Translations under genes and position numbers: made by a program
Assembly: GCF_963853765.1 (NCBI RefSeq)
Contig: NC_088858.1
Location: 30,876,001 to 30,940,000 of the forward strand
DNA: 64,000 nt
Source of the DNA: Magallana gigas
Lineage: Eukaryota
Reading direction: 5' to 3'
In this document: piece by piece, positions 1 to 64,000 of the stretch
Layout: each line of letters begins with the position of its first letter
Position numbering within the stretch: position 1 is the first letter of the stretch
Notes under the pieces: generated by a model
The model's input: the letters and a program-made list of their open reading frames with translations, nothing else
Told to the model about the DNA's origin: nothing
Database searches by the model: none

Positions 1-99
1 GAAGCGCGAGGGGTAAACAATTACAAAATTACTAGTAAAAGAAAGAAAAAAAGACTTGATAAAGAAAAGAAAGAAAAAATGAGTCGAACAGATTCTTAC

Positions 100-142
100 C
101 TATATCAAGAAGGAAAAGAATACACCCAATGATCAAAGTCAT
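100..142 (-). CDS. CTL-0: first (signal-peptide) exon of a perlucin-like C-type lectin; rest of gene lies left of the window
   Basis: 43 nt, ATG...ATA G|GTAAG, MTLIIGCILFLLDI; same translation, length and phase as exon 1 of CTL-1 (9825-9867); flanks align with 9721 onward. Confidence 0.75.
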
Positions 143-1291
143 ACTAAATCCAGTTGTCTGAGATACTATCAGACTAGTCATGCTGGTACATATGTGTATG
201 CATTGAGGTTCTATAAAAATGCCCTTTGGTCGTGGTCACTTAGTTCTATAGATAACAAAATCTTTGCATTTACAGCGCATGCTTGGAGCATTGATATATT
301 TAATGGAAATGTATACAGGTTTTCTAAGTAATGCTCGTAGAGTCTAATGTCACAAATTAAGCTTAGAAGTAATGGTAATGCAATGCATTATATTTCAAAA
401 TATAGTGTTGGCATTGCTTTGCATTACTTATTTATCCATATTCATTTATAAAATTGGGATGGATTGAAGAACTGAAATTGTACTTCATTAAAAGTTATTT
501 TAACGATGAAATAAAATATTCTTGAGATGAAAATAGGTAAGTTGTATTATTAAAATAATTAGAAAATCATTTTAAGCTGTAACAAGACAATAGGATTCAA
601 TTTTCAGGAATATGGTTATTAAGAGTTTTAAATTATCAAAATGATCGCTTTAATCGGTTGGTTGTGCATGCAATAATAGGGCTATAACAACATAATTTGA
701 TACAACTTTTAAGACTTTCGTTATTAAGAGTTCAAAATTATCAAAATAATGTATGAATCATTAGATTTGAAATTCATAGTGAAAATGGACCTGTAGATAT
801 GCTTAAGTGTGTTTCATATATATAAACATTTGTAAAAACTATATTTATATACCTATAGTTTGAAAAAAAATATATTGACTTTTCATAAAGTTATGATAAA
901 GAAAATGCATTAATTTACTCATGTAATTGTAATATAATGCATTACTTTTAAGAAAATTACCTTATGTTTATAGTGATTTGATGCCCAAATTCAAGTAATG
1001 GTAATGTAATACATTTTAAACAATGTCATTTTCTCAAACCTGATATAGTGATGTATATTTCTTGTTGTGTCTGTATTTGTTTACTTCTCAAAATAAGTAT
1101 GGTATTTTTGTGAAGAGAATATGTAATTGTAAATATCACTAGAATAATATAAAAATAATATGTAAAATTGTTAAGTCGCAGAATGTTTTGAGTTGAGAAT
1201 ATACCTCGTTTGCAAGGCTAAATAAAAGATATATAAGACAAATAAAAGATAGTTTTCCCTTCATATGAAATATACAAAATTGTACTATTAA

Positions 1292-1739
1292 GGTCAGACG
1301 ACACGTTCCTCAAAAATCTTTTTTGTATCTCCTCGTAGTTAAGAGTTCCAATAAAAATATTAATTTTATAATTACTTTAAATATGATCAAATTTTACTTG
1401 GATTTCGTTATACATGTATGTCTAGATGGTGGAGTCGTTAGAACCGTGGCCGCTCACTGCCAAAAGCGTAAAGGTTCTAGAGGTTGTGAGTTCAAAGCCC
1501 CGCCCCGGCGGATATATTGTTCTAATAATTACACTGTGCTGTAGATGTTTTTATTTTTATATCAGCAAAAAAATTGTAATTTTCAGAAGATTATATAGGA
1601 TATTGCATACTCTAGTATTTTGCAGAAATGCCTGGTACGGTACCCTAAATTTTTGCAAGAAAGCTTGTCAAAGTAGTAGTAAACCATTAACAAATTCCTG
1701 GATAAAGTTATCTAAAATTGAGGAACGTGTTGTCTGACC
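1292..1739. mobile_element. Kolobok-like TTAA-flanked MITE with tRNA-like internal segment
   Basis: TIRs GGTCAGACGACACGTTCCTC / GAGGAACGTGTTGTCTGACC; left flank TTAA, right TTTAG (degenerate); internal B-box-like GAGTTCAAAGCCC near 1487-1500. Confidence 0.6.
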
Positions 1740-2459
1740 TTTAGTAGATATAGCTTAGAGATTCTGTAATATGTTTCTACAAATGCATCATTCGCATATT
1801 ATGTCATATATGTACATATGTTGTGGAATGAAAAATCCAATTAAAAACAAAGATATGTATTACAAATAAAAGATCATTTTCCCCGGCAAAGTTCCGGGCA
1901 CTTTATTTTTATCAGCGATAGTAGGATGGTTACCATGTTAGAAAACACATATATGTAAAGTGTAAAACGGTATATCAAATTGTGTTGGCATGTGTGCAAT
2001 TCTGATCGTGTAACAACTCGGGCATAAAGACTTTAAGGTTTGATTAAGTTCCTTTGTATTGTGTACATTGTTTTAGCTTTATGGTTTTACATTTAATCTT
2101 TAACTTGGCACATTTTTAATCCGTAGTTTCTACATTTGTATCTTCATGCTCGAAAATAGCACATGTGACATGTTGCAGATAGACAAATGTAAAGTCTGCA
2201 AAGCTGTCGAAATTTGACATGACCTTATATGACAAGTGCTTTTCACAGGAAAAACCATGCCATAAATGTTGGCATGGATCAAATATATCTAATTCATCTG
2301 TTAAAATAATCCTTTAATTAACAAAATTGCATCTTTGGATCAAAAATATTATTTTTGAAAAAGATATAAAGGTATGACCCACATCTTTACCAAACAAGAA
2401 GATGTAAAATCGGTACCGGTCAATTGCAAGGTTGTACTCAAAATTTGTACAAACCGGAC

Positions 2460-2540
2460 GTGTGAGGGACCGAGGAAAATTTCAAAGCGCCGCGTAACTA
2501 CTAGGCAACAAGACCGACACATCCTATTTATCCGAGCAAA
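2460..2540 (+). mobile_element. Possible decayed Tc1-like transposase fragment
   Basis: Frame reads RRVTTRQQDRHILFI, resembling the Tc1 GRPRxTTxRxDRxI linker; lies in sequence absent from the paralogous block (13.9-14.3 kb). Short and weak. Confidence 0.3.
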
Positions 2541-5130
2541 TGGAGGTCACACCCGATATTGATATGTGAATCACATAATGGGGGGGGGGGGGGGGGGAGA
2601 AGTACCAATGTTTCATAAACAGTACTCAAAGCAACTGGTCAATAAGTTTGCAACAAATTATGTTTCATTTTCTGTATTATAAGAAACTAATCAATCTTTG
2701 TTGTGTACAGATCAAAAACAATCAAAGAAATAGTAAATGGTGCGTTAGCAATTTTGCCTAGTGACACTGTGTATGTATTTACTCTGTATTCAATACCTCT
2801 ACTCCGGGGGACATAAAATTTACAATTTTGGAAGAGGGCTTCCGTAGCTTACAGATCTAAATATCTATTATTTTAATTTTTGTTACAGGTGAGTGTCCTT
2901 AGTGTCCCTATGAAGTAATAGTCATGAAATTTAAATTTGATGTTCGTACTCTAAAGATACATCAAAATATATTTTAAAAAACCGGTCATGTAGTTTTTAA
3001 GAAGAATTTAAGGTGCATCGATTATCAGCCTCAAAGCATTTTTTTCATCTCAAAAATGTGATTCATCCTTCAAACTTTATAAACTAAATAAAAAAGAAAA
3101 CATTTACTGATGCTATCCATGCATTTAACGAATTTAATTCGAAGTTCTTGCAATTTCGCCCACGATGATTTTAATGAAATAGATATAGAAGTTGAGATCA
3201 AATAAGAACAGGTATTTTTTTAAAGGAATGATTAGCATGTAGTGTCATGGGTCAGCTATGTTAATGTAATACGAAAGCATACGAAGCCGATCACAATAAA
3301 AAGACGGTTGTACCGGTGTATCGGATGATCAAACCCATTTCCAAGTGTGTAGAAGATCTCTGTGAAACCACGTAGCTGTTGTAGTTCGTTGAATATCTGA
3401 ATGTAATATTAACAAGTAATAGCTTTCCAAAAAGCTTGCCTGACTAAACAAAATTATTCAATGGAAGCATGCATGTATCAATTAGGTTATCTTATCAGAA
3501 ATGAATTTTAATTTTCGCTGCTGATCATAAATTTATAAACGGAATATGCAAATTGAAGACGAAATGTCAGTCTTATCTTCGATCTAGAATATGTACATAT
3601 ATATCACTTAATTATGTACATATTTATCACTTAATTCAATATTTTTTTAGGAATGTGCACATATCAAATAATATTTAAGTGCATGTAAGCTTGAAAGCTG
3701 GAGAATAAATAGTCTTTTTTTTTTAATAATTGTATTTATTATATTAAGATGCAAAATCGACTGAAAGGCATTTTTAAAAAGTTCTAACCATATGAAATAT
3801 GAAAGGGTACAAACACGTATTGTTTTTTAATGTGTGTGGGCAGCTTCATCAAAAGCAATTAAAAAAGGGTGAATTCTTCATGACAAATAACCTAACTGTA
3901 ACTTCAATTCAATTAGAATTCCTTATTTGCAGTTTCATTTATTGCGTGCTCCTACAAAAGTGGAGGGGGGGGAGGGGCAAATCTTTGATATTTCCATTTG
4001 TCATATAAAGTTTAAGAAAATTGCCAGCCGCCAAAAAAGTGGGGAGGGGGAAGCAGCCCCCCTCAACCCAACCCCCGAAGCTACGTGCCTGTGATGTAAA
4101 CACATGGTGTGCTCTGGGGTGTTCGCATGATCCCAACGGACTCGTCAACTAATCAGCGCGCAAAAACTATGAATGAGACATTATGGCGCGAAATCCTGCT
4201 ATTACCGTTCACACAACAAATGAACTCATCCATTGGCAGAGATCCATGGGGAGGGGGTCAGATGAATATTATATTATACTTTGGATCGGGTGTCTTCGAA
4301 GAAATCTATCGAATTAAGAAACACACTTGATTAGTAATTGTTAAATGTAGTAATGTACATTTAGTAAGACACGCGAGTTAAGACCCCTTTTCAAGATTAA
4401 TGAAATCGCCCAACTGAACGAAAATCGGGTCACACCCCGCTTTGGCGATTGAGTTCCTCCAGTAAACATACTGGTCAGCCGTATATAATATATATTTGTT
4501 TTAATCCAAACTGATGACTCTTTTGTAATAATGAAAATCCAACACCAATTATTACTTACATTGTACCGTAATAGACAATATGTTACAACTTGTTGCCATG
4601 GACCCCTACCCCTTTTTCACCGTTCAAATATGATGTAATGCTGATCTATTTTTAAATCAGGATTACACACGTGCATTGCATGGTGACCGTCCCTTTTACT
4701 TGAAAACACTTGCCTGCTGTTGTTATTACATGCCATATAACATTTTCATCAATTGTGAATATAAATGCTGACATCTTAAACATGCATCGGTTAATCTTTT
4801 TTGTGAAATATCATGATATTGCTTGTCCCATTGTCTGCACTGTTTCGGAGAATGCAACTTTTAAACCTTAGATGTGCCTGACGTCATGACGTCAGGCAAC
4901 AATACCAAACTAATAAAATTTCTCTGTATAAAAGGCAGATTTCTGGTACGAATAAAAAATTTGCAGATAATTTAGAGTTATCGAAAATTTCTGACCATGA
5001 GAGATCCTTTAAAATGTACAAATGTTAACATACGACGCACGACGTACGTCGGAAGATGGACGACGACGAAAGAGGTTAAAAAAAACCCAAGATAAGATAC
5101 GTCACATGATTGACACTGACAGATAATTGC

Positions 5131-5173
5131 CTATATCAAGAAGAAAATGTATACCGCCAATTACCATGGTCAT
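5131..5173 (-). pseudogene. Orphan CTL first exon, decayed copy
   Basis: MTMVIGGIHFLLDI, 43 nt; donor GCAATT instead of GTAAGT; no exons 2-4 between it and CTL-0; paralog of 14398-14440. Confidence 0.7.
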
Positions 5174-5962
5174 ATTGAAACCAGTTGTCTGTTACTGTGT
5201 TACATTCACTATGTGATATATTGGAAAGCGTTTAGATGACAAGATTATTAAATCGTGATCACTTGGTTTCAGATAAAAGTACGTAGATTTAAACATTAGC
5301 TATACACATTGTATATTGATATATCATTCGTATTTGTGTACTTTTCAAAATAACTGCTGTTTTTTCTTTTTAAGAGAGATATTTACAACTGTAGATGTTA
5401 TATCAATAGATGTGCATGTCTGTAATAGTCTGTAATATTGTTAAGTAAAGAAATGTTTCATGGAAAAAATTCCCCTTGTTTTAAAGGCTTGTTATTAGAA
5501 ATCAATCAACAAACAAAAAATCTGAATTTTTCAATAAAATGTCCTTATAATAAGATATGATTTTTCCATCAAAACAATCATTAGCAAATTAACAATGTTG
5601 TGCATATGTGTACACCATGTAAGTGTACATATTTATTTTTCCTATCATTCGAATGACACAAACCTGCTGCTCCATGAACGGTAACATAAATAACACATGT
5701 ACATGAATTCCTATCGTCTGACTGATTTATTTACAATTTACAAACACATGTTTAGCCAACTACTGGATTTTCATCTTTATTGCTGAAAAACACATATTAA
5801 AAAAATGAATATCAATTTAAGATTGATACATATTTAATAAAAAAGAATTAAAAGATATTTTTTCATCGTTTCAAAATCGTGTGACGATGCAGATGTGACA
5901 GTGTATTTCTAAAAAATGCAAAAGAATAAAACAAGATAACAATGCATCTGTCATTACATTAA

Positions 5963-7543
5963 AGGACGTGTCGCATGTTTTTCAATTTTCGGAATTTTTT
6001 AAATAAAATCATTCTATACTCATTAAAAATCAAGTTTATTAACGTTTTCATAAAATATTCTGTTTAATTCTTGAGTTTGAAAGCGATGAAATTCAAATGT
6101 CGCGATATGCATATTTTCTCTCTCGATCTACCCGCCATGATGTGTGACGTCATATGCGACCTCGAGCGAGAAGGTGCTGTTAGCCATCTTTGTAATTGGA
6201 TTAGATTTAAACGACAATTAAACTAATTATCACCTATTTAATTGCCGATAACGGGACATGATGGTGTTCTGTGCCTCCTGCGGGTGATTTAGCCACCGAA
6301 AATGGGGATTTGGACTGTTGTTTTTTTAAGTTTCCCTTACGAAAGTAAGCGGAAATCTTGTGACAAATAGGGGTCTATCTGTCGACGAGAGGATTTATAA
6401 ATAAACATTCAATTCATAGATTATTAATTATATGGTACATTTTTGTAATTATAGTTTCATAAATAAATCGTATTCATTTCTCAATAAGAAAAAAATAGAA
6501 GTTTATGCACAGGGGCCTGTGTACAAAACGCTAGTTCATCGGAGAAAAATAACGAGAGGGGACGCCATTTTGCAAACCGCCTCGCTTCATTAGCTGTTTT
6601 CTTTTTCTTATTGTTAAACTATACGTTCATGTATGCATCGGTTTTGTATACATGATTTCTTCATTCATACATGTATCTCACCTCTGCAGAAATCATAATT
6701 TTAGTACGGTACATGAGATTTCTGTTAGTTTTATTTTTTGTGGAAGAAGTCATGGATCGAGTTGTCGATATTGATTGTTTACGCGAGAAATAGACAAAGT
6801 TTGTTGATATACATTTATACGTAAATGGATAAAAAAAATACGTAGATGGGATCTTACAGAAATAAACAATAATTAAGGAATACGTTCTTGCCTGCTTTTA
6901 TAATCCAGTGTAATATAGAGTAAACAACCTTAGAAAGGTGTGATCAGTTACTGCCGAAGAAACAAACTTCTTGTGTACCACAGTTTTTACAATAATGAAC
7001 ATTCTGAGTCGTTAGGAACGCCAAAAACCAAGACTGTTGTAGATTTTAATAAATAAACACCTTTAACAGATTTATTTGAGCTACAATCCTTACTAAGTTG
7101 TGTTGACAATGTTTAAACGTCGATCAATTTGATTGTCATTGCCGACTTCATCGTCGCTTTTTCGGCAATATCATCGTTTTTTATCCGTACTAGTGGCTCA
7201 AACATGTACGACTGAATAATAAGATTCTTTTAATTTAGTCAGCATGTAAAAAAACCAACTTACATGGTGAATGAATGTCAAAATTTAAAGAAGACGATGC
7301 TAATCCTACAATTTGTTTACAATCAGCTGTTCGAAGAAGGTCGCATGTGACGTCACTGTACCACGTGACACGGTATCTAATTAACGAGTTTTTAAACGAT
7401 CGGGGCTATAATTTAAATTGATATTATGGCTAATTACCGCTTTTATACCGTTAACAAACTGTTAGGAGTAATTATTAGATATATATACAAGGAAGCCAAA
7501 AAATGTAAAATGTCGTATACTTTAGAAACATGCGATATGTCCT
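5963..7543. mobile_element. Kolobok-like non-autonomous DNA transposon (~1.58 kb)
   Basis: TTAA|AGGACGTGTCGCATGTTT ... AAACATGCGATATGTCCT|TTAA; internal inverted motif GTGACGTCATATGCGA (~6144) / TCGCATGTGACGTCAC (~7341); not present in the paralogous block at 15.2-15.5 kb. Confidence 0.7.
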
Positions 7544-7841
7544 TTAAAATTGCGAATTTTAGCGTAAAATGTGCATGTGTAGTTTTGTTAGCCACAGTTT
7601 GATTGGTTGGATGTTCGAGAGCAGTAGCGTATCAGAACAGCTAAAGTTTACTCAAATTGACTCTGTGAGTAGTTATTTCGAATATATTTGTGTTATGTTT
7701 ATTTTAAATTGTCACTTTGTGTTGCTTACATGCACTCATTGGATAGGCTGATAATTTATATATTAAACCCAGAACAATTAAAATATCTTTCCCCGGTAAA
7801 ACAAAACGACTTATTTATATGCAACGAACAAAGAGAACATC

Positions 7842-8104
7842 TCACGTAGTTTCGCAAATATAAGGATAAAGTCTGTCACAGTCTTGGTCATTCCAATGGT
7901 AATGCTGACTAATACCCTTTTTCAGACAATTTTGACCGTCCTTGTTGTTGGGTTCACCGCCAGCAAAATTTGAGTATTGAATCAACTCTCCTTCCGGTTC
8001 CCATACCCACATTCCCTCTACAGTCCAATCAGAACCGCCCATCCATGCATGACCCGCTACAATTTATTTTGCCATTTAAATCCATGCGATTTATGTACTA
8101 TGAC

Positions 8105-8186
<82 letters not shown>

Positions 8187-9867
8187 CAAATATTGACTGG
8201 GATTGAGGGAAATATTGATTATATTAGCCCCCGAGGCACGAAATATTGCTCGACGCGAAGCGGAGGGCAATATTATCGTCCCAAGGGGGCTAATATAATC
8301 AAACTTGCCCGAAAACACAGTCAACATTTGTTTTGTTATATGAAGAAACAAACCAAAAATTAAGAAAGTAATTGAAAACAGATCACCGTAATTTTCTCAT
8401 CTCAACAAAGAATTCACGAATTCAATTTTGTGCAAAAGTTCATTTCCAAAATATCCTCAGCATCAAACGGTCACTGGTGATATTCCGCCGACCGTAAGAA
8501 TTAACATACAGATGTTCTACCTGATTTTACTTCACAGTATTTTGCAAATTCTTATATCCGTTATGATAGCAAACCGTCGCGCGTCCGTTATTTACTTGCC
8601 TTGACTGACTGTCTATTATGACGTCATCTTGTTTTGGAGTCGCGAAGAGTTATTTACGACATCGTTTACAAATCAACAAATCAGAGGCAATTATTTGAAA
8701 TAGAGGGAATGTTCTCTAGATATTATTCCTAGCCGGTCAATATAAAAAAAATATTGACCGGTCAATATTTTTTGGACGAGCTAATATTACAATTATTGAC
8801 TATTCGTCCATATAGAGTTAAATAGTANNNNNNNNNNNNNNNNNNNNNNNNNNNNNNNNNNNNNNNNNNNNNNNNNNNNNNNNNNNNNNNNNNNNNNNNN
8901 NNNNNNNNNNNNNNNNNNNNNNNNNNNNNNNNNNNNNNNNNNNNNNNNNNNNNNNNNNNNNNNNNNNNNNNNNNNNNNNNNNNNGTGATCGACCAAACGC
9001 TTTTATGAAGTTATGTCAGCTTTAACGCACGACACACGGCGCATGACGCACGAGGACGAACATAAACAGCTTGCAATAGGTCATCATAGTACTCATATGA
9101 CCTACAAATCAAATATTCAGCAACAATGTTAATAATTCTCACCTCCATTAGTTACCATTAGATTGGTTGTAAATGTATCCTCACTGGCACTGGTTACATG
9201 AACCAGGTATGCACCGTGTATCTCGCACATTTTCTGGGTACGGAAATAAAGAAATAATTGTATGCTTCATGTGAAACAGACTTTCATACTTCTGAATTTA
9301 TTATTTGTTCTTCCCTTTAAAACTAAACTGGAGTTTGCAACAAACACTTATTCAATTGATAAAACATCAAAAAACATATGCAAACCATCATTCAAAAAGC
9401 GATAGTTATGCCAAACCCATAGGGAGTAAAACAAACAAGAAAAATATGGCATGAGAAGGAGAATTTGAGTGGATACAGATGGAAAAATGTATACTTTTTA
9501 ATTTAGTATGAAAATTTTTAATTTATTTTGAAGTAGAAATATTCAAACTATCGTTTACCACTGACCATGCTATCCATCCATGATTCTTCCTCTAATGATA
9601 AATGATAGCAAGACGTGTTGAAAGTAGTCCATCCGGGGGGACACCCAAAAGCTGCAATGTAAAGACTTACCTTTTCACGATGAATGAATGATTTGTATAA
9701 ACATTTTGATTATTTTAAGAGAAGCGCGAAGGGATAAGTAAACAATAACAAAATTATTAGTAAAAGAAATTAAAAAAAAGCTTGATGAAGAAAAGGAAGA
9801 AAAATAAGTCTTACAGATTCTCACCTATATCAAGAAGGAAAAGTATACATCCAATGATCAGAGTCAT
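7842..9867 (-). CDS. CTL-1: perlucin-like secreted C-type lectin, EPN/WND type, ~144 aa
   Basis: Exons 9825-9867, 9566-9651, 9143-9233, 7842-8056 with GT-AG junctions in phases 1,0,1; signal peptide, CPPGW..SCY, WMGGSD, EPN, WND, six CTLD cysteines. A phase-2 donor overlaps the stop (AC|GTGAGA), so a short exon 5 is possible. Intron 3 contains an N-gap. Confidence 0.9.
8108..8180. repeat. (TA)n microsatellite in CTL-1 intron 3
   Basis: Uninterrupted TA run; source of the spurious YIYIYI ORFs. Confidence 0.95.
8193..8324. repeat. Palindromic (foldback) element with CGACGCGAAGCGGAGG core
   Basis: Imperfect ~57-bp arms TTGACTG...AATATTGC / GCAATATT...CAGTCAA around a GC-rich spacer; same core as 28793-28935. 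Confidence 0.7.
8828..8984. other. Assembly gap (N run)
   Basis: 157 N in CTL-1 intron 3. Confidence 0.99.
9024..9108 (+). mobile_element. Helentron/DINE-like terminal remnant
   Basis: GACGCACGA-like microrepeat followed by hairpin TAGGTCA...TGACCTA and A-run, an arrangement typical of non-autonomous Helentron ends; degenerate. Confidence 0.4.
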
Positions 9868-10992
9868 GCTAAATCCAGTTGTCTGTGTTACTATCAAACT
9901 ATTCATGCTGGTACGCATGTGCATACATTGAGGTAAGATAAAATACCATTTGGTCGATGTCGCTTAGTTTTAAAGATAACTAAATCACGTTCTCTAAGTA
10001 ATGCTAGTAGTGTCTAATGACACAAAATTAAGCTTAGAGTACATATACTTGTAATGCATTACTTTTCAAAATCTAATGTTCGCATTACAAGACATTTACA
10101 TGGCTTTGCATTACTTATTTATCCATATTCCTTTTTAAAATCGGGATGAATTGAAGAAATGAAATTGTACTTGATTTTAAGTTTTTTTAACGACAAAAAA
10201 ACCCCCAATTCTTTAGATAAAAATATATGAGTTGCATTATTTAAACAATTAAAAAATCCCTTTTAGCTATAACATGACAATTAGATACAATTTTTAAGAA
10301 CGTTGTTATTAAGAGTTAAGAATTATTAAAATAATCACTTTAATTAGTTGTGCATTCATTGAATGGACTATAACAACACAATAAGATACAATTTTCAAGA
10401 GTTTTGTTATCAAGAGTTTAAAATTATTAAAACAATTACTTTAATTAGTTGTGTATTCAATGAATGATTTACTGTGAAAAAAGTGTCAACAACACATAAT
10501 GCCTTTTGGATGATAAGTACCAAAACAATCTATTATTGAGAAGTGAATAAAACGATACACCCCTTCTTTTGGCTGTACTCATGAATCACAAAAGATGAAA
10601 GTTTTGAAACTGTGATGATCAGAGAATGCAATAAAAATCTTATGTAGAAATCATTAGATTTGAAATTACGCATGTATGATAAGGCAACTCTCAGCAATCG
10701 ATAGAGTAAAAATTCCTTTGATCAATATGACGTCACAATAAGCAGCATAATGTCATATTTTACTCAGAAACATGTCGATTTTAACTTTATATCTTGTTTA
10801 AATCATAAAAACTACAGGCATAGAATATCACTAGAAACTATTCTAACTGAATTTATCTTCGATTTCTCTGTATTACGTATAATTATCATTGATGACGTCA
10901 CAAGCATGTTTAATAGAGCAGATTATGTCGGGAGACAAATCATCGGAATGCAGGGTAAATAATGGCGAAATAAGACTTATTTAATGCAGATA

Positions 10993-13255
10993 CGGGTCAT
11001 TATCAAAATATGCAGACTTTTAAAATATGTAAAACATGAGAAAATTATTGGTGAAAAAATTACTTTGATTGCAAAAAACACATTTAACAAACAATAAAGT
11101 ATAACATCTAAAAATTTGCAAACATTGGAATCTACCATTTGGTGGATAATTAGACTAAAATTAAATGAACTGTGAACATTTTGTCAGTGGTGTAACAGGC
11201 ATATAGTATAGGAAAAAATTCTTAGATAAAATAAAATAATTCTTTTAAAATGATGGACATAAAATTTATATCAACAAACTTCATTTAAAGTTATTAGAAT
11301 TAGATAACAGAAAATATTTGACACATTTACATAGTGACCAACATAACATTTGGGACAAAGTCTGATGTTACTCAACAAATTTTTAATTTGAGCATTAAAA
11401 AGAACACAACTGGATTTTTCTTTTAATGGAGCATAAAAAAGACATTATTGTAAATGCACTGGTGTTTTCAAATATACATGAATCATTGTCAGTTAATTTT
11501 ATTTGGAGAAAAATGTACACGTTACACCACTGATTATTATGTTTTACCACTGACTTAAAGTTACACCACTGACCTAGCGATAATAAATAAGAGATAAGTG
11601 TGTTAAATTTTGTAAAATAAACTAATTTCTATTTTTGATTGCATTTAAAACATGAAAAATTTGATCTTAAATAAAAGTTTTCGTGCCTCTTTCTTTCATA
11701 ATCTGAAGATAGACACACTGTTACACCACTTATAATCAGTGTTACACCACTGACACAAAAATGGCATGTAGATGTTTTTTTACATGAATTCACTCATTCT
11801 TTGATGTTATATTTCCACACACTTTTATCCACCTTGTACCGAGTTCGAACTTTCTTCGGCTCATCAATCTCACAAACAACATCTTCAATACTATACCAGC
11901 TCATATCAATCATACACTTTGGATAATAAAATTGAAATTTCTCCAATTTTCTCCAAAATCTATGCATACAATGCATATACACTTCCTCTTTGTCTATATA
12001 TGTTTTTGAAGCTCAGCTAGCATTTGTTACCTTTAAGTATTTGAAAGATTTTAGTATAACATAATAGGGAATGTGAAATGTCAGTGGAATAACATATATT
12101 ATTGTACACTATAAGTCATTAAAAAATTCGATTTTTTAATAAAAATATGATGTGGATAATTTCATTTCTTTATTAGAATAAATTTGTTTTTACTTTTATC
12201 TTTTAATCAAGTATTTAAATGGGTAAAACATAATTAGAGCATACAAAATGTCAATGGTGTTTCAAATAATGTCAATGGTGTAACAGGTCTCATTTTCCAG
12301 ATTAAGAAAACACAATTGCAATTAAATAGTCAAGCTTTCTTTATTGTGACAGTGTCTAACTTGTAATATTGATAAATAACAATTGTTCAAAATGCTCAAA
12401 ATATAAATGAAATGGAAGAAAAAGTAAAATAATTAAATAATGTCATGTGGTGTAACAGTTTTTTCAGTGGTGTAACAACAATTTTTGGTTACACCACTGA
12501 CCGTTATACCACTGATGTATCCATAGTAAATGTAGCAGTATGACCCAAGAGAACAGATACAACACTAAGCTACATAGCCTATGTTATAATGTGATAAACA
12601 TTCATCATTTATGTGAAAAACTTTTTTGTTCTTTCATAATAGAAAACCTTAAATAGCACGTTATCCCACTGACACAGTTTACATTGTATTTTTCGGAGCA
12701 TACTAACATTTTCTGCCATATTTTCTATCACAATGATGTCATCACTGATACATTTAACTTTTTAGTAGCAGGGAATGATGTCACTATGATCTGGGGGATT
12801 CCAACTGTAGTACAATATTATTTACTTGATGTATTTTAAGATATTTTTATATAATTTGCCTTGTAACACCAATGACAAAAACTTTTTGTACAAGCATATA
12901 TCTCATCAAATTCATTGTTTTTAAAAGAGAACTTGTTAAGGAGCATAGCAGAAATTAAAATATGAATGTTGTTTTGAAAATTAACGGCGATTTTTGGAAT
13001 AAAACATCAATATTATTGAAGATATTGTAGGTTAAAGACGTTGGAAAAATTTAATGACAACATAAATTCACTGAAATCTCATAACAAATAATATTTTTTT
13101 TATACTTTAAGCAGTAAAATTGTCGATTTATTTGTTCAACAATATGGGTTTAAGTTTCTAAAATCCAATGGTACTGTATATATTCCCCAGAACATTATTT
13201 TTCCCCCTTTAAATTGACACTGACGCAAAAGGCTGCATATTTTGATAATGACCCA
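10993..13255. mobile_element. TA-flanked TIR DNA transposon derivative (~2.26 kb) with dispersed internal motifs
   Basis: TA|CGGGTCATTATCAAAATATGCAG ... CTGCATATTTTGATAATGACCCA|TA; more than 10 copies of GTTACACCACTGA or its complement; short minus-strand ORF remnant at 11794-11982. Confidence 0.65.
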
Positions 13256-14397
13256 TACCTAAGATTTTGATGAGTGTCAGTTAGGTCATAATCAGGTTTT
13301 ATAACGAGTGTTATAAGGTAAGCAGATAGACATTTCCTCTGTCAGTGTGTACAAAAAAATGCAAAAGTGTAATACTACCCCGGATATTATGAAAGATGAC
13401 TTTGGTAAAAATCGAAAGTATGTGACCTAAACTACATGAAAAATGCTGCTAGAATCCCGTGCTTCGTTGTAGTAAATAAAAATACGTAGTATTTGTAATA
13501 ACATTGATTAAGTCGAGGGGGTTTCCGATGAATAATGACAATATTTATTTTATGCGATTTACAATAGGATTCTAGCAGTAAAACTTATAAACATGAACTA
13601 ATTGCCGATCGAATTATTGTAGCAAACATACAAATGAACTTCGGGGTAGTGTTCCACTTTTTGATTTTTTGTTAAGGTAAAAAGTAATATATTTTAAACC
13701 GTCAATTAAGTGATACCATGGCACGGCAGCTTCAAAGAATGAGTCGACTCCGAAGTAGAAAAATAATATCTTGGTGAACACATTCACCTGGTATTAATAT
13801 TCAGCACTGTTTTCATAAAAATAGTTAATCATAATTTTGACGGTCATTAAACTCAAACTTGCCTTAACCTAATTCTGATAGTGTAACAACTCGGGCATAA
13901 AGACTTTAAGTTTTAATTAAGTTCCTGTGTATTGTGTACATTGTTTTTAGCTTTATGGTTTTAAATTTAATCTTTAACTCGTCACATTTTCAATCCGTAG
14001 TTTCTACATACTTCATGCTCGAAAATAGTACATCTGACATGTTGCAGATAGACAAATGTAAAGTCTACAAAGCTGTCGAATTTTGAAATGATCTTAAATG
14101 CTTGTCACATGAAAAAATGCCATAAATGTCGGCATGGATTAAATATATCTAGTTTACCTGTTAAAATAAACTTTGAATAAACGAAATTGCAAACTATTAC
14201 TTTTGAAAACGATATAAAGGTATGACCCAATTCTTTACCAAACAAGAAGATTCGCATTTAAAACTCGATACCTGTATGCAGAATGTTGTTATATTTGAAT
14301 ATTATTCCCATAGTACTACATTTTTAGTATTATACGATAAGGGTTAATATTTACTGCAACCAAATAAGATAGGTCACTGACACTAACAGATACTTAC

Positions 14398-14440
14398 CTA
14401 TATCAAGAAGGAAAAGTATACAGCCAATTACCATGGTCAT
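14398..14440 (-). other. Orphan CTL first exon with intact splice donor
   Basis: MTMVIGCILFLLDI, G|GTAAGTA, minus-strand TATAAA near 14492-14497; no exons 2-4 of its own before CTL-1 exon 1. Confidence 0.75.
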
Positions 14441-15819
14441 ATTGAAACCAGTTGTCTGTGTTACAATCACTATGCGATCTATTGCAAAACGTTTATATGA
14501 CTAGATCATCAAATTGGGATCGCTTGGTTTTAGATATAAGTAAATCTAAACATTAGATATACATATTGATATATTATTGATATTCATGCAGTTTCCAAAA
14601 TAACTTGTATTTATTTAAAAGAGAAATTTGCAGTTGTAGATGTGATTATACAGTGATATCACTAGATTTGCATGAAAATAGTCTGTAATATTGTTAAGTC
14701 GAGATATTTCATAGGGAGAATTTACCTTGTTTTCAAGGCTTGTTACAAGAAATCAATTAACAAACAAAATATCTGAATTTTTCAATAGAATGTCTTTATG
14801 ATAAGATATGATTTTTCCATCAGAACAATGATTTTTCCATCAGAACAATCATTAGCAAATTAAAAATGATGTACATATGTATACATCATATAAGTGTACA
14901 TATTTATTTTTGCTACCATTAGAATGAGACAAACCTGAAGCTCCATGAAAGTTGACATCAATAACACACGTACTTGAATTCCTATCGTCTGAATGATTTA
15001 TTTACAATTTACAAACACATGTTTAGCCAACTACTGGAGTTCCATCTTCATTACTGCAAATAACACATCTTAAAATGATAAATACAATTTAAGATTGATG
15101 CATGTTTAAAAAAAGGGAATTAATACACATTTAAATCGTTTCAAAAGTGTGTGATGATGCAGATGTGACAGTGTATTTTTCAAAAAAACAAGATAACACA
15201 ATGCATCTGTCTTTACATTAAAGTTGTTTTTATCAGTATACCAGATAGCTGTATAAAATCATATACCTGAGACCTATGTGATATAAATCAGCTGTTATTT
15301 TACGTACAGAGGTCACGTCCAATCTATCTTTTGAAGAATACGGTCATTACCATTCAGTAACAATCAAGGTTGTATTTAGTAATAACTGGCAGATGAATTA
15401 ATAAAAAAAAACCATGACATTATAGATATTTAAATATTCAGAACCTTTAAGCGAAGTTTGTAAATTTCCGCTGTTACAAAAATTCACACACTATGAGCTT
15501 GCGAATCTTAGCGTAAAATTTGCATGTGTAGTTTTGTTAGCCACAGTTTGATTGGTTGGATGTTCGAGAGCAGTAGCGTAACAGAACCGCTAAAGTTTAC
15601 TCAAATTGACTCTGTAACCAAATAATTCATGTACTAAGAAAATCGAGTAGTTGTTTCGAATCTATTTGTATCGTGTTTATTTTAAATTGTCACTATGTGT
15701 TGCTAACTTGTACTCACTGATAGTCTGATAATTTTATAAATCAAACCAAGAACAATTAAAATCTCTTTCCCCGGTAGAACAAAACGACTTAGTTAGATGC
15801 AACGAACAAAGAGAACATC

Positions 15820-16849
15820 TTACGTAGTTTCGCAAATATAAGGATAAGGTTGGTCGCAGTCTTTGTCATTCCAAAGGTAATTCAGACTAAGGCCCTTTTT
15901 TAGACAATTTTGACCGTCTCTGTTGTCGGGTTGATGGTGAGCAAAATTTGAGTATTGAATCAACTCTCCTTCCGGTTCCCATACCCACATTCCCTCTTCA
16001 GTCCAATCAGAACCGCCCAACCATGCGTTGTCCGCTACAATTTATTTTGCCGATTAAAGCTATACACGCTATAATTGGCGTCAATTTTTAATGACAGTAA
16101 AAATGCATGCTTTTGTTTACTTATAAAAGTTATCTTTATTCTATAAATTACAATGGTGAATTCCATCTTGTCACAAAGATATATATTTTTCTGGCAAGAA
16201 AGTAATGCCTTTTCATGAATATTAATGAAGGAAGGGCGATATAGACCTCTTGCGCATATCCGATGTAAATCAGGTGGCCGTTATTTTGTGCCTAATTACA
16301 TATATTTGTGTTGATTTTGTATATGCTTAACATTTTTTTATTTGTTATATATACATGCATTTTGAATGTAATACGTTCGTAATTCACGATGCCTGTTTAA
16401 ATAGGATAACATTCGCACGAACTAAAAATAGCACATAGGGGAAAGCACATAGGCCTACGTCATTGTTTAAGTGAAGTATAATATAAACATTCCTACACGC
16501 TCGTGTTTTTGATTTCTTTTGTTCAAATTAATGTAAGGGTCAATTTCTGCTAAATTGAAAAAAATTTTTATGTCAGTTCATTTGTGAAATTATAACAACT
16601 ATGACGGTTTTGACCCTCCACCTTTTTTGTATCATAGTCTAAAGTTAGCTGGCGAGATCAAGTGTTGGATTGATATCCATGAGGTGACATTACCTTCCTG
16701 GCAGAAAAATAAATATTTTTTATTGTTTATAACTTTGTTGCGTGATCGTTTTAAATATTATAATTGACATCATAAAGTTAGTTTTATAAGAAATCAAACA
16801 CATGAATTTAACAGCCTGTATAGCTTAAATGTACTATGACTATATACAT

Positions 16850-16921
<72 letters not shown>

Positions 16922-19900
16922 CACTGAAAAAACCAAGAACACTCGATATCCATAAGTGTCGGGGATCTGAAAGATCAGTAACATGCGATATGAAAAAGCG
17001 CTAAAAATAACCAACGACACGATCAATAAAGTGAAATATTATCAATTTTTAGTTACAATCCGTCCCTTCTTCAGGACAACAAAAACTATACAGTACATAT
17101 TGAGGGAGAAAAACATATACAAAATTAGCACTTAACTAAAAATCTAAATAATGGAAATACGTTAGATTAATTTAAATGTAGCAATAACATCTTATTGCTA
17201 CATTTAAATTAATCTAGCGTATTTACTTTATTTAGATTTTTAGCCGACTATAGTTTTTTTGCTCGTATTTTTTGGCGGCATAATCTTTTGAATAACAGTG
17301 TAGGCTATATTTTCAGCTTAAGGTACTTCACTACACCGAGACTTGTACTTTTTTAGACACTACGTCATAAGATGGCGATTTAAATGTTTTGTTAAACTAA
17401 CTGTATCAATCGATTCAGATGTGTATCGTCGTAGCTCAGTGGTTAAACAGGTCGAGACCACTATATTTTGTGACGTCGGCATAAATTTGCATACTAAATT
17501 AGCCATCTGTTTACTTTTATCGACAAACCAATCAGGTGAATGAGTTGCAAGGCATTGTGGGCTACTACAAGTTTCAGTGTATACAAAGCGTATTGAAAAT
17601 ATATACCATTTTGAATTGTCCTTTGGAAACTCATTATGAATGATTTTTCAGAATTTATGAAATTTATATGGACAGTTATGTCTGAACTTCAATTTCTATG
17701 CTCACATTTAAAAAGTATTGCATATGAGGACTTATATCAACCTATTTAAATACCCCATTGTCACTGTTCAAAAGAGAGGTACGTCCTATAGAACTAGAAG
17801 CAGCGAGTACCGTTTTTTCACATGATATCCCATATTTAAAGCAACATTATTAGAATCCGCGTTGATATTTTCTTCAGGGACATTCATCAGATTGCTTCAC
17901 GGACAAAATACTATATGCTGCACAGCTTGCGCTTCTGCGTTTGTATATTTGTGCATTTCTACTACCGTGGCTATTCACGTATGTTACAAATGTACAGTTA
18001 CCTGTATTTATTTCTAGTGCACAATGATAAAGTCCCCAATACACAACTGTGCAGTTTTTTCTTATCAAAACCTGTTTGTACTTGTATGCGTATGTTTGTC
18101 AGTCGTTTGATACTGATCATTTTTGAAGCAACAATTGATCAACTAAAACAACAGTATTTTTCAATGTGAGCATGGAACAAAGTTAATGGTACGTAATCTT
18201 TCCTTTTTTACCTTCTAAAGTAAAAATCAAGATGTACAAACATTCCGGCAAGCAATTAAATATTGTGAATAAAACAGACAAAAACCACGTGCGTTTGTTG
18301 AATCGTAGACACGTTGTAGACCGTCATGCATTGCAACTCATTCACTGGATTGGAGAATCTGTTTGACGAAAATACTGTCACGTGTTAAATAATGCTATCC
18401 ATATAAGGTAGTGTACCCGACCTGTTAAAGTATCAGGCTTGTGAACCGCAGGTCATGAGTTCGAATCCACCTGGGGCTTTTGTTTATGCTTACTGAATGA
18501 AATTTTTGAAAATACCATTTTTATCTAAAATTGCACAATTTTTCGCCTATTTGATAAATATACTTCTTATCCATCATGCTTTCTATCATAATCAAGTAAT
18601 GTTTTGCTGATATGAAAAACTATTTCAAGGTGTAGTGAGGAACCTTAAATCGTATCAAAGTTCTTTTAAGGAAGCTGACAATAGTTTTTATAGCTCGTTT
18701 TTGGTGCATAACCTTTTAGAATACAGTGTATTTAAACCTTAAAGAAAATGTTTTGATATCAAGTATGAAAGTTTTTTTTTTGAGGAAAATTTTATTTATG
18801 GAACAATGTTTAACTTTTTTGAAAAGTGATCAGTGCCATTGCGCATTATGACGTCATAATAAAAGAAGCAGTTAAAAGTGTACGCCTTTAAAAACCTATC
18901 TACATTGGTAATGCTTCAAATATATTTCAGAATTTTTTCCTTTTTTTATTTTGATATGACCCCTTATTTAAAAGCTAGATGGTAGAATTCGGTATTTATT
19001 TTTTTTATAAATAAGGTTAAAACTGATATTACTAATTGCACATTAAAATTTGAAGAAAATCGATGGTGTATTATTAAGGAAGGAGTCTTCTCGTTATCAA
19101 ACATAATTCTGATGATAAGAAATTCATGAAATTTTGACACATTCAAACGGATCATATTACTAAATGATTCTATCAGTTTAATCAAATCTGACCTTTTTGT
19201 TTTTTGCATAAAGGTCAGGTCAAGGTCACTACCTTTTTCCTCACGGTAAAGGATAATAAAAATAAGAATAGCTCTTCGTAGTTCTCTAGACATTTGTTTA
19301 AGATTTGAAGATTCTATTCTTCAATGAAATGATAGAATATAAGAATTTCTATCAGCTTATCCTTCTAAATTGGAATGAATATTTATACTAAAATTGATAT
19401 TGCTTAACCCGCATTTCCTCTAATTATCTTAAAGTTTGAAGAAATTTTGATTAAATTTTTATGCTTCCAATAATAAAATATTTCTGATTTGTATGTATTA
19501 TGGAGACTTTATGATAAGATATAAATTGACAGAAAAGAGAAAAGCTAATATATTGACCGTTTGATAAGAGAGAAAAACTGATTTTAGTGATTTTTTCTCA
19601 AAAATCAATGTATAGAAAGGGGGCTTTAAAACGCTTATAAAATGTAATTTGATAGGCAAATCATATTTTAAAAACATATTCTGAAACCCAAGTATCATAT
19701 CATTAGTTCACATTAGTAAAACAAATCCAACATAAATATTATTATTTTTAAAATGCTAAAACAGACTCATTAATCTGCAGCAATTGCGAAACATGCGATA
19801 TTTTCCTACGCCAATATTACGCCAAAAATGTAGTCCTTGTTAGATTCTATACATTGATTACTTTTTCTATGCCAAGTTGTGTGATAGTAAAAAAGAGAGG

Positions 19901-21647
19901 AAAATATACTATTTTAATTTCCTTTCATCTTGATTTAATGGACAATTAATCAAATTTACGTTTGACAAGTCGAAAACAAGAAAAGACTCCTTCCTTAAAT
20001 CTGCTTTGAGGTGCGCCAAATTTCATTATTCCATATATTCGTGCAGTAATATTTTTATTGTAAATGTATTTTGAGATGACCACTTAAAAGAATCAAACGG
20101 TAGATTGCGTTAAAACGTTGCATATAATCTATCAGAGTATCATATACCTGCGAGAAAGAGAATTTTGCTATCGTAGTTTTAACGCAACAAAGAAACTACA
20201 CGCCCAATTTGCCATCCTTTTTTGAGTCTAAACCATGACCTAATTTTTCTTGACTGTTACTCCGACGTTCATTATTTAATGCAAACATTAATTCATAAGG
20301 GGGAGGGAAGTTGGAAAAAATATCTATACCCATTGCTTCAAAGGTCAAAATCGTAGACGTTTGGTATACGGAGATCTTCTGGCCATTAAGGGGAAATAGA
20401 ATGTTGATCTCGTGAATTTTTTGATCATGTGGTCAAACATATTTGATCTATTAAGATGACATAAAAATTGCTCAGCAAAAATGTTAATATTATTCACCTT
20501 TATGAGTTATCAATAGATTGGTTGTAAAATTATCCTCACTGGCACTGTTTACGTGAACCAGGTATGCACCGTGTATCTCGCACATTTTCTAGGTACGAAA
20601 ATAAAGAAATGATTTAATGCTCCGTGTAAATCAAACTTTCATAATTCTGCATTTGTTATTTGGTCTTCATTATAACACTAAACTTGAGTTCACAACAAAC
20701 ACTGATTTACTTGTTATAACATTTGGATTATATGCACATGATTATATTTAAAAGAAAAGATAGCTGTGTCCAACGAATATGGAGTAAAATGAATAATTTA
20801 TAAAATTTGAAATTAGAAGAGGGTTTAAGAGTGTTTGATTGTTGTGGCCATATTTAGACTCTAATTATCACCTTAAAAAGGAGAGCACTTTATAAGAATA
20901 CAGGAAAATGTCCAAATCTAAAATGTAAAATATGTAGACTCTCTCTATACAAAATAATAGTTTCTATGTAAAGACATCATATCAAAAAAATAAGGGAAGA
21001 TCTTATGGCTAATTTGTTTACCACCAAGTCTTCTTGAGTAGATAAAAATGGAAAACAATTATATTCCTTTACTAAATATGAACAAGTTGAATTATTTCAT
21101 TATAAAGTAAAACTATCCAACTACTGTAAATTCCTTATTAAACTCCGCGTAAAATCGCGAGAAGCCCGTCTCGCGAATTATAAAATCTCGCTTTCATTTT
21201 TTCAGACATATATAAACTACATGAAACTATGATAAAATTTCGGCATTCGCGATTTTATGTTCTCGCGATTTGATGGAAAACCGTTGTATCGCAGAATTAA
21301 AGACTCGCGTAAAATAAGGAATCTACAGTATTGTATGACACTGACCATGCCATCAATCCACGATTTTTTATCTAATGATAAATGATAGCAAGACGTGTTG
21401 AAAGTAGTCCATCCGGGGCGACATCCTAATGCTGCAATGTAAAGATTTACCCCTTTCATAATGCGTGAATGGTTTGTTTGTATAGATTGTTTAAATTATT
21501 TTTACAAAAGTGAAAGTAAACATTAACAAAATTACTACTAAAAGAAAGAAATAAAAAAAATTGTTGAAAAAAAGTCAGAGAATAAGACACTAACAAATAC
21601 TCACCTATATCAAGAAGGAAAAGTAGGCATCCAATTATCATGGTCAT
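15820..21647 (-). CDS. CTL-2: perlucin-like C-type lectin, QPD/WND type, ~144 aa
   Basis: Exons 21605-21647, 21346-21431, 20498-20588, 15820-16034, all GT-AG and frame-consistent; exon lengths equal CTL-1; intron 3 expanded to 4.46 kb by insertions. Confidence 0.9.
16852..16916. repeat. (GA)n microsatellite
   Basis: Pure GA run in CTL-2 intron 3. Confidence 0.95.
16960..17090 (-). mobile_element. Penelope-like terminal remnant with degenerate hammerhead core
   Basis: Minus strand GTCCTGAAGAAGGGACGGATTGTAACTAAAA: CTGAAGA core present but stem II and GAAA are broken. Confidence 0.4.
17136..17243. repeat. ~108-bp near-perfect AT-rich palindrome
   Basis: TAGATTAATTTAAATGTAGCAATAA-CATC-TTATTGCTACATTTAAATTAATCTA; arms extend to ~52 bp with few mismatches. 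Confidence 0.85.
17322..18644. mobile_element. Kolobok-like element with perfect TTAA TSD and tRNA-like internal boxes
   Basis: TTAA|GGTACTTCACTACACC ... GGTGTAGTGAGGAACC|TTAA; A-box-like GTAGCTCAGTGGTTAA (~17430) and B-box-like GAGTTCGAATCC (~18457). Confidence 0.75.
18670..20200. mobile_element. Kolobok-like MITE (same family as 32814-33550), interrupted by a nested element; right end degenerate
   Basis: TTAA|GGAAGCTGAC start; internal segments align with 32820-33540 on both sides of the nested insert. Confidence 0.55.
19078..19994. mobile_element. Nested Kolobok-like MITE
   Basis: TTAA|GGAAGGAGTCTTCTCGTT ... AACAAGAAAAGACTCCTTCC|TTAA; removing it rejoins the host element. Confidence 0.75.
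21124..21328. mobile_element. Tc1/mariner-type MITE (TA TSD) in CTL-2 intron 2
   Basis: TA|CTGTAAATTCCTTATT ... AATAAGGAATCTACAG|TA; empty site with a single TA in CTL-1 intron 2 (~9549). Confidence 0.8.
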
Positions 21648-22674
21648 ATTGACACCAGTTGTCCTTGTCACGATCAAATGTATATATATTGAGGATAGAT
21701 AATAAAATCATTAGATAGTGATCGCTTTGTTTGATATACAACTATATGTTTAATGTTATTGCTTTTATGGTTAATATATTTGTGTACTTTTCCAAATAAT
21801 TATATAATAATTGGATTTTTGCAAGAAAAAATGCCTAATTATAGATAACTTTTTTTTACTAATTCACCATAAAATAGTTGGTAAAATTATTAAGTTGCAG
21901 AATGTTTTGAGGGGAGAATATATCTTGTGTGCAAGACTCATTACAAGAAGTCGATCAACAGACAAAAGTTTTCAATCAGAAGTCCTCATGATACTATATG
22001 ATTTTCCAACCAGAACAATTATGAAAATTGAAAATTATGTGAGTTCTCAGAATTATCTAAGCAGTTAGGTTGCAAGCTACATGTAGATCAATCTCATATA
22101 CAATTATTTCTATGCGCTTTTGGCAAAGTCATGCTTTTGAGCATCAGATTAAAAAAAATTAATGTTACATCCGGGGTCAGACTTGTTTATTTCTGGCTTG
22201 TGAAAAAGATCAGGGTTGTCGTTTTTGTGTTCAAATTCATGTTGCATCGGAAACGGAAAAAGAAGCCCAAATGAGACCTAGGGATCAGTAAAGATGGAAA
22301 TGAAGGACAAAACTGGACATGAGGACAGGTCAAGCGATTGACTCAAGACAAACCAACATTAAAGTCTCTTGAGACGGTTTTTAAGTGTTGACAAGAAAAA
22401 GGAAGAATAGATAGGTTCGAGGAGTTTTCCCAAAATATTGTCACTCTACGTTCTTCGGGTTATAATCGTAAACTTCTTACTGAAAACCACATTGACACGT
22501 TAGATTGATCACTAAACCGTAGCGGAATAACATTTCATATCTTTACTACAGTGTTCATTGTTTAAATTGTTTAAAGAATAGCGTATTTATTACAATATTT
22601 TCAAAATGACTAGAAAAATCAAACAATGCACTTGAAATTATAGGGCCGATATAAAAAGTAGGTCCTTTCTTGGC

Positions 22675-22902
22675 ATGAAACCCGTATACATGTATATTCA
22701 TTGTGGAGTCTGTGACAAATATGGGGACGGTCAAATGTATGATACATCTTTTAGTACTAGGGTCGCTAAATTTAAAAGAGGTACCAAACACTTCAAAGAT
22801 GCTTCTCGCCCTGCATCAGTTGCAACCAATAATAATACCCTACACATCTACCAAACTTACAGAAAGACGCAAGAGATATCATTAGGCAATTGGCTAGGAT
22901 GA
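22675..22902 (+). mobile_element. Decayed mariner-family transposase HTH fragment
   Basis: ORF IHCGVCDKYGDGQMYDTSFSTRVAKFKRGTKHFKDASRPASVAT resembles the mariner N-terminal HTH (IH..L...YG....S..TV..W...FK.G...L.D..RSGRP); lies in a ~470-bp insertion absent at 31.2 kb. Confidence 0.5.
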
Positions 22903-23699
22903 GAACCTTGAAGTTAGCACGTGTATGTTTAAAAAAATCTAAAAATTAGAAAGATAAACGCTAGGCGGATGCCTCATTTGCTAAGCGATAAACAAAGGAG
23001 AGGTCGTGTTGAAGATGCAAACAATTATTGCAATTGTGTCTAAAATATACTAGAAACACAAAACAATTAAGAAACTGGTGATGAGGCCTGGGTTACAATT
23101 TTGAGCCAAAACGTTAGAGTTCTAACGAAAAATGAGCATCATATCTAGAAAGTGAAAAACGTCCTAGCATTGCTAAATGTTCACGAACCATGATTAATAC
23201 ATTATACATTATTTTCCTTAACAATATAGGCCCTGTCAAGCAAACTCCTTTGCTTTGAGAAGTATATTGAGAAGTATATTTCCAGAGGTGGATTGATTTT
23301 CAAGAAAGTGTATTCGGGTCAAAAGTGGGTACTTTGAAGGGGAGGGATCAAAAATCAATTTGTGTTTTAAACACAAGAAATTTTTCTTTATTTTATAATG
23401 CAATATATTTTATACAATTATATATACAGAACATTATTAATGTTTTATTATAGGACTTTATATGCAATCAATCAATGGCGCTGTACATACAAATAAATTA
23501 CATCCGGGTATACGTTTTACGTGTACATGCAGAATTTTAAAATGTCAATGTCGTCTTGTGTAATAAGAGTTCAGAGTTTTGTCACAGTTATTTAAAAGCA
23601 CATATATGACAAAAACATAAAGCTGGCGCTTAAAAATATTAAAATCACGGATAGTTTTAATGTCTGCTTGAAATTCATTCCAAACGGTAGGTCCAGATA

Positions 23700-23907
23700 C
23701 TGTAAACAGGGTTATTTTCGCCCCGAGTTATTTTCGCCCTTCAACATTTGAATTCGGTTTTGCTCCGTCTTAAATTCGCCAAGATAGGCGTGTGTACTGA
23801 AGAGATAACTTGGAACATTGGAATTCGCCCAGTCTTAAATTCGCCTCCTGACAAAGAGGGCGAAAGGGGTGAAAATAAAACAGGGGCGAATATTTCTCTG
23901 AAAACAG
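23700..23907. mobile_element. TA-flanked MITE
   Basis: TA|CTGTAAACAGGGTTATTTTCGCCCC ... GGGGCGAATATTTCTCTGAAAACAG|TA; repeated TTCGCC motifs. Confidence 0.6.
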
Positions 23908-24379
23908 TATTCCAAATGACCTGGCAGCAAAGGGCTTATGTTTGACGACAAGGACGATTAGTTTTTAACACCTCAAAAATTACTTAAGCACTTTTTATGG
24001 GATTTGATCAGTTTGGCAGTTAGTGGCCTTTTAGCTTTTGATCACACGTAACATATCTTCGTCAGATACTATACCGAAATGTTTAAAGTCATTTGTGCAC
24101 TAAGATCCAAGATTTGGATATTATCTAATGTTAATGCAAATGGTTATAATGTTATCAGTAAAGAATGAGCCAAATCCGTCTGCTAGTGATTCGTCACTAA
24201 TGTTTGGCGGCATGGGATTACTATTAGTTTTACCTATCAATCAAAACACAGGTTTATACATTTTAGATTCATCCTTTCCACACTTGGTAATTTTTGAATT
24301 GATATGCTTGTATTTGTTATACATGTATCTAAGATGTTTTCTACAGGCCCATTTGGCATATCAGAAGGTGTGATCATTG

Positions 24380-25062
24380 TCGGCAGTCTAGTTTCCTCTC
24401 GATCTTCTTTCCCCTGGTCTGTAGCGTGTCTTCAGATGACAAGATTTCTCTGAAACCATGGTAACGTTGCTCGAATTGTATTTTTTCTCTCTCTTTGATG
24501 GGCATGTTTGTCTAAGATACTTCGGAGTTCAGAATTGTAAAACTTTTCATTTTTGGTTGCATTTTTATTGAATTGGGCAAGGTCGTTCATAAATTGTGTC
24601 GTATTAATAGCCCTGAATTTCCGAATTTTTCGTTTGAATGAAACTATGGTCACTAATCTGAAAATTTTCGGATGGTTCGGACAAAATAATTTTATCATTG
24701 TCTCGTATAGTGATTAGTTCAAATGTGTTTCCGTATCGATGTGTTTGGCAGTTAACTATCTGACACAACCCCATGACATCACACATTTCATTTAATATCC
24801 AAGTCATTAACTTTATTGTGATAGATGTAAAAGTCTCCACTAATGATAACCGTGCGATGGTTTGTTATTATCTCCTCTAGAAAAGTTGTAAATTCATAAA
24901 AAATGTCGTTGTGGAAATTGCATGCGTTTTTGAGTATGGGGGAAGATTAACTCTCAGAATATGTATAGTGGTCGAATGAAAGTCTAATTCAAACAATGAA
25001 TATTCGAATGAATCTCTCTTTCCAGAGTCAACTAACTTTATTTGAAGCATGTTTCTAAACAA
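24380..25062 (-). mobile_element. Decayed LINE (CR1/L2-like) endonuclease-linker fragment
   Basis: Frameshifted segments LPPYSKTHAISTTTFF, NTFELITIRD..ISDH, RKFRAINTTQFMNDL..FYNSELRSILDKHA..TIRATLPWF match the AP-endonuclease-to-RT linker pattern (YRPP, TLDL, SDH, LDKHAP, PW). Confidence 0.6.
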
Positions 25063-27116
25063 AATACTAGTTCCGCCACCAGATCAAAATTTACGTAGAA
25101 CATTAATAAAAGCATATCTACATGTAGGTAATGTAAACAATATTTAACAATGTAAACAATTTTCAAACAATGTTAACATGAAAACAGTTTAAAAGTTCGG
25201 TCACAAATATTAAAAACAAAGACAATTTACCAATAAATTTATAATTTTTTATTATTTGGAGGAAAGTATACTTTCGTAAAAACTTTCGTTTACGAAATGA
25301 TAATGGCAAGTCTGTGTTTGAAAGAATACATTAAATCTTTATCTGCAAAATTCCAAAATATTTCAACCAACTACTGGATTTCCAGGGTTATTTCTGAAAA
25401 ATTACAAAATGTGTTTATCGTAAATATTGCTTAACGGTTCATGTTTTAAAAATTAGATGATATCCCGCGCAAGCTCGGAAATTACCACTTTACACAATAA
25501 TATGAAAGAAAGCTAAATGTGTTTAACAATATATTTTGTTCATTTTTCAATACAAGTAGCTGTGTTCGAGATTTTTAAAAACCTTTCTTAACCTATTCTT
25601 TAAAATTGAATTTAAAAATACTTAATCAACAGCATGGCTTGATATTTAGAGAAGCGGGGAGGAATAAACAATGGATAATATATATATATGTACTTGGCCC
25701 TCATTCCAAATGGTACAGCTGACTGGAAAATTGTTTCGTATCCCTAAATTTTATTCTAAGGTCAAACACTATATTTTTTTATCACTGTCCCCAACATAAG
25801 ACTGTTTTGGTAAATTGGGGGAGGTTAATCACCCACCCTTAAACTTCTCCGTGTCATGCATACAGTAATTTATTTAAATAGACGTACATTTAGAACACAA
25901 TCTGTTCTTTGTTTACAAACTTATGTGTAAGATTTACAACCAATTTCTCGTGGTTGAAAAATAAATTAAAAGTAAAAGAAAACAACCCACGTTCCTTGAA
26001 AGTTCTTTCCATCAAAACTCAAACCGCATCATTTTGTTTTATTCATCACTTTTTTGTAATAGCCAGAAATATCCGATTCAAGGTATCTGCCCACGATGCA
26101 TGATGAACCCGTCATACGCTTTTTTGCCATAGCGTTCATTAGTATACCCGCGTTCCTGGTTACCCTGTTCTGAAAAGTTCTATTTCATTCTCACCTGATG
26201 TCGCGCTTACAAGCGTTCTATCCATCAAAACTAAAATCACGCATTCAAGAAAAGAATTGCTTTATTTCATTTCGTCAACGTTTGTCAAATATTAATTTCT
26301 ATGTAAACTCAAAGTAAGTTCCAAGGAAGTTCTCTTTACGTAATCAAATATCATTTTATTGCTTGTATATACATATTTGTACATGCATTTTGATGCTAAC
26401 TATCACTGAATTGGTTCAGCCAATACTATCTACCACCGTAATATCATAGATTTTTCTTAAATTTACATACAAAGATTTTAATAAGATGGAGTTGGCCCCC
26501 TCCCCCACTTTTCTGTGACCATTGAAACATTGAATTGAAAATAAGGAAACAAACAGTGAAATTGAAGTAAAAACTATACCAACTACCCCCCCCCCCCCCC
26601 ATCCCCCTCCCTCCCCCCCCCCCCCCCCCACGGATTAGAAATTTCCGGATTTTGAAAAGTAACCTCTTCCCCCCCTTTTTTTTGCTTGTCAATATTTTTT
26701 GGGATGAGGCTTGCCCCCTTTCAAAAACGATGCTACTTGCCTGATTTTGCTACTTTGGGATTCTTTATCGAACATTTCTTATTAATATCACCATAATTTC
26801 TTATCTTAAAATTGAATTTAATATTTATATCTTACGGACATCATATCACACGTGCTGAAATATTAAAGGTGTGAGCAGTTACTCTGGTACAGGCATTTTT
26901 TAGTCAATTGGCAAAATGTCTTATAAGTATTGATATTTGAATTAAAAGAGAGAATAAAAAATCATGTTGTTGCTTAAAGAATTTCAATTTTAAAAAACTC
27001 AAGATTGTTCAACGGGGAGCACTTTCTGGCATGCACAAAAAGCAACATCACACACTAAAATTTATTTTGAATCATATAAGACTACGTTAAGATATTGGAA
27101 TCAATTAAGAAAATTC

Positions 27117-28660
27117 TTACGGATCCTCGCATATATAAGCTCGATAAAGATCACAGTCTTTGTCATTCCAGTAGTAATGATGGTGTGCCTCCTTCATCAG
27201 ACAATTTTCACCGTTGTGGTTGTTAGGTTGCCCGGGGGTAAATTTGGAGTATTGAAAAATGTTTCCTTCTGGTTCCCATACCAGCTTCCTTCTAAAGACC
27301 AATCTGAACCACCCAACCATACGTCAGACACTACAAAATGTTGTCGGATATTGTCTTTATGACCGCTGCACTAAATTACATATAGTCTGTCCAAAGATAT
27401 TTTTGCAGCAAATTTTTTGTAGCACAATTTTTCTATGTCTATAAATACCTCTGGGTTACAACGATGTTCGTTCAATAGTATAAAAAAATCCTAAGATTTC
27501 CCCTTTGAAACGCCCCCTCTAGCTTGTCAGATTTCAATACACGGCTTAAAATTTAAAGTCTACGAGGATTTTCCATTGCCACAGAGATAACCTTTTCAAT
27601 ACAAGGTCATGCACTTTATAATGATTGAATACTTTTTCACCAAAATTTTGGGTTTCATAGACATTTTTGCATGATTTTAGATAGGGAGAGGTCAGGTCAT
27701 TACCATATTTTTTTTTACTCCAAATTATTCCAAAGTGAACTCATTAATGAATTGATGTGTTTCCTTAACAGGTCTTTATATGGTCTATAGCACTCAAGGT
27801 AACTGTTGAGGCCTGTTATCGTCTTGTTAATTTTGCAAAACAAGTTGGCCATTGTATCAGCGGCTGTATAAGTGAACAATGTTTACCTCCATGTGTTTTC
27901 ATTAGACTAGTAACAAATTCATCCTCACTGGCACTGTCTACGTGTACCAGATATGCACCACGCATCTCACACATTTTCTAAAAACGAGTTTAGTAAAGCA
28001 ATTAAACTTTCCCAGTAGATATACAAAAACATTCAATTTAAAAATTAAAAAAACTTTAAGAATAAAATTTGTCATTTTTCTAAACATTGCATAGAAAAAA
28101 AATCGAATAATGAAGGAACCCCTCTCCCTCATAGAGTCTGGATTTCCATTTTTTGCAAAGTTGTCCTTTTTATATTGTTTATTTAGTTTTGTGTTTGTCA
28201 AGATATTTTCGATAAGTTTCCCCCTTTCTCTTCTCATCACAAAACGATGTTACGAACCTGATACTTACCATGCTATCCACCCACGATGTTGGTTCCCCCG
28301 ATACATGGTAGCAGGATGTATTAAAAGAAGTCCATCCGCTATGACACCCAAATGCTGAAAATCAAATCTAAAAAATTGACTTTTTTCTCATTCAGAAAGA
28401 GAGAGAGACAAACAGACAGATAGACTGGGAGAGAAACAGAGACAAACACACTGTGAGACAAATTGAGACACAATTTTGTTTTTTTTTAATAAATGCTCAT
28501 TTGGCCAGAGATTTCAGGATACAATGTATTACTTGTATTGAAGTGAGGTAAAATTAACATTGAATAACTTTGATAATAAAAGACAAAACAACAAGAACAG
28601 AAAATCAAAAGTACAACCTATACGAAGAAGACAAAATAAACATCCTATCGTCCTGATCAT
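27117..28660 (-). pseudogene. CTL-3: perlucin-like C-type lectin (QPN/WND) with 1-bp deletion in exon 4; pseudogene or assembly error
   Basis: Exons 28618-28660, 28269-28354, 27887-27977 intact; exon 4 (27117-27330) is 214 nt versus 215 in paralogs; TGG GTA TGG became TGG TAT GG at ~27281, causing a premature TGA and loss of the sugar-binding loop. Confidence 0.8.
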
Positions 28661-28792
28661 GACGGCACCGTATGTCTTTGTCACAATCACAATATACAAT
28701 ATTACACGAAAGTCAGATAAAGTAAAGTTTTGATCAACGTAGGTTATCATCATAAATAGAAGGACTGGCATTTAATGTTCAATCGATAGTAT

Positions 28793-28935
28793 ATAAATAG
28801 TGCCTGTTTGGGAGGGTAACAGTTGAAATTGACACACCGAGAAAACCATTGTCAACCGACGCGAAGCAGAGGTTGACAATGGTTTTCGAGGGGTGTCAAT
28901 TTCAACTGTTATCCTCCCAAACAGGCACTATTTAT
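28793..28935. repeat. Palindromic element, 65-bp arms, just upstream of CTL-3
   Basis: ATAAATAGTGCCTGTTTGGGAG...GTCAACC [GACGCGAAGCAGA] GGTTGAC...CAGGCACTATTTAT; absent from the CTL-4 upstream region. Confidence 0.85.
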
Positions 28936-29789
28936 TTTGTTATACTGAATGTCTTTTTTAAAAATTTTAAGAAAATTTTATTGCTTTTATATAGGAATAA
29001 CGTGAATTCTACAGCGAACCGTACGCACATAATTTTCGCGCATGTAACATTTTTTAATGTTACCCGTTGCCAAGTGCGTTGCTAACGCTGAGGGTAATAG
29101 TATATAATTATTTAATGCTTGAGCAGTCAATAGACCAGAATATTTTTCCCGAGGTGCAGGGAACAGCTCAGTATGATCTATTTTTTTTGCTTGTCAAGAT
29201 TTCTGATGATTAGTCTAGTGCCCCCCTACTTTCAATTTGCTTCCAATTCCACTGTATTCATTTGATTTAATACCTAATCATGTATAAAATTATGTTTTAC
29301 TTGTATGAGTCTTTAATTTATAAGTATATGCTGTCTTATATTAACCTACAGAAAAACAAAAAACATCGATTCTATGTGAGCATTTTAATGATGTCAAATT
29401 CATTACTGCACACGCTTGAAGATTGCATGATTTTAACATTAAACACACTGTTATCTTCATAAATCTGAATCGGATCAATTTGCCTTTTTCAAACATAGAT
29501 ATACCGGTAAGTAATAAACAGTTATGTTAAAAAGTTCACTGTGATACTAGGAACTTGTTGGCACCCAAGATCTTGAAAGTGAAAATAAAAATCCTTGCCA
29601 ATCGTTTTATTAATAAAATTTTATTCTCTAGATTAAGCTTACTTTTTTTTAAACTTTTTTTACGGGAGATACATGTAACTCTAACTCAGTGCGTTTAATA
29701 TGAACAATTCCAAGAATTCTGAATGTCAACATGGTGTGCAAATTTGATGTATCTATTTCGTAAATGCCCGACATAATATACAATGCCAA

Positions 29790-29816
29790 CCCGTGCACGC
29801 ACGGGTCAAAGTCTAG
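29790..29816 (+). mobile_element. Helitron 3' terminus
   Basis: GC-rich hairpin CCCGTGC-AC-GCACGGG, 7 nt, then CTAG followed by T. The 5' TC end was not located. Confidence 0.65.
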
Positions 29817-29863
29817 TTTGATATTATTGATTCATTGCAAAAGCATCTAGCAATCGATCATGC

Positions 29864-29949
29864 TATAACATTTATCCACGATTCGTTTTCAGGCGACACA
29901 TGATAAAAGGAATCACGGTAGGGAGTCCAACCTACCGGCCAAGCAGTCC
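29864..29949 (-). pseudogene. Decayed copy of CTL-5 exon 2
   Basis: 86 nt, high similarity to 38789-38874; Cys to Trp (TGG) and Cys to Phe (TTT); donor GT changed to GC; no exon 1, 3 or 4 of its own. Confidence 0.85.
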
Positions 29950-30188
29950 CTGCTTTGATAAAAATATCTATTTTAAATAATAAGGACACCATCCTAATAT
30001 CGTTAACAAAGCTGTAAAGTCGAAAAGTAATACTTTCGATGAAAATCTCTAGTGAAATTAATTTTTGCTTGTGAATAGATATATCAAGGAATACTTACCT
30101 TTTTCAGTTATATAGAGTCTTGATTTCTAGTAGATTAAGCTTTTCTTTGTATTTTGTAAATAGGTATATCAAATATACACTGTCTCAC

Positions 30189-30394
30189 CTTTTTCACATA
30201 TATAGTGTCCTGGTTCTAAGACGTTCCACTGATAAATATCAAGGGCATCCATAAGTCGGCGCTTTTGTGTATAATGGTTATTTGGTTGAACTGGTGCAAT
30301 ATTTTAGTAATTTATGTTTCGACCCAATTATTCCTATATCCAACTAACTTCAAATACTCAATCACAGCTGGCTTCAAGACAGGAATTAGATTTG
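30189..30394 (-). pseudogene. Heavily decayed CTL exon 4 relic (copy 1)
   Basis: Reads SCD*VFEVSWI*E*LGRNINY*NIAPVQPNNHY...YQWN...HYICEK, aligning to GSDWTVEGEWVWEPLG..NYTNFA..QPNN..WND..YICEK. Confidence 0.7.
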
Positions 30395-32234
30395 CTGGAA
30401 AATGCTTTAAGTGTTTACAATATATTGAATTGTCTTTACTGTGGAAATAAAAATTAATATAAATAAAATGATAATAAAAACCAGTTAATATTAGAATATT
30501 ATAGTATTTTTCATTAATGTCTGCTTTCATAAAAAAATATTTAAGGGATCATATGTTTGTTTACCTTATGTTACGGTATAAATGCAACAGAGGCGACTCT
30601 TATTGCCTCTGATGGGGCTTGGACCCAGGTTCTTTTACTCTTCTTAGACTTTATGACACGATATGATTCTTCGACCAGAACAATCATTAGAAAAATAACA
30701 ATTATGTGCGTTCTCAGAATTATCTAAGCAGTGAAGTTGATAAACTAGATTTATCTCTATTATTTCCATACGCTTTTGGTTGATTCGTGCTTTAAAAACC
30801 TTTGAAAAATTTTAGTGAAAAAAAGTTCAAAGTGATAAAAAATAGATTTCATATCTGGGATCAGAATAGTTTAATTCTGGCTAGTGACAATTATCAGGAA
30901 ATAGAAGCCCAAAAGACACCTAGGGTCAGTAAAGACGAAACTGAAAGGTAAAAATTGGAATTTAGGACAAGTCAGGAGATAGACTCAAGACAAAAACAAA
31001 TTGGAAGTCAAGTCTCTGGTGACGGTCTTACGTGCTGACAATCACAAGAACGAATGGGTAATGAAAATTGTGTAAACATCTTACTAAAACCACATTTACA
31101 CGTTAGATTAAAAAACGTATGTGGAAGAACATTTCATACGGTATCTTTACTACTGTGTGCATTGTTTATTTTATAGCATATTTATTAAAATGTTTTCAAA
31201 AAGGTCCTGGTTACAATTTTGAGCCAAAACAGTAGAATTCTAAAAGAAAGTAAGCATCAGATCCAGTGAATGCCATAGAATGCAAAGCCTTCCAGCATTG
31301 CTTAAAGATTTCGGACTTTGATATACATGATTTTTTTCTTGACAATAAAGATCCTGTAATGCAAATTCCGTAGTTACAGGCAACTTCTGAAAAAAGATTG
31401 TTTTTTTTTTAAATTATATAACCATCTTCATCGCCCCAAAACGGGTATGAAATGTATCCGGCTTTTGCACAACAATGCATTTCACGCAAAGCACGTGCAC
31501 GGATTGCGACGACGTATTTGTAGGCGGAAAATGTTTTATGTTACTGTCTTACAATTTCACATAATTGAAAAATTACGAACCACAAAATGTTTATCAGAAT
31601 ATTATGAGTTTCCAGGGGTATTAAGAAGTATGTTTCCAGAGATCGATTAATTGTCTAAAAAAAAGTAGTCAGGTAAAGGGTGAGTGCTTTGAAGAGGAGA
31701 AAAAAGAGATCAATTTGTGTTTAAAACACAACAAGATATTTCTTTACACCCAAAATGCAATTTATTCTCACGGTTATATACAGAACATGTTTTAAAACAA
31801 TTTTTAAAGTTCGCTCGCAAACATTAAAAAAAAGAAATTTAACCAATGAATTTTTGATACATATTGTTTGGAGGTAAGTAAACTTTCGTTTACAAAATGA
31901 CAATGAAAGTCCGTGCTTGAAAGAATACATTTAGATTTTATTTGCAAAAATCCAACATATTTCAACCAACCGCTGGATTTCCAAGGTTATTTCTGAAAAA
32001 AAATATTGCCCAATGATTCATTTTTCAAAAATATTTTACTTCAGAAGAGAGACAAGAAAATCACATTTTTATTTTAAGAAGTTTTTTCAAAAGAAAACAA
32101 GATTGTACACCTATGGGCCATCAATATCTACAAATAACAACATTATACTGACACTTTATTTTATACTTATACTTTATCTTATTTTAAATCATATCAAGTC
32201 TATGTTAAGATTTTGCAATAAAAAAAGAAAAATC

Positions 32235-35200
32235 TTACCGATTCTCACATATATAAGCATTATGATCGTCACAATCGTTGTCATTCCAGTGGTAATGATG
32301 GTGAGCCTGCTTTACCAGACAGTTCTCACCATTTTTGTTGTCGGGTTTTCCGGATGAAAAACGGGAGTATTGAAAAGGGGTCCCTTCGGGTTCCCATACC
32401 CACTGTCCTTCTACAGCCCAATCTGAACCTCCCAACCATACGTTATGCACTACAAAATGTTGTCTGATATTGTCATTATGACCGCTGCATTAGATTACCT
32501 AATATGCATGTTTATTATTAAGTTTAATAGTCGAAAAAATCTTTTTCTAGAACAAAACGAAACATTACAACCATTACAGCAATAATAAAGCTTTAAAGGG
32601 AATTCGAATCATTTGAAAATATACTTTTGTCTGCGAAACGAATTTTAAATAATACATACACAGATTGGCAATATTGGCGTTACCTAATATGACTACTTAG
32701 TTAGCTCATTAGAGTTTATTTTTATAACAAATAGTTATTGAGATACCTAAATTATAAGATGATGAAATGATCTTTTAGTTCACTTTAATAAAATTACATA
32801 AAAGTCAACTTAAGGAGGCCGACTTTAGTTTGCATTGCGCATGTTTAGCGCATTCTAATATAATACAGTTGATTAATACTTCTTATGAATTTTTTTCGAT
32901 ATCATTTATAAAATTGAACACAATAAACAAAATACAGATAAAAATATTTAGATTGTTAAAGGAAATTTTTATTTTTAACACGATTTTTACGTTGTGCAAT
33001 AGGGGAGCATTGCCATTGCGCTTTTATGACGTTATGATAAAACGAAGCTTTGTAGGAGTACGTTATAAGAAATTACTTAAAAGAAAAAGTAAAAATTGTA
33101 CGCTGTTGAAATTTTATATACAGAATGATGCTATGTCCTTATTTTTGGAATGAATCCATTATACCAATCATCATTCATGATGATCCAAATATATAGCAAA
33201 ATTTGGTGCATTTTAATATTTTGAGATGACCCCCACTAAAAACCAGACGGTAGAATTTTGTGTTTGTTACATATAAGGTAGGAAAAGCTATTACTAATCA
33301 TATATAACAATTTGAGAAAAAAAGCTATTGTAGTATTTTTTAAAAACTGCTTTGATGTGCGGAAAATGCAGTTTCCTATATATTCCTATAGTAAATGTAC
33401 CTCTATTTTGAGATGGTCCCTAAAAAGAACCAGACGGTCGATTTTCATGAACCTTCGCAAATAAACTAGAGTTGGTTTAAATTACATATGGTTAAAAAAT
33501 AAAGAGTTATGCTATTGTAGTTTTTTCGCAAAAAACCCAAATCGGCCTCCTTAAAATTGTGGGGCTTGGCGACGTTTAACATTTTGCTACAAGAAGTATA
33601 AATTACATGTTTGTATATTGCTTTCACACGGATCAAGGGACCCCATAAACGGATGCTAAAAATAGAGACGTACTTTTACTATATCTTTAATTGCAGTAGT
33701 GGAGTTTTACGGCATATCAAAGTTTAACTCGATTTTCAAATGACCTGAACTTTTTAGCAGTGACCGTGTCTTATCTATGCATATCGATTTAATTAAGTCG
33801 AGATAGAGTTTTCTTTAGTTAATTAATTGTCCTTGAGACTTGATACTTTTAAAACATCTGCAAACGCGTTTTAAGATGTTTGGAACAACTGCGCGCAACA
33901 CATCATTCCACCACATTTGCTAACTGTGATGCAGAATTAACAGTTAAGAGGCAGAAGAGTATTTGCCTAATGGATATAATTCATAAAATTGGGCTAGATA
34001 TTTGCAAGGCCATTCAAAACGTTGAACAGACTTTTTTGAAATACTTCTTTGAACATGTAACTATTCGTTATTCCTTTGTTATGATGATCCATAAATACAT
34101 GTTTGAAATTAAGTGAATTTTCGAATAACATATTGTATTTGTAAGATAAGCGACCGCACATTTACGCATTTTTGTAGCTGTAAATACTACGTACATACGT
34201 TGTCATCTTGATAATTTTTGAAACTAGTTAGTCATTGAATCGGCGGTTGTTTAAGTAAATATTAATGTTTACCCCCATTTGTTTTCATTAGACTGGTAAT
34301 AAAGTCATCCTCACTGGCAGCGTCTACGTGGACCAGATATGCACCACGCATCTCACACATTTTCTTAAACAAAAGTTTAGTAAAGCAATTATAAACTTCC
34401 CAGTAGAAACACACAAATCTTCATTTTGTAAATCAAAAAGCTTTTACAATAAAATTTGCCTGTGAGGAACTGATAGAAGATGAACTCTTAATTGCAAAAT
34501 AAAAAAATAACAACACATTTTGGTAATAACATGTCTTTCTTATGAAAAGGTTTTTCTGTGTCCGGATCTCATTACTTTTAAACATGACTTTCAAGGGAAA
34601 CAAAAATGGGGATATCACAATTTCTAAATTCAAGTTCAATATATATTATTACCACAGAATTTCAGATATTGAGAATATCTTATCAGCATGATGGAGTATG
34701 CATATATATATATAATTGTAAAGAATTTGTGTATCTACACTAGTGTTAAAAAAAGATATTTCAGTTCAAAATGTTACTTGACACAGAATAGTTTAATGAA
34801 ATGGGGGTTTCCTTCAGATAAGCAATGTACCCCTTGGGCCAATATAGTAGAACAGTAGAACATCGGCTTGATTTGTTTGATTGTATACTGTGGTTTCATT
34901 AATATTCAAGGGTATCAATTTTTGTGGATAAAGTGAAAATCACAGTTTCAAGGATACGTAAATTCGTGGCCAATGACCCCATCAGTACAAGATATTAGTA
35001 GAAATTGCAGTTCAATAAATATTTAATTTCAAGGATAAACTTAACAACGAAATCAACGAAAATTGGTATTCAACGAATATTGATGAAACCACATTATCTA
35101 CATTATATAAAACCATTTACGATGAAATTATTAATACATTATGTGTTTAATATATTTATAATGCAAATAAGTTAAAATCTAATAAAACCATAAAGAGGAC

Positions 35201-35665
35201 TTTTACAGAAAAATATATCAACAAAAGCTAACAATATTGATTTTTATCTTAAAAACCTAAAAATTAAAAACATAGAATCTAAAAATTATCATTTATTGTC
35301 CATAATGTATACTGAGACATGTAGCATCAGTCCTCTCCTACCCCAACTCTTTCGTGCAGAAAACATTTTTAAAAAAAATACATATAAAACAATTAATTAT
35401 CAAGGAACCCCCCTCTCTACTAAGAATTACGATTTCCAGTCATTCTTATTTTGTTGATTTATTTGTGTGCTTATCAAAGTTATTTGGATGAAACTGCCCA
35501 TTTCCCCACCCAGAAAACGATGCTACATTATACGTGCGTGGTCCTTACCATGGCATCCATCCACGATGTTGACTCCCCTGATAAGTGATAGCAGGATGTA
35601 TTGAAAGGAGTCCATCCGATCAGACACCCAAATGCTGCAATGTAAAAAAGTTTGGCCTTTTTTCT

Positions 35666-35711
<46 letters not shown>

Positions 35712-35955
35712 AAGACAGAATTGAGACAGCCAGACAGAATTGAGACAGAGTGAGAAATATAGGTTTTCTTTTTGAATGGATGCTCGTTTCTTTGTATAAA
35801 TCAAAATATAGCCGGAAACAACTGTATACTATTGAAGTGAGGTAAAATAAACATTGAATAACTTAAATAATAAAAGAGAAAACCACACAAATGAAAAGAC
35901 AAAAACTACAACCTATATGAAGAAGATTAAATAAACAGCCTATCGTCCTGAGCAT
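32235..35955 (-). CDS. CTL-4: perlucin-like C-type lectin, KPD/WND type, ~144 aa
   Basis: Exons 35913-35955, 35549-35634, 34273-34363, 32235-32449; open frame, six Cys; exon 1 donor GTTGTA shared with CTL-3; phase-2 donor overlaps the stop (CG|GTAAGA). Confidence 0.88.
32814..33550. mobile_element. Kolobok-like MITE in CTL-4 intron 3
   Basis: TTAA|GGAGGCCGAC ... ATCGGCCTCC|TTAA. Confidence 0.75.
34888..35094. mobile_element. TA-flanked MITE in CTL-4 intron 2
   Basis: TA|CTGTGGTTTCATTAATATTC ... GAATATTGATGAAACCACAT|TA. Confidence 0.7.
35671..35710. repeat. (AG)n microsatellite in CTL-4 intron 1
   Basis: Pure AG run; reads (CT)n on the gene strand ~35 nt before the exon 2 acceptor. Confidence 0.95.
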
Positions 35956-36684
35956 GATGACTCCGTGTGTCCTTGTCACAATCTCAATAATACACTACAC
36001 GAAAATTCACTCACATGGAAGTCAGATAAACCTTTATATTGATCAACGTAGATTATGATCATGAATAGCAGTACTATGGCATTTTATGTCTGACCAGTTT
36101 CAATTTCTAATGAGTAAAATGACCTCAACATTTGCATGTAGGCAATAATGCAACTGTCAAAAATAATTGTGACATTTAATCTTAACGAAAATCCTTTTTT
36201 TCTGAAATATTTTTGTTTACTCAAAGAATTTAATTATGTTTCGAACATCGGCTAGTAATTAGGTTAAATTAACCCAATACAGAAATATTTCTAATGTGAT
36301 AGCTAGGCAAAATGTCATAACGACATTATAACAATTGGTATTAAAATTTTTTTATAGAGAATTTAAGTTTGATAAGTTGTTGTTTTTTTTTTTAGAGAAT
36401 TTTCCATCATCATCACATCATTTTTTTTATATTATTTAATTGCACCTCTTTAATATTCTCTCTCTCTCTCTCAAAAAAAAAAAATTTTTAGACCCTCAAT
36501 CTATTATAATTAGAATATTGATATATTAAGGTGATTTTATTTCTTAAAGTTTAAATATGCAATCCCCGCTTGCGCCCCAACAGCACATCATTTGAAATTA
36601 TCGGACCGTCAAGTACAACATCGACTCGTAATGTTATCACAGACAAGAAATACAGAAATATCAAAATTAATAATAAAATAAATA

Positions 36685-36690
<6 letters not shown>

Positions 36691-36720
<30 letters not shown>

Positions 36721-37264
36721 GGGTCTTCACTTTTAATACAAAATTGTTAATCTAGGCAAAAAAATTAGGGAAAATTTTTTTTGGGCACTCGGGTCGCCTG
36801 GGCACATGTCTACGATTCTAACGACTGAGCTACTTGGACTCCCGCTTCAGGACTTTGATGCTTAATATATCGAGAACGCGTTGATCGATTTAAAAAAAAA
36901 CCTACATATTCTGAATTAGTGAAATGGTCACTATCAATCCTACAGAAAAATATTTTGAAACAAAAATATTTCAATCCACTATCTTAACTCATTTTTAAAA
37001 AACCTGACAGACTAATTTGACTTTTAAAAATCGTAAAACGACGATTACTTCCTACTGGAAGTAAATCTTGAAAAATCGTTATGGCGATACAAACTTCAAA
37101 TTACGAGGCATTAGTACTTAAATTCTTAAGGAAATCGCACGAGCCATCTCCGAAAAAATTGCCTGCACAAAAGTTATAAGAAAAAAATAAAATAAATAAT
37201 AATAAAAGTGAAAACGAAACAATAGAATAATAGAAGGGTCTTCCGCTGAAGACAGAATACCCTT
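36691..37264 (-). mobile_element. Non-autonomous Helentron/Helitron (HINE/DINE-like)
   Basis: Minus strand begins with IR AAGGGTATTCTG..CGGAAGACCCTT plus AT microrepeat, and ends GAAGACCC-ACTCGTTGC-TC-GCAACGAG-ATCGTGT-CTAG|TT (subTIR, hairpin, CTAG). Confidence 0.65.
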
Positions 37265-38122
37265 ATGACATAAAATCAAAATTTTGATATTAAATGACAA
37301 ATTACAATATAGTTTAATAAACAAAAAGTATTCAACGATAACAAACTGATTCATTTCAAGTAAACATATACAACACAGGAAGGAGATAGACAATTGATCA
37401 TCCCAGGATGCCGGTAACCAAATTGAATGATCTGTAAAGAAGTTGTCAAATATTAAGTTTTATGTGTAAAACGTTTTGTTCATAATGATCTTAATCAAAA
37501 TACTGAAGAACTGACGGGAGTTGATTTTGTCGATGTTTATTCATTTTAAAATTAATGATATGTTATTTTGCATGACAAGTACATGTAGTTTCTAATTCAT
37601 GAAGTTGAATTACGCACATTTTTATAATATGAATTGTTGTACTTTTTCGACGAGAATGTTGAGAAACCCCCTTTTGAATCATGTTGAATAATATTTAAAA
37701 AAAAATTAATTCAATCAAACTATATATAGGTAATAGAAATATTTCTCGAAAATTGTATGGATCCAAGCAATATTACACTCTAGTCTCGTTCAACCAAACG
37801 CTCGGCCATACACCGTATATCACGGAGACAGCCGAGCGTCGAGTTGAACGAGACTTTATTGAACTCTGGCGTAGGAATACATACGACTACAAAAAATATT
37901 TAAATTGTTCGTACCATTTAAAATCTGACTTTTTTCAAGGTATTTATAAATAAGTTTCCTTGAAAAACAATGCTGTAGCATACATTACATCGAATTTATC
38001 AATTTTTTTCAAGAACTAAGTCTTGTCAGCAGCAATGATTTGTGCTGAGGTCCAAGCACTGTTTCACTTTCGGTTTGTCTGAGTAACTGCATAGGAGAGT
38101 TGATTAAAATCAACTCCCAAAA

Positions 38123-39112
38123 TTACAGTTTGGCTTGCCTTTTCTCGCAAAGATATCGGCGCTGTTCGTCACAGTCATCGTCATCCCATTGGTGGTTTTG
38201 TGCTCTGATTGACAGGCAATTTTCACCATGGTAGTTGTTAGGCCTTCCATCGGCAAAGTTGGTATAGTTAAATTTGATTCCAAGGGGCTCCCATACCCAC
38301 TCACCTTCAACTGTCCAATCAGACCCACCAATCCAAAAGGAGTTACCTGCATTAGAAAAGTTTTCGCAATGAAAATATTTCCATATATACAATGTAACAT
38401 TTTTAATTGAGAAAACCTTCTTAAACATTAAAAAAAAATTTTATTTATGAAATCACATATCAAAAAATTGATTAATAAATAATATAAAAATAACATTCGA
38501 TTTAAATCTTTAAATCTTTAAATTACTTTGAGTATGGTGCATCAAGGAAACTATAAATCTGTTTTCCTCAGCATCCAAAATATCAGCTAGATAGGATCCA
38601 TGCACCTCACACATTTTCTGCAAAATAAAACATAACTTTTCTATAGCTAATCGTTACTATTTTCTCAGACGATTATTAAAAGTTGCCCCATTTCACCAAG
38701 ACTCAGTTTAAGTAAAATTTGAATGCACTCAAATGGACATTTAATATTATTGATTCGTTGCAAAAAAAAATCTAGCAATCAATCATACCATAGCATTTAT
38801 CCACGATTCATTTTCAGGCGACACATGATAACAAGAATCACGGTAGGGTGTCCAACCTACCGGGCAAGCAGTCCCTGCCATGAAATAAGTATCTATTTTA
38901 AAAATAAGGACAAACACAAAGCCATAAAATAGAAAAGTAATACTTCCGGTGATAATCTCTCATGAAATTTATTTTTGTTTTTTTTTCTGTTAGAATTTAT
39001 TGCTATAGAATAAATCAATTTTAACACAAATAACATGGGGGAAAATCAGTATTAATTGTACTGTACCTATTGTTATAAAACACGCAATAGAAATAAGAAT
39101 GCCTATCCTCAT
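38123..39112 (-). CDS. CTL-5: perlucin-like C-type lectin, RPN/WDD type, ~148 aa
   Basis: Exons 39067-39112 (MRIGILISIACFITI), 38789-38874, 38527-38617, 38123-38346; GT-AG, open frame, six Cys. Confidence 0.88.
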
Positions 39113-39519
39113 ATCTGTGAATTTCCTTAATGATCTACAGGTCAGTACTAGTCGTGACCAATGTAAATCTTATATTTGTGTTGATTGATAAACAGATGTA
39201 AAGTATACTCGTAGTTTGTAATTCTATATTTATTCATGTCATTCAAATTTAATGACAAACGCCCTTTTTGTATTCATTATGTGGTTTTCAATTTAATTTA
39301 TCAATTTTATTGATAATTCCGGTAAAAAAAGGACATTTTTATTACTTCACACTTCACTTTTTTCAATTTTTTTCTAATCTACATTTCAATTTAATCAGTA
39401 AGTTTGAAACTAATTAATATTATCCAATACTTTGATTGAATAAGTGTCGGAAGGTTAATTTCCAGTAGACCAAGCATTTTTTTGTATTTTGTCAATAGGT
39501 ATATCAAACGTACACTCAC

Positions 39520-39722
39520 TTTTTCAACATATATAGTGTCCTGGTTCTAAGACGTTTCACTGATAAATATCAAGGGCATCCCTGAGTGGGCAGTTTTGTG
39601 TATAATGGTTATTTGGTTGAACTGGTGCAATATTTAAGTAATTTATTTTTGACCCAATTGTTTATATCCAAATAACCTCAACTCCTCAATCAAAGGCTTC
39701 AGGACAGGAATTAAATTGTTTG
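39520..39722 (-). pseudogene. Heavily decayed CTL exon 4 relic (copy 2)
   Basis: D*GVEVIWI*TIGSKINYLNIAPVQPNNHYTQNC...YQ*N...HYIC*; paralog of 30189-30394. Confidence 0.7.
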
Positions 39723-40522
39723 CTGGAAAATGTTTTGTGTGTTTACAATATATTAGACTGTCTTTACTATGGAAATAAATAGAATAATAATGAAAAAAAA
39801 TAGCCAATAGCTAGACATGAAATATGATAGCATTTTTTATTAATCATGTCTGCTTTCATAAAAAAAATATTTAAGGTATCATATATTTGTTTACCCTATG
39901 TTACAGCATGAACGCAACAGAGATGACTCTTATTGCCTCTGATGGGGTTTAGACCCGGGTTCTCTGCCATGCAAATCCAACTCTCTACCGCTCGATTTAG
40001 AGGGAATGTTATATACCTATAGGTAACTGTACCAAATAAACAGAACAAATGATGAAAAAATTCAAATTATGCACACTATTTGATGTAAAGATATGTTTGA
40101 TGAAAACGTGAATTTTAAACCCTATGCATCTTAATTATTATATTACAATATCCTGTATTTTCATGATTTGTTAAGTCCTTTTGTGGCCCTATCATTTAAA
40201 TGGAGTTCACATTATAAACTGATACAAGATAAACAAAATATCTGAGGTTATTTTATAAAAATTACCGTTCTAGATGAAAAACTTTTATTTACATAATTTA
40301 ATTTGTGTCCCAACAATAAGGTTGAAGAACGTGTTTTTAGTAAATTGGGAAAATATAAGTAACAAGTAAAGAAAACAAAGGTCAACAACAATTGTTGGAC
40401 AAATACTGAACTAAAAGCTTGAAAAACGATGCATCCTCTTTGCTCTGATAAAACCGATAACATAAGAAATGATTAAAAACATATTTATTCATTCCCGCTG
40501 ATTGACATTGTACTTTGTAGTT

Positions 40523-42555
40523 TCATCCAATCAAGTTGCCGGTAATATCATCCCTAAAAAGAAAACCTAAAAGTTCTTAATAAATATTAACATATATTAA
40601 TTCACATTAATGTCTAATAAATCTCAATGATGCTTATTCTGTCTGTATCAGTAATTAATAACATATACAATATATATAACTTCATGATTCTAAGTAAAAA
40701 TTGAATAGGTAAAACGCTTTCAATGAGCTTTATCAATATTTTTTTTTGGGGGGGGGGGGTTGGGAGAGATGGGAATTGTTTATTATTGTTTATGAAGAGG
40801 CTGATGACCACGTTGTTTTGGAATTTAGCAAGTGACATTTATTTATGATACTTACATTTTCTTACAAATATAAAAGTGCATATCATCGCAATTTCTGTCG
40901 CTCCAGTGTAAATTGGTATCAAGAAGCAGGCAGTCTTCATTGTGATGGTGATTGTTTGGTTCTCCCGGAGCGAAGTTCGTGTAATTCATTTTGTCACCGT
41001 AAGGTTCCCATAAAAAAGAACCCTCAAGGTTCCAGTCACTTCCTCCGAGCCAAGCAACATTGACTAAATATGGACAATAAAAGTCGTTTGATATCTAACA
41101 ATATATGTATACGTAATGTAATTTTATCCTTTCTCATATATACATTTTATTATATTTCACAGTACAAATTCAATGAAAGAAATTTGTACTATAAATGCGA
41201 TCATGCTGTCAACAGAATATTCTATTAACAATAGACAATTTAAAAAGCCAGTCCAACGATTCCTGAAAACTCGCATCAATAGAAATTACTCTAGTTTTGC
41301 AGTTCGTGGCTTACAACTTCTTCGCTAGCCAACGGTCGTTCCTTTTGAGTATCAGAAACCCTTTGCTAGTGAAGATGGACTCACAATAATGTTTATACAC
41401 TGTACTCTAAGATTTAAATGCGTATGTCAAAACAAATACTTGGTAAATGGTCTTCCCTAATAATTCCTTTATTTTCCTATAATTTCTTGAAAACATTAAA
41501 TGTAATTTTCCAACACGTCTAATTCTTAAATATAAAAGATAGCAGAAAAGGAATGTGTTTTGTCATGAGACAATTAAAAGCTACTTACAGTGTTTACTAT
41601 TCATAAGGCCTATTATGAAGTTTTCCTCCTCTTGGTGTAGTATGTAAGCTAAAACAGATCCATGTATTTGACACATATTCTACGGAAAAGGAAAAAGAGG
41701 CATTATAATAACACATGTATTTTTTTTTTCAGGGGGGGGGGGGTAATTTGGTTGTCCAGTGCATTATAAAAGACATGTTTTAATGCAATACTCAATTCTT
41801 TAAATAAACATGAAGAAATGAACAAGATTACACATGTTTATTCTTATTGTTTTTTTTCAAAACAAGTATGCCTTCGACAAACCATAGCATCAAACCACGA
41901 TTCTTTTTCCGCCGGCATATGATAACATGCAGAGCCATGCTTGATCCACCCTTCTGAACAAGTCTGTGCAACACCAACTGATAAATAACATCAATTTAAT
42001 ATACATTTTCTTTCAATTAATATCGATAAATATATAATTGATTTCAACCAACGGCCAATTCTGAATAAAAACCAAGATTTTTTTTCTTAAATTCCTAATT
42101 GTTTTTTAGAATGATGAAGTTAGCAGATTTTTCACCGCCGTTTAAATTGTTATTAAGTTATATTACAAAGTCCAATAATGCGTAAAACAAATTAGTATAG
42201 AAAGCAGCTTTTAATTCTGATTTATTTAGTATGAATCAAATAACTAGAAAACAGCACCTTTTTCTAAGACATGTATTTAGAAGAGTTTCGTTAACTCATC
42301 GTGATATCTATGTTCTGATCTTTTATTGATAAATTTAAGACAATGAAGATTATTTATACTGATATCAAACAAATAAGCCTACTCAATATTAAAACAACAA
42401 AATTCAAGTTATAATGCGCATGTTCACAAATTCAATACTGATAATTTTAGTCAGTTATGTGCTATCATAAAAGTGTTTCAACAAGATTATTTTTTATCAT
42501 TTGACTTACTTAGACAAATACACAAACCCAATCCTAGTTCCAGCTGGTATGACAT
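40523..42555 (-). CDS. CTL-6: perlucin-like C-type lectin, EPN/WSD type, 156 aa, five exons (missed by the ORF track)
   Basis: Exons 42510-42555 (MSYQLELGLGLCICL), 41883-41977, 41589-41679, 40856-41063, 40523-40553; total 471 nt in frame; WLGGSD, EPN, WSD, tail MDDITGNLIG. Confidence 0.88.
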
Positions 42556-43513
42556 TGTGGAGAGGTCCTCTGATAACATTCGTGTAAATCGTGGGACGCT
42601 TTCTGTTGGACTTACAGTACACTTTATCTAGCTTACAAACAATGGTGTGGGTATAAAACGTTTCCATAAACATATTGATGTTGTTGACCAAAAATTGTAT
42701 AAAAAATTTTATATTCTGTTAAATGGATGAACAGTAACAAGTTGACAATGAACTTAGAGAAAACTCAATGTTTGTTGATTAGCAGAAAATCAAAATTATG
42801 GAAATGTAAAAATTTGTATATAAAAGTTGGTGTTGTGATTTTAAACAGTGAAGGAAAAGGCTGACCTTCTTTGTGTAACCTTAGACGAATCTCTTACTTG
42901 GTCAGAGAACATAAAATTTCTAAGCAAAAAAATCGCTCAGAAAATAAGTATGCCACGTCGTCTTTGTGATTTATGTCCAGTGCTGCTTTATTGAAAATAT
43001 AATTATAATTCTGAGTTTATAACACTGTTATTTTCCAACATTTTAACTTTTGTTGTACAGATTCGGTCGGTGTTCAGCCAAAAACAATGGCCAAATTGAA
43101 CAAAATATTTATATTACAGAAAAGTGCAGCTAGAACTATACTGAACGGTAAAACTACTCAAACTTCCTTTGTTGAAACTTTTAGAGTTTTTCACTGGATG
43201 CCTATTCAGGAATATTTTATAAACAGAAAACTGTGTAGCTTTTGAATTTTGAAGAGTATGACCTCAGAATACATGAACTTTTTTTTGAATACGTAAAGCA
43301 AGTAAGACCTAGAAAAACAAGAAGTAGTGTTAGTGGATTGTTATATGTATCAATACCAAGGACTGAATATCTTGTAAGCGCTTTTTTGTTTAGAATACCA
43401 ACAGCATTTTTTTTTTAATCAACTGCCAGATTATGTTTGAACGTGTAAAAACTTTGCTTCTTTTAAAACAAAGTATCTACAGCAATAGTATGTAGCAAAA
43501 TAATTTTATAGAT

Positions 43514-43643
43514 NNNNNNNNNNNNNNNNNNNNNNNNNNNNNNNNNNNNNNNNNNNNNNNNNNNNNNNNNNNNNNNNNNNNNNNNNNNNNNNNNNNNNNN
43601 NNNNNNNNNNNNNNNNNNNNNNNNNNNNNNNNNNNNNNNNNNN
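43514..43643. other. Assembly gap (N run)
   Basis: 130 N. Confidence 0.99.
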
Positions 43644-44841
43644 ATTCATAATATTACGTGTCATATACTGGTTATTCTTTTTGTACATATGTTTTATACA
43701 TACCACAAAGAAAACCAGCACATTTTTACTAATTTTGTCATTCTACCTTAAAGGACTTTATCATTACTTCTAATTTTAAGAAGGTTGATTGGTGAACAAT
43801 TACGAATCAGATATACCCCAAACGTTTAGAGATGATGACTTCTTTATCCATAAACTATCAATTTGTAAAAAACGCCATAAATTAGTTTTCTCTTTGGATA
43901 TTTTAAGGATATTAATTCAGAGATCTTCCTCTTAATTAATACATATTATGAAATAGCAACCACAGCACTCTTTAAAATCGCACAATGAAATAGGTATCTT
44001 ATTAACATCATTTTGAAAAAAAATGTGACACGCGAAAATGAACATGTATTAATATTCGGTATATTTAATATTTGTATTTAACTTCGCTGGTTTAAAAGGG
44101 AACGGTCACGATTTCTGTCAAAAAATATTTACTTTAAGCCCTCTACCTTGCTTATAACTTTACGACTAACACAAAAAATTTGATTGATCATTAGAAATGC
44201 ATCACTGAAGCACTGTAAATAATAAAAATAGAAAACTAAAATTTTACCAAAAGCGTGACCATTCCTTTTAATCAATTTTGAATCATTCAAAATACAAAAT
44301 AAAATATTTTATACATAGAAATCAAAAATAAAATTTTTATCTAAAATCGTGTCCAGGTTCCAGGTAAAGAAGTTCTGTGAAAGTGGTCACAATTTGTGAT
44401 TTATCAAGTAATCGTTTTCTATGGTCAAACAAACGTGTGTGTATTAAATGCACGGATGCGCAATCTAACACTCTTAAATTTGAATTTGAATTTCTGCAGT
44501 CGTAAAAAACCACTTTTACAGTATTCACTTTGACTTTTAGAAACAATTGTTATGTTCATGCCGCTTATACAAGGAGACATTCTACCGTTGATATGTTAAA
44601 AAAAGTAAATAAGGAACAAAATGTTTCTCAATGTTAAGCTTGATGCATGTCAAATTTCCATGGTTAAGTACAATTCGATTACGAAAGTAACTTTTGTCGT
44701 CCAGTATTTGAAACTAGATTTCCCTTCAATGATTACCAGTAAACTATAAATTCTAAATGTTTAGTAATTTTAATACAGTACTGTTATGATCTCAAAGATA
44801 AACGGAAACATTTTAATGCCAAGAATATCTTTGTTTTTCTC

Positions 44842-47800
44842 TCAACCAATCAGATTACCAATAATATCATCCCTGCAAATAAAAACAAAAAATAAACTCA
44901 AAATAAATGCAGAAAATTAAGAAGTTGATGATCTCTTATAAATCACATAGCGCTGGCTGAAGAAACAGAAAAAACAAATAGAAGATCAATTTCCGTTGAT
45001 CATAACATATAATATATACCTTGTAATAGACAAAAATTATAAATCATTGTTAAACATGTGATAACTGTCTTTTACATTCGTTGGGACCGATTTTCGTGGA
45101 TGTAAGTATTTTTAATTTCGTGAATGCGTCGGTTATCAGTTTCAGTAACAAAACTGTTTTTGTATTCGTCGAAAATGCAAATTCTTGGGGGAGGAAGGTG
45201 GGAAAATAACCAAATTTACCACGAAAATCGATAATTGACCTATCATGAATTCTAATGATTTCACAGTATTAAAATTACAATGTGACTCAATTGTTTTAAC
45301 CCTTGATAACGACAACAGAAATAAAATAATAAATTCAAATTTTTGACACACGCAAGGTGCACGAGTCAATTATTCCTAGCCATCACTTTTCAGTCTACAA
45401 GTGGTTGAAACTCATTTGAAATTCCGTTTGGATGCAAATTCATACAAAGTGACTTGTCATTTGACAATCATTTGAATGTCACATGATTATTTTTAAAAAA
45501 TAATACCACGGGATTAACGCACAGCAATCTGCAGTGGTTCGATTTCTGCTGTCATGATTAAAGAACATTCATACAGAATGTGTTTTAATAAATAAACAAT
45601 TGATATCAGTTCTTGGAGACATATGGTTTGACGGAGCGGCCGCCTCTTAATAATATCTACCACGCTATGATATTTACATTCCTCTACGCTTCTGTGACAC
45701 GGAAGCAAAAGGGAAACTCAATGTTTACGTGTTGGGTCAAATAATATTGATATTTTTTCCAATTTAATCAGAATTAATTGCTTTTCAAAACGTTATTTTT
45801 GATAAAAAAAAAATCAATTTTATATGATAATATATAAAATATCGGGACAACATAAGTAATTGTGAAAATCTTGGGCTTGAAATTCACAATGGATCTTAGA
45901 TAGAAGTCGTATAATTTATCTTATCCAATAGCTAAACGAATTGAAATTCGCTTACATTTGCTTGCAAACATAAAAATGCGAGTCGCGACAGTTCCTATCG
46001 TTCCAAGTATACGTGTTATTTTTGAGTGAGGAGCCATCAATCAGGAGACAGTCCTCGGAGTTATTGAGGTCGTTGGGTTCTCCTGGAGAGAAATTTGTGT
46101 ACGTAATTTGGTCGCCGTACGGTTCCCATAAAAAAGATCCCTCAACATTCCAATCACTTCCGCCAATCCATACAATACTTTCTGAAAGTTGGCAAAGGAA
46201 AAGCGTAAATTAACCTTTCTTTGCAGCATTATCATTATGGTCGGTTTTTCAAGGAAAATAAAAATCGAAACTAAGTAAATTTCATACTAAAGACAAATAG
46301 AAACTATGTTAGTCTTGTGTTTGTCTTTTGATATAATGTGTGTACTCACTGTGTGTATTTTGCATAAGGCTAACTATATAGTTATGTTCCTCCTGACTTT
46401 CCACAGATGCTAAAACGGAGCCATGTATTTGACACATTTTCTGTAAAGTTGAAGAAAGATTAAAGTAAATATTGCATCACTTTCTTAGGAAAAAAAGGTA
46501 CCGCATTTCGATTCACCTCATTCAAATATAATATCTACTGTGGAATCATTAGAATTGACTGTGGATCAATGTTCGTGGTATTTTGGGGGAATCCCTCCGT
46601 ACAAATTTACATTATCGAGGAAACAAATTTAAAAAGTATTATTTTTGTTACTGGAACTGAAAACCGACATACTCATGAAATAACCCCCCTCTCAAAGCAC
46701 AAAGCCCTCAATCCGCAAAAATTGGCTACCAGAAATTTAAATGATTCCAAAGTAATACAATTCGGCAATTATTTTTTTAAATCATGAATTCAAATATATT
46801 TTATGAATATGTTTACCTTTGTATGCGTAAAAGTAGCTTTGGGCTCAGAAAATTGATTACTTTTATTTGTAAATAGTTTACAGAAAACGTTTGACAGCCA
46901 AATCTGTCATTAAACAAAATCAAATTTAATAATAATGTTGAACCCATTTTGTATTCAACTTGTAATTATACAAAGTACGTCTTTTTTTGTTAAAACAATT
47001 AAGCAGTTCCAATAACACCTTTTACAAGCACCTAGAAACAAATTCATATTGTTTGTGATTTGTTGGGAGAGAGGAAAAAGTCAATAATCCAATTCCCTAT
47101 TGTACTCTACGTTTACATTTCATCAAACTCTTATTTTTAAATTGAATTAGGATACTACGCTTAAATGCATATAATATATATCGAGGTGACACTAATTAAA
47201 ATTTATACTTGTATATACCATTCCATCGAACCAGGACTCTTCTTCTGGTCCCAAATGATAACAAGCTGAGCCATGTTTAATCCAGCCGTACGGACAACAC
47301 CATGCAACAGTAACTAACACAAAACAAATGACAGAGTTAAAATGACTTAGACACGAGTTTAGATCAACATTTTTATTTTTTTAGGATATAAAATGGTTTA
47401 CTTGCACATTTTGAATGAATAACCGAAATTTGAATGTTATAACTACATTATAAGAGAGATACAGAGGTAAGAATTCATTGTTATGTAAACAAAGCTCGCG
47501 TCTTATATTTGTTTACAAATAGTGTAACGTATGGAATTACCATTTCTTTGGCAAAATAACTCGTAAGAAACGAGGTAAACTTGTTCATTGTGTTTGTAAA
47601 ATATATCATCAATAGAAAAAAGCAACATTTGATTGAACCCTTAACAATAAAATACATATGTTAACAATAACAAGGCTTGAGCTTTGTTTACAAAACAAAG
47701 AATTCTAAACTCTGTATCTTCCTTGTAACCCAATATCTGACTTTCAAATTTTCAGAAAGCATTAAAAGCCCATATTAACCATTCTAAACATAAAAAATGG

Positions 47801-48120
47801 AAAAATAAAATTTGAAATTTTGAGCTCAAATCCAAGTCCAAGTCCCTTTAAGCAAAAATTACAAAAAACAAATATTGGAGGAACGATGTGATAGATATAT
47901 CTATGTATAGAAACAGTTGATAAACGATTTAGAAAGAAATAAACACATTGACCTATGTAAATGTCAAGTTAGATTCATTTCGGGTTTTTTTACAGATACA
48001 TCAATTCTAATAGTTGTATGCTCTTTATATTTAAAAAAAAACCCCTTATTAATCTAATTCATTGTTGTTAAACATACCTGCAAAACAGAGACCAAGAATT
48101 TGTAGACACCGTTGTGACAT
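44842..48120 (-). CDS. CTL-7: perlucin-like C-type lectin, EPN/WND type, 161 aa, five exons
   Basis: Exons 48078-48120, 47219-47313, 46350-46440, 45956-46181, 44842-44872; 486 nt in frame; tail MDDIIGNLIG. Confidence 0.88.
46538..46752. mobile_element. TA-flanked MITE in CTL-7 intron 2 (shared with CTL-8 at ~56203-56418)
   Basis: TA|CTGTGGAATCATT ... AATGATTCCAAAG|TA; present in both paralogs, so it predates their duplication. Confidence 0.65.
47341..47847. mobile_element. Kolobok-like MITE in CTL-7 intron 1, absent from CTL-8
   Basis: TTAA|AATGACTTAGACACG ... CCAAGTCCAAGTCCCT|TTAA; empty site with a single TTAA at ~57008. Confidence 0.75.
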
Positions 48121-48419
48121 TTTTCCTGAACTGAATACATAATTATTCTGTCTGTCCTTTCATGATAAGATATGTCGACGAACATATTTTTATACGAATT
48201 CACGTCTTCAGAATTCAATATAAACATTTCAAAGAAATGTTAACATGGAAAGATTACATGTAGATATGAATGAAGTTAATTGAAAGTTAAATCCGTTCAA
48301 ATCATTATAAAGTATGGCATGCATGTTTTGTACATTTTACTGCTTAAGTGAGCCTTTAAAGAAACTATCTCAAGTGTGTGATACATGCATATCTGCTTTG
48401 ACTGCCTCTTGATTACACT

Positions 48420-49125
48420 ATGACATTTGGTGATAACAAACAGTGTTCAAAATCAAAAGTCCAAAAGAAAGATACAAAACAGGAGCAGAGCAAACACGGA
48501 CATCTATTTAAAATAAGAGGAAGGAACAGGTGCCATGGAGAATAGAGCATTCTATGTTGACCGGTCACACCCACTGTGTACTCTCTGTCGTAATCGGGAA
48601 AAATGGGGGGAAATCCGTAGACGATTAGGTAATTAAATATTGTCAAACAATTAGTATGAAAAACGTCAGTAAGCTTGTGACCCAGGGCAATATTATATTT
48701 ACTGACAAGGTCGTTCTATTGGCCATAGAACTTACTAAAAGATGACTTCAATTGAGATTGTTGATAGTCCCGTTTTATCAGTTTGTTTGTTAGTAGCTTG
48801 CCTCTCCTTAATTAGAAACTTTTAATACGTAAAGCATGCCCTTGCGTATCGAATTAATTGAGAAAGAAAAAATCCATATGCAAGTGATGAAGGTATATTG
48901 CTACATAACTAAGGAAAACTGACTAAAGAATAATTTATGTCATCACGTTTATCATCAAGGTTTGTTATTAGATTACCATCAATGTCTCATTCCTATAAAA
49001 TAGCCAAAATATGAAACAGATGACGTAAACCCTGTGGTATCTTTTATTTCACCAGGATATATCGAGTCGACGGAAGAATGGAAGTAACAACTATTATTTG
49101 ATAATACGTCGTCGATATACCTGAA
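48420..49125 (-). mobile_element. 5'-truncated Penelope-like element 3' portion, ~300 bp upstream of CTL-7
   Basis: Minus strand: RYIDDV (~49110), SQLIRYARAC..LLTNKLIK..YQQSQLKSSF.KFYG, and a 3' region homologous to 52150-52600. Confidence 0.7.
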
Positions 49126-50419
49126 TATTGAGTGTTTTATTTTTTCACGAACAAGTTTTTGAATAAATTCTGCTTCTTATGGTTAAGAAAATAGAGGGAT
49201 ATAATCAACCGCAAAGAAATGTCATTTTTCATGCTAGACGTCATCAAAAATTATAATGTATCTGCGCCCTTCCAATTATGAAATACAAAACAGTTGTAGA
49301 TTTTACAATATAAAACTGATTGAATTGAATAGGAAGCAATAACACAAAAACATTTTTAATAAATTTCATCAAATTATACATAAAAGTATTGCTTAGCATA
49401 AACAGCCTATAGTATTAAACAAATAAGATACAAATGTAACTTAAAAGCTCTAAATTTAAATCTTAAAAGTTATTAATTGATACGTCTATCCACCAAATAA
49501 ATCTACACTAATGACTTTCTAGTACATTTGTACACATTGCAACAAACATTTTAATAACACATTGACATTCTTTAACAGCACTTGTTTGCATCATAAAGAA
49601 CGTGAAGTAATAAATTATTAGTCAATGGAAATTATAAAGCAGCTTTTTTTAGTTTGAAGATTTTAAAAAAATCTACACGTAGTTTTATATTTGTTTCATT
49701 CATTTAACATAATATATCCTCTCCTAAATTAAGTGATGTATTGTATCAAAAGCCTAGTATTAAGCATAGTTTCTATTGTTGGTCATTTAAGGTGCTCCAC
49801 ATACAAATTGCTGGCAAAACATCTACATTTTTTTGTTTCTTCTACTAACTGGTTGTGAAGTGTGTCAAGAGAGACATTGTAGTTGCATTATTGTTAAAAA
49901 AAATCAGGCAATTGTCTGGTATATCTTTTAAAGGACAATATATTTTAATGGAAAAATCATAGTTTTTCGGTAACTGAATATCAAAATGTGATTCAAGGTT
50001 TTATAATTTATTTTATGTGATTCGATATTAACAACAAATATAAAAAACTTACCAAACAAAACCCACAATTATCTTTGGTAAACATAAATAAACAGCAACG
50101 TTTTATAACATTTCAGAGAAGATTGTTTTAAAGATAGTTCTAAAAACGCTAGAAATACTATTAGTATAAGTTAAAGGTAAATGATCTTTGCTTAGCCGTT
50201 ACAGGTTTCTCACATATTCATTGTATACGCGTTAAGCAACATATTCTACTATTTTGAGTTCTATTTTACGTTTGGAATCGTCATCTTGTAGTAGCTATTT
50301 ATGTATGCATGACAAAGGAAAACAAAATGGACGTCTGATCTATTCAAGAAGTTAAACACCTGTTTCTTTTCGATTGAAAATTGGGATTTGGATATTTCGT
50401 ACATATATTTCTATACACA

Positions 50420-50700
50420 ATGGATCCTGGTGATCAAAGTTGTTCTTTGAAAGATTTTTCTCATTGGAAAATCGAGGCGTTGCGTTCATCTTTATGCAAA
50501 GAAGGTTTGTCAATTAGCGTAAATAAACAAGAAATTGTTGCAATCGCGTTTGCAGCAATAACATTTAACATGGCAATACTACTTTGAGCTGTACACGTTG
50601 AAAAGTCCAAGTTAGAATGCTACCAGAATTTACTTTAAGTTGAAGATGTTATTTTGCGGGACCCATTCAAAAATCGGAGGACGAAACACAAGGAATGTCC
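50420..50700 (+). mobile_element. Possible decayed transposon ORF fragment (SAP-like N-terminus)
   Basis: DFSHWKIEALRSSLCKEGLSISVNKQEIVAIAFAA...RDPF with in-frame stops resembles, from memory, SAP-like N-termini of ISL2EU/YqaJ-type transposon proteins; unverified. Confidence 0.3.
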
Positions 50701-50889
50701 CATTTGCCACCAGTGTTTATTACTGATGTTACCACTTTAAATGAAATACGAAAGCAAGGAGAAGGCTCAGCTGCATTTGACACTTTATAAAATCGGTAAA
50801 GCATATTAATACTATACATCAGAGTGGCTAGAGGAGGTGGTTTATCATCCAATATCTACTTCATCTCCGTACTGTTTTCTGCGTGCCTA

Positions 50890-52615
50890 CTAAATAACTC
50901 TAAAGATTTACTAGAAACTTCAAGGTCACAAAAATCTTACCAAAATCAATAGCCTCATAACGTACGATTTTTCAACGCTTAATACAACCATTCCATTTGA
51001 CAAATTAAAATCTAGGCTTTTGATACCATCGACAGTTGTTTGTTCAATAAAAATGGAAGTCCTAAATATGTTTACCTTGTCATTGAAATTCTACAAAATT
51101 ATTTTGTTAAAACCATTCTGATTGCACTTACAAGTGCTCTCAAGTTGACATTTAAAAGATGCTTGAGTTTCTGATAGACAACATCAGGATGGGGTAATTG
51201 AAAGAAGTATTTTTAATTGAGTGTAATTAATTACATTTTTAAAAGTTATTTGAAGCAATTTGTAATTGAGTCTCCTTTTAATTACAAGTCATTGAATGTA
51301 TTAAAATACATTCCAACAAAAAATATCATATATTTTCAATTACTTTTCAATTAGCTTTCAGTTACTTTTTTCAAGTTAAAAGTTTAAAACGGTGTCATAT
51401 TCAGTTCAGTTCTTCATTAACGTTGAGCTTTAAGCAGTACTTTTTACCAGTACAAGTAAATGTAAACAATTATATGCATGTACAGGTGTATGAAGTTTAC
51501 AGGAGAATTACAGTCATAAATGTAATAATTTTGTTTAGGTTGCATACCAGTTTTAAATGGGTTTCTGTTTGTACACTAATTAAGTTTTCATTACACGTAT
51601 ATGAATTGATAATGTGTACAACTCTTCCGTATTACAACATTGTTTTAGCTCACCCACATTATATTACGATTCAATTACTCAGATATCTCTTTAAATCTCG
51701 TCAGCTTCTAAGAAAATTACTTTGAAAGCAATTAATTACATTTCAGAGTAATTAACCCAACCCTGGACAACATCTATGTAGTTTTTGAAAATCAAGTCTT
51801 CCAACAATCTTTTGAAATTCCCATGGGTACTAATTGTGCCCAATTGTTAGCAGTTCTTTTTTGTATTCTTATGAAGCAAAATTTATTTTAAAAATTGTTA
51901 GTGAAAAAAATAAAATCACCCGCTGTGGTCTTCAACCCAACATTCAGGTATATTGACGACGTATTATCAGATAACAATTGCTTTTTCCATACTTACGTCT
52001 ACTCGATATATCCTAGTGAACTTGAAATAAAAGATACCACAGAGTCATATTTGGATATTTTACTGGAGACGGACATTAATGGTAACCTTAACAACAAAAC
52101 TTTATGATAAACACGATGACTTAAATTTTTCTATTGTCAACTTTCTTTACTTATGTAGCAATATACCTTCATCACCTGCATATGGTGTTTTTGTCTCTCA
52201 GTTGATTCGATACGCAAGGGCATGAACAGTTTCTAAGGCGAGGCAAGATACTGACAAACAAGTTAACAAAACAGAACAATCAACAGTCTCGTATGAAGTC
52301 ATCTTTTTGTAAGTTCTATGGTCCATACAACGACCTTGTCAGCAAATACAATCTTCCACTGGGTCGCATTCTGACTGACTTTTTTCCTACTGATTGTTAC
52401 ACCATAATTAAACATCAAATTGTCTATGGACTTTTCCGGGGTTTTTTTCCCGATTATGACAAAGAGCGGGTGGGACCAGTCAGCAGAGGATGCTCACCAC
52501 CCCATGGCGCCTGATTCTGCCTTTATCTATTTAAAGGTCCGTGTTGCTCTGCTTTGAATTTGTATTTTGTTTTATGGATTTTTGAGATGGTTGACGGTTT
52601 GTAATTGTCATTTTT
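50890..52615 (+). mobile_element. Decayed Penelope-like reverse transcriptase fragment
   Basis: NSKDLLET..YDFSTL.TTIP..KLKSRL; LIDNIYVVF..QVFQQ..IPMGTNCA; FRYIDDV (51943-51963); LEIKDTTES..YLDIL; PAYGVFVSQLIRYARA. The PMG/RYIDD signature is PLE-type rather than LINE PQG/YADD; multiple frameshifts. Confidence 0.8.
51185..51765. mobile_element. hAT-type MITE (581 bp) nested in the PLE RT
   Basis: Perfect 8-bp TSD GACAACAT (51177-51184, 51766-51773); termini CAGGATGGGGTAATT / AATTAACCCAACCCTG; excision restores the LIDNIYVV frame. Confidence 0.9.
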
Positions 52616-54254
52616 TCATGTACTTCATCACAGAGTTTAAATGCAGCAACTCATGGGCCTGTTTACAGAAAGCCATAGGACAATTATTAAGTGCCTCCTG
52701 CTCCTGCACATCAGGGTTATTGTATTATTTAAACTTTTTTAGTCCAAATTCCTTAAAAAGATCTTTATACTAGATTATTTCAACATGAAATCATTTATAC
52801 TAGTATTTACACGTGAATAATAATATACTCTCTTGTTATGTGGGTTCCATTATATCGCGTCATTTTGTGAACCAGAACATGTATATTATAACTGTTATGT
52901 CTTGTACTTCTTTTTGTACGTATGTTTTATACAGGACCACAATTAAAACCTTGTTACCAATTGTACGATTCTGTCTTAAAAGACTTCAATATACTTAAAA
53001 TTTTAAGGAATGGGTAAGTGAACAATTACGATATACCTTTTTATGACTTTCTATGACTTTTTTCTTACCCATAAACAATTGATTAATAAAAAAATCGTAT
53101 TCGAATATTTTAAATAAGTCTAAATAGGCAACCACGGCACTCTTTAAATCGTCCTATGAAATAGGTATCGTATTAACATATTTTTTTTTAATTTTGTGAC
53201 ACGCGAAAATGATCTACAAACATACGGTATGTTTTATGTTTAATATTTGTATTCAACTTCGCTGGTTTAAAAGGGGCAAGGTCACGATTTTTGTCGAAAA
53301 ATATTTATTGTTAGCCTTTCCTTGCTTATAACTCTACGACTGACACACAAAAGTTGATTGATCATTAGAAATGCATAACTGTAGCATTATTTACAATAAA
53401 AATAGAACAATAATATTTTACCAAAAACGTTACCGTTCCTTTTAAGTGAATTTGCTGTATGTAAAAACAGTTTTAAACTTAAATCTTTAAAAACTAAATC
53501 ATAGCACGCTGGTACTAATGCACCCTTAACTAACACACAAATGTGGAATGGAATCAAATTATTTTTTTTATCAAATAATGATCCAATTTTCTTTCAAATT
53601 ATCATTTTTAATGTGATGTAGCAACATATCTAACCAAACTATAATATTAAAGATTAGACTTCATAAACCCCCTCCAAAAGATAATGCCCCTCTCTGATTC
53701 ATACCTGACCAACAGTGTCTGTGTATCAACCAATTAAAAGTATAATTGCATATCAATTAAAATCATGTTTTACAAATATTCATTTCTTAAGTACTGGAGG
53801 TTTTGTGAAAGTGGCAACGCTTAGGGTCGATTAAGTAATCGATTTCTATGGTCAAACAAATGTTTTTGTATTAAATGCGCGCATGCGCGATTTAACACTA
53901 AAAAATTTGAAATTTTAATTTTCTGCTGCCGTAAAAAAACACTTTTACAGAATTCCCTTCGACTTTTAGAAACTATTGTGATATTCATGCCGCTAATAAC
54001 AAGGATTACATTCTACTGTTGATAAATAAGGAACAACATTCTTCTAAATGTCAAGCTTGGCACATGACAATTTCCATGGCTGGGTACAATTAGATAACAA
54101 AATTAACTTTTGTCGTCCAGTATTAATAGATTTTCATTTCAATGATTATCATTAAACTATAAATTGTGAATGTTAAGTAATTTAAATGCAGTAATGTAAT
54201 AAACTCAAAAATAAACCGAAACATTTTAATGCCAAGAAAATCTTTGTTTTTGTT

Positions 54255-57200
54255 TCAACCAATCAGATTACCGGTAATATCATCCCTGCAAATATAAAAT
54301 TAAAACCAGATTAAATGCAGAGAATAGAGAAGTTAAAAATCTCTTTGAAATCTTTAAAAAACATGAATGCTGAGTGAGGAAATAAGGAAAAAAAACAAAA
54401 TCAGATAAACTTTCGTTCGTCATAACATCTAAGGAATAGCTTGTACTAGACAAAAATTATAAAATATTGTTAAATATGTAATAACTATCCTTTACATTCG
54501 TTGGGTCCGATTTTCGTGGATGTAAGTATTTGTAATTTCGTGAATGCGTCGGTTATCAATTTTAGCAACAAAGCTGTTTTTGTTTTCGTCGAGAATGCAA
54601 ATTCGTGGGGAGAGGGGTGCAGGTGGGAAGATAACCAAATTTACAACAAAAATCGAAAATTGACCTATCATGGTATAATTTCACAGTATAAAATTTACAA
54701 CGTGACTCAAGTGTTTTAACCTTTGATAACTACAACAGAAATAAAGCGATAACACACGAAAGGTGTCAATTTTTCTTAATTATCACTTATCAGTTTACAA
54801 GTGGTTGAAACTCTGTCTGTTGTCATGATTAATGAACATTCATACTTTTAGTTCTTGAAGACATCGGGTTTGACGGAGCGGCCGCCTCTTTATGATATCT
54901 ACCACGCTATGATATTTACATTCCTCTACGCTTGAGTGACAATGATGCTAAAGGGAAAATCAAAGTTTATGTGTTGGGTCAACAAATATTAATATTTCCC
55001 CCTTTTAATCGGATTTAATTTGTTTTCAGTACGTTATTTTAAAAAAAAAAATCAATTTTATATGATAAAACACAGATAATTGTGAAAATCTTGGCTCGTG
55101 AATAGAAGTATTATAATTTATCTTATCCAATAGCTTAACGAATTGAAATAATTTACTTACATTTGCTTGCAAACATAAAAATACGAGTCGTGGCAGTTCC
55201 TATCGTCCCAGGTATACATGTTATTTTTGTGTGAGGAGCCATCAACCAGCAGACAGTCCTCGGAGTTATTGAGGTCGTTGGGTTCTCCAGGAGAGAAATT
55301 TGTGTACGTAATTTGGTCGCCGTACGGTTCCCAAACAAAAGATCCCTCAACATTCCAATCACTTCCGCCAAGCCATACAATACTTTCTGAAAGTTGGCAA
55401 TAGAAAAGCATAAGTTTACCTTTCTTTGCAGCATTATCATAACGGCCGGTTTTTCAAGCAAAATAAAAATCGAAACTAAATAAATTTCATAGTAGTTTAT
55501 ACGAATAGAAACAATATAAGTCCTGTGTTAGTCTAGTTATTTTGATGTTTAAATTTATTCCTATATTTATAACATATATTTATACTATCTTTTATGAATT
55601 TATTTATCTATAAGTTGAAGATCTATCTTTTAATATATATAATCAAAAAAAGGGTGAAAGGTGGTACATGTATCACACAGTATAAATAATAAAAAAAGAC
55701 AAAGAAAATGAACAATTCGAAAGTTTATATTCACCAGCGCTCTCTGGATTTTAACATCCTTCTTCAGGTGAACGTACATAGTTAAGATATAAGATAACTT
55801 CACCTGAAGAAGGATGTTAAAATCCAGAAAGCGCTAGTGAAAAATAACTTTGGAANNNNNNNNNNNNNNNNNNNNNNNNNNNNNNNNNNNNNNNNNNNNN
55901 NNNNNNNNNNNNNNNNNNNNNNNNNNNNNNNNNNNNNNNNNNNNNNNNNNNNNNNNNNNNNNNNNNNNNNNNNNNNNNNNNNNNNNNNNNNNNNNNNNNN
56001 NNNNNNNNNNNNNNNNNNNNNNNNNNNNNNTTTCGCATAAGGCTAACTATGAAGTTATGTTCCTCTTGATTTTCCACAGATGCTAATACGGAGCCATGAA
56101 TTTGACACATTTTCTGTAAAATTGTAGAAAGTAAACATCGCATCACTTGCTCAGAAAGGAAAACGGAGCGCATTTCGAATCACCTGATTCAGATTTCACA
56201 TCTACTGTGGAATCATTAGAATTCATTGTGAATCAATTTTCGTGGCATTTTGGAGGAATTCCTCCTTACAAATTTACATCATCGGCGAAACAAGTTTAAA
56301 AGATTTAAAAAGTGTTATTTTTTTGTTACTGAAACACACTCATGAAACAATCTCCCCCTGACAAAGCACATAACCCACAATCCACAAAAAATCGCTACCA
56401 GAAATTTAAATGATTCCACAATAATTCAATTCAGCAATTTTTTTTTTATATCATGCATTCAAATATACTCTATGAATATGTTTGCTTTTCTGTGCGTTAA
56501 GGTAGCTTTGTGCTCAAACAATTGATCACGTTTTATTGTTAACAGTTTACAGAAAACGTTTGACAGCCATGCATTTAATTTTTATAACTATGTTGAACTC
56601 ATTTTGGTATACAACTTGTAATTATACAATGTACATCATTTTTTGGTTAAAACAATTTATACAGTTATACTAACACCTTTTACAAGCACCTATCAACAAA
56701 TTCATACTGCTTGTGATTTGTAGAGAGGGAGGAAAATGCAGCCAACACCAAGTCAATAATCCAATTCCCTATTGTACACTACGTGAACATTTCATCAAAC
56801 TCTTAATTTTAATTTGAATTAGGATAATACAATAAATGCACATAAAATGTATCGAGGCGACAGCAATTAAAATTTATATTTGTATATACCATTCCATCGA
56901 ACCAGGACTCTTCTTCTGGTCCCAAATGATAACAAGCAGGTCCATGTTTAATCCAGCCGTACGGACAACACCATGCAACAGTAACTAACACAAGACAAAT
57001 GACATGATTAAACAAAAATTACTAACAAGTGTTGGAGGAACGATGTGATAGATATATGTTGAATAGAAATAGTTGATAAACGATTAAGAGAGTATCATAA
57101 ACCAAGACCCATGTAAAAGTCAAGTTAGATTCATCTCGTTTTCTGTAGATGCATAAATTCCAATAGTCATATGCTCTTAAATTTGATTACAAAATTCAAA

Positions 57201-57266
57201 ATTATTCATTGTTTTAAACATACCTGCAAAACAGAGCCCAAGAATCTGTAGACACTGTTGTGACAT
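54255..57266 (-). CDS. CTL-8: perlucin-like C-type lectin, EPN/WDD type, five exons; end of exon 3 in a gap
   Basis: Exons 57224-57266, 56890-56984, ~56023-56113 (last ~8 nt in N-gap), 55161-55386, 54255-54285; close paralog of CTL-7; tail MDDITGNLIG. Confidence 0.85.
55799..55842 (+). ncRNA. Minimal type-I hammerhead-ribozyme-like motif (PLE type), one arm of an inverted repeat
   Basis: Stem I TTCAC/GTGAA, core CTGAAGA, stem II GGAT-GTTAAA-ATCC flanked by extra A residues, GAAA, palindromic stem III GCGC, TA cleavage site; inverted copy at 55731-55772. Confidence 0.55.
55856..56030. other. Assembly gap (N run)
   Basis: 175 N covering the 3' end of CTL-8 exon 3. Confidence 0.99.
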
Positions 57267-57589
57267 TTTCCCAGAACTGATCACATAATTATTATGTCTG
57301 TCCCTTTATGATAAGATATGTCCACGAACATATTTGTATACGAATTCACGTGTCCAGAAATCAATATACATATTTCAATAAAATGTTTACATGGAAAGAT
57401 TATATGTAGATATAAAATGAGTGAATTAAATTGAAAGTCATATCTGTTCAACTCATAATAAATTATGGCATGCATGTTTTTACATTTTACTGCTGAAGTG
57501 AGCCTTAAATGAACTTATAACAAGTGTGTGATACATGCATATCTGCTTTGACTGCCTCCTCTTCCTTACACTATCACATGTGTTGATAC

Positions 57590-58265
57590 GAACAGTGTTC
57601 AAAATCAAAAGTCCAAAGGAAAAATACAAAACAGGATGAGAGCAAACACGGACCTTTATAAAATTTAGAGGAAGGAACAGGTGCCATAGACCAGTCAGCA
57701 TTCTATGCTGACCGGTCACACTCGCAGTGCACTTTTTGTCGTAATCGGGAAAAACACGAAAAAAATCCGAAGACGATCAGGTAATTAAATAGTGTCAAAC
57801 AATAAGTATGAAAAACGTCAGTAAGCTTGCGATCCAGCGGACAATTTCATTTACTGACATGGTCGTTGTATTGACCATAGAACTCACTAAAAGATGAGTT
57901 CAATCGAGATTGCTGATAGTCCTGTTTATTAACTTGTTTGTCAGTAACTTGCCTCGCCTAAGAATCTTTTCATACGTACATCATGCCCTTTTGTATCGAC
58001 TAAACTGAAATACAAAAACTCCATATGCAGGTTATGAAAGTATATTGCTACATCAGTAAGGAAAATTGACTAAAGAAGAATTTATGTCGTCACGTTTGTC
58101 ATAAATTTGTTATTAGATTACGATCAATGTCCCTTTCCTGTAAAATACCCAGATATGAAACAGATAAGGTAAACCCTGTGGTATTTTTTATTTCACTAGA
58201 ATATATTGAGTCGACTAAAGAATGGAAGTAACAACTATTTATTGATAATACGTCGTCGATATACC
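57590..58265 (-). mobile_element. Penelope-like 3' fragment upstream of CTL-8 (duplicate of 48420-49125)
   Basis: Collinear with the CTL-7 upstream copy, including RYIDDV at ~58250-58265. Confidence 0.7.
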
Positions 58266-59820
58266 AGAATTTTGAGTTGAAGGCGGCGAGTGTTTTATTT
58301 TTTCATGTGCAAGTTTTAGAACAAATTCTGCTTTATATGGTTAAGAAAATAGAGGGATATAATCAACCATAACCAACCGCAAATATATATGTTATTTTTC
58401 ATGCTAATGTTGTCATCAAAAATTAATAATGTATCTGCGCCCTTCCAATAAGTCAAATAAAAATATTGTAGATTTTACAATTTAAAGCTGATTGAATTGA
58501 ATAAGAAACAATAACACAAAAACTTTTAATAAAAATATCAATTCATCATATTATACATAAAAGTATTACTTAGCATTAGCAGCCTATAGTATTTAACAAA
58601 TAAGATACAAATGTAATTTAAAACCTCTAAAGTTAAATCTTAAAAAGTTATTAATTCCCATAATTTCCACCCTAATAAATGTACACTAATGACATTCTAG
58701 TACATTTGTACATATTGCAACAAGCGTTTAAATAAGCGTTTGACTTTCTTTAACAGCGATTGTTTGCACCATAAAGAGTGTGAAGTATTAAATTATTAGT
58801 CAATGGAAATTTTTAAGCAGCTTTTATTTTAATTTGGAGGTTTTAAAAAAATTTCGTGTAATTCAAGGTTTATTTTATTGATTGAACATTAGTTATCCTC
58901 TCCTGAAAAAGTGATGGACTGTATCAAAAGCCTAATAATAAATAAATAATAGTTTGTTTCGTTGGTCAATTAAAGTGCTCTACACACAATTTGCTAGCAA
59001 AACAACTACATTTTTTAGTTTTTTCTATTAACTGGTTGTAAAGTGTGTCAAGAGAGACAACACAGTTACAGTAATGTTAAAAAATCAAGCAAACTTCTGG
59101 TTTATCTTTCTTACGAACAAGATATTATTAATGGCAAAATCATTAATATATTTAATGACTGAAAAAAAAAGATGTTTTTCAAGGTTTTAGAATTTATTTT
59201 ATATGATTCGATATTAACAAAAAATATCAAAACTTATCTAACAACACCCTCAATTATTTTTGGTAAAGATAAATGAATAGCAACATTTCAGAGAAAAGGA
59301 TTTCCAAAGAAAGTTCTAAAAACGCGTTTTCAGAACATTTATGGAATTAATATAATACTATAAGATAAATATACCCGAACTGTACATAGCATTACAGTTA
59401 TCTCACATATCAAATGTATACGCGTGAAACAACATATCCTTCTATTTTGTAAAACAGATAATCATTGTTAAATCAATGACAATAACACAAATATTGATAT
59501 TTTACAAGTATATTGCAAATCATTATTGCAAACAACTGACAATTTTGATTAATCTGTTTCTCCATATGTATTTTAATTTTAAAAATCGTTAGCTTCTTTT
59601 GGCATTCATATCTACTCAGTTTCACAAAATGGAATTCATATCATACATTGAATGACCATTGACATCATAAACAATTGTCAAAATGAATTGAGAATTTTTT
59701 ATCTAACAAATGAAATAGTACCAATTGAAGAAATTGTTAATTAAAGAAATACATCAGCTGCTCTTTGAAAGACATATAGTAACATGTTAATATTACGTAG
59801 ATCCATGCAATGGTATGTTC

Positions 59821-60952
59821 CTATGATCCATGTGGATACATCATGTCCACATATTCTAAAAAAAAAACCAAATATCAATTACAATAATTATTACATTTAT
59901 CAAAAAAATCGAAAGTTTCTATTAATTTCACCAAAAAAAGCTTACCATCGTAATCTATTTTTCCGTCCCCGTTTTTGTCTGCCTTTTTCATCATTTCATC
60001 AACTTCCTTATCTGTTAGTTTTTCACCCATCTTTGTCAGAACGTTTTGTAATTCTTCTCTAGATATAAAGCCATCCCCGTTCAAGTCAAAGACTTGGAAG
60101 GCTTTCTTTAAATCTGATTTGACTTCATCTGGCTTTTTGTAAGATTTCTTTAAGAATGCCATGAATTCATCAAACTCTATCATTCCATTTCCTTGAAATA
60201 AAAAAAAATATTGTAACAACACTTAAATTCCATTAAAAACTCATTCTAAATGGAACTTAAGAGTAAAAAGTTATTAAGATTTTTTTTCCCTGGGAGGGGG
60301 GGGGGGGGTGACGCTACAAAGCATTCAAGTACAATGTCAATATTAGTATATATTGCTTATATGTATAGGTACACCATCTACAGGTCTACTCAAAACATTT
60401 AAATCCACAAATTTAAAGCCTTATCTTAAATCTTAGTCAGGTCGAACAAAGTATTAAACATGTGTAGTAGGGAATAAAATCATTCCCCTCAAAGAGTATT
60501 TAATCTCTTTTCTTTATATAGTTCACCGGTATCTATGCACATGCCTTTTAATACACAAGTGTACGTGCACTTAATTGAGACAACAAATCTTATACAAATT
60601 CTGAGCGATATTGAATTATTGACCTTTTTTCAAAATGCACTATCTTTACCTACCGTTTTTGTCGATTTCATTTATCATGTCTAAAATTTCTTTTGCTGTC
60701 GGATTCAGACCAAGCAAACGCAATGCTGTTCCCAGTTCCTGGGCACTTATTTCCCCACTACTGTCCTTGTCAAATTCATCAAAGACACTCTTTGCTTCTG
60801 CAATCAAGGCTGCGCCCAAAAAGAAAGAAAGAATAACTTTAAAGATTTGTAAAATTCAGTTTACCATGCTAATTTTCAAAGAACATGTAAACAAAAGGGT
60901 CAAAACCTGTAGCTGATTGGTGGGAGGAAATATCTGACAGATCCAGCGACAT
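59821..60952 (-). CDS. Calmodulin-like EF-hand protein 1, 160 aa
   Basis: Exons 60907-60952, 60654-60809, 59946-60191, 59821-59855 (483 nt); loops DKDSSGEISAQE, DKNGNGMIEFDE, DLNGDGFISREE, DKNGDGKIDYDE; too divergent for canonical calmodulin. A probable upstream UTR exon ends at 61097 (GTAAGT). Confidence 0.9.
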
Positions 60953-62815
60953 TTTTGAGTCCTGAAAGTACAATCAGTATATCTACTGCAGAGTTTGCAT
61001 GTTTAGTGAGTTCAGTGTTAAATTAAAGTTTATTTTTGAAAACTAATGCTTTAACGTTTGTTAAATTGAAAGTTATGAACATAACCAAATACTTACAGTT
61101 CTATTCTTAGAATCCTCATGAAATCTTCAAAGTTAACGCGTCCGGTCGAGTTGTTAAGTCTATATAAATTGCATAAAAAGCGTCGGTTCCTTCATCTTTT
61201 AACTTTTTTTTTATACACAACTGCTATCATTTACTAGTAGATAATGCCTACCAGCTCTATTATGAGCAATTGTTTTCCTTATCAATTTGTGTTATGGATT
61301 GAAAGAACGATAAATATTAGGACTGCTCTACTTTGGCGAATTTAAAAGCCGGGAAATATGTAGTCTACTTTAAATCGCCCATGTTTAAAGTTCCTTACTG
61401 TACATCGTTACTTAAAGTCAGTGTGATCGCATTGATCGAGAAGTCTAATTACACGTGTTTTCCGACATATGAATGTGAAAAATATGTCAAACGCATTTAA
61501 TTAAATAATGAATCATTTTTACACAAGGATATATGCTTTGAAAAAGTTTTTTTCGATTAAAATCAATTTGTCAATATGATTAATTCAACTATAGTTATGA
61601 ATTAGACCTGTGACAGTAATAAATAAATAAACTCAATGACACGATTTAACATCATTAAACATTGCGATATTTTTATATTGAAGCATATCCGAAAATTTGA
61701 AGCAAGTGTGACAAATCACTATGATAGGTAAAATATAGCGTTTTATTTTGACTTGCAATTTAATTTACGTTATTTTTCGGGAATTGCCATTGCCAATCAT
61801 TATAGATCCAAGTATCGAAAAAACATCTTGCTGAACAAAGGTTTATCTTATTCGTCATTTAATAATTGAGCATCAATTTTAAGGATTTAAGCGACAAATC
61901 TCACATTTATTTGTTACGCAAAGCTGAGAAGCAATTTTAACGAATTTACGTAACCAACATATTCCTATGACAAGAACACATATCAATTTAAGGCGTCCAA
62001 AAATCTACAAACGAAACATCATTAACATCTTCACAAGCATTTACAGATAACACTACACAAATCATTTACTTCGTAATCTTATCATAATCATTTATTCATA
62101 TTTTAATGCAATATAAACTTCTATAAATCATATACAACATAAAAGAACTTGATTAAAGGTCTAATTATATATTATTAGAGTTGATGATTATCAACAAGTA
62201 AGGCGGTTGGTGAGACTGTTCTTTGTCATTTAAATGTGACGTCATCAAAATGGTTATATATCAAACTTTGTATGCCCGAATCTCTTCTTGGAATGATACG
62301 TTTGAATTTTTTCTATCCTTTTGGATACATAGTATCTACATATTCTGAAAACCAAAAATGGGAGTTAGCGAAAACATTCTGGAAATACTCAACCAAAAGC
62401 AGTTATCAAGAAACAAGATTGCAACAAACCATATAGTTTAATATTTGTGTTTACGTTACAATGACTTTGATTTAAAAACATGAATGAATTTAACAGAATT
62501 TTATGAACATATCAGTTGAAGGTATCATAAGTGATACTTTAATCATAATAAATATTTATGTGAAAATGTCAGTTCAGGGTACAATATATGGTCATTAATT
62601 TAAATCAAAATAAATTTATTGGAATTACTAGTGTATGAAAAACCATCCGTTGATGTATTTTCTATGCACGCTGTTAGAAGTAGCGTAGATAATTACTTAC
62701 AGTAACATTTTATACCAAAATGTAGAATTCCATGACATACTAAAAAAACCTTTTAGAATTTAACTCCAGTTACCGAACTATCTGACGATAGAATTGTAGC
62801 TTCCTCATTTCAGGT

Positions 62816-63022
62816 NNNNNNNNNNNNNNNNNNNNNNNNNNNNNNNNNNNNNNNNNNNNNNNNNNNNNNNNNNNNNNNNNNNNNNNNNNNNNNNNNNNNN
62901 NNNNNNNNNNNNNNNNNNNNNNNNNNNNNNNNNNNNNNNNNNNNNNNNNNNNNNNNNNNNNNNNNNNNNNNNNNNNNNNNNNNNNNNNNNNNNNNNNNNN
63001 NNNNNNNNNNNNNNNNNNNNNN
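62816..63022. other. Assembly gap (N run)
   Basis: 207 N, where the last exon of calmodulin-like 2 is expected by analogy with the 90-bp last intron of copy 1. Confidence 0.99.
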
Positions 63023-63055
63023 TTGTTTTCTATAAGACTTTAAAATATCGCTTAC

Positions 63056-63825
63056 CTTCGTAATCTATTTTTCCGTCCCCATTTTTATCTGCCTTTTCCA
63101 TCATTTCATCAACTTCCTTCTCTGTCAGTTTTTCTCCCATTTTTGTCAAAACTGATTGTAGCTCGGCTCTGGATATGAAACCATCCTTGTTCAGATCAAA
63201 CACTTGAAATGCTTTCTTTAATTCCATCTTCACCTCGTCCGGCTCTTTGTAAGACCGTTCCAGGAACGCCAGGAATTCATCAAAATCTATCATTCCATCT
63301 CCTGTATAGAGTATTTATGAATTTATCTATCTAAAATTAAATGCAATCATATTTTCCGTATTCTTTAAATTAAAAACTTTTTATAAACCTGTAACAACTC
63401 AACAATACAGCACAGCTAAATATTGAGGATTAAAAAAACCCGAACACTTGAATCCTTGATAACTTATAAAACAATTAAAAATAAATATAGGTAAGTTTAA
63501 AGTTGAAAACGCACCATTTTGGTCAATTTCGTTTATCATGTTTTGCACTTCTTTCATCGTTGGATTCAGACCAAGCATGCGCAATGCTGTACCCAGCTCT
63601 TGTGCACTTATTACCCCGTTTTTGTCCTTGTCGAATTCACGAAATACACTCTTAGCTTCAACGACCAAAGCTACAAAATACATGATTTGGAATCGAAGTG
63701 CAAATTAAAAAAAATTCATATAAACGTTATTACAATAAAGATGGTAACAGCGAAATTAAGAAAGAATAAGATAAGATACCTTTGGCATTTTTGGATGAAC
63801 AAATGTTTGACAAATCCATTGTCAT
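63056..63825 (-). CDS. Calmodulin-like EF-hand protein 2 (last exon missing, probably in gap)
   Basis: Exons 63780-63825, 63515-63670, 63056-63301; same lengths and phases as copy 1; loops DKDKNGVISAQE, DQNGDGMIDFDE, DLNKDGFISRAE, DKNGDGKIDYE(E). Confidence 0.87.
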
Positions 63826-64000
63826 ACTTGATTCCTGGAAGTACAATAGCAATATGTATGATAAAAGTAAGTTTTAGATGTGTTCATATTTACAGATGAT
63901 ATTTTATGAGTATTAACGTACTGATTTCTTGAAAATATAATTCATTTCTTATATTATAGCATACTTGAGAATCATTTCTATATCATTTACTTTATCTAGA

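Follow-up and report, generated by a model that had tools for sequence, protein, structure and literature searches.

The sequence analysed, hereafter the window, is a 64,000 nt stretch of Magallana gigas contig C6 (C6:30876001-30940000; RefSeq GCF_963853765.1, NC_088858.1). It very probably spans most of a head-to-tail array of at least 11 tandemly duplicated genes on the minus strand, encoding small, secreted, single-domain C-type lectins (CTLs) of the 'perlucin-like' type, mostly under purifying or relaxed constraint. The initial annotation described an array of eight genes; these eight are all present in the window, but three further members, with the motif pairs EPD/WND, QPD/WKD and QPD/WLD, lie immediately to its left. 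The array genes are already annotated in RefSeq as perlucin or perlucin-like, and the models of CTL-1, CTL-2, CTL-4 and CTL-7 match RefSeq proteins letter for letter. All eight previously listed pairs of Ca2+ site-2 motifs were recovered, as eight stop-free exon 4 frames on the minus strand bear exactly these pairs, at the window coordinates given below.

CTL-1 (EPN/WND), 5752..9924, minus strand: exons 9924-9825, 9651-9566, 9233-9143, 8056-7846 and 5782-5752; EPN at 7955-7947, WND at 7895-7887; letter-identical to XP_034323723.2, 'perlucin-like protein isoform X1'
CTL-1 distal alternative first exon, 14398..14440, minus strand: signal peptide MTMVIGCILFLLDI, matching the N-terminus of isoform X2 (XP_034323724.2 / P0017)
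CTL-2 (QPD/WND), 15023..21647, minus strand: exons 21647-21605, 21431-21346, 20588-20498, 16034-15824 and 15053-15023; QPD at 15933-15925, WND at 15873-15865; exactly XP_065944646.1 (P0003)
CTL-3 (QPN/WND, out of frame), 25363..28660, minus strand: exons 28660-28618, 28354-28269, 27977-27887, 27330-27121 (210 nt) and 25393-25363; QPN at 27230-27222, WND at 27170-27162
CTL-3 frameshift site, 27280..27281, minus strand: one G of TGGGTATGG absent
CTL-4 (KPD/WND), 31962..35955, minus strand: exons 35955-35913, 35634-35549, 34363-34273, 32449-32239 and 31992-31962; KPD at 32348-32340, WND at 32288-32280; exactly XP_011453213.3, 'perlucin' (P0007)
CTL-5 (RPN/WDD), 37398..39112, minus strand: exons 39112-39067, 38874-38789, 38617-38527 and 38346-38123 (to 38127 if spliced), with a candidate exon 5 at 37431-37398; RPN at 38245-38237, WDD at 38188-38180
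CTL-6 (EPN/WSD), 40523..42555, minus strand: predicted model with exons 42555-42510, 41977-41883, 41679-41589, 41063-40856 and 40553-40523; EPN at 40962-40954, WSD at 40905-40897
CTL-7 (EPN/WND), 44842..48120, minus strand: exons 48120-48078, 47313-47219, 46440-46350, 46181-45956 and 44872-44842; EPN at 46080-46072, WND at 46005-45997; exactly XP_011417968.3
CTL-8 (EPN/WDD), 54255..57266, minus strand: exons 57266-57224, 56984-56890, 56113-56031 (cut by a gap), 55386-55161 and 54285-54255; EPN at 55285-55277, WDD at 55210-55202
CTL-0 (EPD/WND) first exon, 100..181, minus strand: remaining exons left of the window; product XP_034323721.2, 'perlucin' (P0028)
Relic first-exon copy, 5131..5173, minus strand: donor GC rather than GT, 3 nt lost
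Decayed CTL-5-like fragments, 29817..30363, minus strand: 30070-29817 has 82% identity to CTL-5 exon 2 and its flanks; 30363-30190 is an exon 4-like frame with stops
Assembly gap, 55856..56030, no strand: removes the end of CTL-8 exon 3

The encoded proteins consist of a signal peptide and one long-form CTLD of approximately 130 residues. All eight exon 4 pieces match Pfam Lectin_C (E values of 4e-4 to 1e-9), and the family profile matches solved CTLDs, as single domains, with E values down to 1e-22. Six CRD cysteines are common to all eight, with a seventh in CTL-7 and CTL-8 inside the sequence WCCPYGW. The gene plan is likewise shared: the signal-peptide exon is followed by exons of 86-95 nt and 91 nt encoding the N-terminal half of the CTLD, a single exon of 208-226 nt containing the whole Ca2+/sugar loop and a last exon of 31-34 nt specifying a Gly-ended tail, with intron phases of 1-0-1-2. 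The phases 1-0-1 and the six cysteines of the earlier gene models stand, but these models missed the fifth exon in seven genes, where it is 31 nt long, and probably in CTL-5 too, which has a homologous 34 nt candidate. A GT donor overlaps the in-frame stop with which exon 4 had been taken to finish; for instance, CTL-1 ends at 5752 rather than 7842 because the fifth exon follows this donor. The exact 156 aa product of the CTL-6 model was absent from the protein collection searched.

Three assembly gaps fall among these genes. That at 8828-8984 lies inside intron 3 of CTL-1, between the end of exon 3 (9143) and the start of exon 4 (8056), and leaves the coding sequence untouched, while that at 43514-43643 is intergenic, between exon 5 of CTL-7 (44842) and exon 1 of CTL-6 (42555). 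The third, at 55856-56030, cuts exon 3 of CTL-8 short at its 3' end, leaving 83 nt readable relative to 91 nt in every paralogue; as both the exon end and its donor are within the gap, the frame across exons 3 and 4 is not demonstrable from the window, although the motifs, being located in exon 4, are unaffected. The second and third gaps flank a region in which, given the high heterozygosity of oysters, haplotigs might have been placed in tandem, such that part of the array would be an assembly artefact and CTL-8, for example, an allele of CTL-7. This is extremely unlikely: the two genes have a dS of 0.16 and non-coding flanks just 84% identical, far beyond allelic divergence, two distinct proteins of the CTL-7/CTL-8 cluster are found in RefSeq and likewise in C. 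angulata, and the members follow one another on a single strand, the intergenic sequences between them being distinct.

The array is instead a genuine yet ordinary tandem CTL cluster that has grown by birth-and-death duplication, in which the sugar-site motifs are separated by single-base changes. Three lineages are old in the phylogeny (CTL-6/7/8; CTL-5; CTL-0 to CTL-4), alongside which there is a QPD pair, and young duplicates have dS values of 0.16-0.35. Traces of turnover comprise the relic exon copies, the decayed CTL-5-like fragment and a frameshifted allele of CTL-3. Exon 4 of the last is 210 nt rather than 211 nt long, a G being missing between 27281 and 27280; a stop consequently precedes QPN, both motifs are out of frame and CTL-3 is not, as had been thought, an intact gene in this assembly. 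An intact protein is encoded in other assemblies and in C. angulata (P0015, P0016, P0014). The deletion is also carried by a DNA contig of X3, whereas an RNA contig from the public run X17 is one base longer, which restores the frame, and has all three upstream introns spliced. The X17 RNA contigs reproduce introns 1-3 exactly, with mapping stopping at the exon 4 donor. Hence the intact allele is transcribed and spliced. RNA thus bore out the first three introns of CTL-3, the only gene for which transcription is demonstrated, but yielded no spliced transcript of CTL-4 in three RNA runs: this gene was represented by one unspliced 153 nt contig, at a depth no greater than that of intergenic contigs, and was absent from 1.9 Gb of poly(A) reads.

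The variation in motifs comprises single-nucleotide steps, the first position being encoded by GAA (E), CAA (Q), AAA (K) or AGG (R) and the third by AAC (N) or GAC (D). Constraint across the family is purifying, and is relaxed in CTL-0 to CTL-4, with at most a modest, diffuse signal of positive selection. Pairwise omega ranges from 0.16 to 0.60; maximum likelihood gives 0.277 (CRD), 0.222 (loop) and 0.277 (rest) with all 11 genes and, in the same order, 0.576, 0.569 and 0.579 with the young clade, CTL-0 to CTL-4. The 'locally diversifying' reading is not supported at the binding loop, where omega is 0.22 relative to 0.28 elsewhere in the full set and 0.57 relative to 0.58 for CTL-0 to CTL-4. 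Codon site models, proposed earlier as a check, gave a mixed answer. M2a was not significantly better than M1a for all 11 genes, but was so for CTL-0 to CTL-4 (2dlnL 11.9, p 0.003, from five sequences and the analyst's own implementation), with approximately 29% of sites in a class of omega ~2.4 that are scattered across the domain and barely enriched in the binding loop.

Real positive selection is compatible with this result, and one explanation for the motif differences is selection on the sugar-binding loop, making the array an arms-race repertoire. Posteriors of 0.8-0.97 are indeed found on either side of the motif and in the stretch from the second core cysteine to WND, the loop is enriched for these sites at a posterior of at least 0.8 (p 0.045), two CTL-4 alleles differ in four places that are all inside the loop and exon 4 is more divergent than exons 2-3 in every pair. 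Such a history is nonetheless unlikely, as loop omega does not exceed that of the rest by either pairwise or maximum likelihood estimates, and the enrichment is not significant at posteriors of 0.9 and 0.95. Furthermore, CTL-0 to CTL-4 include a recombination mosaic, CTL-0 and CTL-1 differing by 6.9% in exons 2-3 but 25% in exon 4, and mosaics of this kind inflate tests such as M1a/M2a. The greater divergence of exon 4 extends to synonymous changes, suggesting conversion of the 5' half rather than selection.

The sole mildly unusual member of this ordinary cluster is CTL-5, in which Arg/Lys is retained at the Ca2+-binding position in four oyster genera. Its identity to UniRef A0A8W8HZ22 is 97%, and it has orthologues with RPN/WDD in Ostrea edulis and Saccostrea and with KPN/WDD in C. 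virginica; the last, which is likewise followed by a clade-A (CTL-0 to CTL-4 type) lectin gene, shares 89/124 residues (dN 0.18, dS ~2.5, omega ~0.07). CTL-5 is accordingly an old orthologue under strong purifying selection, with Arg/Lys replacing the Ca2+-liganding Glu, rather than a local novelty. The top Foldseek matches of an AF2 model of a CTL-5 allele are CTLDs (probability 1.0), although loop residues 83-111 have a pLDDT below 50, so that the model does not fix where the Arg side chain lies.

Neither the Lys of CTL-4 nor the Arg of CTL-5 could ligate Ca2+ through that residue, and binding by both proteins would probably dispense with Ca2+ at site 2, or use a shifted site, in the manner of two clam lectins. 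Saxidomus purpuratus SPL-1 and SPL-2 are described as having RPD and KPD, respectively, with WND (PDB 6A7S; Unno 2019, via PMC12842671), the motif being silent and GlcNAc/GalNAc bound Ca2+-independently at a shifted site (PMC12842671). They are, like CTL-4 and CTL-5, bivalve CTLDs with Arg/Lys at the first position of an EPN-type motif, and they retain WND; CTL-5, however, combines RPN with WDD rather than RPD with WND. CTL-4 and CTL-5 may be Ca2+-independent by an analogy resting on one residue, and may, as first suggested, bind anionic ligands. The SPL chains were absent from the PDB matches of CTL-4 and CTL-5 and from the 60 best matches of the family profile; the oyster proteins show no special sequence kinship to them, the basic residue having arisen independently.

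Alternatively, the copies with Lys or Arg, above all CTL-4, could be decaying or non-lectin genes in which the basic residue is a tolerated loss of function. The failure to see CTL-4 transcription in the three RNA runs, the frameshift already present in neighbouring CTL-3 in the assembled haplotype, the relaxed constraint in CTL-0 to CTL-4 (omega 0.58) and the 'silent' KPD motif of SPL-2 (PMC12842671) would all fit such decay. It is nevertheless distinctly improbable: CTL-5 conserves R/K, WDDDDCD and all its cysteines across the four genera and has its low omega against C. virginica, and an undamaged CTL-4 whose splice sites are canonical is found in three M. gigas assemblies (KPD itself recurring in the two other than that of the window) and in C. 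angulata. Retention extends to the remaining site-2 ligands, namely the Glu of GENC and WND, and the basic residue arose at least three times in the family by different codons (AGG/AAG, CGC and AAA).

Retained lectin function is preferred, and the earlier view of the locus is upheld to the extent that its glycan-recognition-type domains form a tandemly duplicating family and vary in their Ca2+ site-2 motifs. The products would be secreted glycan binders, the copies with E/Q-P-N/D binding sugar via Ca2+ site 2 with differing preferences. That they are instead shell-matrix proteins involved in biomineralisation, like abalone perlucin, and not immune recognition lectins, is suggested by their RefSeq names and by mollusc CTLs reported to have dual immune and mineralisation roles (PMC11772184). 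This seems doubtful, as the perlucin name derives from automatic similarity, a literature search found no mantle or shell-proteome evidence for the array accessions and the only transcripts observed were in whole-oyster metatranscriptomes, the tissue being unspecified. The literature search also found no paper on the cluster, the five-exon plan with its Gly-ended micro-exon, the motif series or the CTL-3 null allele.

Among known systems, the closest are the perlucin-like single-CRD mollusc CTLs, part of the expanded CTL repertoire of bivalves (XP_034323723, XP_065944646, XP_011453213, XP_011417968 and others), as the array genes are those very genes. Tandem expansion is established for oyster immune gene families, the innate members of which originated by tandem duplication as this array did (PMC4346834). 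Codakine from Codakia orbicularis (PDB 2VUV) is also a CTL from a bivalve, having one CRD and the canonical EPN/WND pair, but is only a distant relative (family-profile match E 4e-18) that, unlike the array, has neither a tandem series nor basic variants.

An EPN/QPD specificity switch in mannose-binding protein A (MBP-A) was reportedly described by Drickamer in 1992. Two residue changes in MBP-A swap a mannose-type for a galactose-type preference, and CTL-1 (EPN) and CTL-2 (QPD), duplicates that are 78% identical, differ at the motif by the same two changes (GAA to CAA and AAC to GAC). Unlike MBP-A, both carry Gln at the position of the Ca2+ ligand Glu193 (GQNC vs GENC). Moreover, in bivalves, by contrast with MBP-A, the motif predicts specificity poorly and such predictions often fail, as with the binding of mannose by EPD lectins (PMC12842671). 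Breadth of recognition through varied motifs is nevertheless familiar from the multi-CRD scallop and razor-clam lectins AiCTL-9, CfLec-3/4 and ScCTL-1, which have a different motif in each CRD, of YPT/EPD/EPN/QPN type (PMC12842671, PMC4432315). They resemble the array in this respect, but their CRDs are joined in one polypeptide, whereas those of the array are distributed over separate tandem genes, each with its own promoter and signal peptide.

A six-frame scan of the window, which has a G+C content of 31% and contains four runs of N, showed that exactly eight stop-free frames, each of them on the minus strand, combine an [EQKR]P[ND] motif with a W[NDS]D one. These belong to the eight C-type lectin genes termed CTL-1 to CTL-8, and their motif pairs are the same as those listed in the initial annotation: EPN/WND in CTL-1 and CTL-7, QPD/WND in CTL-2, QPN/WND in CTL-3 (where it lies out of frame), KPD/WND in CTL-4, RPN/WDD in CTL-5, EPN/WSD in CTL-6 and EPN/WDD in CTL-8. 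The exon 4 pieces of all eight match the Pfam Lectin_C profile (PF00059). Taken alone, seven of them score 29-39 bits against a cut-off of 22.6, the remaining piece being that of CTL-3, which is cut by its reading frame and scores 21.5 bits; the domain is present in the full-length RefSeq and UniRef proteins of the array. Alignment revealed six cysteines and a W(I/L/M)GGSDW core motif common to all 11 genes of the full array, with one additional Cys in CTL-7 and CTL-8. An AF2 model of a CTL-5 allele has a pLDDT of 71.9 overall and 83-93 in the core, and when it was used as a Foldseek query the best 50 PDB matches were all C-type lectin-like domains (CTLDs; probability 1.0, TM 0.58-0.74). Profile, long-form cysteine pattern and fold are all those of a C-type lectin-like domain. 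A profile search of 1.84 billion representatives produced 46,717 matches, but neither close relatives nor a motif census could be obtained from the best 150: as the ranking is by summed score, these are multi-CRD proteins of giant size.

Gene models were constructed with a small splice-site enumerator and inspected by eye. The first exon, encoding the signal peptide, comprises 43-46 coding nt in every gene, with a longer alternative start in CTL-1; exon 2 is 86 nt long in CTL-1 to CTL-5, as opposed to 95 nt in CTL-6, CTL-7 and CTL-8; exon 3 measures 91 nt; and exon 4, at 208-226 nt, contains both motifs and the entire Ca2+/sugar-binding loop. Intron phases are 1, 0 and 1, followed by a phase-2 intron before a final exon. 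The common exon phases and six cysteines originally proposed were upheld by the alignment and models, but the gene ends had to be revised, as the stop codon with which exon 4 had been closed coincides in part with a GT donor (ACgtgag, ATgtaag). In seven genes an extra 31 nt exon was found, the product of which ends in ...PVVG, ...PAVG or ...GNLIG before a stop codon, and CTL-5 has a homologous 34 nt candidate at 37431-37398 with an ACCGGCA...GGATGA core in common with the CTL-6 exon.

Terminal exons of the array genes within the window
5752-5782, minus strand, terminal exon of CTL-1, 31 nt
15023-15053, minus strand, terminal exon of CTL-2, 31 nt
25363-25393, minus strand, terminal exon of CTL-3, 31 nt
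31962-31992, minus strand, terminal exon of CTL-4, 31 nt
37398-37431, minus strand, candidate terminal exon of CTL-5, 34 nt
40523-40553, minus strand, terminal exon of CTL-6, 31 nt
44842-44872, minus strand, terminal exon of CTL-7, 31 nt
54255-54285, minus strand, terminal exon of CTL-8, 31 nt

The last residue of every terminal exon product is Gly (..NPVVG, ..NPAVG, ..TGILG, ..GNLIG), and the CTL-5 orthologues of Ostrea edulis and C. virginica likewise end in this residue (..FLFG, ..NVFG). Peptide amidation usually takes a C-terminal Gly as its substrate.

The spliced CTL-1 model is 100% identical to the RefSeq 'perlucin-like protein isoform X1', and four five-exon models are letter-identical to database entries (CTL-1, XP_034323723.2; CTL-2, XP_065944646.1; CTL-4, XP_011453213.3; CTL-7, XP_011417968.3). 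No exact match to the CTL-6 model was found by exact look-up in the protein collection, and this model is putative. An exon seen at first as an 'orphan' belongs to isoform X2 of CTL-1, for which it serves as an alternative first exon:

14440-14398, minus strand, alternative first exon of CTL-1 isoform X2

The end of CTL-5 exon 4 (38123-38130) reads ..QAKL and then stop in the window, as against ..QAKLYF in UniRef A0A8W8HZ22 (P0041) and ..QAKLHF.. in a Logan ORF; no acceptor giving the 'LYF' C-terminus of the UniRef protein was located in the window, and there seems to be variation in the CTL-5 3' end from one assembly or model to another. Microsatellites occupy parts of three introns, namely (TA)40 at 8108-8186 in CTL-1 intron 3, (GA)33 at 16852-16917 in CTL-2 intron 3 and (AG)20 at 35671-35710 in CTL-4 intron 1, and a 101 bp tandem duplication (10267-10466) immediately precedes the proximal first exon of CTL-1.

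Three gaps fall within the array:

8828-8984, gap within CTL-1 intron 3
43514-43643, gap between CTL-7 and CTL-6
55856-56030, gap taking the last letters and donor of CTL-8 exon 3

Owing to the last of these, which leaves 83 nt of CTL-8 exon 3 readable compared to 91 nt in all paralogues, the continuity and frame of CTL-8 cannot be demonstrated from the window and its model is putative at this point, although the exon encoding EPN/WDD is unaffected. XP_034323715.2 (P0206) is likely to be the RefSeq product of CTL-8. In all computations this gap and the CTL-3 deletion described below were carried as N or X only. A short perfect inverted repeat at 55770-55850 (..cttcaggtgaag.. / ..cacctgaagaag..ggatgttaaaatccag..) abuts the gap in CTL-8 intron 3. 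That CTL-7 and CTL-8 might represent a haplotig artefact was rejected on the basis of their divergence.

The extent of the array was established by a search of the complete assembly, with exon 4 of CTL-4 as query, which matched the eight genes of the window and, immediately to their left, three others in the same orientation; the nearest further match on the contig is at a distance of 2.4 Mb. The left-hand genes have the same exon plan and carry EPD/WND (CTL-0, XP_034323721.2, with its first exon at window positions 181-100), QPD/WKD and QPD/WLD, making a total of 11 same-strand genes with six first-motif types in approximately 66 kb. A maximum likelihood tree resolved four groups with good support: one comprising the left QPD pair; one uniting CTL-6, CTL-7 and CTL-8; one formed by CTL-5 and its orthologues; and a young group, termed clade A, in which (CTL-3, CTL-4), (CTL-0, (CTL-1, CTL-2)) and two C. 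virginica genes form separate sub-clades, indicating that the clade A copies multiplied separately in M. gigas and C. virginica. In the latter species, too, a clade A gene is the next after the CTL-5 orthologue. Upstream of that orthologue, C. virginica has a protein kinase gene (CM130319.1, locus L003, 1-4064) where M. gigas has CTL-6 to CTL-8, and one of the two lineages may have undergone an insertion or relocation of this block.

Pairwise dS across the array ranges from 0.16 to saturated, and three decayed or doubtful copies lie between the genes:

5173-5131, minus strand, clade A first exon copy between CTL-1 and CTL-0, with GC for GT at the donor and a 3 nt loss
30070-29817, minus strand, decayed fragment with 82% identity to CTL-5 exon 2
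30363-30190, minus strand, exon 4-like frame with stops, a relic

The first of these is either a dead relic or else a GC-donor alternative first exon of CTL-0. With same-strand paralogues, graded divergence, lineage-specific duplicates, relics and a frameshift allele all present, this is a tandem birth-and-death family. To the right of the array is a calmodulin-like gene, with strong EF-hand matches (EF-hand_7, E 5e-20) in open frames at 59878-60222 and 63402-63683 on the minus strand.

The variety of motifs had been taken to reflect a locally diversifying glycan-recognition repertoire, for which an excess of nonsynonymous change would be anticipated in the binding loop. Such an excess is largely lacking. 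Pairwise Nei-Gojobori omega values are 0.16-0.60, and the loop (EPEG to WND) is not an outlier; GY94 estimates from IQ-TREE are 0.277 for the CRD of all 11 genes, with 0.222 in the loop against 0.277 in the rest, and 0.576 for that of clade A, with 0.569 in the loop against 0.579 in the rest. Site models were fitted with a purpose-written implementation of M1a/M2a that reproduced the IQ-TREE M0 values. Across the whole family no positive-selection class was detected by M1a/M2a (2dlnL 2.6). Within clade A, a class with omega ~2.4 comprised ~29% of sites (2dlnL 11.9, p 0.003, branch lengths re-optimised), and its high-posterior sites include motif-flanking residues and the stretch ahead of WND, with equally many elsewhere; enrichment in the loop has a p value of 0.045 at a posterior of 0.8, 0.30 at 0.9 and 0.63 at 0.95.

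A mosaic structure is also evident in clade A. Between CTL-0 and CTL-1 the difference is 6.9% in exons 2-3 as against 25% in exon 4, but for CTL-1 and CTL-2 it is 10-12% in either part, and in every clade A pair exon 4 has diverged more than exons 2-3, synonymous sites included. This points to gene conversion or unequal crossing-over inside the array, and recombination of this kind inflates M2a tests. On these alignments, clade A would appear to be under relaxed constraint, with positive selection at most modest and diffuse. Among CTL-4 alleles (P0004, P0006, P0007 and P0009; 32239-32449), all four residue differences between XP_011453213.1, the oldest RefSeq allele, and the CTL-4 of the window fall within the 38-residue loop, one of them being the CTL-3 state, which suggests either loop-focused allelic variation or a small conversion tract.

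CTL-3 exon 4 is 210 nt long and lacks one G of TGGGTATGG between 27281 and 27280; translation therefore ends 26 codons on, ahead of QPN. The CTL-3 proteins of two other M. gigas assemblies and of C. angulata (P0015, P0016 and P0014) are intact at this position, and the window's own chromosome record holds no protein of the CTL-3 cluster. Evidence from public sequencing reads covers 27100-33099, with CTL-1, CTL-2 and CTL-5 to CTL-8 lying outside this region. A contig from RNA run X17 spans exactly CTL-3 exon 4 (27121-27330), and its joins from 27330 to 27887, 27977 to 28269 and 28354 to 28618 correspond to CTL-3 introns 3, 2 and 1, each bounded by GT..AG when read along the minus strand; the contig match ends at the exon 4 donor with 14 letters over, as expected for splicing to exon 5. 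As this spliced RNA carries one more base behind 27280, restoring the frame, an intact CTL-3 allele is expressed in oysters. By contrast, contigs from DNA run X3 are the same as the window over kilobases, deletion included, and X3 may consequently derive from the assembly's own individual. The CTL-3 of the reference haplotype is best read as a one-base null allele, an error shared with X3 being less likely. On a small scale, a null allele beside an expressed, intact one exemplifies presence/absence-type variation among the immune genes of oysters, and the deletion calls for caution when annotating this assembly.

The gene models thus obtained RNA confirmation for CTL-3 introns 1-3, but not for CTL-4, of which no spliced RNA was seen in three runs. 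Its sole signal over 27100-33099 is one unspliced 153 nt contig from RNA run X15, with a depth of 3.7, no higher than that of X15 contigs in intergenic sequence at 30424-31120; nothing was found in X17 nor in 1.9 Gb of poly(A) reads from X21, although contigs and a 1% sample cannot prove absence. Very high word depth (up to ~145,000) characterises DNA contigs at 28700-29300, 29700-29900, 27300-27700 and 32700-33099, and the same stretches have depth in the RNA runs too, along with numerous joints that are inverted or skip sequence. They are transposable elements or high-copy repeats, located in CTL-3 intron 3 (27300-27700), in spacer sequence upstream of CTL-3 and within intron 3 of CTL-4.

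At the first motif position in the array, E is encoded by GAA, Q by CAA or CAG, the K of CTL-4 by AAA and the R of CTL-5 by AGG; at the third position, N is encoded by AAC and D by GAC or GAT. The variants are one step apart among the clade A genes of the window. The RPN of CTL-5 has a different history. Rather than arising through local diversification, as originally supposed, it is shared with orthologues in Ostrea edulis and Saccostrea (both RPN/WDD), with KPN/WDD (codon AAG) in that of C. virginica, and the block ENCLSIR...WDDDDCDE.R.Y is retained in all CTL-5 orthologues found. Since these keep R or K, and CTL-5 and its C. virginica orthologue are identical at 89 of 124 CRD residues with a dN of 0.18, a dS of ~2.5 and an omega of ~0.07, the RPN of CTL-5 can be considered old and selectively maintained. 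A second C. virginica gene, belonging to clade A, has RPN encoded with CGC; judging by the separate codons of CTL-5, this gene and CTL-4, the basic residue arose at least three times in the family. Every available M. gigas allele of CTL-4 has KPD, as does the gene in C. angulata, but these lineages are very close.

In motifs of the EPN type, the Glu or Gln both ligates Ca2+ and hydrogen-bonds the sugar. In its canonical form, Ca2+ site 2 has five ligands, namely the E/Q and the N/D of the xPx motif, the Glu preceding the second core Cys, and the N and D of WND. By alignment, this set is complete in CTL-7 and, when in frame, CTL-3; CTL-6 is counted as complete, yet has WSD. Departures consist of Gln for Glu in CTL-1 and CTL-2 (GQNC), WDD in CTL-8 and CTL-5, and Lys in CTL-4 and Arg in CTL-5 at the first ligand, the other ligands of these two being retained. 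By established CTLD chemistry, Lys or Arg at this position should abolish or rearrange site 2 in CTL-4 and CTL-5. The Arg of CTL-5 cannot be placed in the AF2 model, as the loop (residues 83-111) has a pLDDT below 50.

Motif-variable, expanded C-type lectin families are a textbook trait of bivalve innate immunity, and the array itself is therefore expected; its genes are already annotated in RefSeq. Massive tandem expansion has been described for oyster innate immune families including C-type lectins (PMC4346834), and QPN, EPD, KPD, RPD, WSD and WDD are among the bivalve variants in the tabulated part of a review (PMC12842671). The putative link of the array genes to Haliotis perlucin, a nacre protein, comes from automatic RefSeq names, and literature searches found neither a shell proteome link by accession nor a gene-specific report of 'perlucin-like' expression. 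They likewise yielded no description of this particular cluster, of the Gly-tail micro-exon that its genes share, of the motif series with its single steps, of the null allele of CTL-3 or of the deep conservation of R/KPN-WDDDD among CTL-5 orthologues.

A structurally solved precedent is provided by SPL-1 and SPL-2 of the clam Saxidomus purpuratus, in which, according to the review, RPD or KPD is paired with WND, the motif is 'silent' and GlcNAc or GalNAc is bound Ca2+-independently at a shifted site (PDB 6A7S; PMC12842671, citing Unno et al. 2019). In SPL-2, a disulfide-linked dimer, this GalNAc/GlcNAc site is formed by Asp106, Asp118, Tyr66 and His120. Both CTL-4 (KPD/WND) and CTL-5 (RPN/WDD) resemble these lectins in the basic first-motif residue and retained Trp-x-Asp. 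SPL chains were absent from the PDB matches of the exon 4 peptides, which number 49 for CTL-4 and 88 for CTL-5, and from the best 60 of the family profile, and the tree places the origin of the basic residue inside the oyster family; without special sequence kinship, the likeness is convergent and restricted to that position. It is conceivable, if rather improbable, that CTL-5 represents an ancient, oyster-wide CTL class in which Arg or Lys permanently stands in for the Glu that ligates Ca2+, together with an invariant block of acidic and basic residues (W-D-D-D-D-C-D-E-x-R), a salt bridge instead of Ca2+ holding the site and permitting Ca2+-free recognition of a ligand, possibly anionic. Such a class would have originated independently of SPL-1 and SPL-2, and its young neighbours would form a natural one-step series from Q to K and E, with EPN perhaps regained from a QPN/WDD-type ancestor.

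The array constitutes a compact natural experiment, in which the two specificity positions of close paralogues on one scaffold are occupied by E, Q, K or R and by N or D, each one nucleotide apart, and this makes the series good material for testing the reach of the EPN/QPD rule in molluscs. Alongside the Saxidomus lectins, the R/KPN-WDDDD orthologue represented by CTL-5 is possibly a second, independent Ca2+-independent bivalve CTLD.
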